Sequence record: LC778249.1
Length of the DNA: 64,000 nucleotides
Strand: one strand, 5' to 3'
Part shown: positions 1-64,000 of the stretch, piece after piece
How the letters are laid out: each line of letters begins with the position of its first letter
How positions within the stretch are numbered: the stretch's first letter is position 1
The notes under the pieces: model-generated
The model's database searches: none
Told to the model about the DNA's origin: nothing
What the model saw: only the letters and a program-made list of their open reading frames with translations
Translations under genes and position numbers: made by a program

Positions 1-1
1 C

Positions 2-2137
2 AAAATTCTGGCTAGTGCAAAAGCATTCAAGATTCTGTCCAGTTCTCTGTATAAGTACAAGCAACGCGCCATCATTCGTGAACTGTGTTGCAACGCGGTA
101 GACGGTCATATCGCTCTGGCTCGCACTGGGGTAGATGTTAAGACTACTTTCGACGTTACTCTGCCGAGTGTACTGAATCAACAATTCAGCGTCCGTGATT
201 ACGGTATTGGTCTGAGTGAGGAAGATGTTACCGGACTGTACTGCACTTATTTTGCAAGTACCAAATCGAACAGTAACGACGAAATTGGCGGTTTCGGTCT
301 TGGCTGTAAGTCTCCGTTTGCGTATACCGATACGTTCACAGTGACTTCCTGGCACGGCGGATTCAAGCGCATTTACAGCGCATTCATGAAGAACGGCGAA
401 CCGAACATCATGAAAATGTTCGAAGAAGAAAGCAACGAGCCGACTGGTGTTGAAGTTACCGTACCTGTTAGTAATGATATGCACGTATGGGAACAAGAAG
501 CCGCCCGCGTATTCTGCTCTTTCGAGAAATATCGTCCTCGTTTCGTTGGTAAGTCGATCACAATCAACTACCTGGATTTCGATGCCGATGGTATCTGTAA
601 GGTAGAAGGTGGCTGGAATACTCGCTCACAACATGGTAACGGTGTGTTCGCTGTTATGGGTGGTGTAGTTTACCCAATCCCGAGCGAATACTGGAACAAC
701 ACCATGATCGGGCTGTTTGCTAAAGACAAGTCTTATTACGTTCGCTTCGAAATCGGTGAACTTGATATGACTCCCAGCCGTGAAGAACTGAGTTTGGATC
801 CTGATACAATCGCGTCTATTGACAAGCGAATCAAGATTCTGAACAAAGTTCATGATGTTGAAATCGACAAGATTTTTGCACAAGCGAATGACGTTTTTGA
901 ACTGTATCAGTTGATGAACAAGCGTCTGCCGACCGAAGTGTGGCGTCGAATGATCGATCAACGTGATTTCCATGGCAAGACTGTCCAACAATGGAAAGCG
1001 CATTTCAATAGCTATACTCGTCCGAACATGGATGTTTATTTGCAGAATGCGAGCGTCGGTGTTACTGTTCGCAAGAACAAGATCCGTTATACCAGTAACA
1101 TGGTTGGCTTTGATTCCAATTTCAAGCGTGTGATCATTAACGACTTGAAATCCGGCGCCGGTGAAGTTATGATGGCTCTGCATCGTCTGAACAAGTTCCG
1201 GGTTGAAGGTGCGTTGGTATTCGACGTCGCGAGCACAACTCCGATCGATCCAAAAGATCCTACACGTGGAACTGTTGGTGAAGCACACAAAGAAAACTTG
1301 ATTCATTACCTGGGATACTGGCCGACTAGGATGAAGGACAAAATGATTGTCACTCTGTCCAAAGTTCGCGCCGATGTTCTGAAAGAAATGAAGGACAAGG
1401 GTCTGGTAGAAGTCAAGAAGCGTACCGGTAAAGCCACTAACGTGGTCGTGTACGAAAATGGCATCTACAAAGAAAAACAGATGTACGTGGAAGACATCGA
1501 CGAGCTGAAAGATTGTTATTGGATGGGATATGAGTGGAGCAATCCGCGTCATGTTACTCCGACAATTACTATAGAGACTCTGAAATCCGGTAAGACCAAA
1601 GAGAAATTTGGCGATTGGAAGAGCGTGAATCTGTATAGCTCCGAGCTGATTTCTCAATGGGCTGCTGTAGAGAAGAAAACCGTTTATATGTTCAAGCCTA
1701 CGCACTTCCAACGTGCATGGAAGAACAAGAATATCACTCAGGTATCTCAGGATATTATCCAGTTTGATGTTCTGAAACATGCCGATGCCGTTGACGAAAC
1801 CCACTTTGGTGTGCAAGTCATGGAACGTTGGGTTGGTCGTCTCGAAAGCAACGTTATCACCAAGCCGCTGGTAGATCAGATCTGTAATAACGGCAAAGTG
1901 AGTGAGATCGGTAATTTCTTGCGTCGTGCTCGGAATTCTATGTCAGATCTCAAGCTGACAAACGGCAAAAGTCTGCATGATGCTATTGCAGAACTGGAAA
2001 GAAAAGCGTATGATATCGCATACGTTAAGGTAAAAGAGTTCGAGAAGAATAACCCTCTGATCGTCGCTTATACCAACTCCGTATATAGTATCCCAGATGC
2101 AACTGCGACAAACATTGTTCAAGTTGCTGTAAAATAA
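2..2137 (+). CDS. rIIA: rIIA protein (5'-truncated)
   Basis: Frame open from position 2; GHKL ATPase motifs IIRELCCNAVD, RDYGIGL, STKSNSNDEIGGFGLGCKSPF; upstream of rIIB. Confidence 0.92.
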   Translation, partial: KILASAKAFKILSSSLYKYKQRAIIRELCCNAVDGHIALARTGVDVKTTFDVTLPSVLNQQFSVRDYGIGLSEEDVTGLYCTYFASTKSNSNDEIGGFGLGCKSPFAYTDTFTVTSWHGGFKRIYSAFMKNGEPNIMKMFEEESNEPTGVEVTVPVSNDMHVWEQEAARVFCSFEKYRPRFVGKSITINYLDFDADGICKVEGGWNTRSQHGNGVFAVMGGVVYPIPSEYWNNTMIGLFAKDKSYYVRFEIGELDMTPSREELSLDPDTIASIDKRIKILNKVHDVEIDKIFAQANDVFELYQLMNKRLPTEVWRRMIDQRDFHGKTVQQWKAHFNSYTRPNMDVYLQNASVGVTVRKNKIRYTSNMVGFDSNFKRVIINDLKSGAGEVMMALHRLNKFRVEGALVFDVASTTPIDPKDPTRGTVGEAHKENLIHYLGYWPTRMKDKMIVTLSKVRADVLKEMKDKGLVEVKKRTGKATNVVVYENGIYKEKQMYVEDIDELKDCYWMGYEWSNPRHVTPTITIETLKSGKTKEKFGDWKSVNLYSSELISQWAAVEKKTVYMFKPTHFQRAWKNKNITQVSQDIIQFDVLKHADAVDETHFGVQVMERWVGRLESNVITKPLVDQICNNGKVSEIGNFLRRARNSMSDLKLTNGKSLHDAIAELERKAYDIAYVKVKEFEKNNPLIVAYTNSVYSIPDATATNIVQVAVK

Positions 2138-2140
2138 ATA

Positions 2141-2179
2141 TTGACGTGCGGTCATTCATATGAGATAATGACCGCACGT
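2141..2179 (+). promoter_or_regulatory. sigma70-type promoter inside a 13-bp inverted repeat
   Basis: TTGACG(2141)-17-GATAAT(2164) with TGn; arms 2144-2156 and 2167-2179. Confidence 0.7.
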
Positions 2180-2194
2180 TATGAGAAGGAGATA

Positions 2195-2257
2195 ATGTTT
2201 ATTATGAGAATCAAAAGCGTTAAACTAATCAAACCTGACAAGAAAAGGAAACTGTAA
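2195..2257 (+). CDS. possible 20-aa basic peptide
   Basis: AAGGAG SD, ATG..TAA (MFIMRIKSVKLIKPDKKRKL), ends 1 nt before rIIB. Confidence 0.3.
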   Translation: MFIMRIKSVKLIKPDKKRKL

Positions 2258-2258
2258 A

Positions 2259-3557
2259 ATGGCTAAACTGACTGAACAACAAAAAGCACGTATTCTGGCT
2301 GGCACTCTGGGTCGTGGCGTACTGGCTCGCGAACTGAACATCGGCGAATCCGCAGCTCGTAAAATGATCGAACTCGTAAAAGAAGAAGATCGACTGGCTA
2401 AGGCAAAACAGCCGAGCAACGGTGTTACCGAAGCTATGCGCAAAGAGATTCTGGAAGGCAAACTGGGTCGCACTGTTCTGGCCAAGCGTCTGAATATCAA
2501 AGAATCCGAAGCTCGCAAGATCATCGAAGCAATTCGTGGTAACGTAGCTCCGGCAACTAAAGCCGCACCAGTTGCTAAACCTGCTGTTGTTGCTCCGAAA
2601 GCCGCTCCGGTTGTACCGAAGAAAGAGGACACCCATCTGGGCGCTCGATTTCACGAAGCAGACAAACGAGCTGACGAGCGAGACGCAAAAATCGTCGAAC
2701 TCTATACCACCGGTGAGTACAAGTCCCAAAAGACTGTCGCATCCCTGGTTGGTTGCTCTGAAAGCACTGTTGGTGAAGTTCTCAAGCGTAAAGGCGTAAA
2801 AGCCCGTCGTCCTGGTTCTCCGGCTGTTGCACCGGTTGAGACTCCGAAAGAACTCAAGTGGTTCGCGTCTACCAAGTTCATCAACATCATGGCAGACGGT
2901 AAGACTTACACTGCCGATAGCAGTCACGAACAGTTCCGCAAAGCTCTGGATCTGTGTATCGCTGGTGATGTTCTGAAAGCTCTGGGTCTGATCAACGTTG
3001 CTAAGGGTGTTAGCTCTTATGCTAAAGGTCAACTCAAGGTAGAAAATGATGTTGTTACTTATAAGGGTCTGGAAATTGGTGGTTCTGTTGTAAAGCGTAT
3101 CATCAGCAACATGCACGATGGTAAGCCGTTCGGTCACCTGGTAGCGTTTCTCGAAAAACTGCTGCTGAATCCGAACAAGAAAGCAATCGAAGGCCTGTTT
3201 GACTTCCTTGAGCACAACGACATCGAAATCACCACCGACGGTTTCGTCCATGCTTATCGTCGTTGCACTACCGATTATAAAGACTTTTATACCGGTAAGC
3301 TTTCAAACAAAGTAGGTGAAACGGTTAAACTGGATCGTGCTAAGTGTGACAGCTCCGACGCAACTTGTTCTGCCGGTCTCCACGTAGCAGCTCGACACTA
3401 CATCCCGAACTATCACGGTGGTCAAGGTCGTATTCTGCTGGTACAAGTTGATCCTCAGCATGTAGTAGCAGTTCCGAAAGACTACAAGGGCGCAAAAATG
3501 CGTTGCTGTGAGTTCAAGGTTCTGAAAGACATTACCAAAGAGTTTGGTAAGCACTAA
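2259..3557 (+). CDS. rIIB: rIIB protein
   Basis: N-terminal HTH-like repeats; C-terminal DFYTGK..VG..V..DR..CD....TCSAGLH; follows rIIA. Confidence 0.92.
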   Translation: MAKLTEQQKARILAGTLGRGVLARELNIGESAARKMIELVKEEDRLAKAKQPSNGVTEAMRKEILEGKLGRTVLAKRLNIKESEARKIIEAIRGNVAPATKAAPVAKPAVVAPKAAPVVPKKEDTHLGARFHEADKRADERDAKIVELYTTGEYKSQKTVASLVGCSESTVGEVLKRKGVKARRPGSPAVAPVETPKELKWFASTKFINIMADGKTYTADSSHEQFRKALDLCIAGDVLKALGLINVAKGVSSYAKGQLKVENDVVTYKGLEIGGSVVKRIISNMHDGKPFGHLVAFLEKLLLNPNKKAIEGLFDFLEHNDIEITTDGFVHAYRRCTTDYKDFYTGKLSNKVGETVKLDRAKCDSSDATCSAGLHVAARHYIPNYHGGQGRILLVQVDPQHVVAVPKDYKGAKMRCCEFKVLKDITKEFGKH

Positions 3558-3562
3558 TCATC

Positions 3563-3588
3563 AAAAGCCACCTTCGGGTGGCTTTTTT
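3563..3588 (+). terminator. intrinsic terminator
   Basis: AAAAGCCACC-TTCG-GGTGGCTTTTTT. Confidence 0.9.
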
Positions 3589-3601
3589 ATTTTAAAAAGT
3601 G

Positions 3602-3629
3602 TTGACTTGTGATTCTGAACCAGTATACT
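3602..3629 (+). promoter_or_regulatory. early promoter
   Basis: TTGACT-16-TATACT; -10 within palindrome CAGTATACTG; CACATC downstream. Confidence 0.75.
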
Positions 3630-3658
3630 GAGCACATCAACCAAAGAGAGTAAACAAA

Positions 3659-4225
3659 ATGAAATCATTTAAATCGTTTGTCGATTGCATTGAAGTAGAA
3701 AGCGGTGCACGTGGCAAATCGGATGCTGCGTTTGTCTGCTTCTACTGTGACAAAGTGCAGCCATATATCAATACAACCGACCCGACTTTCCCAGAAGACA
3801 AGAAGCACGTTTGGGCACACAAAATCCTTCTGAATGTTCGTTGGGATTCTCGTTTCGGCTTCCCGGGTGGTATGGTAGATGAAGGCGAAAGCCTGATCGA
3901 AGCTGCGGTGCGCGAATGCAAAGAAGAAATTGGATACACTCCGAATCCAGATCATCTGCTGCATCTTTGCACACACAAGATTCCTGAAAGTGGTATGCAT
4001 TGCCACCTGTATATGTGCCGTGTTTCTGAGGAAGCACTGTATGACATGCAACGTTCGGCAATGGATGCGACCCACTCGCGTATCGAAGCTTTCGGAAACG
4101 CGGTAGCGCATCTGACACCACCGACAATCAAACAAATGAAGCACGCCAACTGTGCTCGTACCGTGAAAGCCGAACTGGTAGAAGTATTCGACTTTCTGGG
4201 CGTTGACTATGACTGGAGCAACTGA
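3659..4225 (+). CDS. Nudix hydrolase, NUDT16-like
   Basis: Nudix box GGMVDEGESLIEAAVRECKEEIG preceded by LLNVRWDSRFGFPGG. Confidence 0.85.
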   Translation: MKSFKSFVDCIEVESGARGKSDAAFVCFYCDKVQPYINTTDPTFPEDKKHVWAHKILLNVRWDSRFGFPGGMVDEGESLIEAAVRECKEEIGYTPNPDHLLHLCTHKIPESGMHCHLYMCRVSEEALYDMQRSAMDATHSRIEAFGNAVAHLTPPTIKQMKHANCARTVKAELVEVFDFLGVDYDWSN

Positions 4226-4226
4226 T

Positions 4227-4448
4227 ATGACAATGAAACTCACTGTACCGCAGATGTACGATCTTATCCGCAAGAGCATTTGCGAGACAAGCGACCAATA
4301 CCGTTTTGGTCAAGCGTTGTTCAACAACTTGCCAACGGAACTGGCGGATTCAATCAGAGGTACCGATAAGGATTTCTTCTATTGGGATAACAAACGTCAA
4401 CAAGAGATCATCCAATACTGTTATGATCATATGACGTTCTCCTGTTAA
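4227..4448 (+). CDS. hypothetical protein
   Basis: GGAG SD, ORF coupled to the Nudix gene. Confidence 0.7.
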   Translation: MTMKLTVPQMYDLIRKSICETSDQYRFGQALFNNLPTELADSIRGTDKDFFYWDNKRQQEIIQYCYDHMTFSC

Positions 4449-4562
4449 TAGGAAGACATTGGAGCGATTCCTAGCGATAGTCTATGCGATGATATCAATT
4501 AGTTAAGGAATCGCTCCAAATCGATTTGATGAATAGATAGTATAATAATTAAACTCCAAAAT

Positions 4563-4691
4563 GTCGCGCCAGCGACTGCGAAGCTAATCTATTGATTTCT
4601 AACGAAAAGACAAAGTAAATTCTCATATAAGATATATAAGAGATTTTATTTTCTCTTTTTGTTACATAGTAACAATTAGCGGCTATGCCGC
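4563..4691. repeat. hairpin-bracketed AT-rich element, copy A
   Basis: Core 4604-4667 matches the reverse complement of 49444-49507 at 58/64; terminal hairpins GTCGC-GCCA-GCGAC and GCGGC-TAT-GCCGC. Confidence 0.9.
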
Positions 4692-4695
4692 AGTG

Positions 4696-4724
4696 TTGAC
4701 ACACGTTAGCTAGTGTGTAATAAT
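4696..4724 (+). promoter_or_regulatory. early promoter for ndd
   Basis: GTGTTGACA..TGTAATAAT; same flanks as the promoter at 49602. Confidence 0.7.
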
Positions 4725-4751
4725 TTGATCTCTACTTAATGAGGTAATGAA

Positions 4752-5258
4752 ATGAAATTGAATACCAATCTCCTTATAGGAAATGCACTGTATATCGGTA
4801 CTCTGTTCCCTAACAAAACTGGCATTCTGGAGTTTACTCCTGGCCAAATTGCTCGGGTACCTGTGAATCACGATCTGACTACTCCTGGTTTCTATCTGAT
4901 CGCTACTTTCCCGACTAATGACGCTCGCCTGCGCGATATCGTTAGCGTAAACCACGTCGGTATTCAGAAACGCAAAACTGGCTTTAAGGAAGTTCTGCGT
5001 CGCTTGAATAATCCGCGTACCGAGCAAAACAAAGCATTGGGCGATTACTTGTGCAAGCGATCTACCGAAATCTTCACCGATGCCAGTATCGTAAAAGCTT
5101 GGCGTGAGGTAGAAGCAAAACATCAAGTGTTCTTCGTGTCCTACGCACAAATGCGCGACCTGCTTGGTATCGAAGAATACAGCGCGAAAAACAACGGTAT
5201 CGCTATGATCACCGAGCTTCGCACCAAATATGACTTTATTGGTCGTCTGAAATCCTGA
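4752..5258 (+). CDS. ndd: nucleoid disruption protein Ndd
   Basis: PGFY...HVGIQKRKTGFKEVL resembles T4 Ndd PGFY...YVGNQRSKQGFSAVL; lies between rIIB and 52. Confidence 0.75.
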   Translation: MKLNTNLLIGNALYIGTLFPNKTGILEFTPGQIARVPVNHDLTTPGFYLIATFPTNDARLRDIVSVNHVGIQKRKTGFKEVLRRLNNPRTEQNKALGDYLCKRSTEIFTDASIVKAWREVEAKHQVFFVSYAQMRDLLGIEEYSAKNNGIAMITELRTKYDFIGRLKS

Positions 5259-5260
5259 TG

Positions 5261-5304
5261 TTGACATCTTCAAACAGCCGTGTATAATATCCTGACTGTT
5301 TGAA
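5261..5304 (+). promoter_or_regulatory. early promoter for gene 52 with a 9-bp inverted repeat
   Basis: TTGACA-16-TATAAT; TTCAAACAG(5269)/CTGTTTGAA(5296). Confidence 0.8.
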
Positions 5305-5316
5305 AAGAGGTAAAGA

Positions 5317-6633
5317 ATGCAAGTAACTAAACGTGGAATATCTAGTCTAGTCAATAACGAAGCAAAAGAATTTGCGATGTATACCATTGAGGAACGCGCT
5401 CTACCAAGCATGATAGACGGTCTAAAACCGGTACAACGTTATATTCTTTATAGCGTGTTGAAGAATGCTGGCAAGTCTTTCAAGAAGAATGCTGCAATCG
5501 CTGGTGTGATCTCTGAGTATGGTTACAACCACGGCGAAGTTGCTGCCATGGATGCCGCATGTTTGATGGCTTCTACTTGGAACAACAACTTCCCTATTAT
5601 TCAGGGTCAAGGTAACTTCGGTTCCCGAGCTGTGCAAGAGGGTGCGGCAGCGCGTTATATCTTCTGTACCAAGCACGATCAATTCGATAGCATGTTCAAA
5701 GATATGGAGCTGCTGGAAGAGTCTACCGCTGATGGTTCTGAACTCCCACGCTACTATCTGCCGATTCTGCCAACTGTTCTGCTGAACGGTGTTAGCGGTA
5801 TTGCAACTGGATTTGCTACCAAGATTCTGCCACATAGCTTGGTGAGTGTTGCTAAGTGTGTTGAGCAAGTTCTTAAAACTGGTAAGTGCGACGAACCACA
5901 GATTCAGTTCCCGCTGTTCTATGGTAAAATCACTCCTGTTGTCGATAAGAATCAAGCTTGGACACTGGAAGGCTGTTATGAACTTAGCGGTAAAACTAAG
6001 TTGACAATCAGCGAGATTCCAGTAAAATATGATCGCGTTAAGTATGTGACTTTACTGGATAAGCTGGTAGAGACCGACAAGATTGTTGGCTATGACGAGT
6101 CCAAAATGGATGATCGTGAGTTCTGTTTCAAGATCACGCTAAAGCGTGATTTCGATACCAGTCACGAAAACATCATTAAGACTTTCAAACTGGCTCAGAA
6201 TGTGTCACAATACATTCGCGTAATCGATCAAAACGGCGATTTGAAGCCATACGAAAAAGCTTCTGATCTGATTGTTGATTTCGTGAATTATCGCTTCGGC
6301 ATCTTGCAAAAGCGAATCGATAATGCTATTGTAGCAACGACTGAGAAACTTGGATATGCTCAAGCTAAGGTAGAGTTTATCAAGCTTGTGCTAGACGAGA
6401 AGATCAAGTTCCATAAACAGACTCGCAAGCAAGTAATCGAACAGATTCAAGCTTTCGATAGTCTGAAAGACTATGCCGAACAACTGGTGCAAATGAACTT
6501 GTACCACATGACGGAAGACGAATTGACTAAGCTAGAAAAGCAAGTCACCGAGTTGACCAAAGAAAACGACTTCTGGAAGAACACTTCTCCCAAGAAGCAA
6601 TACCAATCTGACATCAAGGAATTTTTGAAATGA
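5317..6633 (+). CDS. 52: DNA topoisomerase II medium subunit gp52
   Basis: RALPSMIDGLKPVQR, YNHGE, GNFGSR..GAAARY catalytic Tyr motif. Confidence 0.96.
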   Translation: MQVTKRGISSLVNNEAKEFAMYTIEERALPSMIDGLKPVQRYILYSVLKNAGKSFKKNAAIAGVISEYGYNHGEVAAMDAACLMASTWNNNFPIIQGQGNFGSRAVQEGAAARYIFCTKHDQFDSMFKDMELLEESTADGSELPRYYLPILPTVLLNGVSGIATGFATKILPHSLVSVAKCVEQVLKTGKCDEPQIQFPLFYGKITPVVDKNQAWTLEGCYELSGKTKLTISEIPVKYDRVKYVTLLDKLVETDKIVGYDESKMDDREFCFKITLKRDFDTSHENIIKTFKLAQNVSQYIRVIDQNGDLKPYEKASDLIVDFVNYRFGILQKRIDNAIVATTEKLGYAQAKVEFIKLVLDEKIKFHKQTRKQVIEQIQAFDSLKDYAEQLVQMNLYHMTEDELTKLEKQVTELTKENDFWKNTSPKKQYQSDIKEFLK

Positions 6634-6905
6634 GTATTTTTTCATTCTGGCAAGCTGCACAACGCCGTGTTCGTGAATTCGCAGGTGATGCTGAACTGAC
6701 TATCGGTCCTCGTCCGCTGACTGCAATTGTTGAGCAACTGGAACAAACTGTTACCGAGCTGAAAGAGCGTCAAGCCGATGATATTGCACAAGTAGAGCAA
6801 CTGGACAAAGACATCGCCGTTATCCAAAAGCGTCAAGCCAACAAGCGTCAAGATGCGGAACGCGCCGGTCGTATCGCACAGAAGTTCGAGGAACTGCTGA
6901 AATGA
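6630..6905 (+). CDS. hypothetical coiled-coil protein
   Basis: Overlaps the 52 stop; heptad-rich. Confidence 0.7.
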   Translation: MSIFSFWQAAQRRVREFAGDAELTIGPRPLTAIVEQLEQTVTELKERQADDIAQVEQLDKDIAVIQKRQANKRQDAERAGRIAQKFEELLK

Positions 6906-7336
6906 TGCTTGCCACTCGACTCAATCGCGCAATGAAGCAAGAGCAAGTCGAGTGGCATTCTCTATGCCGCGTGTTTGGTTTACTCGGCATATTGATTGTC
7001 GCCGCTAACGTCTTCGCAATGTTGCTGGGTGAACCTACAGAATGGGTACTTGGTCTGAAAATCTGGGGTTCGATGTTTATGTTCGGTGCGTATGTCAAGA
7101 CATATACAATCGAAGCAAACAGAATTCAGACGGTAGGCAACAAGTTCAAGCATATTCTGATCTTCGATTACCTCTGCCGCAAGTCTGGTAATGGTGCAAC
7201 TGAGATCGCAGATTTTGCCGCTGAAAAGTTTGATCGTCTCAGCAAAGACGAGCGAAAGAAAATCGAACGTCAACTAAATATTCAACTGTTGACTTTCTTT
7301 GTGATTGTCGCTACCATACTTGTATTCATTGACTGA
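6902..7336 (+). CDS. hypothetical membrane protein
   Basis: Three hydrophobic segments; ATGA coupling. Confidence 0.65.
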   Translation: MMLATRLNRAMKQEQVEWHSLCRVFGLLGILIVAANVFAMLLGEPTEWVLGLKIWGSMFMFGAYVKTYTIEANRIQTVGNKFKHILIFDYLCRKSGNGATEIADFAAEKFDRLSKDERKKIERQLNIQLLTFFVIVATILVFID

Positions 7337-7345
7337 GGTAAAGAA

Positions 7346-7471
7346 ATGCAAAACTTTGTTGCCAAACATGCTCGCGAATTCAACAATGCCGTTGTCATGG
7401 TTGATCGCAAGAAGCAAAGCAAAAACGCCGGTGCTCGCAAGATGAAGCACAAGGGCAAAATCGACTACTAA
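7346..7471 (+). CDS. 41-aa basic protein, T4 arn.1-like
   Basis: GAGG SD; MQNFVAKHAREFN...KHKGKIDY; absent from the ORF track; syntenic with the T4 arn region. Confidence 0.65.
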   Translation: MQNFVAKHAREFNNAVVMVDRKKQSKNAGARKMKHKGKIDY

Positions 7472-7497
7472 TTCAATTCTGGTTTGAGGTATACAAA

Positions 7498-7815
7498 ATG
7501 AAACGTTATTTTCTGTTTCGTGGTAACCATGTGTTTGCCGTTGACTCTGATAATCACGCATTACCGCTCGACGCGATTACAATCTCAGATGGCATTTTCG
7601 AACTCGACCGGTTCGGTATGTTAATGAGTATCAAGGATCGATACTCCACAAAGTTTCGACTGTTTGACAGTGTGAACGCTATGTTCCGTCATATGGAAAA
7701 CGACGGTGATATTGCATTCAAACAAGCAGACGGCATTCAACTGGTTACCATGGACGACATTGTGGAGAAACTGACCCGTGCCGCTCATGACTTTAGTCAC
7801 AGGAAAGATCTGTGA
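7498..7815 (+). CDS. hypothetical protein
   Basis: GAGGT SD, 105 aa. Confidence 0.7.
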   Translation: MKRYFLFRGNHVFAVDSDNHALPLDAITISDGIFELDRFGMLMSIKDRYSTKFRLFDSVNAMFRHMENDGDIAFKQADGIQLVTMDDIVEKLTRAAHDFSHRKDL

Positions 7816-8038
7816 GGGTTTGCCACCCGATTGGCAAGAACAAGAAGTTAAGACGTCGATTCAAATCGACCTGGAAAAATATCAGATGTCAGAGGTTGAC
7901 GTAACCTTAACTCGGGATATTCATAACCGTGTTACGTCAAGCCTAATCGTGCTAAATGACGGACACCAAATTAGATTTAGAGGTAACGCACTCGAAAATG
8001 AGGCGATTACCCTGCGCGAAATAGGCTATGTAGTATGA
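7778..8038 (+). CDS. hypothetical protein (start uncertain)
   Basis: Fills the gap before asiA; ATGA coupling at the stop. Confidence 0.5.
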   Translation: MPLMTLVTGKICEGLPPDWQEQEVKTSIQIDLEKYQMSEVDVTLTRDIHNRVTSSLIVLNDGHQIRFRGNALENEAITLREIGYVV

Positions 8039-8328
8039 ACGCCAAATTGGAACTTGTTAAAGATATCATCGCGACTGTCTCACTTCTAATCAAACTGGAA
8101 GTTGAAGGCGAAATATTGGATACCCAGCAAAATCTTATCGATTTTCTGAATGAAGCTGGATTCCGAACTGTACGTGGGCTTGAGTTCACCAAAATGAGTT
8201 TTAGACAAATGGTCGGTAGACTCACTGATGAAGAACGAGCCGAAGTGCTGACTGAGTTCTCCGCGCAAGAACACTATGAAATGTTGAATGCAATGATGGG
8301 ACCACGCGGTCACGTTGACTTTGCATAA
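8035..8328 (+). CDS. asiA: anti-sigma70 factor AsiA
   Basis: MNAKLELVKDIIATVSLLIK..IDFLNEAG..SFRQMV..LT.EER resembles T4 AsiA; syntenic. Confidence 0.85.
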   Translation: MNAKLELVKDIIATVSLLIKLEVEGEILDTQQNLIDFLNEAGFRTVRGLEFTKMSFRQMVGRLTDEERAEVLTEFSAQEHYEMLNAMMGPRGHVDFA

Positions 8329-8357
8329 AAAGAAAGGGAGCCCTCGGGCTCCCTTTT
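8329..8357. terminator. bidirectional terminator
   Basis: AAAGGGAGCC-CTCG-GGCTCCCTTT between convergent genes. Confidence 0.85.
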
Positions 8358-8359
8358 GT

Positions 8360-8707
8360 TTACTTCCGATCAATGGCTACCTGCAACTTGTTTATACTCA
8401 CATTCAAGTTATTCAGGGTATCATTCATCTTTTCCGTTATTTCGTTTGTCTTCTCTTGTTGCTTCTGTAGATATTCAATCTTGGTATCTTGATTACTATC
8501 TACGGTATTCATTTCGTTTACTCGATTTTCGATTGACACAATTCGACTTTCCATTTTCTCCTGTGCCGACTCTATCTGTCCTAAACGATAGACCGCAGTC
8601 ATCGCACCTGCCGCAGCTACCGTAACAATAACGATAACACTAAGAAGCGTTGACCACTCTCCCAACGAGAATATCCGAGATTCCTGATTAGAAGCCATAG
8701 GGAGCAT
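8360..8707 (-). CDS. single-TM coiled-coil protein, candidate holin
   Basis: One N-terminal TM plus coiled coil; occupies the T4 t position; overlaps the lysozyme stop. Confidence 0.5.
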   Translation of the reverse strand: MLPMASNQESRIFSLGEWSTLLSVIVIVTVAAAGAMTAVYRLGQIESAQEKMESRIVSIENRVNEMNTVDSNQDTKIEYLQKQQEKTNEITEKMNDTLNNLNVSINKLQVAIDRK

Positions 8708-9185
8708 AGCTGCCGAGCTTCAAAACGCTGGCCACACGATTGGCGCGATTTGGCGTTTGTTTTGCCCATGCACTGTTGAGTGCTTGGCGATACGCTTCGT
8801 TCCAATCCTTGTTTCGAAGTGCTCTTAGCATACTAGGGAATTTCGACACACCAAGCGCCCCCATTTGAAATACCATGTTCTCAATGGCATTCTTGCGCAC
8901 CGGGTCTAAAGTGTCGTATACATCGGCCAGTGCTGCGTAATTAGCGATTGAGCGACGAACAACGCCCATATCTCTTTCAAACAAAGCCAAGACTTCGTTT
9001 GCACTGATCTTACCGTCTTTAATATTTCTTCCAACATGGGAACTTAATTCGCGATTAATCTCTCCCATATCTTTTGTTCTTTTACGCATGATGAGGTGTC
9101 CGATTCCGATAGTGGGATATCCTTCTGTGTCCCAATATACAGTCTCTTTATAACCTTCATCTTGCTTTAGCATTTGTGCAAGCAT
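8688..9185 (-). CDS. e: T4-type lysozyme (endolysin), gp5-like
   Basis: QDEG..VYWDTEGYPTIGIGHLIM; NMVFQMG; W.KQTPNRA.RV. Confidence 0.9.
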   Translation of the reverse strand: MLAQMLKQDEGYKETVYWDTEGYPTIGIGHLIMRKRTKDMGEINRELSSHVGRNIKDGKISANEVLALFERDMGVVRRSIANYAALADVYDTLDPVRKNAIENMVFQMGALGVSKFPSMLRALRNKDWNEAYRQALNSAWAKQTPNRANRVASVLKLGSYAPYGF

Positions 9186-9713
9186 TTAGCCTCCGTCAAG
9201 TGGATTCAATGTGAAAACAAATTTCTTCCGTTCACGCCATGTCCCAGCAGCAGCAATCCCAATCATTTTCCATCCAAATCTAAATCTGAACTGTTTCCCA
9301 AATACACTCGGATATCTCATACTGAATTGGAAATGTCCGCATTCTTGAGTGATGAAATACCAGCCAAACTTGGCTTCGTCTCCTTTAGTATATCCAAGAG
9401 ATCCTCGCCATTTAAATTTTGGACTCTTTGGCTGATATGCAAGAACAGACCAAGCAAATCCATATGCCGGATTTCGAATTAGCCATAATACTCGTTGAAT
9501 ATAACGAGGATATCCTTGGCAACGTTCTACGTGACCGCTATCGCCATCTAGTGGAGCGTCTGGAGTTTGATACCAGCTCAACCAGTTTGGTAGCGTCTCT
9601 TTATTTATCGCAAACAAAGGAAGCACTGGTGATAAGATCCAGCACGTTAGGCACATGAATAAGTGAATAGGCAGCAAAACAATATGCTGTAGCATTCTTA
9701 AAATAACTTTCAT
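9186..9713 (-). CDS. hypothetical membrane protein
   Basis: AAGGAG SD, hydrophobic N-terminus, WLSWYQTPD.PLDGD and WLIRNPAYGF motifs. Confidence 0.7.
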   Translation of the reverse strand: MKVILRMLQHIVLLPIHLFMCLTCWILSPVLPLFAINKETLPNWLSWYQTPDAPLDGDSGHVERCQGYPRYIQRVLWLIRNPAYGFAWSVLAYQPKSPKFKWRGSLGYTKGDEAKFGWYFITQECGHFQFSMRYPSVFGKQFRFRFGWKMIGIAAAGTWRERKKFVFTLNPLDGG

Positions 9714-9725
9714 TTTATCTCCTTT

Positions 9726-9750
9726 AAAAATAAAAGGGGCCGAAGCCCCT
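9726..9750 (-). terminator. intrinsic terminator
   Basis: Minus strand GGGGC-TTCG-GCCCC followed by a T tract. Confidence 0.8.
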
Positions 9751-9761
9751 TAGTTTATTAT

Positions 9762-12700
9762 TTAGTTAACGGTTCTCAGATTATATCCGACAACTTTTCG
9801 AACTCTACCATTTTCCCAAGCGGTAACGAATGTCCGGTTATCAGCAGAGAATCTTCCGCCCCAACCTAATCCACCTGAACCACCAGAAATATCGTAGTTC
9901 CAACCAATTGCTTGTAGATATTCTAGATCATATCTAGTGAATGTTTTCGGACTAACTAATCCCATATCATCCCAGCCAACAACAAACATTATCATGTCAA
10001 AGTCTGTCCATGGACGAGTTAATGCGAAGTTTCCTCCACCAACATCTCCATCAAATATCGTGACTGCGCTAGTAGCTCTGATATTATTGTGTGTGTGCGT
10101 GTTTGACGGCGGCGGGTTATTTACAGAATATACGCGGTCACCAGAATCATATACTCCAGTTCCTCCGTATACTCCACCCGGAGATCTAAAGTTACCACTG
10201 ATATCAAAAGTATAAATTCCCATTGTTCCTTTAGTACCACTTTCACCGGAACCAACCCGAATAATACCTTGACCCCAAACGTTGCCAGAACGCAATACTC
10301 CAAGTTCAACGTCAGTTGTATATCCAACACCCGAAACAACGGAACGTCCCTTCACGATTTGATAATAATCAGACGAACCAGCCACGGCTCCAAAATCAAT
10401 TTGAATAGGAGCTTCTCTTGCCCATTGATCTGCATATGCGTGTGAACCACCGGCTGCCCAGTTAGTTCCATACATAGTCAATCCGGTTCCCTCTGCTCGC
10501 ATTTGCATGTATCGTTTCGCTTCACCAAATGAACCATTCGACTGACCAAAGTTCAAATCGCCTGTTGTATTATCAAGCCATACAATACGAGCGTGTTTTC
10601 CAGGAACATGAAATTCTAATACTGGATTACCGCCTGTGTTAATCTGGAATTGACCATTACCATACACATATGTTGGTCTACGCAATAGTATTTTACTAGC
10701 TTCAAATACAGCGATTGGGTTAGTTTCACTGGGAGCAACGCCATCGGAAATAGCAAGTCCTTCAAATCCTTTTCCGGTTTGTCTGTTAATATGGAACCAA
10801 GCGTTTGATGTATTATTGATAAACAAAGCACTCGCGCCCTCGCCGAATGTAGCAGCGCCGGATTGTCCATCTTTCATCAACATCTGATTGTTAGCGTTGA
10901 TTTGAATACCTGCGTTGGCATTCCAAGGAGCAGCACCAACTCCAAGATAAATGAAATCAATTTCTCCGGTTGGCTTTCCGTGGAATCCAAATGCCGCTTT
11001 TCTTGAACCATCGGTCTCAATAGCAGTAAATCCTCTTGCCCAATCAGTTGATACTCCAGATAATGGAGTAAAGAAATATTCGGAAGTGGAATTAGTTCCT
11101 CCGACTTCATATCCATGTGTTGCCAGTACCCTTCTATTAGGCAAAAATTCTAATGCTCTATAAGTAGCATCGACGCTAATATAAGGAATCTTAGATGTAC
11201 CGGAATCAATTTCCAATGCCAACTTCTTGGAGTTCTTGTCTACCATGATATAATCATTCGAGACAAACGCTTTGGTGTTGTTTAATGCACCAGTCATTGA
11301 ATCGCCGGCTTTCGCAACGTTCTTCGCGTCTACTGCGTCAACATATGCCTTATTAACTAGATGTCCAGCAGCCGTTCCCTGTTTGCCCAGTGTAATAGTA
11401 CCATCATTCGCGATAATAGTTTCAACTGTTGTTGTTCCTATGCCTTGAGGACGCAAATGGATTGTTCCTGTTGCACCAGCTCCGCCACCGATAATAGTTC
11501 TACCGTCTGCACCAACAAACATACCTTGAGTGCTATTAGTCGAACGAACGAAACCATAATCACCAGAAGATCTGAATGCAGTTGCTACAACTGGTCCAGT
11601 TGCGTTAATAGATCCATCACCAAGGAAAGAAACAAGAGCGTTTTGTCCTTCGTTGCCGTGACTCAAAGTAAGAGAGTTTGATTCTGATGCCAAATGGAAT
11701 CTTGTATCTGCCGCATCTTGGAAACTAATACTACCTTTATCATTCACCATAATTGAGTTTTTGATTTTAGCAGCAGTCAGTGTTCCTGTCATAGCATCAC
11801 CAGCGCGAGACACTAGATTTAAATCATCATTTGTCGGTAGATTATGAAGACTAAGAATCTCTTCTCTGACACTAATGTCGGTAACTGTCAATCCGGTTGC
11901 GTCTGGAATAAGTATCGGATGTGCTCCATATCTAAGTCCATCAACTACAACATGTGCCATACTAATTGCGGAACGATACAGCGCAATATATTCAACGCCG
12001 TTGTATGTATGATATACCAGTTTTGTGCCAGATGTTTTTGCGCCGGATAGATAATGGATCCTTGCATACTGTTCGGTATATCCGCTATATACTGCAACTT
12101 CTGCATAATCACTTTGCAAATTAGAGGTAGTAGCACCGCGATTGAAAATAATTTTTCCTATAAATCCATTTTTCTCAATAGGAGTAGAACTAGAACGCTT
12201 CGCAAGAAGAATTAGAGAAGGTTTAGCATCCGCTGTATTTCCTAATGCTTTTACAGTATGAACGACGGATGTTGCCGCTACTTCGATTCCGTTTCCTACT
12301 ACTAGATCTTGATTCACTTTTAGTTTATCGACGTCTCCGCCACGTTCATCGATTTGTTTTACCCAAGGTGTCCAAGCCATTGTACCATCATTTCTAGTTC
12401 TGATGTATGTGGAGCCTTGTGTTCTATCTGTCGCGATTTGAGTCACGAAGGTATTAGCGTCTTTATCTGATCCAATAACAAACATTGTACCGTAATCCAA
12501 TGGAGGAGGATTAACTGATCCAGTTGCACGTGCCAAATACAAGTTATAAAAACCGGTTGACTCGTATTCGTCAAAGTTGATTGGACCCCTGATATTCTTA
12601 GTCTTACCTTCTAGACCAACTTTATCTTTGATAGAAGCCCATGGAATAAATCCATCTGTATCAACAAGAACACGTCCATTACCCGCATTCCATTTCATTG

Positions 12701-13757
12701 CTTGATGCAATACAACGTTTTTTGTTGTATATTCTTCGGCAGTTGTATTATATCCCAAATACAGATCACCACTGGCAGCGCCTAAAGTAACGTTGCCGTT
12801 ATTATGATCTCGCATAATAGAATATGTCTTGCTGTTATACAATGAACGCAATCCACCAACACCTTCGATGTTGATATATCCACCGTTCTTCATGTTACCA
12901 CCAGAACGGCTCAAAGCGTCGGCTGGAAGATCGTCTAGTTTAACTTTGTCTTGAGCACTCATAGAACCGGAAGCAGTTCGCGAAGCAGCCGTGATGGCCA
13001 GCGTTGGATTGACGCCTCCAGTTGTAGTCAATGGTGCAGTAGTCACAATGCCTTGGACAGCAGTACCGACTTTGGTATCGACGTATTTCTTGTTTGCTGC
13101 ATGAGTATCAGCGGTTGGCTGATCTTCCAAAACAACGGGGTCAGTAAATGTCTTTGTTCCAGCGATTGATTGAGCGCCAGTAATCTTTACATTCTGTGCA
13201 TCAAGGGTATCAATCTTGGTATTTGCGGTAGCCAGATCAGCGGTGAGTTTATCGGTAGTTGTTTCTGCGAACTGCATCGCTTTATCAACTTCACGATCTA
13301 CATAATCTTTCCGAGCTGCGTGAGACGCTGCCGATGGTGTCGTTGCAGGGATAAAAACTTGACCATCTCGGAATCCGACATAGTTAGCGTTTTTGTTTGT
13401 GTAAATTCTAACTTCGCCAACATCGTTTGTAAGAACTTGAATACCAGAACGCGGGGTTCCATCCGCTTTACGACTTGCAATAAGCCAGTGTGCACCAGCG
13501 GTGTTATCTTTATCCATGTTGAATGCTGCGTTTGGAGCTTGTCCCCATCCCACATCATTCCCGACTGCAATAACTTTTCCAGTTGTAACGATATCGCCTT
13601 TTAGATTAATACCGCCATTAATTGTCTGACCGCCTTTTGAGGTGATCACATCGAATTCTTTATAAAACAGGCTATCATCAAGAGGGTTTAGCTCAAGAAT
13701 GCCCTGGTGCCAAATCAGATTACCTCCGATTTGTGATCCTAGTTTAAGATCTGCCAT
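9762..13757 (-). CDS. distal long tail fibre B (gp36-like N-terminus, no chaperone domain)
   Basis: MADLKLGSQIGGNLIWHQG start; fibre repeats KDYVD and VSRAGD.MTG; 1331 aa. Confidence 0.85.
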   Translation of the reverse strand: MADLKLGSQIGGNLIWHQGILELNPLDDSLFYKEFDVITSKGGQTINGGINLKGDIVTTGKVIAVGNDVGWGQAPNAAFNMDKDNTAGAHWLIASRKADGTPRSGIQVLTNDVGEVRIYTNKNANYVGFRDGQVFIPATTPSAASHAARKDYVDREVDKAMQFAETTTDKLTADLATANTKIDTLDAQNVKITGAQSIAGTKTFTDPVVLEDQPTADTHAANKKYVDTKVGTAVQGIVTTAPLTTTGGVNPTLAITAASRTASGSMSAQDKVKLDDLPADALSRSGGNMKNGGYINIEGVGGLRSLYNSKTYSIMRDHNNGNVTLGAASGDLYLGYNTTAEEYTTKNVVLHQAMKWNAGNGRVLVDTDGFIPWASIKDKVGLEGKTKNIRGPINFDEYESTGFYNLYLARATGSVNPPPLDYGTMFVIGSDKDANTFVTQIATDRTQGSTYIRTRNDGTMAWTPWVKQIDERGGDVDKLKVNQDLVVGNGIEVAATSVVHTVKALGNTADAKPSLILLAKRSSSTPIEKNGFIGKIIFNRGATTSNLQSDYAEVAVYSGYTEQYARIHYLSGAKTSGTKLVYHTYNGVEYIALYRSAISMAHVVVDGLRYGAHPILIPDATGLTVTDISVREEILSLHNLPTNDDLNLVSRAGDAMTGTLTAAKIKNSIMVNDKGSISFQDAADTRFHLASESNSLTLSHGNEGQNALVSFLGDGSINATGPVVATAFRSSGDYGFVRSTNSTQGMFVGADGRTIIGGGAGATGTIHLRPQGIGTTTVETIIANDGTITLGKQGTAAGHLVNKAYVDAVDAKNVAKAGDSMTGALNNTKAFVSNDYIMVDKNSKKLALEIDSGTSKIPYISVDATYRALEFLPNRRVLATHGYEVGGTNSTSEYFFTPLSGVSTDWARGFTAIETDGSRKAAFGFHGKPTGEIDFIYLGVGAAPWNANAGIQINANNQMLMKDGQSGAATFGEGASALFINNTSNAWFHINRQTGKGFEGLAISDGVAPSETNPIAVFEASKILLRRPTYVYGNGQFQINTGGNPVLEFHVPGKHARIVWLDNTTGDLNFGQSNGSFGEAKRYMQMRAEGTGLTMYGTNWAAGGSHAYADQWAREAPIQIDFGAVAGSSDYYQIVKGRSVVSGVGYTTDVELGVLRSGNVWGQGIIRVGSGESGTKGTMGIYTFDISGNFRSPGGVYGGTGVYDSGDRVYSVNNPPPSNTHTHNNIRATSAVTIFDGDVGGGNFALTRPWTDFDMIMFVVGWDDMGLVSPKTFTRYDLEYLQAIGWNYDISGGSGGLGWGGRFSADNRTFVTAWENGRVRKVVGYNLRTVN

Positions 13758-13783
13758 TATAGACTCCTCTCAGTTTATAGCAG

Positions 13784-13790
13784 TATTTAG
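13784..13790 (-). promoter_or_regulatory. late promoter CTAAATA
   Basis: Between the terminator and the SD of fibre B. Confidence 0.6.
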
Positions 13791-13791
13791 C

Positions 13792-13813
13792 AAAAAGGCA
13801 CCCGAAGGTGCCT
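13792..13813 (-). terminator. intrinsic terminator
   Basis: AGGCACC-TTCG-GGTGCCTTTTT on the minus strand. Confidence 0.85.
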
Positions 13814-14253
13814 TAGTTTTTAAACGTCCACTGATGTCTTGATGTTGTTCCATCTGGTGAGCTAGAAAATGTAATAACAAATTCCGTCGTCGCTTGGATT
13901 GTTTTCACCATTTTAATCATTCCAGCATCCATTCTCTGCCATCCACCACGATATCCCTGTGCTTCTACTGGACCAGTCCATGTAATATTTACATATGGCA
14001 TGCCGAGAATAATTTCCTGTTTCAGATTATAAGTTGGAACTTCCATAATAACTTTTCCACCTACATATGAGAAATAAACTGGCATCGAGCTAGTTCGACT
14101 TGGTGCAGCAATTAAGCTGATTGCTGTTTTATTTACTAACTGACTCATAAATCCAGCAACAGGTAAACCCGCTTGTGTTCTCATGTTGCTAGCCCATCCG
14201 TTGGCTCTTAATTCTGTATTGGCTGTGCTAAGCCAAAACGGTAATGCTACCAT
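13813..14253 (-). CDS. 38: gp38-like fibre tip/adhesin
   Basis: N-terminus PFWLSTANTE..GW...GLPVAGFMSQL resembles T2-type gp38; follows a chaperone-bearing fibre; split SD. Confidence 0.55.
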   Translation of the reverse strand: MVALPFWLSTANTELRANGWASNMRTQAGLPVAGFMSQLVNKTAISLIAAPSRTSSMPVYFSYVGGKVIMEVPTYNLKQEIILGMPYVNITWTGPVEAQGYRGGWQRMDAGMIKMVKTIQATTEFVITFSSSPDGTTSRHQWTFKN

Positions 14254-14283
14254 AATTTAAACGGGGATTTCTCCCCGTCCTCC
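14254..14283 (-). promoter_or_regulatory. hairpin-bridged ribosome-binding site
   Basis: mRNA: GGAGG-[ACGGGGA-GAAA-TCCCCGT]-TTAAATT-ATG. Confidence 0.7.
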
Positions 14284-17200
14284 TTAGTTAAGTTTAGATT
14301 CCAAATATTTAACACGTTCGGTCAATTCTTTAATTGCTTCAATTAATAGTGCGTTAACACCAGAGTTAGAAACAGTCAAATAATCGATGTCGTTTGAAGT
14401 TACGGTACCAGTCGCTTCTGGCAATACCACTTTCAGACGTTGCGCAATAATACCAGCTTCGCGAGTTGTTTTACCAACTTTATCGTAAGTGATACCAGAT
14501 AGATAACCAACTTTGTCCAACGCATTCAGAATTGGTTTAAAATTAGATTTCAATCTTTCATCTGAACGAATATAAACATCATTGAAGTTACCATTTCCTT
14601 CTGCTTTTATACCACCTGCGGTATAAATCGCGTCGCCTTCTGCATTAGAACAATAGAACTTTTTACCGTTGTATGTTCTTACCCAAGTTGAATCTTCCAT
14701 ATGTATACCGCCATTGTAAGTAGCGTTAAACCAACCTGTGTTTCCGGTAGTTCTGATCCAGTTGCTCAAGGTCAATGTTCCATGTGTAGAACCTTCGAAC
14801 ATAACGCGAGCGCCATTAATCTGTAGTTCTTTATTCATGTAGAACACTGGACGATCTGTGTATATGTGAGCGTAACTGGTATTCTGTGCTCCAAGCTGCA
14901 TACCACCATGTTGTGTTCTCACCCATAGACTATCGCCTTGATTTTCCAATCTAACGTTATAATCGGCAGTGCTATTTGTATCGTGGAAATCAATATACTT
15001 AGCGACTTCCATTACACCATCGCTTCCAATATATGGAATACTATTAATGGTACCTGCCCAAGAACCAGTTTGACTCAAATTAACATCTTCGCTGTTAATT
15101 GATCTTCTCCATCCGGGTGCATACGTCGGTCCGTGATTAGTATAAATGTACTCTCGACTAGCTACCGCTCCCAATGCTGTTCCAGTTGTTGTTGGAGTAG
15201 TAACACGAATGGTATATTGTGATGTTCCACCAATAACTTCGATAACACATCCTGCCAGATGGATATTACCAAATCCCGTATCTGTGATTACGTTGTTTCC
15301 AGCATAATCCCAAGATACTTTACTAACCCAATAAACTGTCTTGAACGCACCTTTTTCTGTCAACATTTGAACAAATCTAGCGGTCGTGATTCCTGTTTCG
15401 CCGGAGGTCTTACCGGTTGCTTTATCCGCGAAAACTGTTATATGTCCAGTTACGTTTACGTTTCCTTTTGCAACTATGTCTCCACCCGCAATAACATCAT
15501 CGCCAGCATATACTGTACCTTCTACATCAATGTAAGCATTCAATGTTGTGCTTGGGTTATCATTGGATTTTTTAAAGTGCCATCCAAATGGTGGTCTAAT
15601 ATTATCGTGTACGTTTGGTGTAATTTCTATATTCTGACCACCCATATGACGATATTTAATTGATGGATACTTTGTCGCATCATCGGTAATATTTTCCAGA
15701 ATAATGTTTGCATTATCAGCTTTCAAATGAATTGATTTGTTAGTCTCGATAACACCACTCTTATGAATCTTTAACCCATTTATCCATGGTGTTGCGCCTT
15801 CTCCCAAGTAAGTAAATTTGAATTCTCCGTTCTCGGAAAACGCGCCTACACCCCAGTCACGAGTTGTGCCTGTTGATTCATATCCACTTATACCACGAGC
15901 GTTAGTTCCGGTTGGATTGGGTGTCCCAATCAACGTAATTAAATCGCTACCTTGTGTTGATGGATCTACAAAAAATCTACCGTTGGATCTCGTTTCGTTT
16001 CTTTTTATTAAAAACACATCTTCCGATGTAGTAGAACCCGTAGGTTTAACTCTAAACTTGAAATATTCGTTTCCGTTATCTCCAGTTTCGAACCACATAT
16101 AACTATCAGTATCTTGGTCTGAATCGTTTTTAAATCCAATCTTAGCCCAATCGGTGTTTCTGCTCCAGACAAGTTGACTATCATTTGTGAAAGTCAAACT
16201 ACCAGTCATTGAATCGCCAGTCTTATTCACAGCAGCAGCAGGAAGTCCATTCAACTTAGCTTTATCAGCAGCAGACATTGCGCCATCTTCTGTTGTTGTT
16301 GCATTTACCAAGCTGATTACTGGATTAATACCTCCAGTGCTCTTGACTGCACCAGTTGCTGTTACGCTTTGAACTGCGGTACCTACTTTAGTATCTACGT
16401 AATCCTTTGTTGTTAAAGAACTTGGAAGATTACCCATTTCGCCAGTACAAGGCTTGTATAATGTCAATTTATCTTCATGTGGAAAGTATTGCCAAATACC
16501 CTTTCCGCCGGTAGTGTCTTCATTTAATCTAATACCTTTGCCATCAGCAATCATGATGTATTTTTTATCATTTTGATCGCTCTCTGTAAAAATAATTTGC
16601 GGGTATGGCATACTTATTTCCAGAGCGCCAGTCATTTTATCACCAGCTCTACTAACCAAGTTTAGATCTACGTTCGATGGCTTTTGCATTGACGTATAAA
16701 CGCGAGCAACATCAATCTCTGTTTTATCTTCGATTGGTAAAGTGGCTACGGTATTCATATGAACAGTAAGACCCCAATCATTCAAAATGGTAATTGTCAT
16801 TTCACCACTATAAGTTGGTCTTTGTACCCATAATTCAACTTCCGTTCCAACTGTAATTGCATAGAATTTACATTCAGAGATACCTTCTTGTAAAAGTGTA
16901 ATTCTAATCATGTGTTCCGGATGAACACCTGTACCAGAGTAAGTTTGTGTGTTGAATGAAATATTATACATTGGAACGGAGTTATTTCCAAAATTATTTC
17001 CACCAGTCAACAAGAAATTAGCTCCGTTGCCACTTGATCCAATCGCCGCTTTCATTGAACACAATCTGGTATAACTAATTGCTGTTCCGGTTGCCGAACT
17101 TTTGATTCGCTGTGGTGCGCCAACATCATTATGATTTGGTTTATTCCACTCGCCGTATGTGCTCTTATTGTTGAACTTTAAATCACCATCAAGTGCCCAC

Positions 17201-18498
17201 AACAAATCGTATTCTGCGTTTGTTGTTGCGCTATCATTTTTGCCAGTCTTTGGCCAAGCAATACCTTCCGACGTAGTATCAGATGGGTCACCGAATACTA
17301 ACTGATTAATACCACCGATTGAACCGTTGTTCAGTTTGATACTGTATTTTCCGAATCCCATGGTATCTGCTACTTTCATATTCAGAGCACCTACCATTTC
17401 ATCGCCAGCGCGTGAAACAAGATTCAATTCGACGTTAGTTGGCTTATCATCCTCGTGATAGATTCTTGAACTTTTTAGCCAATCGCTGCGTCCGTGTTTA
17501 AACCAAAGTTTATTTTCGTCAACGTCACTTCTAGCACCGGCAAATAATGACCAAGCAGCATAAGAAGCTGTCCATCCATTTACGGTGAATCCAGATACCC
17601 AACTAGAGCTAACATCACTTTTATTGGTGAAGTAAGCCGAAATTGTCTTATCTGCTAGGCCGCTTGGAGGAATCATTGCCGCACGTTCGTCTTTGACTCT
17701 AATCCAGTTCTTTTCGTCTACCTCGGATTTTGTATAAGCATCCAAGTCGCCTGGTGTTGGTTTATTTCCTGGGTGATAAACCATGTTGTCGCCAACATAC
17801 AGCGGTGTGTTTGAAATGTTTTTCATTGTTCTGACATCGAAACCAGATGTTCTATTTCCAACACCAGCACCAGCGGCTCTTATTTCTAGTAAATCTCCAC
17901 CCTTAGCTTGATCATATGCACCAAGCTTAAAAAATGTGGAATTACCAGCGGCGTCCCATCCTGATGTAATACTAGCAATTTCATTAACTCTTATCTTTCT
18001 AGCGACCGAGTTAAAAAGCAAATCCCCGGTCATTGTATCGCCGGCTTTTGCAACATTCTTTGCATCAATAGCGTCCGCGTAATCCTTACGCACTAAGCTA
18101 TTAGCTGCACTTGATTGAGCTGCGTTTGTTAACACAGGATATTGAAATAATGCACCGGTGGTTGCCAATTGCATCATCAATGCTGAATCTGTGTTTCCTG
18201 TTGAAATTTTATATACGGAACCCTGCACGGTTTCGTGCCAAATAATATCAGCTTCGCCGCCTCTAAATTTTCGTAGATAACTCTTAGAGTTTGTTGGCTG
18301 TGACGGCATACTAATCAAATCATAGTTAGTTCCACCGATATCGAAATTGGTGGTCCCTAATAAAGTTTGATTACCTCTTGTTGTCATTATCTCCTGATCG
18401 CGATAAAACAGCTTATCGTCAACCGGATTTAATTCCAGAATCCCTTGGTGCCAGATTAGATTTCCACCAATCTGAGACCCTAATTTAAGATCTGCCAT
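14284..18498 (-). CDS. 37: distal long tail fibre A (gp36/37 fusion with C-terminal intramolecular chaperone)
   Basis: gp36-like start; C-terminal SDERLK..EAGIIAQ..ALLIEAIKEL (peptidase S74 type); 1404 aa. Confidence 0.88.
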   Translation of the reverse strand: MADLKLGSQIGGNLIWHQGILELNPVDDKLFYRDQEIMTTRGNQTLLGTTNFDIGGTNYDLISMPSQPTNSKSYLRKFRGGEADIIWHETVQGSVYKISTGNTDSALMMQLATTGALFQYPVLTNAAQSSAANSLVRKDYADAIDAKNVAKAGDTMTGDLLFNSVARKIRVNEIASITSGWDAAGNSTFFKLGAYDQAKGGDLLEIRAAGAGVGNRTSGFDVRTMKNISNTPLYVGDNMVYHPGNKPTPGDLDAYTKSEVDEKNWIRVKDERAAMIPPSGLADKTISAYFTNKSDVSSSWVSGFTVNGWTASYAAWSLFAGARSDVDENKLWFKHGRSDWLKSSRIYHEDDKPTNVELNLVSRAGDEMVGALNMKVADTMGFGKYSIKLNNGSIGGINQLVFGDPSDTTSEGIAWPKTGKNDSATTNAEYDLLWALDGDLKFNNKSTYGEWNKPNHNDVGAPQRIKSSATGTAISYTRLCSMKAAIGSSGNGANFLLTGGNNFGNNSVPMYNISFNTQTYSGTGVHPEHMIRITLLQEGISECKFYAITVGTEVELWVQRPTYSGEMTITILNDWGLTVHMNTVATLPIEDKTEIDVARVYTSMQKPSNVDLNLVSRAGDKMTGALEISMPYPQIIFTESDQNDKKYIMIADGKGIRLNEDTTGGKGIWQYFPHEDKLTLYKPCTGEMGNLPSSLTTKDYVDTKVGTAVQSVTATGAVKSTGGINPVISLVNATTTEDGAMSAADKAKLNGLPAAAVNKTGDSMTGSLTFTNDSQLVWSRNTDWAKIGFKNDSDQDTDSYMWFETGDNGNEYFKFRVKPTGSTTSEDVFLIKRNETRSNGRFFVDPSTQGSDLITLIGTPNPTGTNARGISGYESTGTTRDWGVGAFSENGEFKFTYLGEGATPWINGLKIHKSGVIETNKSIHLKADNANIILENITDDATKYPSIKYRHMGGQNIEITPNVHDNIRPPFGWHFKKSNDNPSTTLNAYIDVEGTVYAGDDVIAGGDIVAKGNVNVTGHITVFADKATGKTSGETGITTARFVQMLTEKGAFKTVYWVSKVSWDYAGNNVITDTGFGNIHLAGCVIEVIGGTSQYTIRVTTPTTTGTALGAVASREYIYTNHGPTYAPGWRRSINSEDVNLSQTGSWAGTINSIPYIGSDGVMEVAKYIDFHDTNSTADYNVRLENQGDSLWVRTQHGGMQLGAQNTSYAHIYTDRPVFYMNKELQINGARVMFEGSTHGTLTLSNWIRTTGNTGWFNATYNGGIHMEDSTWVRTYNGKKFYCSNAEGDAIYTAGGIKAEGNGNFNDVYIRSDERLKSNFKPILNALDKVGYLSGITYDKVGKTTREAGIIAQRLKVVLPEATGTVTSNDIDYLTVSNSGVNALLIEAIKELTERVKYLESKLN

Positions 18499-18523
18499 TT
18501 CTAATCCTCATGTTAGTTTTCAT

Positions 18524-18531
18524 TATTTATG
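18524..18531 (-). promoter_or_regulatory. late promoter CATAAATA
   Basis: Between the gene 35 terminator and the fibre A SD. Confidence 0.6.
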
Positions 18532-18541
18532 AGATTGGAAT

Positions 18542-18592
18542 AAAAAAAAAGCCCCAACCGAAGTTGGGGCAAAAACCGTAATTGTTACGGTT
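18542..18592 (-). terminator. terminator preceded by a second hairpin
   Basis: GCCCCAAC-TTCG-GTTGGGGC plus T tract; upstream AACCGTAA/TTACGGTT hairpin. Confidence 0.85.
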
Positions 18593-18613
18593 AAGGGTAC
18601 CGGGTAGGTACGA

Positions 18614-21600
18614 TTAGATTGCCACCCACGGTTTCGCATCTGCTAAAGCTAGTTGCGATCCTGCTCCACGGGGACGGAAAATAACTTTCTTGTTAGTGTT
18701 CAATCCACTGAACCAAGAAGTGACAACAGCGTTTTCTGGAATTCCATATCCAGTTGCGTTGATTGCCTGAATTGCAGTAAACGTTCCGATATACTGCTCG
18801 TTATTATTATCGTCGATTTGATACAGCTCAACATCGATTGCGTTATATGGTCTTTTATCGCCAACAAAGTGCAAGTAAGCACTATAACCACTTGTATTTA
18901 TAGTAGTAAAAAGATCCATTTGAACACTGTCGATATAATGTGAGTCTTTCATTCTGCCAATCTGATTTTCTTCGCCTTTAGTTATATCCCATCCATAGAT
19001 CTTGTTTGTTGCGTCAATCTCACCAATTCTAATATATTTGATTGCGCCCAACTCGTTTTCTATGAAAGTGTCAACTGGTTTAACGGTTGAATATTGTGAT
19101 AGATCATAACGACGGCTATTGCACAACTTAGTGCTACTGTCAATCAACTCAACAAGCGTGATATCATTGTTGAATCTATATCCTCCAGCCCTTGCGCCGA
19201 TCAGATTTATACTTTCTGTGCCATCTGGATTCCAAGCTCCGGTAGCAGTTTTTCCATTTACTGTTATCGTGATTGTGTTACCAACAACACGCACAAATAT
19301 ATCAAGCTCGTCACCCACTTTAGCGCCAGCGTCGATTGTTATTCCTGTATTGAGCTGCTTGGCCGCATTATAGGAGAACACACGAACTGAGCTAACACTT
19401 CGATATTGGTCAACGCAAATCGTGCTGGTATCATAGACCGGCCCGCTCAAAATAGGATTGATATCGTCTTTTAGAGCACCAGCTTTACACTTAACACGAA
19501 TTGCCCAATCTTTCGGATCTGGCTTCCAAGCGTTTTGAATATGAAGATATCCAGTTCTGTAATCAGGAATCCATTTAGTTCGATTCACAGTTTTCATGAT
19601 CGGAGTCTCTCGATCTTCTAGTTTATATTCACTTCCACTAGAATTCTCGATAATAACGTCGGTGTAAACTCTGGAGACGTTTAGCTTATGAATCTTGACT
19701 ATCTCATTGAGCTTAGGTGCAATCGTTCTTATATAGACGCCAGGAGCTTCGTCCGTGATTTTATAAGCAACTGACCCTTTGCATCTTCCAGCTGGAAGAG
19801 ATTTGATCAATGGCGCACTACCACTTTGTGCCGGTGAATATCTCAACTCAATTCGAGTTTCTCCTTCGATGTCAAAATCAATTCGAACAATAGAACCCTT
19901 TGGTGCACTAAATTTCAGAGTGCCTCCACTAGGAGTCGTTGCGGTATTGAACTTATAGGACTTTTCATTTTGTCTAACGGCAGTGCTAAACAAACTCAGA
20001 TCTGAAACGTAAGTTTTACTTGCGATTACATCTGCTTTTGCCAGTTCGTCCTTGACATAGTTGTTATAGGCATCATATCGACTCATGTTATAATTTTTGT
20101 AATAACGATCATCTTTACCCTTTCCATCAAGTGAGAAGTCCCAGATATATCCATCGAAAAACTCGGTGTTATTATATCTTGCACCAACCCGAACAACTCT
20201 ACTACCTGATTTGATATATCCACTAAGAACGTAATCTGTATTTGCAAGAACTTGCATCCCGGCAGTAAATGGAGTTCCGTTTACAGTAGAAATCACATAA
20301 TTTCCGTATGCAGTTAATATTCCAGATGTTGTAATGTAAATTCCACCAAACTGATTGATAGTTTCAGTTAATGTTCTACCTTCAAGAATATATCCTTTAC
20401 CAGAACGAGAATTGAATTTGATTTGAAACTCACCGGGACCATTCCAAGGCTGAATATCTGAATATTGATCTACGCCATTCAATGGAGCGATTTGCTTATT
20501 AATATCAATCCAATCAACGTTAGTCACTTTGCCGTTAATCTTAGGACTAATAACACACTCAATCTTAAACTTCATTGTGTTAACGTTTTTACCGTCGGCT
20601 TCTACTATCCATGCTCCATTATTAACATCAAGTGGATTTCTGATAGAATATTGACTTGAGCTTTGTACCCAATCTGCTCTTGGACTAGCGATCTCACGAA
20701 CAACGCAAGAATATCGTTTATTGAGTTCCAATCCAGGAAGCAATGTGTTTCCGCCAGCGTCTAAAATCGTCACGAACACATCTTTACTTTCATCGCATAG
20801 ACCACCGGGAACAAGTTTAGATCCAGGTCCACAATAAAGAGCATTTGCACTATTATCAGGAGAAACGTTGGTAGCGAAATATTCTTTGCCGCTATAGCGT
20901 GATTTGCCAGGAACTGTTCGTTTATCATCTAGTTGACCGGGTCTAACGAAATTATAAAAGCGATCATTTGTTCCATTCAGGCGAGTTTTGTCAATCATGT
21001 TTAGTTCATGGACAGATCCGCGGAGTTTATGCATATAAACGTTTCCTCGCTTATCTGCTCCGACTGCAAAATGAGTTATTTGTTTAAACGGAGCTGTAGC
21101 GATTCCAGATTTAACTTCTACACCATCCAGATAGAACTTAACATTTGAGCCGTCTACCTCAATCTTATATGTGTATGATTTACCATATTCGATTCTAGCA
21201 TCAAAATCGTATCCAAATCCTCCATAACTAAAGAAGTGTCCTTCTCCTCTATCATGATGAACTGTTCTAATACCAACTTTTAGATTTCTATTCTCCGTTC
21301 CGTCGGTAGTTCCACCCATACCAGAACGCATCCACGTATCGGTAATATCTGGATAGTCATAAGAGATAGTTTGACTAACTTCGAATTTAGAACCCGGAAT
21401 CCAGTCTGGTATATCGAAATATCCAGTTTGATCGAATTGTGGCAACCATTCTTGATCTAGTTCTTCGTATGATTGAGATACTAGATCGCCTACCTTAGAA
21501 CTAGCAACGAAAGACGCTTCCGCATCGCCTTCATTGGCGGTAGAAGTAATAAAGCCCCATTGTCCAACTGTTCCATGTGATCTAGACTTATTAACTTCCG

Positions 21601-22531
21601 GCTTTCTAAGCTTTACCATTACGTCGCGCATACCAATAGCTGCTGTGCTTGTTGGCACACTAGGATATCGATATAATGACAACTCAATTCGATTGCAGTT
21701 TGTCGGAACCCTAGACATATTTGAACCCGGCGTCCAAACATCTACCGCAGTTGGCTTAATGTGCATACCAGAAATATATGTATTTCCATTCCAGAACTGC
21801 ATAATAAGAGCGCAACCAGTTTTATCTGTAATTGCTTTTTGTTCGTGAAACACTTCCGCATTCATTTCGATATATTCGCCGACTTTGATATTCAACTCAG
21901 ATAATGGCTTATCGATGATTTTAACAACTGCATATCCAGCAGTGGATGATATTACTTCGTTTTCTTCCCACGCAATCATATCACCGTAACCGGTAACACC
22001 AATATCAGCGAATGTATCAAATACAATACAAAGCTGGGCTTGCATAGTTGTTTTACCATGACCCATGAATTGTTCAGTCATGATCTTTTTCAGTGGACAA
22101 TCAATAATAGCAACGTAAGAACTTCTATTTGTTCCTTTTGCTGGATTCCAATAATACTTCCAACCAACAGAACCAATTTGATCGAAATATGTATTAAGCT
22201 TGTCATTAGTCACGTTTTCTGTGTGACTCATTAGAAGAATAATACCAGTAGACAAACTATTAACCCAGTTTGTAAATCTATCTGTATCCGCGGCAATTGA
22301 AAAGTCAAATGCCATACCGGTTGCTTTAAAATCTTCGGTCAAATGAATGCAGTTTAAGCCCTTCGTTTGAGAAGGGCTAAGGCTGATTCCGTTTAAGGTG
22401 GCAACGCATTCACCTCCTGCGTTGCCTTGTTGACCCTTAATAACTAACTCGTTATCGCCAGAAAATGTTTCTGACAGATCGCGAGCTTGAATACCCTGTT
22501 CTGTAACACGGGCAATAACTAATTCAGCCAT
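18614..22531 (-). CDS. 35: gp35 hinge protein with ~950-aa C-terminal extension (1305 aa)
   Basis: GGAGG SD before ATG 22531; gp35-like N-terminus; lies between 34 and the gp36-like gene. Confidence 0.8.
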   Translation of the reverse strand: MAELVIARVTEQGIQARDLSETFSGDNELVIKGQQGNAGGECVATLNGISLSPSQTKGLNCIHLTEDFKATGMAFDFSIAADTDRFTNWVNSLSTGIILLMSHTENVTNDKLNTYFDQIGSVGWKYYWNPAKGTNRSSYVAIIDCPLKKIMTEQFMGHGKTTMQAQLCIVFDTFADIGVTGYGDMIAWEENEVISSTAGYAVVKIIDKPLSELNIKVGEYIEMNAEVFHEQKAITDKTGCALIMQFWNGNTYISGMHIKPTAVDVWTPGSNMSRVPTNCNRIELSLYRYPSVPTSTAAIGMRDVMVKLRKPEVNKSRSHGTVGQWGFITSTANEGDAEASFVASSKVGDLVSQSYEELDQEWLPQFDQTGYFDIPDWIPGSKFEVSQTISYDYPDITDTWMRSGMGGTTDGTENRNLKVGIRTVHHDRGEGHFFSYGGFGYDFDARIEYGKSYTYKIEVDGSNVKFYLDGVEVKSGIATAPFKQITHFAVGADKRGNVYMHKLRGSVHELNMIDKTRLNGTNDRFYNFVRPGQLDDKRTVPGKSRYSGKEYFATNVSPDNSANALYCGPGSKLVPGGLCDESKDVFVTILDAGGNTLLPGLELNKRYSCVVREIASPRADWVQSSSQYSIRNPLDVNNGAWIVEADGKNVNTMKFKIECVISPKINGKVTNVDWIDINKQIAPLNGVDQYSDIQPWNGPGEFQIKFNSRSGKGYILEGRTLTETINQFGGIYITTSGILTAYGNYVISTVNGTPFTAGMQVLANTDYVLSGYIKSGSRVVRVGARYNNTEFFDGYIWDFSLDGKGKDDRYYKNYNMSRYDAYNNYVKDELAKADVIASKTYVSDLSLFSTAVRQNEKSYKFNTATTPSGGTLKFSAPKGSIVRIDFDIEGETRIELRYSPAQSGSAPLIKSLPAGRCKGSVAYKITDEAPGVYIRTIAPKLNEIVKIHKLNVSRVYTDVIIENSSGSEYKLEDRETPIMKTVNRTKWIPDYRTGYLHIQNAWKPDPKDWAIRVKCKAGALKDDINPILSGPVYDTSTICVDQYRSVSSVRVFSYNAAKQLNTGITIDAGAKVGDELDIFVRVVGNTITITVNGKTATGAWNPDGTESINLIGARAGGYRFNNDITLVELIDSSTKLCNSRRYDLSQYSTVKPVDTFIENELGAIKYIRIGEIDATNKIYGWDITKGEENQIGRMKDSHYIDSVQMDLFTTINTSGYSAYLHFVGDKRPYNAIDVELYQIDDNNNEQYIGTFTAIQAINATGYGIPENAVVTSWFSGLNTNKKVIFRPRGAGSQLALADAKPWVAI

Positions 22532-22541
22532 TTGGCCTCCG

Positions 22542-25500
22542 TTAACTAATCCAAATAAAATCAACAGATCTGGTTACTGCGTTAGGTCTAATTTCCAAGA
22601 ACTCACCGTTACCGACTTCAATTCTCAGACGCTTAACTGTTAGCAGTTCCTTGATTGTCACATCACCATTTGCAGTAATAGCTTGTGGGGATGTAATAAT
22701 CAATTCGCCAGTCATGTTGTCACCTTTCTTATTTACACGACTATCGGCAGACTTAGTAACATCATCAATCAAGTTATCGACGTAATCCTTGCGGGTTAAA
22801 TCGTTAGCTGCGACCGGTGCGGTTGCTTTAGTTCTAACTTGACTGGATGCCTCAACAATACCATCAGGATGGAATCGTGTCTGGTTTGTTGGGTCTGTAT
22901 ACCCATTCGGTCTAATGTTCAATGCGATTTTGTTTGAACCGATGTTAAGAGCACCATCAGTTCCAGCATACAAACCAGTTAATGCAATTGCACCGCCAAC
23001 TTTAATACTGAACGCATTGCCGTTACCAGCACTGAATGTTGTATCATTCTGGAATGTTTTCAATCCGGTAATAGTCTCAGTGACGTTTCCAGTCTTGCGA
23101 ACATAACGATCTTCGTTATATCTCCAACGTGCCAAATGATTATCAGCGGTAGGATCTTGTCCACCGTTTGAAACGTTTCTATAGAACTGAACATCGCCTG
23201 TTCTGAAAATACTCATTTTCGCGTCGAATACATCATCGGTAATAGTGCTGACCTGATAAGCACCGTCAATAACATGAACGCCGTTTGCCCACCAATTTTT
23301 ATTGGTGCTGTTTCTGAACATAATTGCGGTATCTTGTTTGCCACCAGTTGCAATCATATCAAGTCTAACAACGCTTGCACGTTCAATAACTGGAGATTCG
23401 GTAAACTTCATACCACCGGTAATAGTCTGTGCAACTGTACGACGAATCCAATCATCGGCTTTAACTCTTGTGCCGTCTGCTGTATCCATAGAACGTGAAC
23501 TTTCGGCAACACCTAGAAGGGGCAAATAATGAGCTAATGCGGTATTCAGTGCTCGTGGACTAACAACGATATTATCCGTTGCATATTGACCAACTGGGCG
23601 AGTTGATCCTTGAATATCATCACCTTGCCACACTGTATTCGCGCTTGCATCATTTGCCAGAACACACATCATACCAACGCCATAACGAGATTCATTCATT
23701 CTGTGGTTCGCGCTTGTGCGCATAGAATCAAGAACACGAATTGGAGTCATTGCGCGAGTTGCATCTGTGCCAGCGTCGGATTCTGCCTTAGTCGCGATCT
23801 CAATAATACCAGTCAGGGTTTCACTTGCTTTTCTGTCGTTCAATTTCTTAGGCGTAATCATCACGTTATCAAGCGGATTAATCATTGTGTTTGTTTCTGC
23901 TTGTGTTGCAGTACGCAATGTTCCGCGTTGTGTTTCGGTTGATTCTACGATATTAAAACTCTGTCCTGCCCAGATTGAACCAGCAGTGGTTAAACCGCTT
24001 GACACATCAACTGTTAACCGTGTACCATTCAACCATACTCCGAATGTTTTTGGAGTTACAAACCAACGATCATGCAAAGTGCCAGCATCGACTTCTGCCT
24101 GTGTTGCCGTTTCTGCTAGACCCCAGCGGGTTTCGTTTGCAGTACGCTTAACAATCGCATCCGGTGTAACATGAATGTTATCGCCAGTTGGAGGAGTATT
24201 TGAACTCATTTCCGCATCGGTAACAGCTCTTGACAAACCGGTTAGTGCTGTCGTAGCTTGACGTCCTTGCAGAGTCTTAGCAGTAACGAGCAACGGACCA
24301 TTAACATGGTTATCTGTGCCAGCGTCAGTTTCTGGTTGAGTAGCGACGAATCCCATACCTTGAGAAGTTTCGGTAGCGACCTTCTCGAACAAAACTTTTG
24401 GTGTTACATAACGGTAATGCTCGTCGAAATCATGAACACCTACACCTTTAGTACCACGCTCTGCTTGTTTTGCGCCAGCCTGAATAACTTGGTAAGTAAT
24501 ACCGGTTTGTGTCTCGGTTGACTTGCGACCATCCAGCACTTTTGGAGTGATTGCAGTCTGTGCCCACATTTCACCGGTGCCACTCATTGCGTTAGCTTGT
24601 GCTTGTGTTGCTACAGTCAAAACACCACGCATGGTCTCAGTTGCCAATCTGTTGTTGACTCTTTCCGGAGTCATGATTACACTGTTCCAAGCTTCGGTTG
24701 TACCGCTTGTTGCTTTTGATTCAGCATCAGTTGCCAATCGAGCGATACCACGGTTAGTCTGTGTGGCGACTTTGTTACTCAGGGTTTCTGGTGTTACAAA
24801 TGCTTCGCAATCACGATTTTGACCAGTTGTAATTTGCTCTTTGTTTTTGTTTACTTCTACTTGTGTAGCGATTGCCGCTAGACCAACAAATGATGTATCA
24901 TTGCGATCAACTCTGAATGGCATTGGTGTGTTGGAGATCAAAACCCAAACATCAAGACCAGTTCCCAGTGCATTTCGGAAGTAAGTGAATTCCCATTGAT
25001 GGGAACGACCGTCGATTGTGAAAGTCTCTGTCTTTGTTGTAAACTTAGTCAGGTCTTTAACAATGTCGCGATACTTACTAACATATGGAGTACCAAGTGC
25101 ATTTTCGTCTGGAACGATATAATCGTTAGCTTGTGCGTCCGGGATCTTGACTGTGATCTTAGAACCTTGTACCATATAACTTGTATCGATGATAAAGCTA
25201 TCGCCGTTGGATGCTTCTTGAGGAAACGTTACGGTGATTGTATCTGTTGCATTTGCAGCGTGTACCGCTAGTTTTTCACCAAGAATAGCTGTATAATTGG
25301 ATTCAATCATGTTCCAACGAGCTTTGGTGTCTGCATCAAAAACGCGCCACTGGTTAATTCTCGCGTCAAACACGAAATAACCCCAACCGGTGCTATCAAA
25401 CTTGGCACTGTCAACTGGTGTTTCGCCTACGCCAACTAGAATCTTATGGTTACTGTTTGGGTAAACGAAAAACTCAGTTTTAGTAAGTGGATTCAATCTA

Positions 25501-26255
25501 TCCAAATCGTATGTTACAATGGTATCGCCATGGTTTGCATAACGAGGAAGACGAATACGAATGCCACCGCCGTATTGAGTTTCGCGGACAAGATGATCGC
25601 CAACCTTAGCACGGAAGAAGTTTTCACCGGGAATATAGCTTGACGAACTAACATAAGTTCGATTAGAATCTCCCTGTGCCCACAACTGAGCAACCCACTC
25701 GGTACCATTGTAAATGAATACAGTGGTAGATCCAGATAGTGTGATGCGATGTGTTGCCTGATTGTTGATTTTTTTGCCGTTGCCGTTTACTACGATTTCA
25801 TAATCGTGGGTAGCGAATCCGTTGTCTTTGATAACTACGGTATCGCCCGCTGCTGGAATATTGTTTGCAGCATCGAACGGCATAGTGTATACTGAGTTTG
25901 CGCCTACAATCTGAGATAGAATGTATTCACCTTGACGAACGTTACCCTGCAAGTTAGCAGTCGATGTAACTACTCGCCATGATGGGTCAACGCGAGTCGC
26001 TTTCCATTTGTTAAGATTGAAAGGCTCCGGTGCTGTAATTTCGACTTCGCTAATATAGATGCGGTCGTTATATGTTACAGCAAAGTCCTTTGGATATGTT
26101 CTGCTTGGGCTATGTGGCTGAATGGTGTTTTCGTAGGTGAAGAAATCAACGTTAACGCCGTCCCCGCCTTTAGTTTTATCAGGGTAGCCGAAGTTAATAG
26201 CGCGATGTCCGGCAGCATCCAATCCTGCCGTAGCGCGTAGCGGTTGTAAAGCCAT
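22542..26255 (-). CDS. 34: proximal long tail fibre gp34
   Basis: LRATAGLDAAG..IN start; repeats GIARLAT.AE and ATQAE. Confidence 0.93.
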   Translation of the reverse strand: MALQPLRATAGLDAAGHRAINFGYPDKTKGGDGVNVDFFTYENTIQPHSPSRTYPKDFAVTYNDRIYISEVEITAPEPFNLNKWKATRVDPSWRVVTSTANLQGNVRQGEYILSQIVGANSVYTMPFDAANNIPAAGDTVVIKDNGFATHDYEIVVNGNGKKINNQATHRITLSGSTTVFIYNGTEWVAQLWAQGDSNRTYVSSSSYIPGENFFRAKVGDHLVRETQYGGGIRIRLPRYANHGDTIVTYDLDRLNPLTKTEFFVYPNSNHKILVGVGETPVDSAKFDSTGWGYFVFDARINQWRVFDADTKARWNMIESNYTAILGEKLAVHAANATDTITVTFPQEASNGDSFIIDTSYMVQGSKITVKIPDAQANDYIVPDENALGTPYVSKYRDIVKDLTKFTTKTETFTIDGRSHQWEFTYFRNALGTGLDVWVLISNTPMPFRVDRNDTSFVGLAAIATQVEVNKNKEQITTGQNRDCEAFVTPETLSNKVATQTNRGIARLATDAESKATSGTTEAWNSVIMTPERVNNRLATETMRGVLTVATQAQANAMSGTGEMWAQTAITPKVLDGRKSTETQTGITYQVIQAGAKQAERGTKGVGVHDFDEHYRYVTPKVLFEKVATETSQGMGFVATQPETDAGTDNHVNGPLLVTAKTLQGRQATTALTGLSRAVTDAEMSSNTPPTGDNIHVTPDAIVKRTANETRWGLAETATQAEVDAGTLHDRWFVTPKTFGVWLNGTRLTVDVSSGLTTAGSIWAGQSFNIVESTETQRGTLRTATQAETNTMINPLDNVMITPKKLNDRKASETLTGIIEIATKAESDAGTDATRAMTPIRVLDSMRTSANHRMNESRYGVGMMCVLANDASANTVWQGDDIQGSTRPVGQYATDNIVVSPRALNTALAHYLPLLGVAESSRSMDTADGTRVKADDWIRRTVAQTITGGMKFTESPVIERASVVRLDMIATGGKQDTAIMFRNSTNKNWWANGVHVIDGAYQVSTITDDVFDAKMSIFRTGDVQFYRNVSNGGQDPTADNHLARWRYNEDRYVRKTGNVTETITGLKTFQNDTTFSAGNGNAFSIKVGGAIALTGLYAGTDGALNIGSNKIALNIRPNGYTDPTNQTRFHPDGIVEASSQVRTKATAPVAANDLTRKDYVDNLIDDVTKSADSRVNKKGDNMTGELIITSPQAITANGDVTIKELLTVKRLRIEVGNGEFLEIRPNAVTRSVDFIWIS

Positions 26256-26285
26256 TGCGTACCTCTTTTGTGTATGTTATGCTGT

Positions 26286-26292
26286 TATTTAG
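26286..26292 (-). promoter_or_regulatory. late promoter CTAAATA for gene 34
   Basis: About 30 nt upstream of the 34 start. Confidence 0.6.
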
Positions 26293-26332
26293 AACTTAAC
26301 CCCGTCGAAGTTCAGACGATTAGAGGAGTCCC

Positions 26333-27253
26333 ATGGATTTATCATCAATGCTAGGCGAAGAGGAAAGCCAAGGATACTGCATCTTTGACTTTAGTCAGAT
26401 CGCTATTGCAACAATCTTACAAACTTATGAGCCGACTGATAAGATCGACACCAATCTGGTGCGACATCTGATCCTTTCGTCTCTGAAATACAACGTTCTG
26501 AATCGCAAGCGCGAGTATCCGAATATCATTATCGCGGTAGATAATAGCGCCGATGGTGGATACTGGCGACGTCAGAAATATTATTTCTACAAAAAGCACC
26601 GCGAGCGTGATCGCAAAGAATCCGAATGGGACTGGGAATCTATCTTTGATTCACTGAAAACCGTTGCATACGAGATTCGCGACAACATGCCGTATAAGAC
26701 ATTGATTCTTCCTCATACCGAGGCAGATGATATCATCGGTGTGCTGTGTAAGTATTTGGACGAAAAATGTCCAGATGCACCTGTGCTTGTTGTTTCATCA
26801 GATGGTGATATGACTCAAACGCAACGTTATAAAAACGTCAAGCAGTGGAGTCCAGGCCAGAAGAAATGGGTCAAGCCCAAAGAAGGCACATGGCGTCAAT
26901 CTTTGATCACTAAGATCATTAAAGGCGATACTGGTGATGGCGTTGCTAATATTAAGTCTCGTTCGGATTTCATCTACACGAAGCTTGATGGCGAGCGTCA
27001 GAAGTCAATCAGCTCCAAGCTGTTGGCACAAGCGTTTGAAACTAAAGATCCGGCAACATTGTTTACTGGCGACGAGTTAGTAAGATACAATGAAAACCGT
27101 GAATTGGTTGACTTCGAAATGATTCCCGATCACATCCGAAGCGCAATCATCAATGAATTTGAAACAATCAAAGTGCCGGGTCGTAGCAAAATCTATCCGT
27201 ACTTTGTGAAAAAAGCCATCAAAAAATTGCTAGACAGTGCTAACGATTTTTGA
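26333..27253 (+). CDS. rnh: RNase H / 5'-3' exonuclease
   Basis: FDFSQIA, YWRR, EADDIIG, SSDGD, KGDTGDGVANI. Confidence 0.95.
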   Translation: MDLSSMLGEEESQGYCIFDFSQIAIATILQTYEPTDKIDTNLVRHLILSSLKYNVLNRKREYPNIIIAVDNSADGGYWRRQKYYFYKKHRERDRKESEWDWESIFDSLKTVAYEIRDNMPYKTLILPHTEADDIIGVLCKYLDEKCPDAPVLVVSSDGDMTQTQRYKNVKQWSPGQKKWVKPKEGTWRQSLITKIIKGDTGDGVANIKSRSDFIYTKLDGERQKSISSKLLAQAFETKDPATLFTGDELVRYNENRELVDFEMIPDHIRSAIINEFETIKVPGRSKIYPYFVKKAIKKLLDSANDF

Positions 27254-27289
27254 TAATATAAACTTCTGTTAAACAAAGAGAAACTGAAA

Positions 27290-27577
27290 ATGACCAACGA
27301 AAAGAAGCAAAAGAAAGCCAAAGTAGAATTCAACGTAAACGTTCATGCCGAGAGTCTGGCAGCACTGATCGATGAAGCAGAAGGCCATCTGACCCAGATC
27401 GCGAGCTTCCAAGAAATGATCAAAGAGATCAAGACTCGGGCTAAAGAAGAAATGGGCGTTGAAGGTAAAGACTTTGGCAAGCTGCTCAAGATTCGTCATA
27501 AGCGCGAGCGTGACCAGGCAGAAGCTGAGGCAGAAGGCATTTTTGAGCTGTATGACGCTACTTTCCCGAGCAAGTAA
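27290..27577 (+). CDS. dsbA: dsDNA-binding protein DsbA
   Basis: IKEIKTRAKEEMGVEGKDF.KLLKI.HK; syntenic. Confidence 0.85.
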   Translation: MTNEKKQKKAKVEFNVNVHAESLAALIDEAEGHLTQIASFQEMIKEIKTRAKEEMGVEGKDFGKLLKIRHKRERDQAEAEAEGIFELYDATFPSK

Positions 27578-27819
27578 TGGAAAAGAAGACTGAAATTAGC
27601 AAGATCGATTTCAGCTTGATGGTCGAAGCGAGATCCAGGGATCTGGGTCTCTCTTTAATCGAATCTTGTCTTGAAGTCGCGGAAGAGTTGGATATTGAGC
27701 CGATGGATATTCCTCGTTTAATTTATCCAGCACTTAAAGACAAAATGGAGCAAGAAGGCATCGAAAACAGGACAATTAAACCTGATAATAATGCTACTCT
27801 TGATTTTCTGGGCGCATGA
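27577..27819 (+). CDS. 33: late transcription coactivator gp33
   Basis: LSLIESCLEVAEELDIE...LKDKMEQEGIE..TLDF. Confidence 0.85.
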   Translation: MEKKTEISKIDFSLMVEARSRDLGLSLIESCLEVAEELDIEPMDIPRLIYPALKDKMEQEGIENRTIKPDNNATLDFLGA

Positions 27820-28466
27820 TTGAACTTATATTACCACCCAAGCCAAAAATGACTGTCAATGGTATTAGTGTATATCGTCTATTTCTGACGCTGAAAAATC
27901 ACTTTGCCGGTAAATATGACATCGTGAAATATCAGTGGACACCTATTCGGGCAACCGAACAAAGTTTCGTCAAACACCGCAGTCGTGCTATATTCGAAAG
28001 ATTAGCCACAAAGTTTACTCTCGGTGAACTCGCTGCTATTATGACTGTGAACTTTGCAGCGAACCCTGACGCATGGGGTGGTGATATAGCCAACGCTGAT
28101 GCCGTGACTTTTTATAGAACTGCGCTTGGACGCTATGAGCAAATGAGCACAGTTTTTAAAGAAGAAGTGGAACAAATGTTCTATTTCGCCCGTAAGAAGA
28201 ATATGAAGTTCAAGGAACTAATATATTCAACTAATGGGCAACCCTGGATATTCAAGTTCGTTCAAACTGGTACAATCAGTTATGAAACAATGATAATTCT
28301 CGATGCGTTGTTTAATTTCGTCGATAGTTATGATAAACTTGATGACCATGTGTGGGCAAATGGATATGCTTCTCGAATTAAGGCATATCGTATGCTGACA
28401 CACATAAATAAAGAGCAAGCGAAAGCCTGCTTTATTGAAATCGCAAATCAAAATAAACTGTCTTAA
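27816..28466 (+). CDS. 59: helicase loader gp59
   Basis: SVYRLFLTLKNHFAGKYDIVKY; syntenic. Confidence 0.92.
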   Translation: MIELILPPKPKMTVNGISVYRLFLTLKNHFAGKYDIVKYQWTPIRATEQSFVKHRSRAIFERLATKFTLGELAAIMTVNFAANPDAWGGDIANADAVTFYRTALGRYEQMSTVFKEEVEQMFYFARKKNMKFKELIYSTNGQPWIFKFVQTGTISYETMIILDALFNFVDSYDKLDDHVWANGYASRIKAYRMLTHINKEQAKACFIEIANQNKLS

Positions 28467-28486
28467 ACTGTATAAGGAAAACTGTA

Positions 28487-29392
28487 ATGTCTATTTTCAA
28501 ACGTCGTGACCCGTCCCAACTGCAACAACAACTGGCTTCTTTCTCCGCTAAGAAAGGTTTTGAATCTGATGGCGCTGAGTGGAAACTGGTACAAGACAAG
28601 CAAGGCAACGGCGCCGCTGTTATCCGCTTCCTGCCTGCTAAAGGTGACGATGCAACCACTTTCGTTAAGCTCGTAAATCACGGCTTCCAACGCAATGGCA
28701 AGTGGTATATCGAGAACTGCTCCAGTACCCACGGTGATTATGATTCTTGCCCTGCTTGTCAGTGGATCAAAGAACAGAACTGGGATTACAACAACGAAGC
28801 AGACAAGAAAGCTATGTACGCTTCTGGCGTAACTCGTAAAGTCGCTTTCTGGGCTAACATTCTCGTTATCAAAGATCCGGCTAATCCGGAAAACGAAGGC
28901 AAAGTATTCAAGTTCCGCTTCGGCAAGAAGATCATGGACAAGATTCAAGCCGAGGTAGACGTTAACACTGATCTTGGCGAAGAGCCGTGCGACGTTACTT
29001 GCCCGTTCGAAGGTAAGAACTTCACTATCAAGATCAAGAAAGTTGGCGGCAACAACAACTATGATGACTCCGCATTCGGTAAAGTTTCTCAACTGCCGAA
29101 CATCGAAGATGAAGCTTATCAAGCTCAATTGTTCGAACAAATGCACGACATCATGAGTCTGGTCGCCAAAGACAAATTCAAGTCTTTCGAAGATCTGAGC
29201 ACTGCGTTTAATCGCATCATGGGTGCTGAGAAGCGTTCCGCTGGTCGTGCTACCGATGATTTTGAGCGTCAAATGCAACAGTTCGACGAGCCGCAGACTC
29301 CGGCAGAAAAAGCTGCCGACGACGATGTTCCGTTCACTCCAAGCACCGTAGGTCTGGATGCTGAACTCGACAGCCTGCTGGACGAAATCTAA
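28487..29392 (+). CDS. 32: single-stranded DNA-binding protein gp32
   Basis: GNGAAVIRFLP, WYIENCSSTHGDYDSCPAC, acidic tail. Confidence 0.96.
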   Translation: MSIFKRRDPSQLQQQLASFSAKKGFESDGAEWKLVQDKQGNGAAVIRFLPAKGDDATTFVKLVNHGFQRNGKWYIENCSSTHGDYDSCPACQWIKEQNWDYNNEADKKAMYASGVTRKVAFWANILVIKDPANPENEGKVFKFRFGKKIMDKIQAEVDVNTDLGEEPCDVTCPFEGKNFTIKIKKVGGNNNYDDSAFGKVSQLPNIEDEAYQAQLFEQMHDIMSLVAKDKFKSFEDLSTAFNRIMGAEKRSAGRATDDFERQMQQFDEPQTPAEKAADDDVPFTPSTVGLDAELDSLLDEI

Positions 29393-29398
29393 TCAAAC

Positions 29399-29423
29399 AA
29401 AGGCTCCTTCGGGAGCCTTTTTT
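29399..29423 (+). terminator. intrinsic terminator
   Basis: AAAGGCTCC-TTCG-GGAGCCTTTTTT. Confidence 0.9.
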
Positions 29424-29446
29424 ATTAGTGAGACAAGGAGAAAACA

Positions 29447-29971
29447 ATGATCAAAGCTGTGTTTGCAACTGGTAAGAATGGTGAGTTCGGTAACAAGGGA
29501 GAACTTCCATGGGGTCACTGCAAAGAAGATATGAAGCATTTCATGAAGACTACCGCTGGTGCATGTCTTGTAATGGGTGCTAAAACATTCATGAGTCTGC
29601 CGTCTGCATTAAAGAACAGAACTAACGTGGTGATTAGCTCGCAAAACGACACCAACCGCGTGGTAGCGAAGAACGGAGATAGACCAGATATGTTCATGCA
29701 TGGTGATGTTTGCCAAGCGTTGGACGAGCTTAGAAACACTTATGACAATATATGTGTTATTGGCGGGATGACTGTGTTGAAGGAAGCGATTGACAAATGC
29801 GACGAAGTGGCGCATACTGTGATCCTCAATGACGATGAATTCGAATGCGACGTTAGAGCGGATGAAGAATTCACAAATAAACTGATGACCGATTTCTGGG
29901 TGTATGATATGACATACCTAGAAGACGTTGCCATTGCTTATAAACTAATGAGGAATAAAAATGTCGTATAA
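29447..29971 (+). CDS. frd: dihydrofolate reductase
   Basis: GEFGNKGELPWG..KEDM..F..T..VMGAKTF.SLP..R.NVV; VIGG. Confidence 0.92.
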   Translation: MIKAVFATGKNGEFGNKGELPWGHCKEDMKHFMKTTAGACLVMGAKTFMSLPSALKNRTNVVISSQNDTNRVVAKNGDRPDMFMHGDVCQALDELRNTYDNICVIGGMTVLKEAIDKCDEVAHTVILNDDEFECDVRADEEFTNKLMTDFWVYDMTYLEDVAIAYKLMRNKNVV

Positions 29972-30446
29972 CTACGATCTTTCCCAAAAGCCCACGTTTC
30001 AAATGTTGATGGGCAACTGCCAATCTCTGAATGCTCTGGATCCGTGCATTAAAGTTCTGGGGTATCGATCCGACTACAAGAAAAAGCGTAATTGGGCGAT
30101 CATGATTGCTCATAATGGTCAATTGATGACTGGTTACTATGGCTGGTTGAAATACCGTCCAGCGGCTACCGATCGTTCTGCTCACTACGTTTTCAAAACT
30201 GTTGTGACTATTGCTGATGTATATCGTGGTCAAAGTGGATTCCAAATCGGTCTGAAAACTGCATCTGGTTTTGAAATTGAGACTGGTGCAACTGGTACTC
30301 TAGAAATCATGAAGCGTCTGGCAGATCAAACTCTGGTGGGCAACGCGAGTGGTGAATTCGAGCTGACATTTACCGTTGAGAAAAAAGGCGAAAACGCTTA
30401 TATCGAGCCGTATTTCGGTGATATTATTCCGCTGGAGAGCGTTTAA
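29961..30446 (+). CDS. hypothetical protein (paralog of the next gene)
   Basis: GAGG SD; alignable with 30447-30899. Confidence 0.75.
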   Translation: MSYNYDLSQKPTFQMLMGNCQSLNALDPCIKVLGYRSDYKKKRNWAIMIAHNGQLMTGYYGWLKYRPAATDRSAHYVFKTVVTIADVYRGQSGFQIGLKTASGFEIETGATGTLEIMKRLADQTLVGNASGEFELTFTVEKKGENAYIEPYFGDIIPLESV

Positions 30447-30899
30447 ATGTTTATTAGTTCAGACGACGCTGATAAAATCAATCCCGCAATCAAGGTTCAT
30501 GGCATCCGCAAGGATGCCAAACAAAGACGTTGGTTTGTGACTGAATATGATGGAGTCCCGCAGACCGGAGAATCATATTGTAATGGTTCATATGGCGAAG
30601 AGCCTAAGCCGACCAAGAACGGACATTTTGTGTACCGTGCTCAAATCAAGATTGGTCGCATTCTCTCGAACTATAACGGATCAGCTTATTACATCGATGG
30701 TAGTATTCTGGCTAACGGCAGAGATTATAAAATCCAGATTGGTACAAACTCATTTCCCAAGCTGATGAAAGGTATTCTTGAAAATACGATTACCGTTATC
30801 GATGCGAAAGAAATGGTTGTTGAATTCGATTTCATTTTAGAAAAATACGGTCGTTATGTGATGGCCGAAATTGTAGAGGATATTTCTGAATGGCTATAA
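30447..30899 (+). CDS. hypothetical protein (paralog of the previous gene)
   Basis: GGAG SD, directly coupled. Confidence 0.75.
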   Translation: MFISSDDADKINPAIKVHGIRKDAKQRRWFVTEYDGVPQTGESYCNGSYGEEPKPTKNGHFVYRAQIKIGRILSNYNGSAYYIDGSILANGRDYKIQIGTNSFPKLMKGILENTITVIDAKEMVVEFDFILEKYGRYVMAEIVEDISEWL

Positions 30900-31189
30900 A
30901 CATTCAAGAGCTAATGGAAAAAGATCCTGAGAATATGAATCAGGAAGAACTAAACGCGCTGTTCTTTTATCTGTTCGAGAATATGAGCGATAAGATTGAA
31001 AGTCAGAGTCAGACCATCAAGGTCATTAATCAGCGTTTGCAGGAAGCGTCTGATGTGTTCAAGATGCACGAAACCTGTATCACCGAATTGCAAAGTGCAA
31101 TCATCGAACTGCGGAAACAGCTTGACGTAATTAAGGGCGCTGGTGAATCCGGTGGCTCACGTTCAGAAGGTGGTATTCTGCTGCTATGA
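30890..31189 (+). CDS. hypothetical coiled-coil protein
   Basis: GAGG SD; overlaps neighbours. Confidence 0.7.
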   Translation: MAINIQELMEKDPENMNQEELNALFFYLFENMSDKIESQSQTIKVINQRLQEASDVFKMHETCITELQSAIIELRKQLDVIKGAGESGGSRSEGGILLL

Positions 31190-32019
31190 AGAACTATCAG
31201 GATTTGATGTTAGATATCCTGACTCATGGCGTTGACGAAATGGACAGAACGGGTGTTGGTACCCGTTCCGTTATCGGTCGCATGATTCAGTTTAATATGG
31301 CTGACGGTTTCCCTGCTACTACAACTAAGACGCTTGCGTGGAAAGCTGTTCGAGGCGAGCTGTTGTGGTTCATGAACGGGTTTACTAACGTCGAAACTCT
31401 GCGTACTATGACCTATGGTGTTGGATCATCTACCAAAACGATTTGGGACGATAATTTCAATAATCAAGGGGTAGCACTGGGTTATACCGATGGTGAGCTT
31501 GGTCCTGTTTATGGACATCAATGGCGCGATTTTAACGGGGTCGATCAACTCGCTAAAGCAATCGAACGAATTAAGACTAATCCAGAATGTCGTCGTAATA
31601 TCGTCAGTGCTTGGAATCCGGTTGACTTGCCTCATATGGCACTGCCGCCGTGTCACGTTCTGTTCCGATTCAGTGTGAAAGCTGGACGTCTGAATTTGAC
31701 TTGGTATCAGCGAAGTGTTGACACCTTCCTTGGATTAGCGTTTAATATCGCTAGTTATGGTTTACTGCTTGAAATCGTTGCAAAGATCACTGGTTATAAA
31801 GCTGGTTTGCTGACAGGCATGTTGGATGATGTCCACGTGTATAACAACCACTTTGAACAAGTGCGCGAACAACTGAGCCGTGAGCCTTACGAATTGCCAA
31901 AACTGGTGTTCAAAAAAGACTTTACAACTCTGGAAGAAGCGTGTAATCTCACAGTCGATGATATTCAACTAGAGGATTACAAGTGCCATCCAGCAATCAA
32001 AGCTCCTATGGCCGTGTAA
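31186..32019 (+). CDS. td: thymidylate synthase (intron-less)
   Basis: DRTGVGT, LGPVYGHQWR, MALPPCH, YQRSVD, FNIASY; continuous ORF. Confidence 0.97.
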   Translation: MKNYQDLMLDILTHGVDEMDRTGVGTRSVIGRMIQFNMADGFPATTTKTLAWKAVRGELLWFMNGFTNVETLRTMTYGVGSSTKTIWDDNFNNQGVALGYTDGELGPVYGHQWRDFNGVDQLAKAIERIKTNPECRRNIVSAWNPVDLPHMALPPCHVLFRFSVKAGRLNLTWYQRSVDTFLGLAFNIASYGLLLEIVAKITGYKAGLLTGMLDDVHVYNNHFEQVREQLSREPYELPKLVFKKDFTTLEEACNLTVDDIQLEDYKCHPAIKAPMAV

Positions 32020-32480
32020 TTTATCTTGACATCGATGGGGTATTGAACTCATATTCTGAGCTAGACACCCTAATCAGGATGGACAAACGAGTGATTCGGT
32101 TGTGTGGTAAAGTTGATTGGGTTTATATCCCGATGCTCGAACGACTGCACCGAATCATCCGTGAGACTAACGCGAAGGTCGTTGGCATTAGCTCTTGGTT
32201 CAAAGTCGGCGACGACATGAGAACACAAAAGATTGCTAATTGTCTTGACATCGAAATCGCGGATGTGATAGATTACACTGGCGGCGGAGTTCATCGAGTA
32301 AAATCGGTTATCCGTCATATCGAGAAACATGGCATTACCGATTTCGTTGTATTAGACGACATCGGAGAATTTGCTAATTATCCAGAGACGGAAAGTCGGC
32401 ACGTTCAACCGAAACGTTACGGTCTGACTGAAAATCTCATGGAGAAAGCAATCTATGTGCTATGTGGTGAACAAATATAA
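31983..32480 (+). CDS. HAD phosphatase (Swiss-army-knife RNA-repair type)
   Basis: IYLDIDGVLNS, ISSW, FVVLDD; GTG start with AGAGGA SD inside td. Confidence 0.75.
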   Translation: MPSSNQSSYGRVIYLDIDGVLNSYSELDTLIRMDKRVIRLCGKVDWVYIPMLERLHRIIRETNAKVVGISSWFKVGDDMRTQKIANCLDIEIADVIDYTGGGVHRVKSVIRHIEKHGITDFVVLDDIGEFANYPETESRHVQPKRYGLTENLMEKAIYVLCGEQI

Positions 32481-32739
32481 AACGGATTTCGATATCGACA
32501 TCCAGCGCGGTACAATCTGGGGAAACCCACACAAAGATGGTAGTCGAGCTGAAAATATCGAAAAGTTCAAAAATCACTTGCGTAATGAAATCAGATCTGG
32601 TAACATTACAAAAGAAATGCTGTTATCCCTACATGGAAAGCGATTAGGATGTACCTGCTCACCACTTCCTTGTCACGGAGAAGTAATAGCGACACTGGTC
32701 AATAAGTTGGCTGGGACATATACCGGACTTGACATATGA
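32455..32739 (+). CDS. DUF4326-like protein
   Basis: IQRGTIWGNP...LHGKRLGCTCSPLPCHGEV. Confidence 0.8.
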   Translation: MCYVVNKYKTDFDIDIQRGTIWGNPHKDGSRAENIEKFKNHLRNEIRSGNITKEMLLSLHGKRLGCTCSPLPCHGEVIATLVNKLAGTYTGLDI

Positions 32740-33173
32740 ATGAACTGTCACGATTCGGGTTCAAAAAGTTGTGCGATCTGCGGCTTGATGATAGCGGTAA
32801 AATATCTCGCGATTTCGTTAAGCCCAGACAACTAATATTTGTTTTGTATGCTTTCGTTGTCAACTCGGAAGTCAAGTATATTGGCAAGTCGAATGACTTA
32901 TGGAAGCGATTTGACACTTATCGCAACTCCAAAAACTGGAAGAATGCGTTTGTGTCAAATCAAATCAAAACAGATCTGTTAGAAAAAACGATTGTAAAAA
33001 GCGGCGTTGAACTCTATGTAAAAGAATGTCCGACGATATTCATCGGAAGAAACGCCACCCCAATAACCGTAACATCAATGCACTTAGAAGAACCCCGAGT
33101 TATCAAGCATTTTAACCCTGAATGGAATAAACATTATGCAAAGTATCAAAGAACTGTATCAAAATCTGGTTAA
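32736..33173 (+). CDS. denA: endonuclease II (GIY-YIG)
   Basis: LYAF...KYIGKS..L.KR...Y; EEP..IK.FNPEWN; upstream of rnlA. Confidence 0.88.
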   Translation: MNELSRFGFKKLCDLRLDDSGKISRDFVKPRQLIFVLYAFVVNSEVKYIGKSNDLWKRFDTYRNSKNWKNAFVSNQIKTDLLEKTIVKSGVELYVKECPTIFIGRNATPITVTSMHLEEPRVIKHFNPEWNKHYAKYQRTVSKSG

Positions 33174-34293
33174 CCTGTGTGTTGACGACAACACCAAATT
33201 CTTTTTCTCCGAGACCGTGACCTCCCTCGGTACTAAAGTTCGAATTTTCGATTATCACGTTGCCGGATATAACGATTGGATTCGTCCAGACGCAATGGCT
33301 TGTCGTGGCATCATGTTCGAAATGAACGGCGAAATTCCGGTTCGTATCATGAGTCGTCCGATGGACAAATTCTTCAACTACAGCGAAGTTATCGGCTGGG
33401 AAAAGCTAGAAACTCACGGCAACATGAAAATGCCAGATCTGAGCAAGATCAAGTTTGTTATCGACAAGCGCGACGGCTCTCTGATCAGCACTTTCATGGA
33501 CGTTGATAATCTGCTTCTCAAGTCCAAAGGCTCCATTCGCAGCAATCAAGCCAATGATGCCAGCGTTTGGCTGTATCAAGACGATCAAGCAGATCTGCTG
33601 GAATTCTGCCGTGCTTATGCGAAAGAAGGTTTCACTGTCAACATGGAGTGGACTGCACCGCATAACCAAATCGTTCTGTGCTATACCGATCATCAACTGC
33701 GCATTCTGAACATCCGTCACAACGAAACCGGCGAATACGTTGATTTTGCCGAACTGCAAAAAGACAGTGTGTTCCGCAAATATGCTGCTGATTTCTATGA
33801 AGTTCCGCAAGATGGTGCCGAGTGGATCAAGAACGTTTACGGCATGACTGGTATCGAAGGTTACGTGGTAGTTATGGAAGATTACCAAATGTTCAAGCTG
33901 AAAACCGACTGGTATGTCGCTCTGCATCATACCAAAGACAGCATCAATGACAGCAAGCGCCTGATTTCTGCTTGTGCTGAAAACGCCACCGATGACCTGC
34001 GTCAAATGTTCCGAGACGATCCGAACAGTCTGGCAAAAATCGAAGTGTTTGATGCCAAGTTCCGTGATGTCGTTAGCTCTGCAATGCAGGCACTGACCAA
34101 CGCTTATTCGAAGTATAAGGCACTGGAGCGTCGCGAGTATGCCATCAGCATGACCAATGAATTCAAGAACGAGCGTCACTGGTTCAACATCGCCATGCAG
34201 ATGTTCAGCACTCGTCCTGATTTCAGTCTGGCAGATGAAATCGTGGCTGTTATCAAGAAGTATCCAGAGAAATTCGTACCGCAAGGTTACTAA
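33136..34293 (+). CDS. rnlA: RNA ligase 1 / tail fibre attachment
   Basis: CRGIMFE, PMDKFFN, KRDGSLI, EGYV..KLKTDWY. Confidence 0.95.
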   Translation: MQSIKELYQNLVNLCVDDNTKFFFSETVTSLGTKVRIFDYHVAGYNDWIRPDAMACRGIMFEMNGEIPVRIMSRPMDKFFNYSEVIGWEKLETHGNMKMPDLSKIKFVIDKRDGSLISTFMDVDNLLLKSKGSIRSNQANDASVWLYQDDQADLLEFCRAYAKEGFTVNMEWTAPHNQIVLCYTDHQLRILNIRHNETGEYVDFAELQKDSVFRKYAADFYEVPQDGAEWIKNVYGMTGIEGYVVVMEDYQMFKLKTDWYVALHHTKDSINDSKRLISACAENATDDLRQMFRDDPNSLAKIEVFDAKFRDVVSSAMQALTNAYSKYKALERREYAISMTNEFKNERHWFNIAMQMFSTRPDFSLADEIVAVIKKYPEKFVPQGY

Positions 34294-34388
34294 TCAAGAA
34301 TCCCGCTTCGGCGGGATTTTTTTTTTCAAAAGTGCTTGCGTCTTGGTTTCTACCTGCTATTATGACCACATCGAAACGAAACACTGAG
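34291..34388 (+). repeat. terminator plus early promoter cassette, copy 1
   Basis: TAATCAAGAATCCCGC-TTCG-GCGGGAT(T)10CAAAAGTGCTTGC..TATTAT..CCACATCGAAACGAAACACTGAG; near-identical to 39370-39466. Confidence 0.9.
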
Positions 34389-34391
34389 GAA

Positions 34392-34727
34392 ATGATTATG
34401 AACATGTACGGCCCAACTGGTTATCGTCCAATGTACTTCGGTCTGAGCAACTGTGAGCGTTTCGACCACAACGGTCGCGAAACTGCGATTCGTACTGGTA
34501 AAGGTTGTGCATCAGTCAAGACTCTGGTAAAGAAAGCTCTCAAGAAAGGTGAGTTTCCTTTCTCCGAAAAAGCTAATCTGTGTCTGAACAACGAAGAAAT
34601 CAAGTTCAACGACATGGTAGAAGGTCAAGAATTCGGTATGACTCTGCGAGTTGGCAAGAACGATATTCGTGTTTGTGCTGATGTATGTGATGGTATCCTG
34701 CGTATCGACATCATCCGCGTAGGCTAA
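34392..34727 (+). CDS. hypothetical early protein
   Basis: GAGGA SD after the cassette. Confidence 0.75.
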   Translation: MIMNMYGPTGYRPMYFGLSNCERFDHNGRETAIRTGKGCASVKTLVKKALKKGEFPFSEKANLCLNNEEIKFNDMVEGQEFGMTLRVGKNDIRVCADVCDGILRIDIIRVG

Positions 34728-34773
34728 TAACTTTAGAGGGCCGAGGGCTTCGGCCCTCAATTTGGAGAAAATC

Positions 34774-35031
34774 ATGATTACAGCAAACGAAGCCAGAATT
34801 CAACAAGCTGGCAACAATCACGAAATGATAGAACGGAATATGAAAGAAATTGAGGATCGTATCAAGATCGCAATTCGTTCTAATAAAACCACAACAACCC
34901 ATTATATTAATGGAATGGCAAATGCGGTTGCTGTTGCGTCCCGCGTGAAAGAATATGGTTATTCTGTAAACAATAAACCAAGTCAAGATCCCCGTGATGG
35001 AGATCTTATCGTGATGACAATCGGGTGGTAA
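34774..35031 (+). CDS. hypothetical protein (paralog of the next gene)
   Basis: GGAG SD; MITANEAR..EYGYSV..DPRDG..I.W. Confidence 0.7.
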   Translation: MITANEARIQQAGNNHEMIERNMKEIEDRIKIAIRSNKTTTTHYINGMANAVAVASRVKEYGYSVNNKPSQDPRDGDLIVMTIGW

Positions 35032-35035
35032 CAAA

Positions 35036-35290
35036 ATGATCAATGCAAGTCAAGCAAGAGAAAATCTGAAATTCGACCGTGCTATTCGTCTGACAGAAGC
35101 AATCAAAAAGGTCGGCAAGCTGATCGAACAGACGTCGGTAGGCGGGAAACGTGAGTGCTATTTCTACGATTTTAAACAAGACATCGAACACGAATTGATT
35201 ATGGAAATCAAGCGTCACGATTACAATGTTTCTGTGCATCGTGCAGACGTTCGAGATCAACACGGTGATTATCTGAAAATTTCTTTTTAA
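35036..35290 (+). CDS. hypothetical protein
   Basis: MINASQAR..HDYNV..DQHGDY.KISF. Confidence 0.7.
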   Translation: MINASQARENLKFDRAIRLTEAIKKVGKLIEQTSVGGKRECYFYDFKQDIEHELIMEIKRHDYNVSVHRADVRDQHGDYLKISF

Positions 35291-35307
35291 AAAGTTTGAA
35301 AAAGTAG

Positions 35308-35345
35308 TTGACGTGGTCCTAGTACCTGTTATTATGACCACATCA
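35308..35345 (+). promoter_or_regulatory. early promoter
   Basis: TTGACG-16-TATTAT with TGn; ACCACATC leader shared with the cassettes. Confidence 0.8.
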
Positions 35346-35384
35346 AGACGAAACAGTCTTCCAAACAAAACTGAGGAATACATC

Positions 35385-35642
35385 ATGAAAAACGTTCAAA
35401 TCCAAGCTTATGTTTCTGTAGTTCGCAAGCAAGTTACCAAAGCTCAAGTCGCCCGTGACATGGATGTATCTCCTCGTACCATCGGTCGCTGGGTAGAACA
35501 AGGCCGCGAAGCTGTTAAAGCTCAAATCGCCGCCGATCTGGAAAAGAAGTTCGCTGACATCAAGCGTGGTACCAAGAAAGTGATGTTCGTTGGCACCAAG
35601 CCGAGCACTGTAACCCGTCGTCAAAACAAAAAGGCAGCATAA
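35385..35642 (+). CDS. HTH DNA-binding protein
   Basis: TKAQVARDMDVSPRTIGRWV. Confidence 0.75.
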   Translation: MKNVQIQAYVSVVRKQVTKAQVARDMDVSPRTIGRWVEQGREAVKAQIAADLEKKFADIKRGTKKVMFVGTKPSTVTRRQNKKAA

Positions 35643-35869
35643 TGTACGTCCAAATATCTTACGGCGTCGTCGTCAGTATCCATAGCAAACTGTGTGGAAT
35701 GAGTCGAGCACAATGGGACACATTAGAAAACAAAAATCGAATGAAAATGGAATCGCTGAAAACTAAGCTATCCTCTTTCATCCGTATGTGCAAACTCACA
35801 ACCGATACAAACAGCACATATCCGATAATCACAGATGATCTGGAACTGATTGTCGAGGTATTGAAATGA
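35642..35869 (+). CDS. hypothetical protein
   Basis: TAATG coupling. Confidence 0.65.
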   Translation: MYVQISYGVVVSIHSKLCGMSRAQWDTLENKNRMKMESLKTKLSSFIRMCKLTTDTNSTYPIITDDLELIVEVLK

Positions 35870-36138
35870 TAGTTGACATCAAAAACGCGGAGAGTATAAT
35901 CCACGTAATCGGTCAAGTTCGCTGGCATGAAAATCAAGGCTCAACATTGTGGAATAACGCCGCGAATGAAATTTTCCACATGGGAATGTTGTCAGATCGA
36001 GTTCTCAAGCCGTTTGTTGAATTAACAAAAAAGATGGGCACAACTTTGATGGGAGACTCAACAAGTCGAGTTAACATCGATGACATGTTCGTACCATTTA
36101 TCCTTAATGCATACCGTTTCTTGGAGCAAGCAAAATGA
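35866..36138 (+). CDS. hypothetical protein
   Basis: GAGGT SD; contains an internal promoter TTGACA-16-TATAAT at 35873-35900. Confidence 0.6.
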   Translation: MIVDIKNAESIIHVIGQVRWHENQGSTLWNNAANEIFHMGMLSDRVLKPFVELTKKMGTTLMGDSTSRVNIDDMFVPFILNAYRFLEQAK

Positions 36139-36389
36139 TTCGTCTAGACTATAAAGCCGCTGAAAAAATGCGTGAGATTATCTTTCGTATGCTCGCAGAC
36201 CCGGATAGTGTTCAAGTCCTCGGTGGTCTGATCCAATTCACAATCGAACGTGTTGATAACAGACTGAAACGGTTCTGTAACATGGTAGACATGCTGGATA
36301 TCAACTATGATACCGCAAGCACAGTCGAAATCGACGATGATCATGCCTCTGCAATCATGCATATGTTGGAAACAGGACGTTGGCAATGA
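36135..36389 (+). CDS. hypothetical protein
   Basis: GGAG SD, ATGA coupling. Confidence 0.7.
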   Translation: MIRLDYKAAEKMREIIFRMLADPDSVQVLGGLIQFTIERVDNRLKRFCNMVDMLDINYDTASTVEIDDDHASAIMHMLETGRWQ

Positions 36390-36616
36390 TTCAGTTTACA
36401 TATGACGAAGCGTATAAGCTGCGATATGATCTCAACGAGTCGGCAAAGATAAACGACCCAGCACTCCAACAAGATGTTCGATATATTCTGAGGAGAGACA
36501 TTGACAACTATGTTATCATGTGTCAGACTCTACCAATGAAAACTAACCCGACTCTTATCATCGAAGATAAGTGGGCGGTCAAGTTGACTGAATTCTACAA
36601 AATGAGGAAAAACTGA
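36386..36616 (+). CDS. hypothetical protein
   Basis: AGGA SD, ATGA coupling. Confidence 0.7.
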   Translation: MIQFTYDEAYKLRYDLNESAKINDPALQQDVRYILRRDIDNYVIMCQTLPMKTNPTLIIEDKWAVKLTEFYKMRKN

Positions 36617-37671
36617 TGGATATCTATTTGGTAGGTGGTGCAGTTCGAGATATGGTAATGGGTGTCGAGCCTAAAGATCGCGATTATGTCGTGGTTGGCG
36701 CAACCCACGAAGATATGATGGAAGCTGGTTATCAGAAAGTTGGTGCCGATTTCCCTGTATATCTCGATGATCTCGGTCAGGAGTATGCTCTCGCACGGAC
36801 TGAACGGTCTACTGGTAAAGGCTATAACGATTTCGTTACCGACTTTAACCCACGTGTAACACTGGAAGAAGATCTGAAACGTCGCGATTTCACCATGAAC
36901 GCGATGGCACTGAATTTTAACGGCGTAGTCGTTGATCCATACGGTGGTCAAAAAGACATCAAAGCCGGCGTTATCAACGTTGTGAATGAACACGCATTTC
37001 ATGAGGATCCAGTGCGAGCTTTTCGCGCTTGTCGCTTCGGCGCTCGTTATGATATGCGCTTGTCTGAAATGACCATAGAGTGCATTGATCGGTGCATCGA
37101 AGATGGACGAATGGCACACCTCACAACTGAGCGCATCTGGAAAGAGTACGAAAAAGCATTCGGTCCTAAATTCAGCGAATTTATTTTCCTGACAAAGGTG
37201 ACTGGTGTCGATCAAGCTCTTGGATACAATCTGGAATATGGTAATCTCCGGTATCTGAGACAAGCCGATCCGTTGCTGCAATTTGCAAGCGTCGCTCTCG
37301 CGTCGGACATGGCACCGTTTTACAAAGTTGCCAAAGTTCCGAGCGATTACAAGAAGTTTGCGATGATTGCCGCTAAGTTCTTTGTCCCTATGAAAGAGAA
37401 AATCGATCACAATGCCGATTACTCCAGCATTGTTTATCATATGCTGAATGCAACGAAGGACAAGTTCCGTGAGGAGTTGTTCGAGCTGATCGATCTTACC
37501 CATTGGGTCGATTTGAACGATGTTTTTCGATTCACAAAAGAAAAGCTTAAAAAGATTGAAAAAGCATTTGACAGCGTAACGTCGGAACAGTATAGTGGCA
37601 TCAGTGGGCCAGAGCTTGGTAAAGCAATCCAGCTTGGTCGAATCGAAGCTATCAAAGCCGCAATGCGGTAA
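36616..37671 (+). CDS. cca: tRNA nucleotidyltransferase (CCA-adding, class II)
   Basis: YLVGGAVRD..KDRDYVV, EYALARTER, LEEDLKRRDFTMNAMA, EDPVRAFR. Confidence 0.95.
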   Translation: MDIYLVGGAVRDMVMGVEPKDRDYVVVGATHEDMMEAGYQKVGADFPVYLDDLGQEYALARTERSTGKGYNDFVTDFNPRVTLEEDLKRRDFTMNAMALNFNGVVVDPYGGQKDIKAGVINVVNEHAFHEDPVRAFRACRFGARYDMRLSEMTIECIDRCIEDGRMAHLTTERIWKEYEKAFGPKFSEFIFLTKVTGVDQALGYNLEYGNLRYLRQADPLLQFASVALASDMAPFYKVAKVPSDYKKFAMIAAKFFVPMKEKIDHNADYSSIVYHMLNATKDKFREELFELIDLTHWVDLNDVFRFTKEKLKKIEKAFDSVTSEQYSGISGPELGKAIQLGRIEAIKAAMR

Positions 37672-37685
37672 CTGAGGAAATTGTC

Positions 37686-38747
37686 ATGTTCTACCTGATT
37701 TTGATCGTACCACTGCTTGTACCGTTCATATACAAATTCTGGTTCAAGCGCACGTATACCTATGGCGAAATGGCTGCCAACGCGGCCATCGCTGTGGCGT
37801 TGACTGGATTAGTTTATGGAATGGGTGCATATCGAGCGATGTACGATACCGAGATCTTGAGTGGGTACGTGACATCCAAAGAGCGCACATGGGTTAGCTG
37901 TTCGCATAGTTATGATTGCCGGTGTCGCCAAGTTCGAACTTGTTCCGGATCTGGTAAAAATCGGTCCTGCTCTACAACTCGCCAATGCGATACTTGTTAT
38001 GAACACTCAAACGACTGGGATTGGGACGTACACACTACGGTAGGTAACTTTGAGATTGATCGAATCGACCGTCGTGGCACTCTTGAGCCACCACGTTTTT
38101 CGAAAGTCGTAATCGGTGATCCAGCAGCGCGTGAACACGGATATACCAACTACATCAAAGCGGCACCAGATTCTCTGTTTGCGCACGACAAGAATTTGAT
38201 TGAAGCGTATAAGAACAAGATTCCGAAATATCCAGAAGTGTATGATTACTATAACGTTAATCGTGTAATCAATCTCACCGGAGCGAATACCAAAGATTGG
38301 AATATGTATCTGTCTGAGGCATTGAAGTCTTTGGGCAAAGATAAGCAGTTGAATATTATTGCCGTTTTGACCAATGAACCACTTGAATTCTCTCAAGCAC
38401 TGTTCTATAATTGGGCCGGTGGTAAGAAAAATGATGTCGTTATGGCGTTTGGCATCGAAAAAGGCACTAACAAAGTAGCATGGTTCCAGAGCACAAGTTT
38501 GGGCAATGGGATGGGTAACCAAGAACTCCATATTACTCTGCGAAATGAGTCGGTTGATAAAGAAATATCGCTTGACTTGCTGAAACAGAATGTTAGTATT
38601 ATCGCAAACAAATACAACCGTCTGCCGATGGAACAGTTTGAATATCTGAAAGATCAAAGCGAACCTCCCTTGTGGGTAGTGATTCTCGCTCTTGTGATGG
38701 GTATCGGGTCGTCTATCGCTGTTGGTTACTTCTTCTCCAGAGATTAA
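37686..38747 (+). CDS. membrane protein with Cys-rich and TPM-like domains
   Basis: Two N-terminal TMs, Cys-rich segment, ALFYNWAGGKKNDVVMAFG, C-terminal TM. Confidence 0.6.
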   Translation: MFYLILIVPLLVPFIYKFWFKRTYTYGEMAANAAIAVALTGLVYGMGAYRAMYDTEILSGYVTSKERTWVSCSHSYDCRCRQVRTCSGSGKNRSCSTTRQCDTCYEHSNDWDWDVHTTVGNFEIDRIDRRGTLEPPRFSKVVIGDPAAREHGYTNYIKAAPDSLFAHDKNLIEAYKNKIPKYPEVYDYYNVNRVINLTGANTKDWNMYLSEALKSLGKDKQLNIIAVLTNEPLEFSQALFYNWAGGKKNDVVMAFGIEKGTNKVAWFQSTSLGNGMGNQELHITLRNESVDKEISLDLLKQNVSIIANKYNRLPMEQFEYLKDQSEPPLWVVILALVMGIGSSIAVGYFFSRD

Positions 38748-38808
38748 AATGATTGACAAAATTGGTTGGTCTCTGGTTATATTCTCAATGATGTTAAAGG
38801 AAATGAAA

Positions 38809-39372
38809 ATGAATAAAACTCTGATTGCTGTTCTGGTTCTGGTTATCGGTCTGATTGTTGTTCCTGTACTGGGCTTTGTTGGGATGTACGTCAGTACCTC
38901 GAATACCAATACTCAGTTCGAAACGAATATCGAGAAGTTCCACAAAGCGAGCCAGAACACTCTGAGCGCGTATACTCTCAAGATTCGTGATATGGCACAG
39001 ATTCCAGAAATGTATACCGCAGATCTGAAAAAAGTAATCGACGCAACTTTCCAGGGTCGCTACGGTAAAGACGGGTCAAAGGCTGTTACTCAGTTCATGA
39101 CTGAAAATAATCTGCCGTTCGATTCCAGCATGTATAAGAGTCTGCAAGTTGCTATGGAAGCTGGTCGCAATGAGTTCAAACTGAGCCAAGATAAGAAGCT
39201 GGATGTTTGTGGTGGCTATGAAAACCAACGTAACTTCGTGATGTCTGGCTTTATGTCTCGACTCGCGGGTTTCCCAAAGAAAGACGTTGATTCTCTGTGT
39301 AAGATTGTTCTTGACAAAGAAACCAACGAAGCTTTCGAAACCGGTGAAGCCAAGACTATCAAACTCCGTTAA
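38809..39372 (+). CDS. LemA-like membrane protein
   Basis: N-terminal TM then helical domain ending SRLAGFP. Confidence 0.6.
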   Translation: MNKTLIAVLVLVIGLIVVPVLGFVGMYVSTSNTNTQFETNIEKFHKASQNTLSAYTLKIRDMAQIPEMYTADLKKVIDATFQGRYGKDGSKAVTQFMTENNLPFDSSMYKSLQVAMEAGRNEFKLSQDKKLDVCGGYENQRNFVMSGFMSRLAGFPKKDVDSLCKIVLDKETNEAFETGEAKTIKLR

Positions 39373-39466
39373 TCAAGAATCCCGCTTCGGCGGGATTTTT
39401 TTTTCAAAAGTGCTTGCATCGAGACATGAGCCTGTTATTATAGCCACATCGAAACGAAACACTGAG
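39370..39466 (+). repeat. terminator plus early promoter cassette, copy 2
   Basis: Direct repeat of 34291-34388; T run one shorter, spacer diverged. Confidence 0.9.
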
Positions 39467-39474
39467 AAAACATC

Positions 39475-39834
39475 ATGACTAAGCAAGACGTAACAATCGC
39501 CAAAGGCCTGCAAACTCTGAAAGAATTGGAAGCTGCTAAACGCCTGGGTTTTCACATTCACAACAACACCCAGCAATTTGTTATGCCGTCTTATATGCTG
39601 TTGGACTCCAAGGGCCAAGTCGCTGTAATCTCTCACAGCAGCGAATACGAGATTTACAAAAAGCTGTTTGGTAAAACTCCGGTTGAACTCGGCAAGAAGT
39701 ATGGTTACAAAACTAGCTTCAACGTGATGGATCGCAAGTTCAACACTCAGAAATTCAAAGTAGTTCAGATCATCAGCAACAACGAAATCACCGTTCTGTG
39801 CGATAACGGCACCGAAATTACTTTCAAAAAGTGA
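39475..39834 (+). CDS. hypothetical early protein
   Basis: Follows the cassette; strongly biased codons. Confidence 0.75.
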   Translation: MTKQDVTIAKGLQTLKELEAAKRLGFHIHNNTQQFVMPSYMLLDSKGQVAVISHSSEYEIYKKLFGKTPVELGKKYGYKTSFNVMDRKFNTQKFKVVQIISNNEITVLCDNGTEITFKK

Positions 39835-39889
39835 TTGACTGAGTTATGTGGGCATGATAATATGCCAACAACAAAATGAGGAAGACATC

Positions 39890-40111
39890 ATGCACGAATT
39901 TATGATCAAGATTGGTTACACTCTGATTTCCAATAAAGAAGAATTTACCAAGTTTTGCGAACAATACAATTTCGGTCGTTGGTTGTTTATGGATCGGGAT
40001 TACGAAGAACACGAATTTCCTCTTTATATGAAAGAAGTGATGACCGAAGATAACGGATACGGTCAAGGTGTTCTGAACTTCTCTACAGTCAAACCGGAGT
40101 TGGTAAAATGA
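39890..40111 (+). CDS. hypothetical protein
   Basis: GAGGA SD; promoter TTGACT..TAATAT at 39835-39863. Confidence 0.7.
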   Translation: MHEFMIKIGYTLISNKEEFTKFCEQYNFGRWLFMDRDYEEHEFPLYMKEVMTEDNGYGQGVLNFSTVKPELVK

Positions 40112-40533
40112 AACGATATCAAGCTTTGATTTTAGGTGCCGTAATCAGTACAGGTTCTTTCGTTCTGGGCATGAACAGCGTTACACCAGTTAAAATCATC
40201 GAAGGTCCTTTTGTAGTAAAACCGAAGCAATTAAGCGAATACGAAGACAAACTGGTACAGGACGTAATCGACGAATATGCCGATTTAGTTGATAAAAAGA
40301 TTCAGTATCAACAAGAGGAATTAGATCTGAGAGGTAGCGATATTCTTCCTACCATAAAACGCGCAAATGATAGCTTGATTTCGATTAGAGGATTAGAAGT
40401 TCGCGCCGCTTGTCAGATATATGATTTGTATGAACAACGACAGTCAGTTGATGACTTGCAATATGGTTCAGAGGAACAAATCAAACTGCAAGCAGTTCAT
40501 AACATTTGTGGCGAACAAGGGGTTTTCCTGTGA
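40108..40533 (+). CDS. signal-anchored hypothetical protein
   Basis: Hydrophobic N-terminus. Confidence 0.7.
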   Translation: MKRYQALILGAVISTGSFVLGMNSVTPVKIIEGPFVVKPKQLSEYEDKLVQDVIDEYADLVDKKIQYQQEELDLRGSDILPTIKRANDSLISIRGLEVRAACQIYDLYEQRQSVDDLQYGSEEQIKLQAVHNICGEQGVFL

Positions 40534-40885
40534 AACATCAAAAGGCATACTTAATCGCAATGGCAGTCATTACCGTGTGTATGTTTCCGCTCTAATTTCC
40601 ATTGCTCACTGGAAGCGTCAAAATAATTGGACACTCGAAGTTGAGACGGCACAACAAGACGTCAGGTTATACATGACAATGGTAGAAAATGATAATCTGA
40701 CATTGGAAATACTGAAACGAGCTAGTAATCCAAGTATGGAGTTGATCAGTAAAGCCAGCGAATCCAAAGGATTCCGTCTTGCACAATTGACCCAATCGTG
40801 TAAGAATCTGGAATCAAAGCGGGTATACGCAATCGAACTAAATTCTTCCATGAAATACTTTAACGAATGCGAGAAATATCTGTGA
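40530..40885 (+). pseudogene. apparently frameshifted signal-anchored gene
   Basis: GTG start gives a 21-aa hydrophobic peptide stopping at 40595; the -1 frame continues for ~100 aa. Confidence 0.5.
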
Positions 40886-41136
40886 TTATCAAAGCATCTA
40901 TCATTGCGGCACTTAGCTTAATCAGTAGTGGTTTTGTTGCGGCACAAGCAATTAGAACAGATCTCGAAACTGTTATGCAGCGCATGGAGAAAAACATTTT
41001 CGTTTATGACGAATATCCAAAGCTGTGTGAGCTGCATAACTCGGTCTCTCTTCGGACGCTTTATTTCATGTCCAATCCGTTTCGGGATTATACCGAGTTT
41101 GATCGTGTCACAACTTTTTGTGAGGGTTTGAAATGA
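40867..41136 (+). CDS. signal-peptide hypothetical protein
   Basis: Hydrophobic N-terminus ending AAQA. Confidence 0.6.
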   Translation: MREISVIIKASIIAALSLISSGFVAAQAIRTDLETVMQRMEKNIFVYDEYPKLCELHNSVSLRTLYFMSNPFRDYTEFDRVTTFCEGLK

Positions 41137-41327
41137 GTCTGAAATATGGGCTACCAGAATATGTTGTCGGTCGTCCCTGTCAAGTTTTGATCAGCGGATA
41201 CAGCTATCGTGCTGTGATAGTGAGAGATAACGGAGACACAATCACGGCAACTGTAGATGGTAAGACAGTAGAAGTACCGAAGACCAACACATTCGCATCT
41301 AGCTATTATTGGGTGGAAGTGAAATAA
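41133..41327 (+). CDS. small beta-rich hypothetical protein
   Basis: GAGG SD, coupled. Confidence 0.65.
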   Translation: MSLKYGLPEYVVGRPCQVLISGYSYRAVIVRDNGDTITATVDGKTVEVPKTNTFASSYYWVEVK

Positions 41328-41560
41328 TGTTCGAAGAAAACGAATTGGTAGTTGTGATATGGAACGGTTCCGTATACACTGCCAGTTATATTCAGTTATG
41401 CGAATCCGGCGCTCATATGGTGCGGATCCCAGTTTTGAACCTGACAACAACAATCTTACAATTTAACATTTGGGAGCCAACATGCTTCACGATACCAAGT
41501 TGCTTACATCGGGATACGGTGAAATCGCTGAGTTCAGTTCCATTTACCCACCGCTGCTGA
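41327..41560 (+). CDS. hypothetical protein
   Basis: TAATG coupling; 79-nt overlap with the next gene. Confidence 0.5.
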   Translation: MFEENELVVVIWNGSVYTASYIQLCESGAHMVRIPVLNLTTTILQFNIWEPTCFTIPSCLHRDTVKSLSSVPFTHRC

Positions 41561-41979
41561 TCATAGAACCAGGGATGAAAGACAAGGTAGAACGGCAGAT
41601 CATGCAGTCGTTTGAGCCGATGTATTCACTTTCGAATCAAACTCTATCTGAAATGCGATCTGCTTGGCGTGAATTGGCGGTGTGTTATCACTTCGCAAAG
41701 AACATTAAGCCAGAATACGTAATGAAGGCTGCTGGCGTATTCGCTGCGCACATGGATTTTGTGTGTCTGGTATGGAGAAATCTGCCGAATGATCAGTGGG
41801 TTAAATCCTATCTGAAAAACCACACACCACCGTTGATGGGACTTCGCGATAAGTCGCTTAGTCATGAATCGATGACGTTTACCTTGTTGCAAGATGACTT
41901 GGGACGAGTTAACTATCACGTTTATTTCGAGGCGTACAACGAGACACAAATAAAACTGTTGAAGCGGATGAAAAAATAG
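41482..41979 (+). CDS. hypothetical protein
   Basis: GGGAG SD. Confidence 0.65.
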   Translation: MLHDTKLLTSGYGEIAEFSSIYPPLLIIEPGMKDKVERQIMQSFEPMYSLSNQTLSEMRSAWRELAVCYHFAKNIKPEYVMKAAGVFAAHMDFVCLVWRNLPNDQWVKSYLKNHTPPLMGLRDKSLSHESMTFTLLQDDLGRVNYHVYFEAYNETQIKLLKRMKK

Positions 41980-42007
41980 TTGATTTCTGAATTCAAATCT
42001 GTATAAT
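41980..42007 (+). promoter_or_regulatory. early promoter
   Basis: TTGATT-16-TATAAT. Confidence 0.65.
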
Positions 42008-42064
42008 AGTTCACATGAGTTAAGCCACCGCTCTGAGTGTGGCGTCCAAAGGAGTTTTGGTAAA

Positions 42065-43117
42065 ATGAAAATGTATGACAAAGCTGTAGTAAACGGTCGG
42101 TATCAAATCAACCACATCGGCCATCTGGAAATGATTCGCGTTGCAATGAGCGTTGCACAAAAGGTATACATCATCCTGGGTTCTGCGAATGCGTTTCCGA
42201 ATATGAAAAACCCATTCCGTCCTGCTGAACGTGAGGCAATGCTTCGTGTCGCGATGAAAGACTACGGTCTGAATCCGAACGATGTATACTTCCGTTATGT
42301 GGATGACAGCAATTACACCAACGAACGTTGGCAAGCTGATATCCGCGACGCGGTAGACGAACAAATGGGCGACAAGATCACCATGGTTGGTAACAAGAAA
42401 GACAAGAACAGTTGGTGGCTGGAGACTTTTGGCTGGGAACTGACTGAGATCGAATGTCAGATGCACAACGGTAAGCCGATCAGTGCAACTTTCATCCGTG
42501 ATTCTTTCTTTGATCCTGCATTTGACTTTGAAAGTCTGCACAGCGAGATCGTTACTCCGGGTGTGATTGCTTGGCTGAAATCCTACAAAGTCAAGAAAGC
42601 AGAAGAATACAATCGACTGGCTAAAGAACATCAGCACAACAAAAAAGAACTCAAGAAGATGGAAGCGTATCCATATCGTGAGGCTCTGAACTGCTCTACT
42701 GGTGATGCCGTCGTTACTTGCAATGGTCACCTGCTCGTTACAATTCGTGGTAATCTTCCTGGTTTGGGTGCGTATGCACTGCCTGGTGGTCACAAGAATG
42801 AAGACGAGACCTATAAAGAATGTGCGATTCGCGAACTGCGCGAGGAAGTACGTCTTAAAGTGCCGGAGCGCGTAATTCGTGGTTCGGTCAAGAAAGAGAA
42901 GATTTTCGACTATCCGGGACGTAGCTATCCGATCTGCAAACCGACTCTGGCTCTGTATATCGAACTGCAACCCGATGCTGATGGTAAACTGCCAGCGGTT
43001 AAGCCGCGCGATGAAGTTCGCGATGTATTCTGGATGCCAATGCACATGGTACGCCGTAACCGTCACAACTTCTTTGATGATCATTATGAAATAGTTTCCT
43101 ATTTTTGCGGCATCTAA
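42065..43117 (+). CDS. bifunctional NMN adenylyltransferase / ADP-ribose pyrophosphatase (NadM-Nudix, NatV-like)
   Basis: GRYQINHIGH, GSAN..KNPF; C-terminal LPGGH..ET..ECAIRELREEV, FFDDHYEI. Confidence 0.92.
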   Translation: MKMYDKAVVNGRYQINHIGHLEMIRVAMSVAQKVYIILGSANAFPNMKNPFRPAEREAMLRVAMKDYGLNPNDVYFRYVDDSNYTNERWQADIRDAVDEQMGDKITMVGNKKDKNSWWLETFGWELTEIECQMHNGKPISATFIRDSFFDPAFDFESLHSEIVTPGVIAWLKSYKVKKAEEYNRLAKEHQHNKKELKKMEAYPYREALNCSTGDAVVTCNGHLLVTIRGNLPGLGAYALPGGHKNEDETYKECAIRELREEVRLKVPERVIRGSVKKEKIFDYPGRSYPICKPTLALYIELQPDADGKLPAVKPRDEVRDVFWMPMHMVRRNRHNFFDDHYEIVSYFCGI

Positions 43118-43123
43118 TAACAA

Positions 43124-43155
43124 GAAAGGCGAGTCAATGACTCGCCTTTTCTTTT
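43124..43155. terminator. bidirectional terminator overlapping the HNH stop
   Basis: AAAGGCGAGTC-AAT-GACTCGCCTTT with A/T tracts on both sides. Confidence 0.8.
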
Positions 43156-43835
43156 TCTGCTCTGCGTCTTGCGTTGTAAGCTAAACCGGCAAGTCGTCTG
43201 ATTTCTTTATTTTCTTCCGACATTGGCTTTCCTTTCTTAGCCGCACTCATGTTTGCTTTGCTTTCTTCTGAATGCGTTCTGCCTTTATTTTTGGAACTAA
43301 TTAATTGTCGTCTTTCCTTATCCTTCATTCTTTCTTCGTCTGTCATAGATTCAAGTCGTTTTTTATGTGCGGCTGACATCTTCAATTTAGTTTCATCCGA
43401 CAACTTTCTTCCCTTATTCATTTCACCCATACGCTTCGAATTATTCAGTTGCTTTTCTGTTCTAGGTATAGTAGAATGACCAATGATAAGTTTTTTCTTA
43501 TGTTCTTCTGTTATCGTTTTGCCCTTATGCAGATTACTGGTGTATATTGCATAATCGCGTTTTAGCCAGCCGAACAACTTGTTATTAACTCGCTTATCGT
43601 TCTTAGAACGAGTCATTATCCTAGCAGCAACGATAAGCGATGAAACTTCCGGGTGCATCTTAACGAGCAGTTGGTGAGCCAAGAAGTGTTCTTCTGGAGT
43701 TAGAATAGCTATATTGCTAGGATCATTACTTCCACCCATGCATTTTGGGAGAATGTGGTGTTTTTCTGTATAGCCTTCGATAACTCTATCAATAGAGCGG
43801 TCTATCAAAGACTTGTAAATTTTATGATAATTCAT
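43134..43835 (-). mobile_element. free-standing HNH homing endonuclease with NUMOD3-type repeats
   Basis: EKHHILPKCMGGSND..NIAILTPEEHFLAH; H(S/T)EE(S/H)K..MS..KG repeats; AT-rich; antisense orientation. Confidence 0.88.
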
Positions 43836-43922
43836 TTGATGTTCCCGATTACACACGACACTGATAAAGTGGAAGGGGCGTGTCGGGATACCCTTTTCGA
43901 ATGGCCGTTCTATCCACAATGA

Positions 43923-43929
43923 TATTTAG
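43923..43929 (-). promoter_or_regulatory. late promoter CTAAATA for the HNH gene
   Basis: Same motif as upstream of 34, fibre B and alt. Confidence 0.5.
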
Positions 43930-43944
43930 TTCTTATGGAGTTAT

Positions 43945-44100
43945 ATGTTAAAGCTAAGTTTATGCGTTGCTGCTAATGTGACATGCTTCACCCTTGTTAG
44001 CGTATTCGGAAAGATGGGATTATTTTTAGGAGTCCTATTGACATTGTCCGTGTGTGGCATTATATTGGTAGCACAACACAAAATGAGGAAAACAGTATGA
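43945..44100 (+). CDS. 51-aa two-TM membrane protein
   Basis: GGAG SD; MLKLSLCVAANVTCFTLVSVFGKMGLFLGVLLTLSVCGIILVAQHKMRKTV; ATGA coupling to the next gene; not in the track. Confidence 0.55.
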   Translation: MLKLSLCVAANVTCFTLVSVFGKMGLFLGVLLTLSVCGIILVAQHKMRKTV

Positions 44101-44516
44101 ATGCAGTAGCTAAAGGGTTTGGTGTGATTATTGCCGGTGGTCTAGCAAGTTTCGCGATCGGTGTCGGTATTCTGACTTATGCTGGAACTTACGATGATGT
44201 CAAGGTGTCTATGCCATTGGAAGGCTGCTATCAGACAATCGAGGGATCTAAACATAGCGTGTATCAAGTAAACAAATGTCGTTTCGTGGACGAGCGTGTG
44301 AATGAGTACGTGGAGATCAACTATCATCCACTTGCTTACCAAGACATGGTAAAACACTCGAAAGGCACACATTTCTTGGTAGAAGCCAAGTCAATCGAAG
44401 AACGAAACATCAGCGAAAAGGGTGTCGTCAGTATGCTTGGTGGCGTTGCGCTTGCGTTTCTCGGTCTGATTGGCATGATCATTGCCGATTCATGTGCGAG
44501 TAATAAGCGATGGTAA
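44097..44516 (+). CDS. two-TM membrane protein
   Basis: GAGGA SD; N- and C-terminal hydrophobic helices. Confidence 0.7.
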   Translation: MNAVAKGFGVIIAGGLASFAIGVGILTYAGTYDDVKVSMPLEGCYQTIEGSKHSVYQVNKCRFVDERVNEYVEINYHPLAYQDMVKHSKGTHFLVEAKSIEERNISEKGVVSMLGGVALAFLGLIGMIIADSCASNKRW

Positions 44517-44704
44517 AAGTTCCGAGCTATCGAGTTATCAAAGAAATGCAGGGCGTTCCGTTGAATGCCCTCATTAAAGACGCGAAACAAAGCGATGTAT
44601 CGTGGTTTGGTAAAGGCAAATGTCTCTTGACTTTTCAATACAAAGGCGCAAAGTCAAGAATCGTAACTGGTAATCTAGAAGACTACCTTAGGAGAGTTGA
44701 ATGA
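44510..44704 (+). CDS. hypothetical protein
   Basis: Coupled ORF. Confidence 0.55.
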   Translation: MVKVPSYRVIKEMQGVPLNALIKDAKQSDVSWFGKGKCLLTFQYKGAKSRIVTGNLEDYLRRVE

Positions 44705-45057
44705 TTAAACGTCTGTATGAAGGTCAGGTGATCCGCTTTATTAGCGAAGAACACAAGCAACAATGGCTCCATTGTCTTGGACTTGGAACAAAGAGTGCTG
44801 CTTATATTCGAATCATGAAAGCGATGAATCAGCCTGAAATCCGCATTGATGCGACAATCGACGGCACTGCCGATAAGATCAATGGGATTACAATGACTTA
44901 CAATCCGATTCTGGAAAGCGATTTCGTTTACTTTGAAGAGGTTGGCGAGTCTGAATGCGAAAAGCTGGTGCGCAAGATTCGAGAAGCGTATCAAGCAGGA
45001 AAAGAAAACGAAATTCTCGAACTTTCTCTGAAAAATATCATTGACACCGAAATCTAA
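44701..45057 (+). CDS. hypothetical protein, paralog 1
   Basis: LYEGQVIRFISE..PILESDFVYFEE. Confidence 0.7.
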   Translation: MIKRLYEGQVIRFISEEHKQQWLHCLGLGTKSAAYIRIMKAMNQPEIRIDATIDGTADKINGITMTYNPILESDFVYFEEVGESECEKLVRKIREAYQAGKENEILELSLKNIIDTEI

Positions 45058-45093
45058 CCTGTTAAGATAACTACATCTAAACAAAAAGAGGAA

Positions 45094-45594
45094 ATGAAAA
45101 TGCTGGATACTATGATTATTGGTCAAGAATACGAGTTCATCGACGAAACTGCGCGTTTGAAATATCGCGGTGAGCACTCACAAAACAGAGACACAGCCGA
45201 TAAAATTGGAAATGCAGGCAAGTTCAAACTGATTTCTGGCAAAAACGATGGTGTTATGTATGCGGCTGATGGTAAAGAAGTTGTTAGCGTATATGTCATT
45301 GAAATCAACGGTGAGCGTTTCTCCAAAGAAGTGAATCTGATCTGTCGTGACGAAATGAAATACTTCCAGGAAGCAATTCCTTCCGAAGTTCGCGAAGAAT
45401 CTGAGTTCATGGCAATCCCGTTGTCTCGAATGGTACAACTGTTCAAGCATTATCATCCGACTGCATCCGACTCCAAGATCACAGTCGCTGGTATGCGTCG
45501 TTGCTGGCAAAATCACAAGAAAGTGATCGCAGACGCAAAGCAACGTAAAGCAGATCTGGAATCCGAAATCAAAAATCTGGAGATCTTGCTGTGA
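45094..45594 (+). CDS. hypothetical protein, paralog 2
   Basis: MIIGQEYEFIDE..SQNR..LICRDEMKYFQE. Confidence 0.75.
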   Translation: MKMLDTMIIGQEYEFIDETARLKYRGEHSQNRDTADKIGNAGKFKLISGKNDGVMYAADGKEVVSVYVIEINGERFSKEVNLICRDEMKYFQEAIPSEVREESEFMAIPLSRMVQLFKHYHPTASDSKITVAGMRRCWQNHKKVIADAKQRKADLESEIKNLEILL

Positions 45595-46331
45595 TAAGCT
45601 ACAAAATCAAAGAGCATATCCCGAACAAAGGTCGATTGAATAAATCGCTTACCGCGTTCGTGAAAATGTTCAGTGCTGCCGACGGGGAATTCGTTCCCCG
45701 TAAAGACAACAACGGCATGGTTTATGAACTCGTTTTCTGTTCATCCCAAAAAATCGTACCGTGTCCTGGTGTTAAAATCTCGGACATTGAAAAGGTAGCG
45801 ATCCGAGTTGATCGCACGATGGAAATCGGCAAATATTACAAATTCGAAAACGAAAACTCGATACGTGCTTTTTCTGTATCTCCTCAAAATCGTTCGTTCG
45901 TCGAGTATCTGAAAAAGCCGTTTCGCGTTGATGCAATGAACAATCTCGGCGCGGTGACAAAGGTCGTCAATTGCGATGGTGAAGTCGTTCGCCTCTCTAT
46001 GCCGATTATCGTTCCAAGTGAAATGCGTTTCTTCATTGAGGCAGTTCAACCAGTAGACGAATCACAGCTTAAAACCGCTCTGGAGTTCTGCTGGAGACAT
46101 GGCATTGATGCCAGCAACTTGACCATCAAGCAAGTTATTGCCAAGTATGGTGAGAAGGAACAAGAGCGGACATCGATCATGGATAAGATCTCGACTAAAC
46201 AGTCTCAGATCAAGGCCCAACGAGGCGTTATCGAACAACTACAAGATGAAATCCGCCGTAGACAAGAAACAATTAATGGCTACGAGAAACAAATCGCTCA
46301 ACTAGGCGATGATTATCGGAAGATTTCGTAA
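45591..46331 (+). CDS. hypothetical protein, paralog 3
   Basis: MEIGKYYKFENE..PQNR..IIVPSEMRFFIE plus coiled coil. Confidence 0.75.
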   Translation: MISYKIKEHIPNKGRLNKSLTAFVKMFSAADGEFVPRKDNNGMVYELVFCSSQKIVPCPGVKISDIEKVAIRVDRTMEIGKYYKFENENSIRAFSVSPQNRSFVEYLKKPFRVDAMNNLGAVTKVVNCDGEVVRLSMPIIVPSEMRFFIEAVQPVDESQLKTALEFCWRHGIDASNLTIKQVIAKYGEKEQERTSIMDKISTKQSQIKAQRGVIEQLQDEIRRRQETINGYEKQIAQLGDDYRKIS

Positions 46332-46787
46332 ATGGGACGTCCAACTGTTCATAATAAGTTGGACGCTCTAGTTCGATTCATGGCCGCGCTTGGCTATGAG
46401 GTAGCGAACGGAGCTCCATGGAGAGGCTTCAAACGAGGTCGAGTTTTCATTAGATTTTTCATTGCCAAATACATGTACGATTTCGCTTGTATAGACGGCA
46501 GCGGTGTTTACAAGTTTTCCAGCACCACGCCGAATTTGGTAATCATCAATGAAATGACATTGACAGGCGTCAATCGAGAATATAGATTCTTACGTAACGT
46601 TTGGAATCTAGCAGTTCGAAAACATAAGACATTTTCAATCTATGGAGTTCGAGAGTTACAGGTTGACAAAAAGCGTAGAATAGTGTTTGATTGTTGTGGT
46701 ATGTTACCGATTGGAGATTATGATGCAAGAACAGCTTTTGAACGACATGAACCTGATCCTGTCGAAAGTCAACATATGGCCAGCTAA
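46332..46787 (+). CDS. hypothetical protein
   Basis: Coupled ORF. Confidence 0.6.
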   Translation: MGRPTVHNKLDALVRFMAALGYEVANGAPWRGFKRGRVFIRFFIAKYMYDFACIDGSGVYKFSSTTPNLVIINEMTLTGVNREYRFLRNVWNLAVRKHKTFSIYGVRELQVDKKRRIVFDCCGMLPIGDYDARTAFERHEPDPVESQHMAS

Positions 46788-47382
46788 TGGTGCTGGCGGA
46801 TACAAGGGTTATCAGACGTTTATCAAGTCGTCTAAAAAACCGGTGTTTATTCCGTTTGTATGGGCACGACGCTGGGTAGAAGATCTACGATACAACTCGA
46901 CATTTCACCCTAGAATGGTGCATAGTCTGTATACCCCGAAAAAATGCTTGGTGGTGTTCACAAAAGAACAAGTGGAAGAAGCACTAAAGCAGTACGATAA
47001 GTGCAAGAATAAAAATTTCTCGTGGATGTTCTATCGCAAGACAGAGCACGAAATGGTTTATCAGACTGCCCATTCGGTAGTCACGCTAAAAGTAAAGCCG
47101 AATACAGGCTTAATGGGCATATTGCAAGAAATGGTAGACGGAGCTTGGGCAGACTTCAAAGCAGATCGACCCGTGATGGCAGAAATGTTTACTAGCGACG
47201 CAATCGCTCATAAATACAGCGATGATTTTTTCGCCAGACGTCAACATGATATGGGCCGCTGGGTCCGTAACTGGATAATTGACGAATGTCGTAAAAAGAG
47301 AATCCAGCTTGATTTCAAAAAGAATTACTGGCTGGATGACGTTTGGATTGAATTGGTACGTAACTCAATAAAAGGAAAGTAA
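46723..47382 (+). CDS. hypothetical protein
   Basis: GGAG SD. Confidence 0.65.
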   Translation: MQEQLLNDMNLILSKVNIWPANGAGGYKGYQTFIKSSKKPVFIPFVWARRWVEDLRYNSTFHPRMVHSLYTPKKCLVVFTKEQVEEALKQYDKCKNKNFSWMFYRKTEHEMVYQTAHSVVTLKVKPNTGLMGILQEMVDGAWADFKADRPVMAEMFTSDAIAHKYSDDFFARRQHDMGRWVRNWIIDECRKKRIQLDFKKNYWLDDVWIELVRNSIKGK

Positions 47383-47383
47383 C

Positions 47384-47488
47384 ATGTTAGTTCATACATG
47401 CAATCGTTGTTCGGCTAGTCTCTTTCACGCCGATATGTCTGATGGTTCTTGCCCGTTCTGCGGCAATGATGATATGGAGCCTCCCTAG
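47384..47488 (+). CDS. 34-aa zinc-ribbon protein
   Basis: AAGGA SD; CNRC..CPFC; not in the track. Confidence 0.65.
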   Translation: MLVHTCNRCSASLFHADMSDGSCPFCGNDDMEPP

Positions 47489-47500
47489 GGAGGCTTTTTT
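47478..47500 (+). terminator. intrinsic terminator
   Basis: AGCCTCCCTAGGGAGGCT followed by a T tract. Confidence 0.8.
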
Positions 47501-47512
47501 ATTTCCAATCTG

Positions 47513-47541
47513 TTGACATCATATCGATGTCATGAGAGAAT
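47513..47541 (+). promoter_or_regulatory. early promoter
   Basis: TTGACA-17-GAGAAT with TGn. Confidence 0.55.
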
Positions 47542-47564
47542 GCATTATCTAAACAAGAGGAATA

Positions 47565-48191
47565 ATGATGATCAGTTTTCAAGAAGCGAATTTGATCGAT
47601 GTAATCAAAGGCATGATCGCTCGCAAAACTACCGACACCAACAAGATCTATATTGCACATGGATGTAACTGCTTTGCCGCAATGGGAGCTGGATTCGCCG
47701 CACAAGTGGCGCGTCACTTCCCAGCAGCAGAGAAAGCAGATCGTCTGTATGCGAAAGAATTCAAGACAGAAGTTGACAAAGAAACGCATCAACTCGGCAC
47801 ACTGAGCGCAGCGGAAATCGGACATGGCACCGTGATGTTCAACCTGTATTCTCAACTTTATCCGGGCGCCGATTTTCGTCTTGATGCTTTCGAACGTGCA
47901 TTCGATGATATGATGCTCCGTCTTGAGGAAGCACACAATACCGAAGATGTTAAGCCGCTTGTTCTTATGCCTAGGATTGGCGCTGGTATCGGTGGTGGTA
48001 AGTGGGAAGAGATTCTGGAAGTAATCAAGAATTACGAAAACGTCGCCGACATTATCGTGTTTGACTATAAGCCGCTGGTAATCGTCAGCAGTTGCAAGAC
48101 TCACTATGAGGATCATAGTCCGTTTGTCAGCACGAAAGCGGAAGATGTCGATCTCGCACGATACATGGTAGAAGATGTTGAACAAGATTAA
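47565..48191 (+). CDS. macrodomain protein (T4 tk.4-like)
   Basis: IAHGCNCFAAMGAGFA, FNLYSQ, MPRIGAGIGGGKW. Confidence 0.9.
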   Translation: MMISFQEANLIDVIKGMIARKTTDTNKIYIAHGCNCFAAMGAGFAAQVARHFPAAEKADRLYAKEFKTEVDKETHQLGTLSAAEIGHGTVMFNLYSQLYPGADFRLDAFERAFDDMMLRLEEAHNTEDVKPLVLMPRIGAGIGGGKWEEILEVIKNYENVADIIVFDYKPLVIVSSCKTHYEDHSPFVSTKAEDVDLARYMVEDVEQD

Positions 48192-48212
48192 GCGCCTTCG
48201 GGCGCTTTTTTT
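48190..48212 (+). terminator. intrinsic terminator
   Basis: AAGCGCC-TTCG-GGCGCTTTTTTT. Confidence 0.9.
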
Positions 48213-48268
48213 GTTTGTGTTGTTTACCACATCATGATATTATGATAGTTCACTGAGAGGAGATTTTT

Positions 48269-48763
48269 ATGTTTAGTATGAAAGATATCGGCGAAGACGG
48301 CAAACTGATTCTTGTTCACAAGAACAAGATCAACAAAGTCGGAATAGTAGAATACACAGGTAATCCATTACATCCGTTTATCGTTCACGGTGACGTACCT
48401 TCTGTATGCGCATTGGAAAGCGATTCCACAGCTTTCTTTAAAAAGCTGAACGAGTGCATGGGTGATTACGAAAAAGCGGAGGTAGTCGATCCTAGCGTGT
48501 CTACCGACGTGTTTCCTATCAAGGCAGTTACTATCAAATCAACCGATAGCACAATCTACAAAGGAAAGAGACACCATATTCTGCACTGCCGAAACGCATA
48601 CGTGATTTATCGCAGCGGTACTAAGTTCTTCATCAAGGATTTTATTACAGGAACGCTCGATATTCATACAAAAGAAAGCGCCGTAGAGTTCGTAAATAGC
48701 AGTGACCATATTCACAAAATAATGAGGTATCGGGACAAATATGTTAGGTTTATTAACAAATAA
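48269..48763 (+). CDS. hypothetical protein
   Basis: GAGGAG SD. Confidence 0.7.
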   Translation: MFSMKDIGEDGKLILVHKNKINKVGIVEYTGNPLHPFIVHGDVPSVCALESDSTAFFKKLNECMGDYEKAEVVDPSVSTDVFPIKAVTIKSTDSTIYKGKRHHILHCRNAYVIYRSGTKFFIKDFITGTLDIHTKESAVEFVNSSDHIHKIMRYRDKYVRFINK

Positions 48764-49127
48764 GTGGGTAGCGGGTGCGTTGGGAATTGGATTGCTTTTT
48801 GGGTCTTTTTACTATATGCATGACACTATACAAGATCAAAAGCTTGAGATAAACAAACTAAGCGAAAACATAGCAACTCAGACGCGCATGGCCGACGAGT
48901 TGAGAGCGAATATATCTGAGCTACAGACTCAAGAACAATCGTTCTCCAAACGAATTGGAGAGCTTAATACAAAGCTTGATACTAAGATATCTGGCCTTGA
49001 GAAGATGATCGGACGTTCTGATGTCGTTGCCAAGAAGCCTAAGTTGGTAGAGAAGAAGATCAACGCCAGCTATGAAGGATTTACCAAAGATGCCGATTGC
49101 ATCATGGGAGGTAAGAAATGCAAATGA
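48741..49127 (+). CDS. pseT.3: i-spanin (pseT.3/Rz-like)
   Basis: N-terminal TM, coiled coil, C-terminal KKPKLVEKKIN and Cys. Confidence 0.8.
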   Translation: MLGLLTNKWVAGALGIGLLFGSFYYMHDTIQDQKLEINKLSENIATQTRMADELRANISELQTQEQSFSKRIGELNTKLDTKISGLEKMIGRSDVVAKKPKLVEKKINASYEGFTKDADCIMGGKKCK

Positions 49128-49435
49128 AATATGCGATGGTCGGCCTAACTTTACTGTTGGGTGGATGCGCATCTACAGCAGAGCAAATTAAGCCTGTTGT
49201 TTATCATCCTCCACTACCAGAAACAGTGGAGACATACAAGCCAGAGTGGCGAGTTATCCTAGACGAGGGAAAACCTTACGTAGCAATGAGCTATGATGAC
49301 TCAGTTAGATACCGAATCTGGCTTGAACGAGTGTTTGGTTATGTCAAGAAACAAAATGAGGTAATCTGTCACTATCGGAAAGATCTTAAAGAACCGAAAT
49401 GTGTAGACGTCGAAGACGGCGACGCCAGTCGCTAG
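49118..49435 (+). CDS. pseT.2: o-spanin lipoprotein (pseT.2/Rz1-like)
   Basis: Lipobox LLLGGC, Pro-rich segment, overlaps the i-spanin. Confidence 0.85.
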   Translation: MQMKYAMVGLTLLLGGCASTAEQIKPVVYHPPLPETVETYKPEWRVILDEGKPYVAMSYDDSVRYRIWLERVFGYVKKQNEVICHYRKDLKEPKCVDVEDGDASR

Positions 49436-49539
49436 TTAAGAAGATGTTACAAAAAGAGAAAATAAAATCTCTTATAATACTTTAATGAGAATTTACTTTG
49501 TCTTTTCTTTGGAGATCAATAAGTTAGCGGCTACGCCGC
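49419..49539. repeat. hairpin-bracketed AT-rich element, copy B (inverted)
   Basis: Core 49444-49507; hairpins GCGAC-GCCA-GTCGC and GCGGC-TAC-GCCGC. Confidence 0.9.
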
Positions 49540-49601
49540 GATCTTCGATTTCTGAACGTGTATAGATTATAATCAAACCGATCTGTTACCAGAAAATAGT
49601 G

Positions 49602-49630
49602 TTGACAGATCGGTATCTTGATGTAATAAT
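49602..49630 (+). promoter_or_regulatory. early promoter
   Basis: GTGTTGACA..TGTAATAAT; -35 overlaps the right arm of ACCGATCTGT/ACAGATCGGT. Confidence 0.7.
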
Positions 49631-49713
49631 CGCTTGGCAATCATCAATCAAACTCAACTAAGGAAGTGTGTAGAAAAAGGTATCTTTCTATTCCAAACAA
49701 ATAGGAGAAGAAA

Positions 49714-50235
49714 ATGTTAAAGAAGTTCGCATTACTACTGGCACTGATGGGCAGTGCATTTAATGCCAATGCTACAAACGATCTTGACCTCAACGAAAAT
49801 CAACTGTATGTTGTCAATCGTGCTTATGAGCTAGGTCAATCAATGGATTATGGGATGACTTTCGCCGCTATCGCTTTGACCGAGAGTCAAGCCGGTGAAG
49901 ATCTTGTAAACAACGTTTCCGGTGATTATGGTGTTTTTCAAAACAACCTGCGATACACCGTTCGAGCAATCGAAAAAGAGACTGGTTACAAAATGTCCCC
50001 GAAACAAGTTCGAGACCTGAAAAAGGGTCTAATCGAGAATATGGAGCTATCTGCTTCAATGACCGAACTGAACTTGAAATACTGGCAAAGTGTTCATGGT
50101 AAGAAGTCTTGGAGTAAAGTCATTGCTTCATACAATGCGGGTTTCAACTATCGCGGTAAAGATGGACAGACCTACCTTGCTAAAGTCAAATCCAATATGC
50201 GCAAATTGCAGAACTGCGATTGCATAGCACAATAA
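49714..50235 (+). CDS. secreted lytic transglycosylase-like protein (T4 vs.1-like)
   Basis: Signal peptide; IALTESQAG, DYGVFQ, SYNAG. Confidence 0.8.
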   Translation: MLKKFALLLALMGSAFNANATNDLDLNENQLYVVNRAYELGQSMDYGMTFAAIALTESQAGEDLVNNVSGDYGVFQNNLRYTVRAIEKETGYKMSPKQVRDLKKGLIENMELSASMTELNLKYWQSVHGKKSWSKVIASYNAGFNYRGKDGQTYLAKVKSNMRKLQNCDCIAQ

Positions 50236-50275
50236 CAAACGGCAGTCTTCGGACTGCCTCAGTCAGTGAGAAAAC

Positions 50276-50779
50276 ATGAAACACAACAAAGTAACAATCA
50301 ACACATTTGAAGACGATCAATGTCGGATGGATATTGACAAACGAGTTGTTGACTTTAATCTAGAAGCTGTCAAACTGGCAATTAATGAAATGGTCGGCGC
50401 TGACGATGACGACGATGATAACGAATGGGAAGATTACTCTTGCATTTGTGTTGAACTAGAGTATAATCACGAAAAGTTCACTAAAACATCTTGTGTTTAT
50501 GGTGACATTGAGGAAGCATTCAACGATTTTGTTGCCAGTATTGAACTGAGCGAGTCGTTGGTTGATGCGTTTGATCGCGTCGTTGTTAATCATTCGCATA
50601 ACAATGTTGTGATTGGTAATTATCCAAATCATGTTCATTTTGTTATCATGATGTCCGAACGTGCTCCGGGTACCGTTTTTATCAATGACATTACCCGCCG
50701 ATATAATGGTCCGTATACAAAACACACAAGCGTTAATGACGTTGTGCCGTATCTGACCGATGTAAGTATGAAAATCTAA
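50276..50779 (+). CDS. hypothetical acidic protein
   Basis: 167-aa ORF. Confidence 0.7.
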   Translation: MKHNKVTINTFEDDQCRMDIDKRVVDFNLEAVKLAINEMVGADDDDDDNEWEDYSCICVELEYNHEKFTKTSCVYGDIEEAFNDFVASIELSESLVDAFDRVVVNHSHNNVVIGNYPNHVHFVIMMSERAPGTVFINDITRRYNGPYTKHTSVNDVVPYLTDVSMKI

Positions 50780-50788
50780 GGAAAAATA

Positions 50789-51706
50789 ATGCCGTATCTT
50801 GAGTTAACTGTTGGTGTATCCTCTTCTGGCAAGAGCACCTACGCAAAGCAAGAAGTTAAAAAGTCTCGTGGTATCCTCGTTGAGGTAAATCGCGATAATG
50901 CCCGCAAATCGCTGTTTGCAATCGGTAGCTGGGGTGAATACAAGTTCAACAAAGACCGCGAAGACCTGGTAACTAAGGTCAATCGCGCTACCGTCGAAGC
51001 TGCCGTGGCAGAAAAGAAAAACGTTATCATCAGTGATACCAATCTGAGTCCGGTTTATCGCAAGCTGTGGCAAGAATACGCGGCTTCCGTCGGCTATGAA
51101 TATCGTGAGCTTTGGTTCAACGTTGATCTGGAAGAACTACAAAAGCGTAACAAGACTCGTGGTCCGTGGAAGCTCGACGCCGATCGCGTTGCTGCAATGC
51201 ACTCCCAGTTTGTTGAGCAGTTTAACCCCGAGGTACACACTGCTTATACTCCCGACTTTGCAGTGGAAACCCAACTTTATGAGCCGGACATCAGCAAGCC
51301 TAATGCGGTGATGTTCGATACCGATGGTACCACTGCGCACATGCACAATCGTGGTCCGTTCGAGTGGGACAAAGTAGGTCAAGATCTGCCGAAATACAAC
51401 GTAATCAATCACGCTAAAGATCTGAAAGCGCGTGGTATCACCGTTATCAACCTGAGCGGTCGCGATGGCGTTTGCAAAGAAGCAACTGCCGAGTGGTACA
51501 AGAAAGTAGGAATGCCTAACGATTTCCACTTCCAACGCGAAGCTGGGGATCAGCGTCCTGATGACGTAATCAAGAAAGAGCTGTTCTTCCGTGACATCGC
51601 TCCGCATTTCAATGTTCTGTATTGCGTCGATGATCGCAAAAAAGTGGTTGATATGTGGCGCTCACTTGGTCTTGAGTGCTGGGAAGTTCAGGAATCTAAC
51701 TTTTAA
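50789..51706 (+). CDS. pseT: polynucleotide 5'-kinase/3'-phosphatase
   Basis: GVSSSGKST P-loop; FDTDGT; LSGRD; VDDR. Confidence 0.95.
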   Translation: MPYLELTVGVSSSGKSTYAKQEVKKSRGILVEVNRDNARKSLFAIGSWGEYKFNKDREDLVTKVNRATVEAAVAEKKNVIISDTNLSPVYRKLWQEYAASVGYEYRELWFNVDLEELQKRNKTRGPWKLDADRVAAMHSQFVEQFNPEVHTAYTPDFAVETQLYEPDISKPNAVMFDTDGTTAHMHNRGPFEWDKVGQDLPKYNVINHAKDLKARGITVINLSGRDGVCKEATAEWYKKVGMPNDFHFQREAGDQRPDDVIKKELFFRDIAPHFNVLYCVDDRKKVVDMWRSLGLECWEVQESNF

Positions 51707-51710
51707 TCGC

Positions 51711-51735
51711 AAGGGGAGAAATCCCCTTGTTTCTT
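51711..51735 (+). terminator. probable terminator
   Basis: AAGGGGA-GAAA-TCCCCTT-GTTTCTT. Confidence 0.6.
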
Positions 51736-51779
51736 CTGTGCTATTGCTGTGATAGCATAGAGAGAAACAAGGAGTTTTT

Positions 51780-52067
51780 ATGTTCGCGATAACACACTTT
51801 GACGATAATCAACGTAGATCGGTTGTTGTTCAAGATGGTCGAGCTTGTATTTTCAAGACAAAACCTCTTGCAAAATCGTATCAAGTTGATATACTGGTAC
51901 CAAAGTTAAGTGAGCTAATTGAAGTTGGTGAACCAAATGGAAAGACTTTCTTTGGTAAGCCCAAATTCAAAAAGATTTCACTCGAAGATGTTCGAAAGAT
52001 CAAGAGAATGCTCGATACTATGATGATCGAACCGGTTACTAAAATCACATTTGGTAAAAATCGATGA
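51780..52067 (+). CDS. hypothetical protein
   Basis: AGGAG SD. Confidence 0.7.
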   Translation: MFAITHFDDNQRRSVVVQDGRACIFKTKPLAKSYQVDILVPKLSELIEVGEPNGKTFFGKPKFKKISLEDVRKIKRMLDTMMIEPVTKITFGKNR

Positions 52068-52321
52068 CTTACGACGATTTTAAAGACAACATTAATAAGC
52101 TGTTGCCTGTTATCGCTTCTGAGTTTGCGAAACATGGTGCGCAAATGCAAGTAACCGAAGTTCGCAAGGACGAGGTTATGATTGAAGCATTTCAGCCTAT
52201 CGTGATGCCAAATGGCATCAAGACTGTCAAACAGCATATCTTTACCGTGTGGCACAACAACGACAAGATGGAATGGTGTATCGGTAGACTGCCGCAGCAT
52301 CCACCTAAGGATATAAACTGA
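52064..52321 (+). CDS. hypothetical protein
   Basis: ATGA coupling. Confidence 0.7.
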   Translation: MTYDDFKDNINKLLPVIASEFAKHGAQMQVTEVRKDEVMIEAFQPIVMPNGIKTVKQHIFTVWHNNDKMEWCIGRLPQHPPKDIN

Positions 52322-52692
52322 TGGAAACTTATGTTTTCCCTTACTACACATTTGGGTTTTATGATACTGAGTTGAAGAAACTGATTCATGTTGATAATAG
52401 CTATACATTTTCTAGTGGTAATCCTACTTTGAAATTATACGGCACTCAACATTGGATGGATCTCAAGTTCAGATTGATCGCGGCTCATGTTGGTGTTAGT
52501 TTCGACATTGCGAAAGAAGCTTATTATGACATCGAGTGGCGCAAGCGTCCAGATTGTCAAAAGCATCCAGACATCGTGCGAGATCATCTAGATTTCATTA
52601 TGTCGATGAAGTCCTTGAAGTTCAAGGATCAATCTGTTATCATCAAGGTAGAAATACCTTCTGTTAACTTTGAGCCGAAACCAATCAAATGA
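52321..52692 (+). CDS. hypothetical protein
   Basis: AAGGA SD. Confidence 0.7.
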   Translation: METYVFPYYTFGFYDTELKKLIHVDNSYTFSSGNPTLKLYGTQHWMDLKFRLIAAHVGVSFDIAKEAYYDIEWRKRPDCQKHPDIVRDHLDFIMSMKSLKFKDQSVIIKVEIPSVNFEPKPIK

Positions 52693-53237
52693 AAACAACA
52701 ACTATGCTGCAAAATGCTTTCTTGGTAGCACAGGAAAGCAAATGTGTTAGTTACCGGGTTGGTGCGATTATCGCTAAAGATGATCGCCCTATAAGCAGTG
52801 GCTATAACGGTACCGTATCAGATCAACCGAACTGTGACGAAGTAGCACTGGACAACGGCTGGGCCGAATATGTAGACGTTCCTGGTGTTGGCAAAGAATT
52901 GCGCTTGCGAGAAGATAAGTCGGACGACTATTCAGCATGGGCAAAGTCTAATGTCATTCATGCAGAAATGAACGCTATTCTGTTCGCCGCGCGTGGTGGC
53001 AAATCAATTGAAGGCGCCACTATGTATTGCACTATGGCTCCGTGCCCTGATTGTGCAAAAATGATCGCTCAATCGCGAATCCGCACTCTGGTATATTGCG
53101 AGGAATACAACGGTGCTAGACAGGACTGGAGTAAGACTCTTACAGATTGCGGCGTGAAAGTGATTAAAATCGATAAGAAGTTTTTAACAATGATCAACTG
53201 GCAAACTGTACTATCTAAAAGGAAACGAATCGAATGA
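52689..53237 (+). CDS. cd: dCMP deaminase
   Basis: SKC...VGAII, GYNG, HAEMNAI, PCPDCAK. Confidence 0.95.
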   Translation: MKTTTMLQNAFLVAQESKCVSYRVGAIIAKDDRPISSGYNGTVSDQPNCDEVALDNGWAEYVDVPGVGKELRLREDKSDDYSAWAKSNVIHAEMNAILFAARGGKSIEGATMYCTMAPCPDCAKMIAQSRIRTLVYCEEYNGARQDWSKTLTDCGVKVIKIDKKFLTMINWQTVLSKRKRIE

Positions 53238-53563
53238 GAAAGTGGGAAGATCTCGCCGAAGGCGAAAAAGTAATCGTAAAACGTTGCGTTGAAGCAATTC
53301 TTCGCATGGGCGAACATCAAGTGGTGTTCGAAAAAGTAGACGGCACCATTCGAGTTGCTAATGCTACTCTGCAACCGAAGATCATTACCGAAGAAATTGG
53401 CAAAGAAGGGTTTGAAAAAGAAACCAAGCCTGCTACCATTCGTCGCGAAAGCTTCGAATCTTGCCGATTCTTCGAAGTTGGTAGCGGTAACTGGAGAAGC
53501 TTCCAGCTCCAGAAACTGATCAGTATCGGCACTCTGAAAATCGAAGACCTGATTCGAATCTAA
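53234..53563 (+). CDS. DUF2693/WYL-like protein (T4 a-gt.4-like)
   Basis: VVFEKVDGTIR...RRES...WRSF..KLISI. Confidence 0.7.
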   Translation: MRKWEDLAEGEKVIVKRCVEAILRMGEHQVVFEKVDGTIRVANATLQPKIITEEIGKEGFEKETKPATIRRESFESCRFFEVGSGNWRSFQLQKLISIGTLKIEDLIRI

Positions 53564-53565
53564 TG

Positions 53566-53612
53566 TTTACTGTGTCGCGTCAATGAGCTATTATAGCTTT
53601 GTTGACGCGACA
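53566..53612 (+). promoter_or_regulatory. promoter with a long imperfect inverted repeat centred on the -10
   Basis: TTTACT-17-TATTAT; TGTCGCGTCAA/TTGACGCGACA plus inner AGCTA/TAGCT. Confidence 0.6.
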
Positions 53613-53676
53613 AGCGAAACGAAAAGGGAGTTGCACTTAGATGCAACGTGTGTTAAACTCATTTGGAAGTAAATGA

Positions 53677-54084
53677 ATGAGTGAATTAGGATTTAGAGCA
53701 TTTGATGAACAAGTTGTCCTCGAATGCAACGCCGCTCGTAAGGGCGAAGAACTGAAAACTGAGTCCGGTTTTATTCTCGGAACTCGAAATCAAGGTGACA
53801 TTCCTCTGTATGGAACTGTCGTTTCTGTTGGTGAAAATTGTCCTGACAGTATCAAAGAACTGATTGGCAAAGACGTCGCATTGCCGCAAGGTGGCGGGAT
53901 TTACAGTAATGTCCCGGATCCGCGAATGGCATACGGTTTGATTCCTCGCGATAGCAAGGAAGCAAGAATCTTTGTAACAATGCATTACAAGGGCATTCGT
54001 ACCATCTATGATGGTCGTCCCGAAGGTGAAGTAGCTAAACCGGCCACACCTGCATTCAAATCAACTTTGACTCTACTCGGATAA
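53677..54084 (+). CDS. 31: co-chaperonin gp31
   Basis: TESGFILG..QGDIP..VVSVG..P; VPDP; FVTMHYKGI. Confidence 0.9.
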   Translation: MSELGFRAFDEQVVLECNAARKGEELKTESGFILGTRNQGDIPLYGTVVSVGENCPDSIKELIGKDVALPQGGGIYSNVPDPRMAYGLIPRDSKEARIFVTMHYKGIRTIYDGRPEGEVAKPATPAFKSTLTLLG

Positions 54085-54097
54085 TTAAGGAACTAAA

Positions 54098-54382
54098 ATG
54101 TCTGTAAAAACTTTTGTTGAAACTCTGGTACGTGGTGCTATCGTCTCTCAGCGTCAAGCTTGGAACTCTGGTAGCGAAAATCAAGGCGCATCTATCGACG
54201 TTCTGGCTGTTGCTCGCGATCTGGCAGCAAAACTGCCGAAGAACAAGAAAGCGGTTGAACTGGTCGAGTATGTTGATCAGTGGGACGTCGAGCAAGGTTA
54301 TGGCCTGCGCTTCGCTAAACCTCTGGATGTCCATGTCGTTCGCGGCATCGAATCTGAGCTGAAAAGCTACCTCAAAGCCTAA
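54098..54382 (+). CDS. rIII: lysis inhibition accessory protein rIII
   Basis: QRQAWNSGSENQGASIDV..FAKPL; follows 31. Confidence 0.88.
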   Translation: MSVKTFVETLVRGAIVSQRQAWNSGSENQGASIDVLAVARDLAAKLPKNKKAVELVEYVDQWDVEQGYGLRFAKPLDVHVVRGIESELKSYLKA

Positions 54383-54464
54383 TCTGGCAACGAGTTTTGA
54401 ATCTGGCGGAAAGTACGCTTTCCGCAAATAAACAAACATCAAAGAAACGATAAGGAATTACAAA

Positions 54465-54884
54465 ATGGCTAAGAAATCTCAACGCGGTAAAGGTCACTTC
54501 GCAATCTACAAAGCAACTGGTCTGTTCGCTAAGAACAAAGAACGTGATCTGAAACGTCATGTGGCAGTCCACGGTGACGACTCTGTAGCGGTTGCAGCTC
54601 TGAAAGCTGTTCCTGCCAAGTCTTCTCGCTGGGGCTATACCGGCCCGGAGAACCCGAAGAAGGGCGCTAAAGACTCTCGACTGGATGTTGCTCTGGCTCG
54701 CGCCGTTCGCAAGGCAGAACGTGTTTACAAGTTCGTCAAAGACAAGGATGCCGTTGTTCTGGGTCGCCAGAATCGCATCGTTGACGCCGAGACTCAGCGC
54801 ACTGAATTCAAATTCAAGCGTCATGCTCCGCGTCCGGAAGCTGCTCCGGTAAAGGCCAAGAAGCCTGTTCGCCGCGGCAAATAA
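54465..54884 (+). CDS. basic protein, 30.9-like
   Basis: KKGAKDSRL...RAV resembles T4 30.9; follows rIII. Confidence 0.55.
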   Translation: MAKKSQRGKGHFAIYKATGLFAKNKERDLKRHVAVHGDDSVAVAALKAVPAKSSRWGYTGPENPKKGAKDSRLDVALARAVRKAERVYKFVKDKDAVVLGRQNRIVDAETQRTEFKFKRHAPRPEAAPVKAKKPVRRGK

Positions 54885-54890
54885 AATCTG

Positions 54891-54913
54891 AAAGCCACCT
54901 TCGGGTGGCTTTT
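54891..54913 (+). terminator. intrinsic terminator
   Basis: Same stem-loop as 3563-3588. Confidence 0.9.
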
Positions 54914-54932
54914 TCGTAACTAAGGAGAAAGA

Positions 54933-55145
54933 ATGAAAAACTTTATGGGATATGTTTTTGCGCTTGCAATCGATCTAGTTCTGGTGTATGGTTTAGTTCT
55001 AAACAAACAAATCATGGATGTTTCATACGACGAAGTATTTTACCTTGTCTATGGATGCATCTTTTACGGACTAATTACATACATTAGCTGTCGAGAATCA
55101 TTCGGTGTTAATGTACTGAAATACAATAAAATCATAGAGGTTTGA
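54933..55145 (+). CDS. small membrane protein
   Basis: AAGGAG SD, two hydrophobic stretches. Confidence 0.65.
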   Translation: MKNFMGYVFALAIDLVLVYGLVLNKQIMDVSYDEVFYLVYGCIFYGLITYISCRESFGVNVLKYNKIIEV

Positions 55146-55146
55146 A

Positions 55147-55605
55147 ATGGAAATGCAGAAAGTAAACGGTGAACATCACGATTCCGAAATCGTTCTGATT
55201 GGTCATTTGGAAGTAGGCTATGCTGCCGGTGGATATATCTACAATGATAAAGCCGGTCGATTCGCTGATGGCATTCAAGTGGTTACGTCTTCGGTTGTTG
55301 AAATTGGTGACGATTGGTTCCGAACCCGAAATACCGTTTACAAAATTCTGAAAGGTATTCCAGTTGTTGACTCGGTAGATCGTATCCCGACCACACACGA
55401 AATCGCTCGGGCTATGCTCGCAGCAAAAGACGTTCCGCTGTATGCACTTCGATATGAAGGTGATCTGGAAGGTGAATACACCTCGATGATGTCCCGTATC
55501 AGTTGCATCGATTACGGTGTCGTCAAGGGTGCCGCTGTTGTTGTTCAAGAGGAACAAGAAATCGACATCGCCGAACTGGAAGATCAACTCTATAATGGAA
55601 AGTGA
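55147..55605 (+). CDS. hypothetical protein
   Basis: GAGG SD; GYIYND..RFADG..TS..TRNTVY. Confidence 0.7.
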   Translation: MEMQKVNGEHHDSEIVLIGHLEVGYAAGGYIYNDKAGRFADGIQVVTSSVVEIGDDWFRTRNTVYKILKGIPVVDSVDRIPTTHEIARAMLAAKDVPLYALRYEGDLEGEYTSMMSRISCIDYGVVKGAAVVVQEEQEIDIAELEDQLYNGK

Positions 55606-55768
55606 TACGGGATTAGCTAGACTAGCTAAGAGTTTAGAACGTAACGCCAGACGTCGCCAGAGACGATATGGCACGATTCAACCACAAATGAGCATGGATG
55701 CTATGTCTAAGTTATTGGAAGCTGCTAGAAAGCGTCCTGTTAATCTTAGGAGTGAAATGACTTGCTAG
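55595..55768 (+). CDS. small basic hypothetical protein
   Basis: Fills the gap; overlaps neighbours. Confidence 0.45.
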   Translation: MESDTGLARLAKSLERNARRRQRRYGTIQPQMSMDAMSKLLEAARKRPVNLRSEMTC

Positions 55769-56238
55769 ACATATCAGTGTCGGCACTTTATCCAGCTAAT
55801 GAGTTATCGAACTTAGCGAAACATGAATTCATTTTCGATGGTGTTCGTTGTGGTAGCATGGAGGGACTGTTGCAGTCCCTCAAATTCCAAGATGTTGAAA
55901 AACAGATTGCGATTGCTGCTATGTGGGGAACTGGGGCTAAGTTTCGCGGTGCTAAGAAAGCTTGGTACAACGATCAAACACTTTACTGGAAAGGTGTGCC
56001 GTTTAGTAGACACTCAGAGGCTTACCAGAACTTACTGGATAATGCCTATGATGAACTATTTGTTCAATCAGAAAGTTTTAGAAAAGCGTTGACATCAAGT
56101 GGAAACACTGTATTATGTCACTCTATTGGTCATAATGACCCGATGCGAACAATTTTAACCGTTGAGGAATTCTTATGCAGGATGAAAAGATTAAGATCGC
56201 TATTGTCGGCGGCGAACCAATCGGACGCGCCGCGCTGA
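55762..56238 (+). CDS. 30.3: 30.3-like NADAR-family protein
   Basis: LSNLA..F.FDG...SMEGLLQ, TLYWKG.PFSR, TILT.EEF. Confidence 0.85.
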   Translation: MLDISVSALYPANELSNLAKHEFIFDGVRCGSMEGLLQSLKFQDVEKQIAIAAMWGTGAKFRGAKKAWYNDQTLYWKGVPFSRHSEAYQNLLDNAYDELFVQSESFRKALTSSGNTVLCHSIGHNDPMRTILTVEEFLCRMKRLRSLLSAANQSDAPR

Positions 56239-56501
56239 TTCAAGCGTTGATGGACGATGAACGTGTTACAGTTCTGATGGAAAACATGGAAATGACAGTC
56301 GAACAAATAGCCGATAAAGTCGAACAGTTTCAAGAAGAACTGAACGAAGAAAAGAAAAACCGGATTAAACTCGTTCAATCCATCAGCATGATCAACGATT
56401 TGACTTGGGAATCTCCGGCTGAATTCAGCACTAGCGCGTTTCGAGAAACTCCGCATTGGTTGCAACATGGTAACAAGCGCGGTATCTACAAATGTCGGTA
56501 G
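56175..56501 (+). CDS. hypothetical coiled-coil protein
   Basis: GAGGA SD. Confidence 0.6.
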   Translation: MQDEKIKIAIVGGEPIGRAALIQALMDDERVTVLMENMEMTVEQIADKVEQFQEELNEEKKNRIKLVQSISMINDLTWESPAEFSTSAFRETPHWLQHGNKRGIYKCR

Positions 56502-56734
56502 CTTACAAAATCGATGGGATTCCTGTTGACTCGTTCATTTATCAAGCGTATATTAACCGAAAGCACGAAAATGGTGAGGCAGTTCTTTATACCGAGGATT
56601 ACATCGTCGTTACTTACTTCACGTTACAATCGTCATTTACGGTGACCTATGACCGCTGCGGCAACCCTATATCCAATTCTGCAACCGGAAACGACTCGCG
56701 TTTCCTTAAGGCAAGACATGATCTTACAATCTGA
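56492..56734 (+). CDS. hypothetical protein
   Basis: Coupled ORF. Confidence 0.55.
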   Translation: MSVAYKIDGIPVDSFIYQAYINRKHENGEAVLYTEDYIVVTYFTLQSSFTVTYDRCGNPISNSATGNDSRFLKARHDLTI

Positions 56735-57383
56735 AAAGAAAATTTTCGTCACTGATGTTGACGGCGTTTTGCTCTCATGGGCTTCCAATCTGCCGTTCTT
56801 CTGTGCTGAATACAATATTCCGACGGACGTTGTAATCGATCTCATTATCGATGAACGATTCCGTAAAGCTGGAGAGATTTTCCAATGCAATCAAGAGCAT
56901 GGCGAAAATCTGATCCGCATGTATAATAACTCAAAGTGGTTTCGTGGTCTGAAAGCATATGACGACGCGCTCCTGTGGGTTAACAAGCTGAAATCAAAAT
57001 ATGATTTCGTTGCAACAACTGCTATTGGCTCTGACTTCCAAGTCAGTGTTAATCGAATGTCAAATCTCAATGTGCTGTTTCCTGGCGCATTTAAAGAAAT
57101 TTTGACTTGTGATCACCACGAATCTAAGCGTAAAATGTTCCTTCACGTAAAAGAGAAATACGGCGAACAGAATGTTGTAGGCTATGCTGATGATCTTTAT
57201 CATCACTTGCAAACATTCCATACCGTCTTTTCCGCTGACGTACCGAAGTTTCATGTACTGCGTGGACAAAACAAAAGCTATAAATCGAGTATGACAAGTC
57301 GTTATGACGTATCCGGTTTTGGCGAAATCGCCAATATCCTGAGTGCGAGAGAATCAATCAACGAAGATCTGGACGGTATCTAA
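56718..57383 (+). CDS. 30.2: 30.2-like HAD phosphatase / 5'-nucleotidase
   Basis: TDVDGVLLSW..LPFF, LNVLFPGAF, ADDLYHH. Confidence 0.88.
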   Translation: MILQSEKKIFVTDVDGVLLSWASNLPFFCAEYNIPTDVVIDLIIDERFRKAGEIFQCNQEHGENLIRMYNNSKWFRGLKAYDDALLWVNKLKSKYDFVATTAIGSDFQVSVNRMSNLNVLFPGAFKEILTCDHHESKRKMFLHVKEKYGEQNVVGYADDLYHHLQTFHTVFSADVPKFHVLRGQNKSYKSSMTSRYDVSGFGEIANILSARESINEDLDGI

Positions 57384-57775
57384 TGCCTATTTTGAGAGAG
57401 AAAGTAAACGGTAGTTATGTTAGCTTGACTGCTACCAAAGTTGACTTATTTGGTAACAAGTTGGAAATTGGCGATTTGGTAGCTCACTCTGGTAACGGTT
57501 ACGGTATTGTCACTCGCGTGACTAAAGCTGGTGCTCGGGTACAAGAGTTCGGTAGTTTAGATCTTGGCAATGAATATAACATCCAAGATGTTGACAAAGC
57601 ACAACGTTGGCATATGCCAGCTTGGACTTGTGACAAAATGGTTAAGTGTATGACTGTTCAACGGGAGATCGTTGAAGTTCTACCTTCTCAGGATTTCGTC
57701 GTCAAATACACCATGAACAACGGATTCCACTTCTTCGCGAAATTCGATGTTTCTTATATGGGAGAAATCGTGTGA
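57383..57775 (+). CDS. hypothetical protein
   Basis: TAATG coupling; DLFGNKLEIGD motif. Confidence 0.7.
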   Translation: MPILREKVNGSYVSLTATKVDLFGNKLEIGDLVAHSGNGYGIVTRVTKAGARVQEFGSLDLGNEYNIQDVDKAQRWHMPAWTCDKMVKCMTVQREIVEVLPSQDFVVKYTMNNGFHFFAKFDVSYMGEIV

Positions 57776-58182
57776 AGAAGTGTTATGTTTTCATCAATCG
57801 TTATCTCGGAGATAAACAAGCTGGCATCCAAGCCGCTCACGCTATCGCACGGATGATGATACAGCCTCCAAAAGAAGTGTTGCGTTGGGCAGTAGAACAT
57901 GAGACACTGGTGCTATTGAATGGCGGGGACCATAATGATCTCGAACGTCTGATGGAATACAACTGCGATGAAACTAAAATGTTTGAATTTCGTGAGCCGG
58001 GATTAAACAACGCTATTACTGCTGTTGCTTATGTTCCGAATGAAGCACATGAAAATCGAATCGATGTTTTCAAAGCATATCAGAAGACTGGATTTGAATA
58101 TGAGCTTAATACCGGTTCAAATGCAGTGACAAACGACTATCTTTGCGATCTGATTACTCGGTCGCATTCATTCAGAGGTTAA
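57772..58182 (+). CDS. peptidyl-tRNA hydrolase II-like protein
   Basis: YVFI...GIQAAHA...W...TLVLL...FREPGLNNAITAVA. Confidence 0.55.
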   Translation: MKKCYVFINRYLGDKQAGIQAAHAIARMMIQPPKEVLRWAVEHETLVLLNGGDHNDLERLMEYNCDETKMFEFREPGLNNAITAVAYVPNEAHENRIDVFKAYQKTGFEYELNTGSNAVTNDYLCDLITRSHSFRG

Positions 58183-58183
58183 T

Positions 58184-58573
58184 ATGGGGTTATGGAATCG
58201 TGCTATTAAAGCACTAAGAGCAAAGACAGTTCAACAATGTAACATCGTCGTTAATGGCAAGAATATCGTCGGTAGAGATCTGGTGATTGACGGCAAGCGT
58301 GTCATTGTTGATGGTGTCGAGATTGACAACTCGCCGATTATCAACATCGAGATTCAAGGCAACTGTGAATTCGTGAACCTTGGAGCTGGTAATGTTACCG
58401 TTCGAGGTAACGTCCATGATGTCGAGACTGGTTCGGGTGATATCAGCATATGTGGCAACGTTGATGGTAACGTAGAAACTGGCGCTGGTGCGGTTGATGT
58501 TGGCGGTTACATTCATGGCGACGTTAGCACTGGCGCGGGTGATATCATTTATCAAAAACCATCGATTCACTGA
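58184..58573 (+). CDS. beta-solenoid (bactofilin-like) protein
   Basis: Repeats GNVHDVETGSGDI / GNVDGNVETGAGAV / GYIHGDVSTGAGDI. Confidence 0.6.
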   Translation: MGLWNRAIKALRAKTVQQCNIVVNGKNIVGRDLVIDGKRVIVDGVEIDNSPIINIEIQGNCEFVNLGAGNVTVRGNVHDVETGSGDISICGNVDGNVETGAGAVDVGGYIHGDVSTGAGDIIYQKPSIH

Positions 58574-58610
58574 TTGACAAGACTGTGGCACCTGCTATAA
58601 TGGTGCCACA
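58574..58610 (+). promoter_or_regulatory. early promoter for ligase with a 9-bp inverted repeat
   Basis: TTGACA-16-TATAAT with TGn; TGTGGCACC/GGTGCCACA. Confidence 0.85.
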
Positions 58611-58628
58611 TTCAATAGAGGAAATGAA

Positions 58629-60116
58629 ATGCTTATTGCACTCGACATTTTGAAAGCAATCGCTGCCGAAGATTCAACGAACAAGAAACAAAGCATCGTG
58701 GAACATCATAAAGATTTTCCTGGTCTGAGTACCTGTTTCAAGTTTGCTTACAACAAGCAAATCAACTTTGGTATCAACAAAAAGACTTTCCCGATTGTGG
58801 CTAACTTCCACAATAAGACAACTTTGGTACAATCTTTCGAGTTCATCGAAACTTATCTGATGACTCGCGCACTGACCGGTAACGCTGCAATCGAAGAACT
58901 GGCAAAAACTCTGTCTATGGGCAACGCTCAGGATTATGAGGTTGTGCGTCGTGTGATGTATCGTGACCTCGAAATCGGCATAGGTGCAACTATCGCTAAC
59001 AAAGTGTGGGACGACCTCTGTCCGAAACAGCCGCAGATGCTGGCACAGCCCGAATGTGATATTCTGTCTGCCGCTATCATCAAGCGTGGTCATGCAATCG
59101 CTGAACTGAAAGCCGATGGTGCGCGTTGCTTTACTGATATCGACGCCGATTCCGATACCGTCACTATGTATTCTCGCAGTGGTAATGAGTATCTTGGACT
59201 GGACAAGCTGAAAGCGGCAATTGCTGAAAGCGGTATGTCAAACTGGGTTATCGATGGTGAGCTGGTTTATCGTAAGAAAGTTCAGCCGACTGGGCTGTCT
59301 GCGCTGATGGAAGATGATACCGACGACTTCGAAAAGTCTGAGGATGTATCCGACCGCGAAGAAGGTAACGGCATCGTAAATAAGAGCCTGAAAAATACCA
59401 TCTCGGATGACGAGGCAGATTGTATCGTCTATCAAGTTTGGGATATTATTCCGCGCGATGTTTACTATGGCAAGCGCGATTGTCCGAAAGACTTCTATTT
59501 TGAGAAGCGTCGGGAAATGCTGGAAGCGTTTGTGAATCGTTGCGATAGCTTCCGAGTGGAGATCATCGAGCAGACTAAGGTAACGACTCTGGCCGAAGCC
59601 AAAGCGGTATACCGTCGTTATCGCGACCTTGGTTACGAAGGGATCATTCTGAAATGTGGTCTCAACTTGTGGAAGAACACTCGTAGCAAGGATCAGGTCA
59701 AGTTCAAAGAAAAGGTTCGTGTTGACGTCGAGGTAATTGCCGTGTACGAACACGAAAAGGATCCGAATAAAGTTGGTGGATTCACGATTCGAACTGCCGA
59801 TGGTTTGGTGACTTGTAACTGTGGCTCCGGTTTTACCGACACAACTCAAGTCAAGGACAAGAAGACAAAACAGTGGATTCCTATCCCACTCAGTCAACGG
59901 GACGAACTTGATCGCGAATATCTGATGTCAATTAAAGATGAACTGATCGGTTCTATCTGGGAAATCGAGTGTAACGGTCTGACTCGAAACAAGAAAAAGA
60001 AATCGGAAGTCAGTTTCTTTCTGCCAATCATCAAACTGCGGCGCATCGACAAAACCGAAGCGAATCGTGTTGATGAAGCATTCGACGAGAAGACAGTCAA
60101 GAAGTTTTTCGGTTAA
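58629..60116 (+). CDS. 30: ATP-dependent DNA ligase gp30
   Basis: ELKADGAR, IDGEL, YQVWD, EGIILK, KFKE, FFLP. Confidence 0.96.
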   Translation: MLIALDILKAIAAEDSTNKKQSIVEHHKDFPGLSTCFKFAYNKQINFGINKKTFPIVANFHNKTTLVQSFEFIETYLMTRALTGNAAIEELAKTLSMGNAQDYEVVRRVMYRDLEIGIGATIANKVWDDLCPKQPQMLAQPECDILSAAIIKRGHAIAELKADGARCFTDIDADSDTVTMYSRSGNEYLGLDKLKAAIAESGMSNWVIDGELVYRKKVQPTGLSALMEDDTDDFEKSEDVSDREEGNGIVNKSLKNTISDDEADCIVYQVWDIIPRDVYYGKRDCPKDFYFEKRREMLEAFVNRCDSFRVEIIEQTKVTTLAEAKAVYRRYRDLGYEGIILKCGLNLWKNTRSKDQVKFKEKVRVDVEVIAVYEHEKDPNKVGGFTIRTADGLVTCNCGSGFTDTTQVKDKKTKQWIPIPLSQRDELDREYLMSIKDELIGSIWEIECNGLTRNKKKKSEVSFFLPIIKLRRIDKTEANRVDEAFDEKTVKKFFG

Positions 60117-60145
60117 AAAGAAAGGGAGCCCGAGGGCTCCCTTTT
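60117..60145. terminator. bidirectional terminator
   Basis: Stem-loop is the reverse complement of the one at 8333-8356. Confidence 0.85.
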
Positions 60146-62087
60146 AGATCAGTCGCGAGCAATATTTTGCCGCAATGCGCTCTATTTCTTCTTTTTCTTT
60201 CTTAGTCAAACGCTTTGTGAATGCGTCGCTGTTAACCGCAGTCATAAATCCTACCGCAGCGTCCATTCTTTCTTGTTCCTTGCTTGATTTCTTCTTTGCT
60301 TCTGTCATAATGCTAGAAGAACGACAGAATTCGGTGAATTCAACAAGTCTTCCTGTTTCGGCAAATTCGTCGCCATCATAAATGACTTCGTTGATGCTGA
60401 TCTCGGAATGGGGAACAACCGAACACTCAAATACGATGTGAGATACACCCGAATCAAATGGATTTACCTTTGCTGTTGCCATGTCATTGATTCGAATTGT
60501 TGTGCCTCTAGGCAAAATAATCTCACACTCAGCCGCAAATGGACTATGGGCCCCTGGAATCAGAACTGGTATACTATCTAGACCATTGATCATGAATGCC
60601 GCGATAACACGTTCGTGTGCCATAGTTTTCCCTTCCAGGGATTCAACTCGATCCGCTGCGGTCATGATCTTGGCTATTTTTGCTTTATCGTTTCCACCAA
60701 ACGTAAATCCGACTTTTGGATTCAATGATGTACTGACAAACGATCTAAAGTAGAATAGCTTGGATTTCGCTGCCGAACTTGCTTCCTCTGACTTCAATTG
60801 AGAACCACGATAAACAGTTAGCTTTGGATCAACTCTAACTCCAGCTTCCATGAAAGCGAGATCTAATTCTTGAATGATATTAGCAACGCTTGAACTTGTT
60901 CCGCCCTCGATTAGAAACTCATTCATTGCAGTAAATCCTTGACCGCAATATTTCTCAATCGCTTTTTTGTTTGCTGTTGACATACTGGGTTTGTATTGCT
61001 GATAAGAACGAGTGATAGGAACGCTAACTCCCTCAACGATGCCGCTAACAAATATGGCGTCCATGATGTTAATCGCTTCTTTCTCGTTGCCGGTTACTTC
61101 TTCTTCAACAAATCGTTTAACTTCCTCATATTTTGGAGTCTTGCGCAAAAAGTCGGCCATGGTGATCCCCATTTCGACGATCTTGAGCGCGTATTCTCTA
61201 GCTTCCGTTGCATCTGCCATAGAGTTCAATGAAATTGCGTCCATTAGACCACCACGAGCCATGGCTTTGAATTCTTGCGACAAGTCTTTAGCTCCCATTA
61301 TGGGATTGTCCGGTTCATAATACAGCCCGTATAGCTCAGACATCTTAAATTCTGGACGCTTTGTTGCATCAAAAGTTCTAATGATCGGTGGATTTTTCTT
61401 CTCGAAATCGATTACTCTATCGTTAGCAGGTGCACTTGCAACAATTTCGCTGAATTTCACCTTAGACGGCACAGCAAGCTTGATCTTTGGTTCAATCTTC
61501 GATACAATCTCTTCCACTGCTGTTTCGTTTGCGTCGATTTGATCCAGTGTCAAGCTTTGGACATCTTCGTCCTTGATACCGAACACTTCTGCGGCGGTAG
61601 GAGACTTGCCTTTGCGAGTCATGAAAACATAGTTGAAACCTTTTTCGCCAACATTAACAACGCCCTTTTGTTCAAAAGGAACAGCGGACTTTTTGATGTA
61701 GCGGGCGATCAGTGAGCTAACGGTTTCCGCGCGTCCCATAGAAGCAGGAACACGGAAAATAACTACATCATTTAGCTTGTTATCGTGAGTTTCGTTTGCT
61801 ATAATCTCAGCAACGGTTGCAATCACATTTGGTGCCTGCGGAATCATTTTAACTGTCTTCGATGTTTTACCACTTGCATCGATAGAGAACATGTGAAATA
61901 CTGATGGTAGTTTAGATTTTCTGTAAGCAGTGAGTCCAGATGTTCTGAGACTATTTGCTTTGACACCTAAAGTTTTACCTGCTACAGTAAATGTCCAAAT
62001 ATCATTCGTTGATGATGTTACTGTTGCTTTGACTGCCGAATACGGGAGCGGAGACGCCTCAGTCAGCAGCATATCTTTTATACTCAT
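60144..62087 (-). CDS. alt: Alt-like ADP-ribosyltransferase
   Basis: R-S-E motifs VYRG, FVSTSL, AECEIILPRG; adjacent to gene 30. Confidence 0.9.
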   Translation of the reverse strand: MSIKDMLLTEASPLPYSAVKATVTSSTNDIWTFTVAGKTLGVKANSLRTSGLTAYRKSKLPSVFHMFSIDASGKTSKTVKMIPQAPNVIATVAEIIANETHDNKLNDVVIFRVPASMGRAETVSSLIARYIKKSAVPFEQKGVVNVGEKGFNYVFMTRKGKSPTAAEVFGIKDEDVQSLTLDQIDANETAVEEIVSKIEPKIKLAVPSKVKFSEIVASAPANDRVIDFEKKNPPIIRTFDATKRPEFKMSELYGLYYEPDNPIMGAKDLSQEFKAMARGGLMDAISLNSMADATEAREYALKIVEMGITMADFLRKTPKYEEVKRFVEEEVTGNEKEAINIMDAIFVSGIVEGVSVPITRSYQQYKPSMSTANKKAIEKYCGQGFTAMNEFLIEGGTSSSVANIIQELDLAFMEAGVRVDPKLTVYRGSQLKSEEASSAAKSKLFYFRSFVSTSLNPKVGFTFGGNDKAKIAKIMTAADRVESLEGKTMAHERVIAAFMINGLDSIPVLIPGAHSPFAAECEIILPRGTTIRINDMATAKVNPFDSGVSHIVFECSVVPHSEISINEVIYDGDEFAETGRLVEFTEFCRSSSIMTEAKKKSSKEQERMDAAVGFMTAVNSDAFTKRLTKKEKEEIERIAAKYCSRLI

Positions 62088-62119
62088 TGAATACTCCGTT
62101 TGTTTATTTTACTATTTAG
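62087..62119. promoter_or_regulatory. overlapping divergent early (+) and late (-) promoters
   Basis: TTGAAT-17-TACTAT on plus; CTAAATA at 62113-62119 on minus. Confidence 0.5.
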
Positions 62120-62129
62120 AGGAATTATC

Positions 62130-62465
62130 ATGCAAAACATCGAAGCAATCATTGCCTACAATCTGCGTCGTCGCGTTGGTACCCTGGTAGAAGAAGTCGG
62201 TAATTTCCCGATTAAACTTTATACCTTCGTTGGCGAAGACGGCGAAATGGAAGATGTGGACATCGTTAGTCTGATTGACGCGATGCGCGATTCCCTCGAA
62301 GGAAAGCATGGAGCAAAACTGTTTGGTCTGGATATCGGTGATATCTGGGTAACTCATATTGATAATGAGTTTAGTCCGTTTACATTCGACATCAACGGTC
62401 AGATTTATTTCTGTGTTCAGAATACTGATCCAGATGTCGTCCAGAAATTCGTAGAGGAGTATTAA
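62130..62465 (+). CDS. hypothetical acidic protein
   Basis: GAGGA SD. Confidence 0.7.
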   Translation: MQNIEAIIAYNLRRRVGTLVEEVGNFPIKLYTFVGEDGEMEDVDIVSLIDAMRDSLEGKHGAKLFGLDIGDIWVTHIDNEFSPFTFDINGQIYFCVQNTDPDVVQKFVEEY

Positions 62466-63829
62466 TGAGCGAGGCAGAAAGCCTATTAGCAAAAATTATA
62501 CTTACCGACTGCCAGAAACGTTCGATTGATGCGGTATTGAATGACCGTTCGCATATCACGATATCTGGTCCTGCTGGCAGCGGTAAGTCGTTCTTGACTA
62601 AGATTTTGATCAAGAAGCTGATCGAAAAGAATAATGGTGGTGTTATCCTGTCTGCGCCAACTCACCAAGCTAAGATCGTTCTTAGCAAAATGAGTGGGTA
62701 TACCGCAAGCACGATTCACAGTATCATGAAGATTCACCCGGATACATATGAAGACGTTCGGGAGTTCAAACAGTCAAAGAGCGATAAGGCGAAAAAAGAT
62801 CTGAACGAAGTTCGGTATCTAATCGTCGATGAAGCAAGTATGGTAGATAACGATCTGTTTGAAATCATACTGAAATCCGTGCATCCTTATTGTCAGATTA
62901 TCGGCATCGGGGATAAACATCAAATCCAGCCCGTGCGTCACGCACCTGGTGAAATTAGTCCGTTCTTTACCGACAAGCGTTTCCGTCTGTCTGAAATGAA
63001 TACGATTGTTCGTCAACAAGCGGGTAATCCAATCATTCAGGTAGCTACTAAGATTCGTCAAGGAGGTTGGTTCGAGACGAATTGGGATAAAGAAACTGGA
63101 ACCGGTGTTCTTGATGTCAAGAATATTGCCAATCTGATGAAAGTTTATCTATCTAAGGTTAAAACACCAGAAGATCTGCTAAACTATCGAATGCTGGCTT
63201 ATACCAATGAAGTCGTGAACAGCTTCAACCGAGTGATCCGAAAGCAAGTCTATCAGACTACCGAGCCATTCATCGATAGCGAATATCTCGTTATGCAAGA
63301 GCCGGTTATTCGTGAAACTGACGTTGGTGGAGAAACTTTCACCGAAACATTGCTTAACAACGGAGAAACTGTTAAGATCATTCCAGGATCGATTAAGCGC
63401 GAGTCGAGATACATCAACTTGCCTATGGTAGATCCAGTGCAAATCGAAGTCGCGACTATGATGGTCGAACGTACCGAGGTCGATCTGACTGATGATGTTG
63501 ACGCGGAAACTGAGGTAGAAATCTCTGTTGTCTGGGACGCCAACAGTCAGGTACAGCTTGACGAAGCTCTGTCCTATGCTGCTAGTCAGTACAAAGCGAT
63601 GGGTAAGGGTAAAGCGACAACTCGGTACTGGGAAATCTTCTGGGAAGTGAAAAACATGTTCACTAATACCAAGAGTCTTGGTGCATCGACTTTCCACAAG
63701 AGTCAAGGAACGACTGTCATCGGCGTTTGTGTTTATACCGGTGATATGAACTTTGCACAGTTCGAAATTCAAACGCAACTTGGCTATGTCGGTTGCACTC
63801 GCGCCCAGAAATGGGTAATGTATTGCTAA
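62465..63829 (+). CDS. dda: Dda SF1B helicase
   Basis: GPAGSGKS, APTHQA, VDEASM, GDKHQIQPV, TFHKSQG, YVGCTRA. Confidence 0.95.
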   Translation: MSEAESLLAKIILTDCQKRSIDAVLNDRSHITISGPAGSGKSFLTKILIKKLIEKNNGGVILSAPTHQAKIVLSKMSGYTASTIHSIMKIHPDTYEDVREFKQSKSDKAKKDLNEVRYLIVDEASMVDNDLFEIILKSVHPYCQIIGIGDKHQIQPVRHAPGEISPFFTDKRFRLSEMNTIVRQQAGNPIIQVATKIRQGGWFETNWDKETGTGVLDVKNIANLMKVYLSKVKTPEDLLNYRMLAYTNEVVNSFNRVIRKQVYQTTEPFIDSEYLVMQEPVIRETDVGGETFTETLLNNGETVKIIPGSIKRESRYINLPMVDPVQIEVATMMVERTEVDLTDDVDAETEVEISVVWDANSQVQLDEALSYAASQYKAMGKGKATTRYWEIFWEVKNMFTNTKSLGASTFHKSQGTTVIGVCVYTGDMNFAQFEIQTQLGYVGCTRAQKWVMYC

Positions 63830-63859
63830 GGGGCTACTGCCCCTCATAAGGAAATAAAA

Positions 63860-64000
63860 ATGTCTCTGCTTGAACAAATCAAACAAGATCAAATCGCTGC
63901 CCGCAAATCCGCAGACCGCACTACCGATATCGGCAAAATGAAGATCAGCGCGTTGACCACTCTGATTGGCGAAGCCTCTCCTGCTGGCAACGCAACTGCA
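63860..64000 (+). CDS. GatB/YqeY-like protein (3'-truncated)
   Basis: AAGGA SD; MSLLEQIKQDQIAARK..LTTLIGEA. Confidence 0.55.
   Translation, partial: MSLLEQIKQDQIAARKSADRTTDIGKMKISALTTLIGEASPAGNATA

Follow-up and report, generated by a model that had tools for sequence, protein, structure and literature searches.

The window, that is the whole 64-kb stretch of DNA analysed, corresponds to positions 161841-225840 of Aeromonas phage phiWae14 and is nearly the same in phiAS5. phiWae14 is an Aeh1-like, T4-type phage, and the genes concerned here are orthologs of genes of the T4 early region. Four early promoters in the window are combined with strong stems:

2141..2181, + strand: rIIB early promoter with stem; -35 at 2141-2146, -10 at 2164-2169
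5261..5304, + strand: gene 52 early promoter with arms; -35 at 5261-5266, -10 at 5283-5288
53566..53612, + strand: gene 31 early promoter in an imperfect palindrome of ~41 nt; -35 at 53566-53571, -10 at 53589-53594
58574..58610, + strand: DNA ligase (gene 30) early promoter with arms; -35 at 58574-58579, -10 at 58596-58601

The rIIB promoter begins 3 nt past the rIIA stop codon, and its stem consists of 13 bp (2144-2156/2167-2179) closed by a 10-nt loop. At gene 52, 9-bp arms (5269-5277/5296-5304) lie on either side of the -10 box, while the gene 31 palindrome is composed of 11-bp arms (53573-53583/53602-53612) and an inner 6-bp stem (53586-53591/53593-53598). The ligase promoter, whose -35 box overlaps the TGA of the upstream gene, has 9-bp arms (58584-58592/58602-58610). 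TTGACA-16-TATAAT precedes genes 52 and 30, with start codons 27-29 nt downstream. At all four sites an upstream stop codon is found 0-3 nt before the -35 box, and three of them have their repeats centred at or close to the -10 box; AT-richness of the upstream flank is clear at rIIB and only moderate at genes 52, 31 and 30. The four stems have unique sequences and each precedes a conserved core gene. None is followed by a T-run (2-4 T per 8 nt of 3' flank), and a canonical intrinsic terminator was therefore rejected for these four.

The original prediction had listed eight inverted repeats flanking the -10 boxes of early promoters, all of which are present in the sequence. Their frequency was compared with shuffled promoters, as had been proposed, using a rule-based set of 38 intergenic sigma70-type promoters from the window and the 50 kb that adjoin it in the genome (114 kb in all; positions in the adjacent part carry the prefix L016). 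When these were folded against shuffles in which both hexamers were kept fixed, 11 of the 38 reached p<=0.01 individually, with ~0.4 expected, and the mean fold z was -1.98 (Wilcoxon p 3.6e-6). The identical pipeline gave the same, equally strong statistical signal in a T4-like coliphage. In a second test, perfect repeats straddling the -10 box were compared with shuffled flanks (null mean ~4.3 bp), and four window promoters yielded p<=0.003, namely rIIB, gene 52 and gene 31 (p<0.001 each) and ligase (p=0.003). RNA-fold z-scores in the window, calculated against dinucleotide shuffles, were -4.5 or lower at three promoters: rIIB (-6.9), gene 31 (-4.7) and ligase (-4.5). The gene 52 stem is weak in phiWae14 (-9.9 kcal/mol, z -1.3), compared with -17 to -20 kcal/mol for its orthologs in relatives. 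Many early promoters of this phage thus sit in hairpin-forming repeats, an arrangement that is conserved and beyond chance.

Further sites in the window were as follows:

3563..3630, + strand: terminator hairpin with T-run (3563-3586), then a promoter; -35 at 3602-3607, -10 at 3624-3629
4696..4724, + strand: promoter with a stem between -35 and -10 (4699-4704/4713-4718); z -2.6
35308..35346, + strand: promoter cassette with an interrupted stem around the -10 box at 35330-35335; z -4.4, significant
35873..35916, + strand: consensus promoter-like site inside a coding sequence, with a near-repeat at 35885/35901
39835..39870, + strand: promoter with a short tight stem (arms 39851-39855/39862-39866, 6-nt loop)
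47513..47541, + strand: promoter, preceded by a terminator, with a stem overlapping -35 and spacer (47514-47520/47526-47532); z -1.3
48231..48246, + strand: 5-bp arms around GATATT (48231/48242); z +1.1, chance level
49577..49630, + strand: 10-bp repeat around the UP element (49577-49586/49605-49614), overlapping the -35 box of a promoter at 49602

Not every listed repeat exceeded chance. Those at rIIB, gene 52, gene 31 and ligase did. The shuffle level was matched by the 5-bp arms of 39851 and of 48231 and by the palindrome at 3621-3630 (z +0.5), in which the -10 hexamer is extended by two flanking bases. The near-repeat at 35885/35901 was borderline (z -2.6; 2 of 200 shuffles folded equally well), and no alignable ortholog of its site was found. 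The stem at 39851 (z -1.4 to -1.9, not significant alone) is a weak example of a common form, CAT-GnTAnn-ATG, which gains its inner pairs from the extended -10 motif, and several L016 promoters carry this tight form with 8-9-bp arms and 6-nt loops. The site at 48231 is doubtful as a promoter; a canonical terminator hairpin lies upstream of it (48191-48206), and in the Aeh1 lineage another repeat, of 6 bp, occupies this position. Such weak sites are accounted for by chance or by the promoter consensus itself, in which TG at -15/-14 and AT at -8/-7 supply two or three free pairs. This explanation is refuted for the four strong ones by arms of 9-13 bp with p<=0.003 each, by the excess that persisted with both hexamers fixed and by compensatory evolution between lineages, and as a general explanation it has a negligible probability. 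The cassette at 35308, which was absent from the original list, pairs 35308-35311 with 35343-35346 and 35313-35318 with 35336-35341.

The register of the stems is not fixed on the -10 box: they occupy the spacer, the UP/-35 region, the surroundings of the -10 box or the region across the start site. As had been predicted, no shared operator is apparent because the arms differ between promoters. An operator for a dimeric regulator was rejected as well, as no half-site is shared and the arms differ even between orthologous promoters.

Orthologous sites were compared among three independent lineages, phiWae14/phiAS5, Aeh1/Ah1/avDM12 and PX29/AsFcp_4, which are ~77% identical. The four strong stems persist across these lineages with differing arms, except that PX29, with a homing-endonuclease gene inserted upstream, no longer has the gene 31 stem. 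Over the four stems both partners were exchanged at 12 pair positions, in addition to one-sided G·U replacements: 7 of 14 pairs at rIIB (in three lineages), 3 pair positions at gene 52, 2 at ligase, where compensatory and G·U changes were found in Aeh1 and PX29, and 0 at gene 31, whose outer stem was retained through G·U changes and whose inner stem is replaced in Aeh1/avDM12. In the gene 52 orthologs the stem is retained although its sequence differs; two internal G·U pairs achieve this in the Aeh1 lineage. As these alignments demonstrate, the stems were maintained by compensatory change. At other promoters non-homologous repeats substitute for each other at the same site, and the rIIA junction holds a plain hairpin in relatives versus a promoter-containing hairpin in phiWae14.

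Moreover, the gene 52 stem of the Aeh1 lineage and the ligase stems of Aeh1 and PX29 exist only on the sense strand, since each G·U pair is an A·C mismatch opposite. Predicted energies of sense versus antisense RNA were -17.2 versus -7.0 (Aeh1) and -19.7 versus -8.0 (avDM12) for gene 52, and -20.2 versus -12.1 (Aeh1) and -21.5 versus -12.3 (PX29) for ligase. The stem cores of rIIB and gene 31 contain only Watson-Crick pairs and do not differ in stability between the strands, so that action on the DNA would be conceivable at these two sites. Of 18 structured promoters, 13 were more stable in the sense strand and 3 in the antisense strand. Selection for pairing that tolerates G·U points to RNA, and the proposal that the hairpins form only in read-through transcripts is favoured both by the compensatory changes and by the sense-only stems of gene 52 and ligase.

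The same data bear on a role at the DNA level, in which a cruciform or single-strand hairpin extruded in supercoiled DNA would help or hinder promoter melting. The centring of three of the four strong repeats near the -10 box, the perfect Watson-Crick cores of rIIB and gene 31 and the tight arms with 6-nt loops at several promoters of the adjacent 50 kb, a geometry less hostile to extrusion, are consistent with it. However, stems that survive only via G·U would place A·C mismatches in the opposite strand, and loops of 10-18 nt, as present here, disfavour cruciform extrusion. No single melting mechanism fits registers ranging from spacer-only to start-site-straddling; extrusion would also take the -10 box out of the duplex and ruin the -35/-10 spacing, and it offers no explanation for the missing structures at promoters with an upstream terminator. 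A cruciform or DNA-hairpin promoter was rejected on account of the strand-asymmetric G·U stems, the loops of up to 18 nt and the variable register, and we regard a DNA-level role as very unlikely. The supercoiling-linked melting of the original prediction found no support, and the position of one stem ahead of the topoisomerase gene is coincidental, because the same architecture precedes rIIB, gene 31, ligase and many unrelated small ORFs.

Structure correlated with how close the upstream stop codon lies. In the 38-promoter set the mean z was -2.8 for promoters at most 25 nt away from that codon and -0.9 for those farther away (Mann-Whitney p=0.004; Spearman rho 0.51, p=0.001), and promoters preceded by a canonical terminator or by a divergent gene were unstructured. 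The many canonical terminator hairpins in the window include those at 3563-3586, 29399-29420, 34299-34318, 39378-39397 and 54891-54912. Where room exists, a conventional terminator hairpin would be placed ahead of the promoter. Where the -35 box abuts the upstream stop, only the 17-bp spacer and the initial bases of the transcript would be free of constraint, and the arms would therefore fall there, with the -10 box in the loop. Nested stems also occur at L016:3070 and L016:20456 despite room for an upstream hairpin, and that at L016:15014 is followed by a T-run.

Stem-loops joined to early promoters have been described as promoter-early stem-loop (PeSL) cassettes in the T4-type phages RB49/phi1 (Arbiol et al. 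2010, PMC2839356) and in PST/T4 and nt-1/KVP40 (Comeau et al. 2014, PMC4122927). We consider it likely that the phiWae14 elements are composites of this type, in which strong sigma70-type early promoters are interleaved with a stem-loop that acts on read-through RNA. At least the 5' arm lies upstream of the start site of the embedded promoter, which makes the hairpin impossible in this promoter's own transcript; it would form only in RNA reading through from the upstream gene. The stem would most likely belong to the upstream transcription unit, as its intercistronic stem-loop, and may either attenuate or terminate read-through or stabilise the upstream message as a 3' barrier, while the downstream gene would be re-supplied by its own promoter. 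The evidence points to action of the stems at the RNA level, and suggests attenuation or stabilisation as their function. The role of an attenuator would follow by analogy from one reporter assay in another phage, where an RB49/phi1 PeSL stem-loop lowered lacZ expression as strongly as rrnB T1 (PMC2839356). Unlikely, in our estimation, is that the nesting, instead of being a solution to a packing problem, is itself functional by marking delayed-early RNA with a hairpin, or that the repeats act at the DNA level and help to shut off the early promoters abruptly. In the first case, every read-through (delayed-early) transcript would be hairpin-marked and the own-promoter (immediate-early) transcripts would be without the hairpin, so that decay, processing or termination could differ between the two kinds of RNA from one gene.

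Another possibility is that the hairpin changes translation of the downstream gene in read-through versus own-promoter RNA, following the logic of T4 genes e, soc and 49 with an early promoter. Such an arrangement does occur. At L016:49012, ahead of a CYTH-domain gene with orthologs in Aeh1, avDM12 and PX29, the SD lies inside the 3' arm and the 5' arm before the start site, and in the window 51725-51734 pairs with 51763-51772, including the SD of the gene at 51780; both have the features of ribosome-site occlusion. At the four strong sites, however, the SDs lie outside the stems, as originally noted: the stems of gene 52, rIIB and ligase stop 0-6 nt before the SD (5 nt at ligase, directly against it at gene 52) and that of gene 31 ends farther upstream. 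The predicted unpaired probability of SD and AUG was about the same in both RNAs where computed (rIIB, 52 and 31), and T4-style occlusion was rejected for these three; in the Aeh1 lineage the value for gene 52 was somewhat lower in read-through RNA (0.36-0.39 versus 0.55). Translational discrimination appears quite unlikely as the general function.

The stem-loops could also serve solely as recombination substrates that promote cassette shuffling or mini-circles, a function put forward for PeSLs, and play no part at the RNA level. Repeated cassettes exist in the genome, since that at 35308 has an identical copy 79 kb off (L016:6208) and the leader after the -10 box is common to 34364, 35330 and 39441. 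Cassettes are swapped or missing between lineages at several sites, relatives having different ones at 35308, and the homing-endonuclease insertion at the gene 31 element of PX29 fits this picture. The four strong stems, by contrast, are unique and stand beside conserved core genes, leaving no homology for exchange, and their pairing was selected with a tolerance of G·U that points to RNA, which renders recombination as the sole function highly improbable.

Inverted repeats at promoters are also known from the early promoters of the phage N4 virion RNA polymerase and from single-strand promoters such as F plasmid Frpo. In those systems it is a DNA hairpin that is recognised, either by a dedicated polymerase or in the single-stranded state, whereas the phiWae14 hexamers are ordinary duplex sigma70 elements with normal spacing and an RNA-like pairing pattern. 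The intrinsic terminators of T4 and its stable C(UUCG)G intercistronic hairpins, reportedly described by Tuerk et al. in 1988, are likewise stable hairpins at cistron boundaries, but the nested stems have large, hexamer-containing loops, no tetraloop and no T-run. In the translational control of T4 genes e, soc, 49 and I-TevI and of Aeh1 mobE, a late promoter lies in or beside the 5' arm of a hairpin that only the longer, upstream-initiated RNA can form (reviewed in PMC3014915). There the SD or AUG is sequestered by the hairpin and the promoters are late (gp55) ones, while the four strong cases have early sigma70-type promoters and an SD outside the stem.

The closest likeness is to PeSLs. Both reports leave the Aeh1/phiAS5 clade out of their analyses; sequences resembling PeSLs had been pointed out next to gene 43 of Aeh1. 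In the parts of these reports that were consulted, neither cross-lineage covariation nor a link to stop-codon distance was found (PMC2839356, PMC4122927). PeSLs are conserved repeats in hyperplastic regions by variable ORFans and the RB49 stems are typically G-run/C-run, unlike the four strong stems of phiWae14, which are unique and lie by core genes; the repeat and junction trait is seen in the repeated cassettes and lineage swaps (35308, 34364, 35330, 39441), not in these four. Shared with PeSLs are the intergenic sigma70-like early promoter, here with near-consensus -35 and -10 boxes 16-18 bp apart, then an SD and start codon, combined with a variably placed stem-loop. The stems take one of the five positions described, between -35 and -10, overlapping either box, in the upstream AT-rich region or just before the start site (PMC2839356); in PeSLs the spacer and an overlap with the -10 box are the commonest of these. 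G-T pairs, marked in the published PeSL stems (PMC2839356), are a further common trait, and the proposed role as terminator or attenuator of upstream transcription would be another. The arrangement is probably that of the PeSL, known since 2010 in other T4-type phages, to which phiWae14 would add another example.

All eight inverted repeats that the original prediction had placed at early promoters are present in the sequence at their assigned positions. Each was scored as the longest perfect inverted repeat with the centre of the -10 hexamer inside the loop, against a null of 1000 flank shuffles that kept both hexamers (mean about 4.3 bp), and RNA folding z of the named sites was computed against dinucleotide shuffles.

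Repeats at early promoters in the window
2144-2156/2167-2179: rIIB stem, 13 bp, above shuffles, fold z -6.9
5269-5277/5296-5304: gene 52 stem, 9 bp, above shuffles, fold z -1.3
53573-53583/53602-53612: gene 31 stem, 11 bp plus an inner 6-bp stem, above shuffles, fold z -4.7
58584-58592/58602-58610: ligase (gene 30) stem, 9 bp, above shuffles, fold z -4.5
3621-3630: palindrome, weak, fold z +0.5
48231: repeat, weak, fold z +1.1
39851: repeat, weak, fold z about -1.4 to -1.9
35885: repeat within a CDS, weak, fold z -2.6
35308-35346: element additional to the eight, fold z -4.4

The observation of repeats at early promoters was partly confirmed: four of the eight sites (rIIB, gene 52, gene 31 and ligase, the four strong sites) carry genuine, conserved repeats, and the repeats at 3621, 35885, 39851 and 48231 are weak. 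The fold z of merely -1.3 at gene 52 is due to the A/U-rich stem and its big loop.

Perfect repeats of at least 8 bp were about 14-fold enriched in the 3555 non-coding bases of the window (about 20 observed versus 1.4 expected). Their tetraloop members are ordinary terminators. The -10 box is straddled by four of the six large-loop repeats; of the other two, one flanks the UP/-35 of promoter 49602 and the one at 51725 pairs with an SD. The neighbouring 50 kb of the phiWae14 genome (L016), in which all genes are early, carries many further stems in its intergenic regions, with a recurrent tight form of 7-9-bp arms in which the T of an extended -10 'TG' is the last base of the 5' arm and -8/-7 are the first positions of the 3' arm. 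Stems straddle the -35 at the gene 44 and gene 43 promoters, occupy the spacer at the nrdA promoter and straddle the start site at the gene 39 promoter.

Promoters were called over the combined 114 kb by rule, with a -35 at most one mismatch from TTGACA/TTTACA, a spacer of 16-18 bp, an xAxxxT-type -10 with no more than two mismatches, neither spacer nor -10 in coding sequence, and a same-strand CDS 12-140 nt downstream. The resulting 38 promoters, which are predicted and not mapped, had a mean z of -1.98 (Wilcoxon p 3.6e-6) against shuffles keeping mononucleotide content only; z was below -2 in 17 and below -3 in 11, each of the latter with p<=0.01, where about 0.4 would be expected. The general claim was therefore right, though half of the examples chosen for it are not evidence for it.

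The excess was linked to the distance to the upstream gene. Each of the four strong window sites has its -35 beginning 0-3 nt past the upstream stop codon, and promoters no more than 25 nt from the upstream gene had a mean z of -2.8 (below -2 in 12/22) versus -0.9 for those farther away (4/16; Mann-Whitney p=0.004; Spearman rho 0.51, p=0.001, for stop-codon distance and z across the 38 promoters). Promoters behind a canonical terminator (3602, 47513, L016:20042) or a divergent gene (44038, L016:46126) are unstructured, and the rIIA junction holds a plain hairpin without promoter in relatives and a hairpin enclosing a promoter in phiWae14. Where a promoter directly follows the preceding stop codon, nested stems take the place of conventional upstream terminators. 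As a predictor of absent nesting, the strongest hairpin within the 75 nt ahead of the -35 failed (rho 0.07), because random coding-region folds contaminate this score. The simplest reading would place a stem-loop at each early cistron boundary: with promoter, SD and start codon sharing about 55 nt, the arms would be limited to the spacer and the first transcribed bases, and the -10 would land in the loop.

The first 8 kb of the window match phiWae14 (LC778249.1) 161841-169840 at 100% and phiAS5 at 98.5%; the next relatives (Aeh1, Ah1, avDM12-TAAL, PX29, AsFcp_1/2/4) are about 77% identical, and a database search returned only 13 records with DNA identity above 75%. By the annotation of phiAS5 and Aeh1 this is a T4-type early region with rIIA, rIIB, nudE, an ndd-like gene, 52 and asiA, followed on the opposite strand by the long tail-fibre genes and then by rnh, dsbA, 33, 59, 32, frd, td, rnlA, pseT, cd, 31, rIII, 30 (ligase), alt and dda. 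Judged from both annotations only, phiWae14 exceeds phiAS5 by about 790 bp at 43118-44096, a segment that includes a minus-strand ORF (43134-43835) and is limited by a bidirectional terminator (43125-43149) and promoter 44038.

Orthologous regions of Aeh1, Ah1, avDM12, PX29 and AsFcp_4, which make up only three independent lineages together with phiWae14/phiAS5, retained all four strong stems with differing arm sequences. The rIIB core arm reads GTGCGGTCATT in the window, ATGGCGCTAT in the Aeh1 lineage and ATGGGACTA in the PX29 lineage, and the partner arm matches perfectly each time. RNAalifold counted pairs altered on both sides with pairing retained in 7/14 pairs at rIIB, 3/14 at gene 52 and 2/16 at ligase; gene 31 had none, with three one-sided changes to G·U and a replaced inner stem. 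Outside the window, the gene 39 stem changes from GGGGAG/CTCCCC to TGTGGAG/CTCCACA between lineages, and at two promoters the same place is occupied by non-homologous repeats in different lineages. Between 31.1 and 31, PX29 carries a homing-endonuclease gene, and there the nested stem is lost and the promoter retained; this insertion (10095-11172 of the PX29 region L010) falls exactly at the promoter/stem-loop element. The gene 52 element does not extend to T4, in which gene 52 adjoins its upstream neighbour without an intergenic gap, or to AS-zj, in which a conventional terminator precedes the promoter.

The gene 52 stem of the Aeh1 lineage has two internal G·U pairs, and the ligase stem depends on such pairs in Aeh1 and PX29. 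In these folds the sense RNA reaches -17 to -21 and the antisense -7 to -12 kcal/mol; at rIIB and gene 31 both strands are equally stable. Among 18 structured promoters the sense strand was more stable in 13 and the antisense strand in 3, and unstructured promoters were without bias. This favours sense-strand RNA structure, and the compensatory and G·U substitutions across lineages imply selection on pairing at the sense-RNA level. As the 5' arm falls in the spacer, ahead of the predicted start site, stem RNA would arise only from upstream promoters, by read-through from the preceding gene. Of the two mechanisms originally proposed, hairpins in read-through transcripts only are supported and cruciform-assisted promoter melting is not; the original interpretation is thus partly supported. 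DNA-level action may occur at purely Watson-Crick stems. An antisense terminator was rejected, since a T-rich minus-strand flank occurs at rIIB and not at the other three sites, and the G·U pattern is that of the sense strand.

No T-runs follow the four strong stems, which are therefore not canonical intrinsic terminators. The arms shared no common motif and thus are not operators, in agreement with the original prediction. Occlusion or anti-occlusion of the SD was likewise discarded: partition-function calculations for rIIB, gene 52 and part of the gene 31 cases gave no consistent difference in SD/AUG accessibility between read-through and own transcripts, in line with the original exclusion of T4-style SD occlusion. 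Stimulation of frameshifting or read-through by a hairpin past the stop codon was dismissed for lack of slippery sequences, and Rfam families had no match within the window. The stems may act at the RNA level, by attenuation or by 3' protection of the upstream message; the sole functional assay of such a stem-loop comes from another phage.

True SD occlusion by a hairpin containing an early promoter is found at L016:49012-49064 and its orthologs (1383-1433 of the ortholog region L007), where the promoter's -35 lies within the loop of a T-run terminator whose T-rich tail is predicted to pair with the SD in read-through RNA. This resembles T4-style RBS occlusion, but the promoter is early. The stretch 51710-51772, near-invariant across all lineages, holds mutually exclusive structures. 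Terminator hairpin 51710-51717/51722-51729 overlaps 51725-51734, the 5' arm of a long-range 10-bp repeat; the 3' arm, 51763-51772, takes in the SD of the gene at 51780, and another conserved hairpin lies in between.

Other conserved elements were noted. Between the rIIB promoter and start, an upstream ORF of 20 codons (2196-2258) with a strong SD of its own stops 1 nt before the rIIB ATG; nucleotide conservation is high in Aeh1, Ah1, avDM12 and PX29, where a TGA ends the ORF after 16 codons, and it may be a leader peptide or coupling device for rIIB. Two conserved hairpins lie within coding sequence: 6910-6957, whose 12-bp stem begins 8 nt past the start codon of ORF 6902-7336 and shows a C-G, U·G, U-A series among lineages, and 7896-7940, whose 10-bp stem precedes the asiA-like gene by about 95 nt and has changed in a compensatory way in PX29 and Aeh1. 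An element of about 45-75 nt, AT-rich and itself an imperfect 24-nt hairpin without Rfam match, has four copies in long intergenic gaps (4616-4690; 49444-49476, inverted; L016:12218-12260 and 29216-29254), with the hairpin GCGGCTAYGCCGC near the window copies.

Promoter-early stem-loops (PeSLs) were defined in RB49/phi1 (Arbiol et al. 2010, PMC2839356) and extended to PST/T4 and nt-1/KVP40 (Comeau et al. 2014, PMC4122927). In the former, stem-loops most often lie between the two boxes or overlap the -10, a figure marks G-T pairs, one stem-loop lowered lacZ expression as much as rrnB T1, and PeSL-like sequences in Aeh1 are mentioned. The nested promoter stems of phiWae14 are of this type, with the same interleaving of promoter and stem-loop. 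Many small-ORF promoters share a leader directly past the -10 (TATTAT, GACCAC or AGCCAC, ATCGAAACGAAAC..., CTGAGG; 34364-34395, 35330-35360, 39441-39472 and several in L016), and the whole 35308 cassette has identical copies at L016:6208 and in avDM12, as is typical of mobile PeSL cassettes.

An ORF-based version of the pipeline, with the same mononucleotide-only shuffles, gave a mean z of -1.90 for 41 promoters of a Tequatrovirus genome (OZ035789.1; 19/41 below -2), with -3.2 for short-gap versus -1.0 for long-gap promoters. The architecture is thus a general one among T4-type phages, and it already has a name. Embedded stems were seen at T4-like early promoters of this genome, e.g. 9-10-bp arms around TATAGT, several with the SD inside the 3' arm. 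The T4 reviews consulted (among them PMC3014915) do not describe early-promoter dyads, only late-promoter cases (e, soc, 49, I-TevI). Annotators should not take a dyad at a phage promoter for an operator, and naturally compensated variants are available to test stem effects on read-through transcription. Altogether, these data extend PeSL-type interleaving to the Aeh1/phiAS5 Aeromonas phages and to core-gene promoters (rIIB, 52, 31, 30), and add to the consulted sections of the PeSL papers the maintenance of stems by compensatory and G·U changes, the replacement of terminators by nested stems and the signature in a T4-like coliphage.

Follow-up and report, generated by a model that had tools for sequence, protein, structure and literature searches.

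What does the gene between rIIB and the ndd-like gene/gp52 of a T4-like Aeromonas phage encode, and which substrate could its product act on? The window, a stretch of 64,000 nucleotides, comes from the Chrysonvirus phiWae14/phiAS5. In the phiAS5, Aeh1 and PX29 records this gene or its homologues are labelled "NudE nudix hydrolase", after the enzyme of T4. A first-pass annotation, made from the letters alone, had instead pointed out a resemblance to eukaryotic NUDT16. The reading frame that it described is real, with exactly the same span, and the three motif strings quoted in its favour were found in the translation at residues 57-74, 116-127 and 139-146. The gene and its surroundings consist of the following features.

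3563..3586, + strand: terminator-like hairpin after rIIB, with a 10-pair stem followed by a T-run (scan)
3602..3629, + strand: sigma-70-type promoter-like site, TTGACT-16 nt-TATACT, with 10/12 matches (scan)
3659..4225, + strand: NUDT16-family Nudix hydrolase gene, 188 aa, an ATG-to-TGA reading frame assigned by profile and fold evidence
4227..4448, + strand: 73-aa ORF annotated in phiAS5, beginning one base past the Nudix stop codon

The hairpin is the upstream boundary of the Nudix transcription unit and was also found in Ah1 and Aeh1 by alignment; the identity of rIIB upstream of it is taken from the annotation. The promoter-like site lies approximately 30 nt 5' of the Nudix start codon and is presumed, from its sequence, to be the early promoter of the gene. 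The own early promoter suggested in the first-pass annotation corresponds to this site. Such sites are no rarer in the region than chance would give (8 observed, 5.8 expected), but an alignment of the upstream regions shows the two hexamers in matching positions in three relatives (Ah1, PX29 and Aeh1). The surrounding block is annotated with T4-type early functions (rIIA, rIIB, ndd-like and topoisomerase), and the enzyme is presumed to be produced early in infection. The gene is strongly constrained by purifying selection, with dN/dS of 0.02-0.06 against Ah1, PX29 and Aeh1.

The 73-aa ORF is probably co-transcribed with the Nudix gene. It had no match in Pfam and PADLOC scans and no homology to cREC or to the genes downstream of Nudix in other phages. 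A conserved small partner gene was considered and rejected, as the ORFs downstream of Nudix differ between phages and are mutually unrelated.

The product was confirmed as a member of the NUDT16 family by its sequence profile and predicted fold. It is a single-domain protein in Pfam, matching the Nudt16-like model PF22327 at E = 5e-14 with 53 bits (cut-off 27), compared to 46 bits for the generic NUDIX model, and PF22327 was matched by all 66 aligned relatives. With phmmer against the PDB, human NUDT16 chains were found at E of about 2e-5 over residues 54-146, while a profile built from the 66 sequences found NUDT16 and X29 at E = 1e-25 to 2e-24 and the best other Nudix protein only at 4e-12. 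The AlphaFold (AF2) monomer model, with a pLDDT of 94.7, gave PDB matches by Foldseek at E of about 1e-11, in which ranks 1-39 were all NUDT16, X29 or TIRR (TM 0.65-0.76); the later matches had TM of 0.59 or below, and RppH-type structures appeared in this second tier. A best structural match to another Nudix clade, which would have spoken against the proposed kinship, was not obtained. Pfam, family profile, Foldseek and PHROG all agree on a protein that is NUDT16-like rather than a typical T4 NudE, and the Pfam score, the profile and Foldseek together rule out chance motif resemblance.

By its best matches the phage protein does not group with metazoan NUDT16 orthologues: these matches were phage and metagenomic proteins, and a nematode NUDT16 appeared only at rank 86 (E = 4e-11). 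The clade comprised 625 cluster representatives at E <= 1e-3, was found across T4-like and jumbo phages and is strongly constrained; an exhaustive HMMER search was needed to see this, as a word-indexed protein search yielded the PX29 cluster alone. Family membership is not new to the databases, because the homologues from PX29 and 4_4572 are already named "U8 snoRNA-decapping enzyme" in UniRef/UniProt. NCBIfam gave only generic Nudix matches, all sub-threshold. PADLOC gave a weak core-Nudix match to the candidate system PDC-S07, which was regarded as uninformative.

With the family known, the substrate becomes the question. Five segments of the gene were mapped to NUDT16.

3719..3757, + strand: segment with F25, at the position of NUDT16 His24 (model secondary structure and nematode NUDT16 mapping)
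3839..3865, + strand: R61-W-D63...G67-F68-P69 segment (alignment to NUDT16 chains)
3869..3937, + strand: Nudix box G71...Y93 with the metal-binding/catalytic residues E77, R85, E86, E89 and E90 (regular expression)
4085..4087, + strand: E143, equivalent to NUDT16 Glu136, the third metal-site Glu outside the Nudix box (alignment)
4154..4174, + strand: C-terminal helix with A166, T168 and E172, equivalent to NUDT16 Ile164, Ser166 and Gln170 (nematode NUDT16 mapping)

The Nudix box GX5EX7REUXEEXGU is complete (G71-x5-E77-x7-R85-E86-C87-x-E89-E90-x-G92-Y93). Its catalytic Glu columns are nearly invariant among 151 family members (E86 and E90 in 151, E89 in 150), and E143, whose counterpart has a metal-site role in NUDT16 (PMC4485890, PMC6459841), is Glu in 146. 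R61 (149/151) and D63 (129/151) are the equivalents of Arg50 and Asp52, which bind phosphate in NUDT16, where the G-F-P backbone reads O6 of hypoxanthine (PMC4485890); F68 and P69 were found in 131 and 91 members, respectively. In NUDT16, Ile164, Ser166 and Gln170 stack on and hydrogen-bond to the purine base, and His24 also stacks. [quoted passage not shown] The phage pocket retains R61, D63, G67-F68-P69 and E143 and differs by His24 to F25, Ser166 to T168 and Gln170 to E172, changes that are conservative in kind. The first and the last are family-wide and give the F/E type of pocket of the microbial and viral clade, compared to the His/Gln type of animals: Phe occupies the His24 column in 140 of 151 members and Glu the E172 column in 122, and among the 66 aligned sequences the three helix positions are A in 46, T in 36 plus S in 18, and E in 61. 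We infer that N1-H and O6 are commonly read by a carboxylate as acceptor together with an NH of the backbone.

The gene is predicted from sequence and model to encode an intact Nudix pyrophosphatase, and our first choice, held tentatively at a probability of about 40%, is that the enzyme clears deaminated or 6-oxopurine nucleotides. As NUDT16 does, the enzyme would bury a purine nucleoside 5'-diphosphate base-first, with the base stacked on F25 and A166 and read by the G67-F68-P69 backbone, T168 and E172, and with the phosphates held by R61 and D63. Mg2+ on E86, E89, E90 and E143 would activate a water for cutting the diphosphate, so that a purine NMP is released while the remainder of the substrate faces solvent. 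The substrates would be (d)IDP and (d)ITP, possibly also guanosine polyphosphates, removed early in infection. This could keep deaminated or 6-oxopurine nucleotides out of phage DNA and RNA, and could also lower the ITP and dITP made by deaminase-based host defences (RADAR, Cad1, Kongming). The first-pass annotation had listed IDP/dIDP hydrolysis among the activities of NUDT16, yet chose an ADP-ribose eraser or a decapping enzyme.

The invariant catalytic residues and the conserved pocket, with its F25 and E172 substitutions, argue for this reading, and so do the links to inosine nucleotides among relatives. One relative (P0059), from a Ca. Peribacteria genome, carries a fused Ham1/RdgB ITPase domain and adjoins purA and purC. 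In two representatives the fusion partner is an HD_4 domain of the RelA/SpoT type, and a phage-like contig that encodes an HD_4-Nudt16-like fusion also carries Ham1 as a distinct gene, 4 kb away. In mammals, ITPA and NUDT16 are described as acting jointly on ITP and IDP. ITP and dITP are themselves defence products or signals, and a dITP-processing factor of T5 has been sought and not found. The Ham1 fusion is a clue from a single bacterial lineage, as the genome scan found it in only one species representative. The neighbours in phiAS5 are uninformative, and tblastn with RaK2 and BF queries for Sir2 and cREC, together with searches for Ham1, Apyc1, an L100-type Acb1 and a T4-type NudE, found none of these, either in the window or in the complete genome of phiAS5. 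The informative neighbours seen in relatives are absent around the phiAS5 gene.

Against purine clearance speaks that the commonest neighbours of the relatives point to NAD and ADP-ribose chemistry. In 7 of the 15 contexts, NAD+ salvage genes (NadV and/or full-length NatV) lay no more than 10 kb away. The jumbo-phage relatives (Serratia phage BF gp113, RaK2 nudE_1 and contig L100, at 31-32% identity) lie in a conserved Sir2-Nudix-cREC cluster, which adjoins NatV, NadV, 2H/Acb1 and PIN-PhoH and is the predicted ADPr>p processor of Iyer et al. 2022. Also among the relatives are one with a fused NMNAT-like domain and one that adjoins two Apyc1 genes. A scan of IMG/VR with 8 sequences gave 80 loci with only L014-L020 in full length; most were kept out of the neighbourhood statistics because they matched the Nudix box alone (residues 43-95). 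A Pfam scan of the neighbours in the IMG/VR jumbo contigs L018 and L019 gave nothing useful.

The enzyme could alternatively hydrolyse an ADP-ribose derivative, binding the adenosine in the manner of NUDT16, leaving the distal ribose exposed and cutting the pyrophosphate, alongside NAD+ salvage and counter-defence genes. Candidates are free ADPR, the ADPR>p that arises from RNA repair using NAD, ADPR signals of the TIR/Thoeris type, and ADP-ribose linked to a protein or a nucleic acid. The pocket would be compatible with this too, since that of human NUDT16 also takes substrates based on adenine (PMC6459841) and structures of NUDT16-ADPR complexes with the distal ribose exposed have been solved. 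phiAS5 also invests in ADP-ribose biology, with genes for Alt, an ADP-ribosylglycohydrolase, NadV and NatV, of which the last is listed here.

42065-43117: NatV-type NMNAT-Nudix gene, whose Nudix domain matches generic PF00293 only

This gene lies 38 kb from the Nudix gene, however, and its NadM-type Nudix domain plausibly covers ADP-ribose hydrolysis in phiAS5 already. Human NUDT16 is poor on ADPR (Km of about 0.8 mM), and a pyrophosphate cut would leave a phosphoribose scar, so a macromolecular modification would not be reversed. The clustering with NAD genes may mean merely a common counter-defence island, phiAS5 lacks Sir2 and cREC, and the links to Ham1 and HD_4 are at odds with this reading. 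We consider an ADP-ribose hydrolase somewhat unlikely, though a serious contender. The conserved pocket and the Ham1 links favour inosine and 6-oxopurine nucleotides at least as strongly as the counter-defence context favours ADP-ribose.

Decapping, the other function suggested at first, would have the enzyme act early in infection on host or phage transcripts, taking off their NAD, FAD, dpCoA or NpnN caps and so altering RNA stability, in place of T4 NudE.1 but without being its orthologue. NUDT16 and X29 decap RNA, metabolite caps included (PMC7337524), T4 NudE.1 decaps NAD-RNA in vitro, and the NUDT16 binding mode lets the X moiety of the substrate be an RNA chain. In phiAS5, with no T4-type NudE, this gene is the sole stand-alone Nudix gene, and the cREC-fused relatives are linked to RNA-end processing. 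The acidic character of the protein (pI 5.65; clade median approximately 5.2) does not point to a basic RNA-binding surface, though, and the stand-alone phage genes have no contextual tie to RNA decay factors. RppH-type structures are second-tier matches only, there is no synteny with T4 nudE, and the similarity to that enzyme is limited to the core Nudix. Decapping is in our view unlikely.

A more specific form of purine clearance is that the phage clade with the Phe/Glu pocket consists of inosine-nucleotide erasers, which would break the dAMP-dIMP-dIDP-dITP relay triggering Kongming and drain the ITP and dITP of RADAR and Cad1. This is doubtful, and we would put it slightly behind decapping. 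If true, the clade would be the first known counter-defence enzyme destroying a base-modified nucleotide signal or toxin.

That the gene is a plain orthologue of T4 NudE (e.1), with ADPR/Ap3A/FAD activity, is highly improbable and was ruled out by the PHROG, Pfam and hhalign comparisons. The GenBank/RefSeq label is NudE, and hhalign of the family profile to T4 NudE gave 97% probability over the Nudix core with the R-W-D motif in both, but this alignment spans just 73 core columns. The phage protein matched phrog_9999 at E = 2e-81 and phrog_1185 at 2e-14, while T4 NudE matched phrog_1185 at 5e-74 and phrog_9999 at 4.5e-4 and had a Pfam match to generic PF00293 only; RaK2 nudE_1 also belongs to phrog_9999, not phrog_1185. 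No T-even phage was found by tblastn with the Nudix protein at E <= 1e-5. T4 nudE adjoins the lysozyme gene e, a position from which the phiAS5 gene is absent, and the gene adjoining lysozyme in this phage encodes a DUF7338 protein. As T4 NudE falls in another PHROG with a generic Nudix match only, and phiAS5 has no T4-type NudE, the annotation is a misnomer. Across the Aeh1, PX29 and phiAS5 group the label assigns the wrong family and has hidden a distinct enzyme.

Because its relatives adjoin proven counter-defence genes and ITP-clearing enzymes, this Nudix clade is a concrete candidate for nucleotide-clearing counter-defence, also against defences that produce ITP or dITP, and the phiAS5 enzyme is a reasonable candidate for the removal of purine nucleotides that are harmful or act as signals. 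The counter-defence neighbours of its relatives (NadV/NatV, Acb1, Apyc1, Sir2-cREC) make an anti-defence role plausible, and ADP-ribose derivatives stay plausible substrates. If it is a mere house-cleaning enzyme, it would be an ordinary auxiliary gene. Our literature searches found no biochemical data for any phage member of the NUDT16-like clade, nothing relevant on phage NUDT16 homologues or on Nudix enzymes acting on Thoeris or RADAR products, and no signal-degrading phage enzyme for ITP/dITP-making defences.

Among known systems, T4 NudE shares with the protein its status as a phage Nudix hydrolase, the annotation name, the Nudix core and R-W-D. Unlike it, T4 NudE, which is described as RppH-like and monomeric, has 151 aa, without the strand at the N terminus, the helix at the C terminus and the GFP insertion, and gives no Nudt16-like Pfam match. 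The NatV/NadM NMNAT-Nudix enzyme (KVP40 type) occurs in the same phage and, in other phages, often lies near NUDT16-like genes, but its Nudix domain belongs to another Nudix clade and is fused to NMNAT, a fusion that the phiAS5 product lacks.

The jumbo-phage Nudix and Nudix-cREC proteins (BF gp113, RaK2 nudE_1, Pectobacterium phage CBB) have PHROG 9999 and the Nudt16-like domain in common with the phiAS5 protein and give its best structural match in BFVD (TM 0.81). BF gp113 combines Nudt16-like and cREC_REC domains, and in this group cREC is fused or follows, inside a cluster with Sir2, 2H/Acb1, NadV/NatV and PIN-PhoH. The phiAS5 Nudix protein stands alone, with neither a fused or adjacent cREC domain nor a Sir2 gene beside it. 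The cluster was described by Iyer, Burroughs & Aravind 2022, in whose text a link to NUDT16 is not mentioned (0 occurrences).

Human NUDT16 and Xenopus X29 (PDB 3COU, 2XSQ, 5W6X, 1U20) share the whole fold with the phage protein, including the N-terminal strand and the C-terminal helix (TM 0.72-0.76), as well as the Nudix box, the third metal-site Glu, the Arg/Asp phosphate pair and the G-F-P motif. The identity is only approximately 20-28%, however; His/Gln is replaced by Phe/Glu throughout the phage and microbial clade, and the "mouth" residue Phe61 of NUDT16 is Met in the phage protein and variable in the clade. The phage protein is also acidic, and its bacterial host has no m7G caps or snoRNAs. 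Ham1/RdgB/ITPA, finally, is a functional analogue with an unrelated fold and no homology to the Nudix protein. It is the known mammalian partner of NUDT16 in the clearance of ITP and IDP, and the chemistry suggested here for a phage would be the same as that by which NUDT16 and ITPA maintain nucleotide-pool hygiene in animal cells.

Bases 2200-6700 matched Aeromonas phage phiWae14 at 100% identity and phiAS5 (Straboviridae, Chrysonvirus) at 99.6%, with 76-78% identity to the Aeh1, PX29, Ah1 and AsFcp phages. The coordinates of the match place the window at the end of the phiWae14 record, as its final 64 kb. The local genes are all on the plus strand, in the order large topoisomerase subunit, rIIA, rIIB, Nudix gene, 73-aa ORF, 300-bp gap, ndd-like gene and gp52. 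The Nudix ORF was found where the first-pass annotation had placed it, the three strings quoted there were all present in its translation, and its Nudix box is intact (G71, E77, R85, E86, E89, E90, G92).

Features of the Nudix region and the second Nudix locus of the phage
2259-3557, +, rIIB
3563-3586, terminator-like hairpin closing rIIB, upstream of the promoter-like site
3602-3629, promoter-like site TTGACT-16 nt-TATACT, after the rIIB hairpin
3659-4225, +, NUDT16-like Nudix gene, 188 aa
4227-4448, +, 73-aa acidic ORF, beginning one base past the Nudix stop codon; present in the phiAS5 record
4449-4751, unannotated 300-bp gap between the 73-aa ORF and the ndd-like gene
4752-5258, +, ndd-like gene
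5317-6633, +, gp52 topoisomerase
42065-43117, +, NatV/NadM-type gene, 350 aa, NMN adenylyltransferase and generic Nudix domain; 'cytidyltransferase' in the phiAS5 annotation

The 73-aa ORF had no match in Pfam or PADLOC and was unrelated to the genes downstream of Nudix in other phages. It is directly followed by an 11-bp inverted repeat (~4462-4472 / 4508-4518), and a near-consensus promoter-like site (TTGACA-17 nt-AATAAT, extended TG) is located at 4696-4724, upstream of the ndd-like gene. No Rfam match was found in the gap, and the whole window (1-64000) contained zero tRNA genes and zero Rfam families at the gathering threshold.

The resemblance to NUDT16 is real, as was first proposed from sequence motifs. 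The protein scored 53 bits with the Pfam Nudt16-like model PF22327 (cut-off 27) compared to 46 bits with the generic Nudix model, and residues 54-146 aligned with human NUDT16 (E ~2e-5, phmmer against PDB sequences). An exhaustive HMMER search with the protein gave 625 cluster representatives at E <= 1e-3, and also retrieved a nematode protein named NUDT16 in UniRef directly (E = 4e-11). The query was aligned with 65 of these representatives, all of which matched PF22327; used as a profile, this alignment found NUDT16/X29 at E = 1e-25 to 2e-24, TIRR at 5e-17 and the best other Nudix protein at 4e-12. The AlphaFold2 model built from it (pLDDT 94.7, pTM 0.90) had only NUDT16, X29 or TIRR/syndesmos among its top 39 Foldseek matches in the PDB (TM 0.65-0.76), with CoA pyrophosphatase, RppH and MutT-like proteins ranking lower (TM 0.42-0.59). 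Best structural matches in other Nudix clades, which would have counted against the first-pass reading, were thus not obtained. The family assignment and the predicted catalytic competence are well supported by computation.

The GenBank/RefSeq label 'NudE' is wrong for this protein. T4 nudE, retrieved via an accession from a paper, matched only the generic PF00293 in Pfam and belongs to phrog_1185, whereas our protein and 'nudE_1' of phage RaK2 are both in phrog_9999. Profile-to-sequence alignment of T4 NudE with the family was limited to 73 core columns. Missing from T4 NudE are the N-terminal strand, the C-terminal helix and the insertion of four residues that makes the G-F-P motif. T4 nudE adjoins lysozyme e, while the lysozyme neighbour in this phage is a DUF7338 protein. 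By tblastn and Nudix-box scan, the whole phiAS5 genome contained only two Nudix genes, those at 3659-4225 and 42065-43117, and no T4-type NudE. Orthology with T4 NudE was ruled out on class, core-only alignment and neighbour, in agreement with the first-pass annotation. The DUF7338 gene (9186-9713, -; PF24027, E = 1.5e-49) occupies the lysozyme-side place of T4 nudE.

Human NUDT16 numbering was transferred through the nematode orthologue by chained alignments and the predicted model, and residue shares were counted among 151 family sequences. The roles of the residues come from the papers on the NUDT16-IMP and NUDT16-ADPR structures.

NUDT16 residues, phage counterparts and shares among 151 sequences
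Arg50, R61: R 149/151
Asp52, D63: D 129/151
Gly56-Phe57-Pro58, G67-F68-P69: F 131/151, P 91/151
Glu136, E143: E 146/151
Ile164, A166: no share for this set
Ser166, T168: T 68/151, S 44/151
His24, F25: F 140/151, H 4/151
Gln170, E172: E 122/151, Q 11/151

From these shares, the NUDT16 binding geometry, with the purine buried and the X moiety solvent-exposed, is predicted to be kept in the phage/microbial clade, which differs in having Phe for the stacking His and Glu for the base-reading Gln. Among the four sequences with His are that of the nematode NUDT16 and one of a two-domain protein with 195 bits on PF22327. In NUDT16, the backbone NH of G-F-P reads O6 of hypoxanthine and Gln170 reads N1-H (PMC4485890). 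A carboxylate at the place of Gln170 would be an acceptor for the N1-H of either hypoxanthine or guanine, with no donation to adenine N1. Human NUDT16 takes the adenine of ADP-ribose in the same pocket, weakly (Km ~0.8 mM, PMC6459841).

The putative role that we favour, at a probability of roughly 40%, is clearance of deaminated or 6-oxopurine nucleotides. This is the best-characterised activity of the NUDT16 family and is consistent with the pocket and with the fact that the phage has another Nudix, of NadM type, for ADPR. Fusions and a Ham1 neighbour among the relatives also speak for it. In the best 150 representatives, one fusion joined a Ham1/RdgB ITPase to the Nudt16-like domain (P0059; 391 aa, L006:6999-8174, Candidatus Peribacteria MAG CAYVJW010000035.1), its N-terminal half matching XTP/dITP diphosphatase models. 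The gene immediately adjoins that of adenylosuccinate synthetase, with a SAICAR synthase gene near, and was found in only 1 of 185,579 species-representative genomes. Two further fusions carried HD_4, a RelA/SpoT-type HD (P0064, P0111), which suggests that the two domains act together on polyphosphates of guanosine or adenosine; on the phage-like contig with P0064, Ham1 is also present as a gene of its own, 4 kb upstream. The HD_4 fusions occur in both domain orders, in metagenomic contigs L099 and L158. RADAR, Cad1 and Kongming are now known to have ITP/dITP as a defence product or signal, and the Kongming authors, who searched T5 for a factor that processes dITP, came upon a phosphatase that depletes dAMP. 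This makes an inosine eraser the most novel of the candidate readings.

ADP-ribose derivatives are an unlikely but credible substrate, for which NUDT16-ADPR complexes are already solved. Among the same 150 representatives, one fusion was with an NMNAT-like domain (P0075) and one with cREC (P0098), and NAD-salvage, Sir2 and cREC neighbourhoods are frequent. In the jumbo phages (Serratia phage BF, RaK2 and contig L100), the Sir2-Nudix-cREC cluster has the homologue as its Nudix member and is neighboured by NatV, NadV, 2H/Acb1 and PIN-PhoH. Iyer, Burroughs and Aravind proposed that this cluster processes ADPr>p in NAD-dependent RNA repair, and nowhere mention NUDT16. Relatives in three phage-like contigs (L004, L012, L157) lie near NadV and/or NatV. 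In contig L011 (3369-6349), two anti-Pycsar Apyc1-type genes are 0.7-3.6 kb upstream, the nearer two genes away, and a NatV-like gene is 2 kb downstream; this stretch has the look of a counter-defence island. By tblastn, NadV or full-length NatV was within 6-10 kb in 7 of 15 contexts, with an NMNAT-only match in an eighth and none in seven; this sample is small and partly redundant, three of the positives being one jumbo-phage lineage. Counter-defence neighbourhoods (Acb1, Apyc1, NadV/NatV) fit either the 6-oxopurine or the ADP-ribose reading. RNA decapping is the least probable of the three. It is the namesake activity of the family, has T4 NudE.1 as precedent and would suit a phage without a T4-type NudE; the acidity of the protein (pI 5.65; clade median ~5.2) speaks against it.

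Partner genes of the relatives (NadV/NatV, Acb1, Apyc1, Sir2, cREC, Ham1) were absent near 3659-4225, and Sir2, cREC and Ham1 were not found in the phiAS5 genome. Encoded elsewhere in the phage are NadV, NatV, an Alt-like ART, ADP-ribosylglycohydrolase, dNMP kinase, MazG-like pyrophosphatase and dUTPase; NatV and NadV together supply a NARP2-type NAD+ salvage pathway. Adjoining NatV is a 261-aa ORF (43134-43919, -) with an HNH-like histidine motif and a lysine-/serine-rich repetitive C-terminal half, which looks like a homing endonuclease; in RaK2, too, an HNH endonuclease is present, inserted between NatV and NadV.

The Nudix gene was also said to have its own early promoter. Promoter-like sites in the region were no rarer than chance (8 observed, 5.8 +/- 2.1 expected); however, both hexamers of the 3602-3629 site were in register in Ah1, PX29 and Aeh1 despite diverged flanks, making the predicted early promoter likely. 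Against three relatives, dN/dS was 0.024-0.058 (dS 1.5-2.1), indicating strong purifying selection.

The family link is already recorded in databases, where the PX29 protein (UniRef) and that of Aeromonas phage 4_4572 (UniProt) are named 'U8 snoRNA-decapping enzyme' and both fall under PF22327. Our literature search found no paper discussing or assaying phage NUDT16 homologues. The Nudix gene is therefore a mis-annotated addition to a known family rather than a new type of system.

What the first reader, a model, noticed from the sequence alone, without database searches (positions are those of the whole stretch)
9762..18498. Two alternative gp36-headed distal fibres, each its own transcription unit
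Seen: both genes start MADLKLGSQIGGNLIWHQGILELNP with many synonymous differences. A ends in an auto-cleaving chaperone and has a gp38-like partner; B ends in an unrelated tip. Each has an upstream terminator and late promoter. Established: T4 has one gp36 and one gp37. Inference: both dock on the same gp35 knee, giving mixed or heterogeneous virions with two receptor specificities and no invertase.
Basis: partly seen in the sequence, partly recalled or inferred. Interest (0 to 1): 0.75.

Follow-up and report, generated by a model that had tools for sequence, protein, structure and literature searches.

The report
Two alternative distal tail fibre genes
This T4-like Aeromonas phage carries two complete, separately transcribed distal long-tail-fibre genes with the same knee-docking head but different receptor-binding ends; this arrangement was already noted in its relative Aeh1 in 2011, and its function is still untested.

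Summary
The window is Aeromonas phage phiWae14, 100% identical to LC778249. All genes are on the minus strand, in the order gp34, a giant gp35, fibre A, small ORF S, fibre B, then a lysis cassette.

- **Shared head:** A and B share an identical 25-residue head, although 16 of those 25 codons differ synonymously. The first 160-173 residues of each align to T4 gp36.
- **Size:** Each protein is about as long as T4 gp36 plus gp37, so each is a whole distal half-fibre.
- **Transcription:** Each gene has its own terminator hairpin and an Aeh1-type late promoter. These are conserved in six relatives, with compensatory changes in the stems.
- **Fibre A:** It ends in a Peptidase_S74 chaperone. S follows in the gene-38 slot with the same split ribosome-binding hairpin as T4 gene 38, but S matches no gp38 family.
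- **Fibre B:** It ends in a small globular tip whose nearest fold is the T7 gp17 tip.
- **No switch:** There are no inverted repeats, so no invertible segment.

The arrangement occurs in all ten Aeh1-like phages and, apparently independently, in Cronobacter S13-like phages. Trojet et al. (2011) described it as a gene 37 duplication of unclear function. Mixed virions are the best reading but remain unproven.

The parts
22542..26255 (-). gp34-like proximal half-fibre (1237 aa)
   Evidence: phrog_972 over the full length. T4 gp34 residues 8-913 align at 33%, E 2e-129.
26286..26292 (-). Late promoter motif CTAAATA ahead of the gp34-like gene
   Evidence: Lies 31 nt before the ATG. This is the Aeh1 late promoter consensus in PMC1524935.
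18614..22531 (-). Giant gp35-like knee protein (1305 aa): a gp35 module of about 360 aa plus a C-terminal extension of about 945 aa
   Evidence: phrog_1154 and phrog_11229. T4 gp35 residues 142-372 align to residues 138-358. Weak ILEI and Laminin_G_3 hits. No internal repeat of the gp35 module.
18551..18570 (-). Terminator hairpin plus a run of nine T between gp35 and fibre A
   Evidence: Folding energy -20.8 kcal/mol, z-score -4.1. Compensatory stem changes in relatives.
18524..18530 (-). Late-promoter-like ATAAATA ahead of fibre A
   Evidence: Lies 26 nt before the ATG. The same position holds CTAAATA in Aeh1, avDM12 and Ah1, and TATAAATA in AsFcp_2.
14284..18498 (-). Fibre A: a gp36-gp37 fusion-type distal half-fibre (1404 aa)
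   Evidence: phrog_19567 over the full length. Mosaic and hypervariable between sister phages.
18019..18498 (-). gp36-like head of A (residues 1-160)
   Evidence: T4 gp36 residues 1-186 align at 31%, E 2e-14. Residues 1-39 hit the start of gene 36 in about 1340 phage records.
16003..16236 (-). Segment like phage Mu tail fibre protein S (A residues 755-832)
   Evidence: PDB 5yvq, E 5e-28.
15010..15402 (-). Segment like Mu S/S' (A residues 1033-1163)
   Evidence: PDB 8ju3, E 2e-28.
14608..14781 (-). Segment like the PilV shufflon constant region (A residues 1240-1297)
   Evidence: Pfam Shufflon_N, E 1.6e-7, above the cut-off.
14287..14565 (-). C-terminal intramolecular chaperone of A (residues 1312-1404)
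   Evidence: Pfam Peptidase_S74. Matches the C-terminus of S16 gp37, PDB 6f45. Conserved Ser/Lys string.
14261..14285 (-). Split ribosome-binding site of S: the Shine-Dalgarno sequence overlaps the stop codon of A, then a hairpin, then the ATG
   Evidence: Fold -15 kcal/mol, z-score -2.9, and the same layout as the T4 gene 37-38 junction. Conserved in six phages.
13813..14253 (-). Small ORF S (146 aa): fibre accessory in the gene-38 slot. It has a conserved, disordered N-terminal part of about 50 aa and a variable beta-sandwich.
   Evidence: phrog_11523 over the full length. Homologues always lie directly after fibres that end in an S74 domain. Family alignment. Model.
13795..13814 (-). Terminator hairpin after S and before B
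   Evidence: z-score -3.4. Four compensatory stem variants in relatives.
13784..13790 (-). Late promoter CTAAATA ahead of fibre B
   Evidence: Lies 27 nt before the ATG. Present in all six phages.
9762..13757 (-). Fibre B: the second gp36-gp37 fusion-type distal half-fibre (1331 aa)
   Evidence: phrog_26758 over the full length. 99.85% identical to phiAS5 B.
13239..13757 (-). gp36-like head of B (residues 1-173)
   Evidence: T4 gp36 residues 1-188 align at 29%, E 6e-13..
10173..10424 (-). B residues about 1112-1195: a shaft segment that precedes an S74 chaperone in coliphage gp37 and in Aeromonas prophage fibres
9765..10079 (-). Globular tip of B (residues about 1227-1331), with no chaperone domain
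   Evidence: AlphaFold2 pLDDT 59-89. The best Foldseek hits are the T7 gp17 tip and staphylococcal phage receptor-binding proteins.
9734..9751 (-). Terminator-like hairpin after B

Best explanation
A and B are two complete, alternative distal half-fibres of the long tail fibre. Each one fuses the roles of T4 gp36 (knee-docking head) and gp37 (shaft and receptor-binding end).

What is shown:
- Both are intact and each is about the size of T4 gp36 plus gp37.
- Both begin with a gp36-homologous head whose first 25 residues are invariant in both paralogues.
- Each has its own terminator-bounded late transcription unit.

What is inferred from the T4 assembly pathway: each trimer picks up a gp35 monomer through its head and then joins a gp34 proximal half-fibre. 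The six fibre positions of a particle would then be filled by A or B in proportion to supply. This gives particles with two receptor specificities without any DNA switch.

Fibre A matures like T2- or S16-type gp37. Its C-terminal S74 chaperone is cut off, and the small protein S then docks by its conserved N-terminal peptide at or near the new end. The nearest analogue for S is a gp38-type cap, and a chaperone role is less likely. Fibre B folds without such a domain and ends in its own globular tip.

A is the fast-swapping cassette and B the steadier one.
For: Identity and homology of the heads:
- Head identity with saturated synonymous divergence.
- Head homology to T4 gp36 over 160-173 residues, and to the start of gene 36 in about 1340-1380 phage records.
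- Residues 1-25 are identical in both paralogues of five of the six phages; the A copy of AsFcp_2 has two substitutions. Residues 26-40 are paralogue-specific and largely conserved across three genera, so the paralogues are old and both are under purifying selection.

Size and conservation:
- Mature A is 1311 aa and B is 1331 aa, against 1247 aa for T4 gp36 plus gp37.
- The order A-S-B is present in all ten Aeh1-like phages seen.

Transcription:
- Separate late promoters and terminators with compensatory stem changes.
- No inverted repeats.

T4 precedent:
- gp35 binds gp36, and at least three fibres are needed for infection (PMC3004832).
- The knee joins the gp34 and gp36 trimers (bioRxiv 10.64898/2026.03.06.709160).

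Cassette behaviour:
- phiWae14 and phiAS5 are 98-100% identical in gp35, S, B and DUF7338. Their A proteins are only 64.5% identical over residues 1-917 and unrelated over 918-1301.
- B tips also swap, together with their own maturation device: a Tfa-like gene in PX29 and an S74 domain in Ahp1_CNU.

Protein S:
- Its homologues always follow fibres that end in an S74 domain.
- It has a conserved N-terminal peptide and a hypervariable C-terminal domain.
- Its types assort independently of the tip types of A.
- Its translation start has the T4 gene-38 layout.
Against: - No virion proteomics, imaging or transcript data exist for any clade member in the literature searched.
- T4 gp35 is a monomer joined to a single distal rod in the T4 literature. 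Shared docking by two fibres is therefore an analogy, not an observation.
- Residues 26-170 differ between A and B and could steer them to different partners.
- In phiWae14 and phiAS5 the promoter of A lacks the C that Nolan et al. call a strong determinant.
- The Ah1 record annotates B as two overlapping CDS, an apparent single frameshift. If that is real, B can be lost.
- S is nearly identical in phiWae14 and phiAS5 although their A tips differ. This speaks against S being the main specificity element.
Confidence: 0.5

Rival explanations
1. Only one fibre is built into the long tail fibre in appreciable amount. The other copy is a weakly used spare or a recombination reservoir of fibre modules.
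For: Trojet et al. name this option. The promoter of A departs from the clade consensus in this phage. B is annotated in two pieces in the Ah1 record.
Against: Both ORFs are intact in nine of the ten phages seen. The heads are under strong purifying selection in both copies. Both have Shine-Dalgarno sequences, late promoter motifs and terminators conserved with compensatory changes.
Confidence: 0.17
2. The fibre is branched. The giant gp35 holds A and B at the same time, so every long tail fibre carries two distal rods.
For: gp35 here is 1305 aa against 372 aa in T4. The extra 945 aa form a C-terminal extension of unknown role.
Against: The extension contains no second copy of the gp35 module. 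The same giant gp35 occurs in CC2- and 65-like phages, where the searches found only one gp36 head. Cronobacter S13 has two heads with a 501-aa gp35. Trojet et al. state that fibre size indicates a single gp37 trimer.
Confidence: 0.12
3. One of the two attaches somewhere other than the knee, for example as an extra baseplate or side fibre.
For: Residues 26-170 are paralogue-specific. Some records annotate these genes as gp12-like short fibres.
Against: Both heads align to nearly the whole of T4 gp36 and share an invariant first 25 residues. Both genes lie in the gene 36-37 slot between gene 35 and the lysis genes.
Confidence: 0.1
4. A and B form mixed trimers within a single fibre.
For: The heads are identical. 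[quoted passage not shown]
Against: Beyond residue 52 the two share only scattered short fibre motifs in different positions. Only A carries the C-terminal chaperone that drives trimer folding.
Confidence: 0.02

Closest known systems
Tandem gene 37 duplication of Aeromonas phage Aeh1 (Trojet et al. 2011, PMC3157838)
   Same: It is the same locus. Aeh1 has orthologues of A, S, B and the downstream small ORF in the same order. A is 63-65% identical and B 73% identical to the phiWae14 proteins.
   Different: phiWae14 is a different phage, closest to phiAS5, with its own A cassette. The paper left the function open. It also treated the ORF after B as a possible partner; here that ORF looks like a lysis gene.
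Dual distal subunits of Cronobacter phage S13 / LPCS28 and of RB43 (RB43 as reported in the paper)
   Same: Two gp36-headed distal fibre genes lie in tandem after gene 35.
   Different: In S13 both fibres end in S74 domains. A true gp38 adhesin (Pfam GP38 and Gp38_N) follows only the second, and gp35 is 501 aa. The heads are only about 50-58% identical to those here, so this is probably an independent duplication.
T2 / T6 / S16-type distal fibre: gp37 with a cleaved C-terminus, capped by the gp38 adhesin
   Same: Fibre A ends in an S74-type chaperone that matches the C-terminus of S16 gp37 (PDB 6f45). A small co-transcribed gene follows it in the gene-38 slot with the same split Shine-Dalgarno hairpin as T4 gene 38.
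   Different: S has no GP38 or Gp38_N Pfam match, no BLAST match to T4 gp38 and no PDB fold match. It has no glycine-rich motifs. gp36 is fused to the fibre rather than being a separate protein.
Mu G-segment and P1 C-segment tail fibre switching (S/S' with U/U'), and the R64 shufflon
   Same: Two alternative receptor-binding ends are encoded in one genome. Fibre A carries Mu S/S'-like and PilV-like segments.
   Different: There are no inverted repeats and no invertible segment, and none of the annotated neighbouring genes is a recombinase. Two full genes are expressed side by side instead of one gene with a switchable end.
Phages with several receptor-binding proteins on one particle (K1-5, CBA120, phi92; named from my own knowledge, not tested here)
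   Same: The concept of more than one specificity per virion without a genetic switch.
   Different: Those phages use branched adaptor complexes at the baseplate. Here the two proteins would compete for, or share, the knee of a T4-type long tail fibre.

Membership tests
T4 gp36 (distal hinge connector) | N-terminal sequence homologous to gp36 | tested here: met
   T4 gp36 residues 1-186 and 1-188 align to A 1-160 and B 1-173 (E 2e-14 and 6e-13). tblastn of the heads lands on the start of gene 36 in T4, T2, RB51 and others.
T4 gp36 (distal hinge connector) | Pfam Phage_T4_gp36 (PF03903) domain | tested here: not met
   No PF03903 hit on A or B. The only hit, weak and below the cut-off, is in the C-terminus of the gp34-like protein. 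S13 fibre 2 hits it strongly and serves as a positive control.
T4 gp36 (distal hinge connector) | Separate protein of about 220 aa that binds the N-terminus of gp37 | tested here: not met
   The head is fused to a shaft of about 1150 aa in both genes. There is no free gp36 gene in the locus.
T4-type gp37 | Sequence homology to T4 gp37 | tested here: not met
   No BLAST alignment for A. For B there is only a weak alignment confined to its N-terminal head (E 6e-4).
Peptidase S74 intramolecular chaperone | Pfam PF13884 above the gathering score at the C-terminus | tested here: met
   A residues 1312-1362, 41.4 bits against a cut-off of 22. B has none.
Peptidase S74 intramolecular chaperone | Conserved serine and lysine at the start of the domain | tested here: met
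   A Ser-Asp-x-Arg-x-Lys string lies at the first profile position in A of all six phages.
Peptidase S74 intramolecular chaperone | Self-cleavage and release of the domain | not testable with these tools
   This needs peptide mapping of virion protein.
gp38 adhesin (T2 / S16 type) | Pfam GP38 (PF05268) and Gp38_N (PF21721) | tested here: not met
   S has no Pfam, NCBIfam or PDB sequence hit. S13 gp38 scores E 5e-77 as a positive control. There is no fold match to any PDB entry at E <= 0.001.
gp38 (any type) | Gene directly after the distal fibre gene, co-transcribed, with a split Shine-Dalgarno hairpin at its start | tested here: met
   (side-by-side fold with the T4 gene 37-38 junction). The terminator lies only after S.
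Tail fibre assembly protein (Caudo_TAP; Mu U / lambda Tfa) | Pfam PF02413 | tested here: not met
   No hit for S. The extra gene after B in PX29 gives a weak hit (E 0.0018).
Invertible tail fibre switch (Mu G, P1 C, shufflon) | Inverted repeats flanking the alternative ends, with an adjacent recombinase | tested here: not met
   There are no inverted repeats of 25 nt or more in 8000-27000. Both genes lie on the same strand. None of the annotated neighbouring genes is a recombinase.
T7 gp17-type fibre tip | Fold similarity of the C-terminal domain | tested here: inconclusive
   The top Foldseek hits are 4a0u and 4a0t (probability 1.00, E 4e-4). The TM-score is only 0.30-0.36 because more than half of the model has low confidence (mean pLDDT 54).

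The most novel reading that the evidence does not exclude
Every burst yields particles whose six long tail fibres are a random mix of two full-length distal half-fibres that compete through one invariant 25-residue head. This would be a bet-hedging host-recognition scheme in a T4-type phage with no DNA switch.

In addition, S would found a new class of tip cap for fibres that end in an S74 chaperone. That class would be unrelated to gp38 and Tfa but would sit in the gene-38 slot.

With equal supply, and with the T4 rule of at least three working fibres, about 66% of particles would have enough of either given type and about 31% enough of both. This arithmetic is an inference.
Probability: 0.4. 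Interest if true: 0.65.

Novelty: new member of a known kind. Interest (0 to 1): 0.45.

Why it matters
Long tail fibres set the host range of T4-type phages. The textbook fibre has one distal half. A clade that keeps two full distal halves with one shared docking head, over three genera and ten isolates, probably uses both.

If so, it shows how a lytic myovirus can carry two receptor specificities without an invertase. It would also show how whole fibre cassettes are exchanged behind a fixed adaptor. The question has been open since 2011 and is directly answerable by looking at natural particles.

The S family and the giant knee protein are further uncharacterised parts of the same machine.

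Tried and rejected
- **Giant gp35 as a two-socket knee.** The extension has no internal repeat of the gp35 module. The giant form also occurs in phages where only one head was found, and S13 has two heads with a small gp35. No support.
- **S as a gp38 or Tfa homologue.** No Pfam, NCBIfam, PDB sequence or PDB fold match.
- **S as a chaperone specific for the tip of A.** Types of the S C-domain and tip types of A assort independently in six phages. Made less likely.
- **The DUF7338 ORF after B as B's partner**, as implied in Trojet et al. In PX29 a Tfa-like gene is inserted before it. In Ahp1_CNU it is missing although B is present. It sits in the holin position of T4 next to the lysozyme and an Rz-like gene. 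Rejected.
- **Gene conversion keeping the heads alike.** Synonymous sites are saturated, and paralogue-specific residues are largely conserved across genera. Rejected.
- **Literature searches** for virion proteomics or imaging of this clade, and for phiWae14, found nothing usable. The phiAS5 paper is not held.
- **PDB sequence searches** for B and for gp35 gave nothing useful.
- **The viral-contig scan** added only one further two-headed metagenome contig.
- **One mistyped frame** was corrected.


Full report
**Identity of the window.** The region 9762-18498 is 100% identical to Aeromonas phage phiWae14 (LC778249.1, 225.8 kb, sewage, Tokyo). Nearly every gene in that record, including all of the tail-fibre locus, is annotated 'hypothetical protein'. 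The nearest relatives are phiAS5 (Chrysonvirus), Aeh1 and Ah1 (Cinqassovirus), and PX29 and AsFcp (Angelvirus). All are T4-like Straboviridae of Aeromonas.

**Layout of the locus.** Everything is on the minus strand:
- gp34-like proximal fibre, 22542-26255.
- A 1305-aa gp35-like knee protein, 18614-22531.
- Fibre A, 14284-18498.
- Small ORF S, 13813-14253.
- Fibre B, 9762-13757.
- A DUF7338 ORF, 9186-9713.
- T4 e-type lysozyme, 8688-9185.
- An Rz-like ORF, 8360-8707.

The T4 locus fetched for comparison runs rnh, 34, 35, 36, 37, 38, t, asiA. A-S-B therefore fills the slot of genes 36-37-38.

A and B share their first 25 residues exactly and 36 of the first 52. Sixteen of the 25 identical codons differ synonymously. 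The expectation is 13.7 +/- 2.2 if codons were drawn independently from late-gene usage. The longest exact DNA run is 15 nt. The heads are therefore old paralogues held by selection on the protein, not by recent gene conversion.
- In six phages of three genera, residues 1-25 are identical in both paralogues in five; the A copy of AsFcp_2 has two substitutions.
- Residues 26-40 are paralogue-specific and largely conserved within each paralogue.

**'gp36-headed' is correct.** The heads hit the very start of gene 36 ('hinge connector of long tail fiber distal connector') in about 1340-1380 phage records, including T4 and T2. T4 gp36 residues 1-186 and 1-188 align to A 1-160 and B 1-173 (E 2e-14 and 6e-13). 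T4 gp37 does not align to A. It aligns only weakly to B, within B's N-terminal head. Mature A (1311 aa) and B (1331 aa) each match the summed length of T4 gp36 and gp37 (1247 aa). Each is thus a whole distal half-fibre.

**Transcription units.** Nolan et al. found that Aeh1 late promoters read CTAAATA rather than the T4 motif (PMC1524935).
- The window holds six copies of CTAAATA. Four are intergenic, on the minus strand, and 26-46 nt ahead of a start codon: the gp34-like gene, B, DUF7338 and one gene near 62.1 kb.
- A has ATAAATA at the same distance. At that position Aeh1, avDM12 and Ah1 have CTAAATA, and AsFcp_2 has TATAAATA.
- Strong hairpins followed by T-runs precede both promoters. Their stems vary between phages by compensatory changes.
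- gp35 has no promoter of its own. The gp34 stop lies 10 nt before the annotated gp35 start.
- There are no inverted repeats of 25 nt or more in 8000-27000.

**Fibre A is a mosaic**:
- gp36-like head.
- Two segments closely similar to phage Mu tail fibre S/S' (PDB 5yvq and 8ju3, E about 1e-28).
- A segment like the PilV shufflon constant region.
- A Peptidase_S74 chaperone that also matches the C-terminus of S16 gp37 (PDB 6f45).

A is the fast-changing gene. phiWae14 and phiAS5 are 98-100% identical in gp35, S, B and DUF7338. Their A proteins are 64.5% identical over residues 1-917 and unrelated over 918-1301.

**ORF S.** The record starts S at an internal methionine, giving 123 aa. The 146-aa form matches phrog_11523 end to end and is conserved in six phages. 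Its most conserved part is exactly the 23 residues that the record omits.
- *Translation start.* The Shine-Dalgarno sequence overlaps the stop codon of A. An 18-nt hairpin follows, then the ATG. The T4 gene 37-38 junction, read from the fetched T4 record, has the same layout.
- *Context.* S homologues are few: 21 representatives among 1.84 billion proteins. Wherever the context could be read they directly follow a fibre gene that ends in an S74 domain. This holds for the T4-like 60AhydR15PP with a single fibre and a normal 380-aa gp35, for phiA008, and for the T5-like TS3.
- *Architecture.* The family has a conserved N-terminal part of about 50 residues. It is disordered in the monomer model. 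The C-terminal beta-sandwich is hypervariable, with pLDDT about 87.
- *No family match.* It has no Pfam, NCBIfam, PDB sequence or PDB fold match. S13 gp38 scored E 5e-77 on the gp38 models as a positive control.
- *Assortment.* The two S types in the clade assort independently of the tip types of A. This argues against a tip-matched folding chaperone. It fits a module that docks on a conserved element near the cleavage site.
- *Reading.* I read S as an analogue of the T2/S16 gp38 cap, not a member of that family. A general chaperone role remains possible.

**Fibre B.** Residues about 1112-1195 resemble the shaft segment that precedes the S74 domain in many coliphage gp37 proteins and in Aeromonas prophage fibres. 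In B that domain is replaced by a globular end of about 105 aa. This end is shared only with phiAS5, avDM12, Ah1, AsFcp and two metagenome proteins.
- The model is moderately confident there. Its best fold matches are the T7 gp17 tip and staphylococcal phage receptor-binding proteins. I treat this as a lead only.
- B tips also swap. Aeh1 has another end. PX29 has another end plus a Tfa-like gene. Ahp1_CNU has an S74 domain.

**Distribution.** Two heads per genome were found in all ten Aeh1-like phages. They were also found in Cronobacter S13 and LPCS28, in Citrobacter Ci1 and in one metagenome contig. Every other record listed had a single head, and the totals allow only about 20 two-headed records among roughly 1340-1380.

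**Prior knowledge.** Trojet et al. 2011 already reported that Aeh1 and RB43 have gene 37 duplications, each followed by a small ORF. They noted that fibre size points to one gp37 trimer. They also wrote that the fibre may be a random mixture or may use one expressed copy. I found no later virion data.

**Mechanism.** In T4, gp36 binds gp37 and then a gp35 monomer binds gp36. The finished distal half then joins gp34, and at least three fibres are needed for infection (PMC3004832). A 2026 preprint models gp34 trimer, gp35 and gp36 trimer at the knee.
- By analogy, both A and B trimers would each take a gp35 and then compete for gp34 half-fibres. This would give mixed particles. It is an inference.
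- The giant gp35 does not by itself argue for two sockets.

**Verdict.** This is a further member of the Aeh1-type dual distal fibre arrangement. Three points are added here: the evolutionary evidence for a shared adaptor head, the anatomy of the transcription units, and a first description of the S family.

**Breaks seen in relatives' records.** These are counts only. In Ah1, B is annotated as two overlapping CDS (one apparent frameshift), and the gp35 match comes in two pieces. In PX29, gp35 is not annotated and its match comes in two pieces. All could be sequencing errors. Nothing in the window is broken.

Noticed in passing
window 18614-22531 (-): The knee protein gp35 is 1305 aa against 372 aa in T4. 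It is a full gp35 module (about 1-360, with a weak ILEI hit as in the T4 kneecap) plus a C-terminal extension of about 945 aa. The extension has only a weak Laminin_G_3/ConA-like hit and no PDB sequence match. It occurs in 35 Aeromonas phage records, including CC2- and 65-like phages. Its function is unknown.
   Followed up: partly
window 13813-14285 (-): The record starts ORF S 23 codons too late and cuts off the most conserved part of the family. The true start uses a Shine-Dalgarno sequence that overlaps the stop of A and is brought near the ATG by a hairpin. The T4 gene 37-38 junction has the same layout.
   Followed up: yes
window 8360-9766 (-): DUF7338 (175 aa, hydrophobic N-terminal stretch) sits where T4 has the holin gene t. 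The e lysozyme and an Rz-like ORF follow it, which looks like a lysis cassette. Its CTAAATA motif overlaps the stop codon of B and lies upstream of the terminator-like hairpin, an odd order that is conserved in six phages. DUF7338 is absent from Ahp1_CNU-2021.
   Followed up: partly
window 14608-16236 (-): Fibre A of this T4-like Aeromonas phage carries segments closely similar to coliphage Mu tail fibre S/S' (PDB matches at E about 1e-28). It also has a segment that passes the Pfam cut-off for the PilV shufflon constant region. This points to module exchange between very different mobile elements. A lipopolysaccharide-type receptor is my guess from what Mu S and PilV are reported to bind; this is from memory and was not tested.
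   Followed up: partly
window 22668-22862 (-), gp34-like residues about 1132-1196: The C-terminal part of the gp34-like protein is 57% identical over 65 aa to T4 gp36 residues 133-195. It carries the only, weak, Pfam Phage_T4_gp36 hit in the locus. T4 gp34 aligns only up to residue 913.
   Followed up: no
window 14284-18498 versus L002 14023-17964: phiWae14 and phiAS5 are near-identical around the locus (98-100% at protein level). Fibre A has been replaced almost from behind the head to the chaperone domain. This is a clean natural cassette swap between sister phages from Japan and Korea.
   Followed up: yes
L005 (Ah1) and L012 (PX29): In the Ah1 record, B is annotated as two overlapping CDS (one apparent frameshift), and gp35 is shorter, with its match in two pieces. 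In the PX29 record, gp35 is not annotated and its match is in two pieces. It is unclear whether these are real or sequencing errors.
   Followed up: no
L012 13860-14285 (PX29): PX29 has an extra 141-aa gene between B and DUF7338. It is annotated as similar to a tail fibre assembly protein and gives a weak Caudo_TAP hit. B tips therefore travel with their own maturation device.
   Followed up: partly
L019 (IMGVR_UViG_3300033696_000004), heads at 3870 and 8336: A 120-kb metagenome viral contig also has two gp36-type heads about 4.5 kb apart. It may be a further lineage with dual distal fibres.
   Followed up: no
window about 62113-62119 (-): A further intergenic CTAAATA lies 26 nt ahead of a minus-strand gene. 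It is presumably another late promoter.
   Followed up: no
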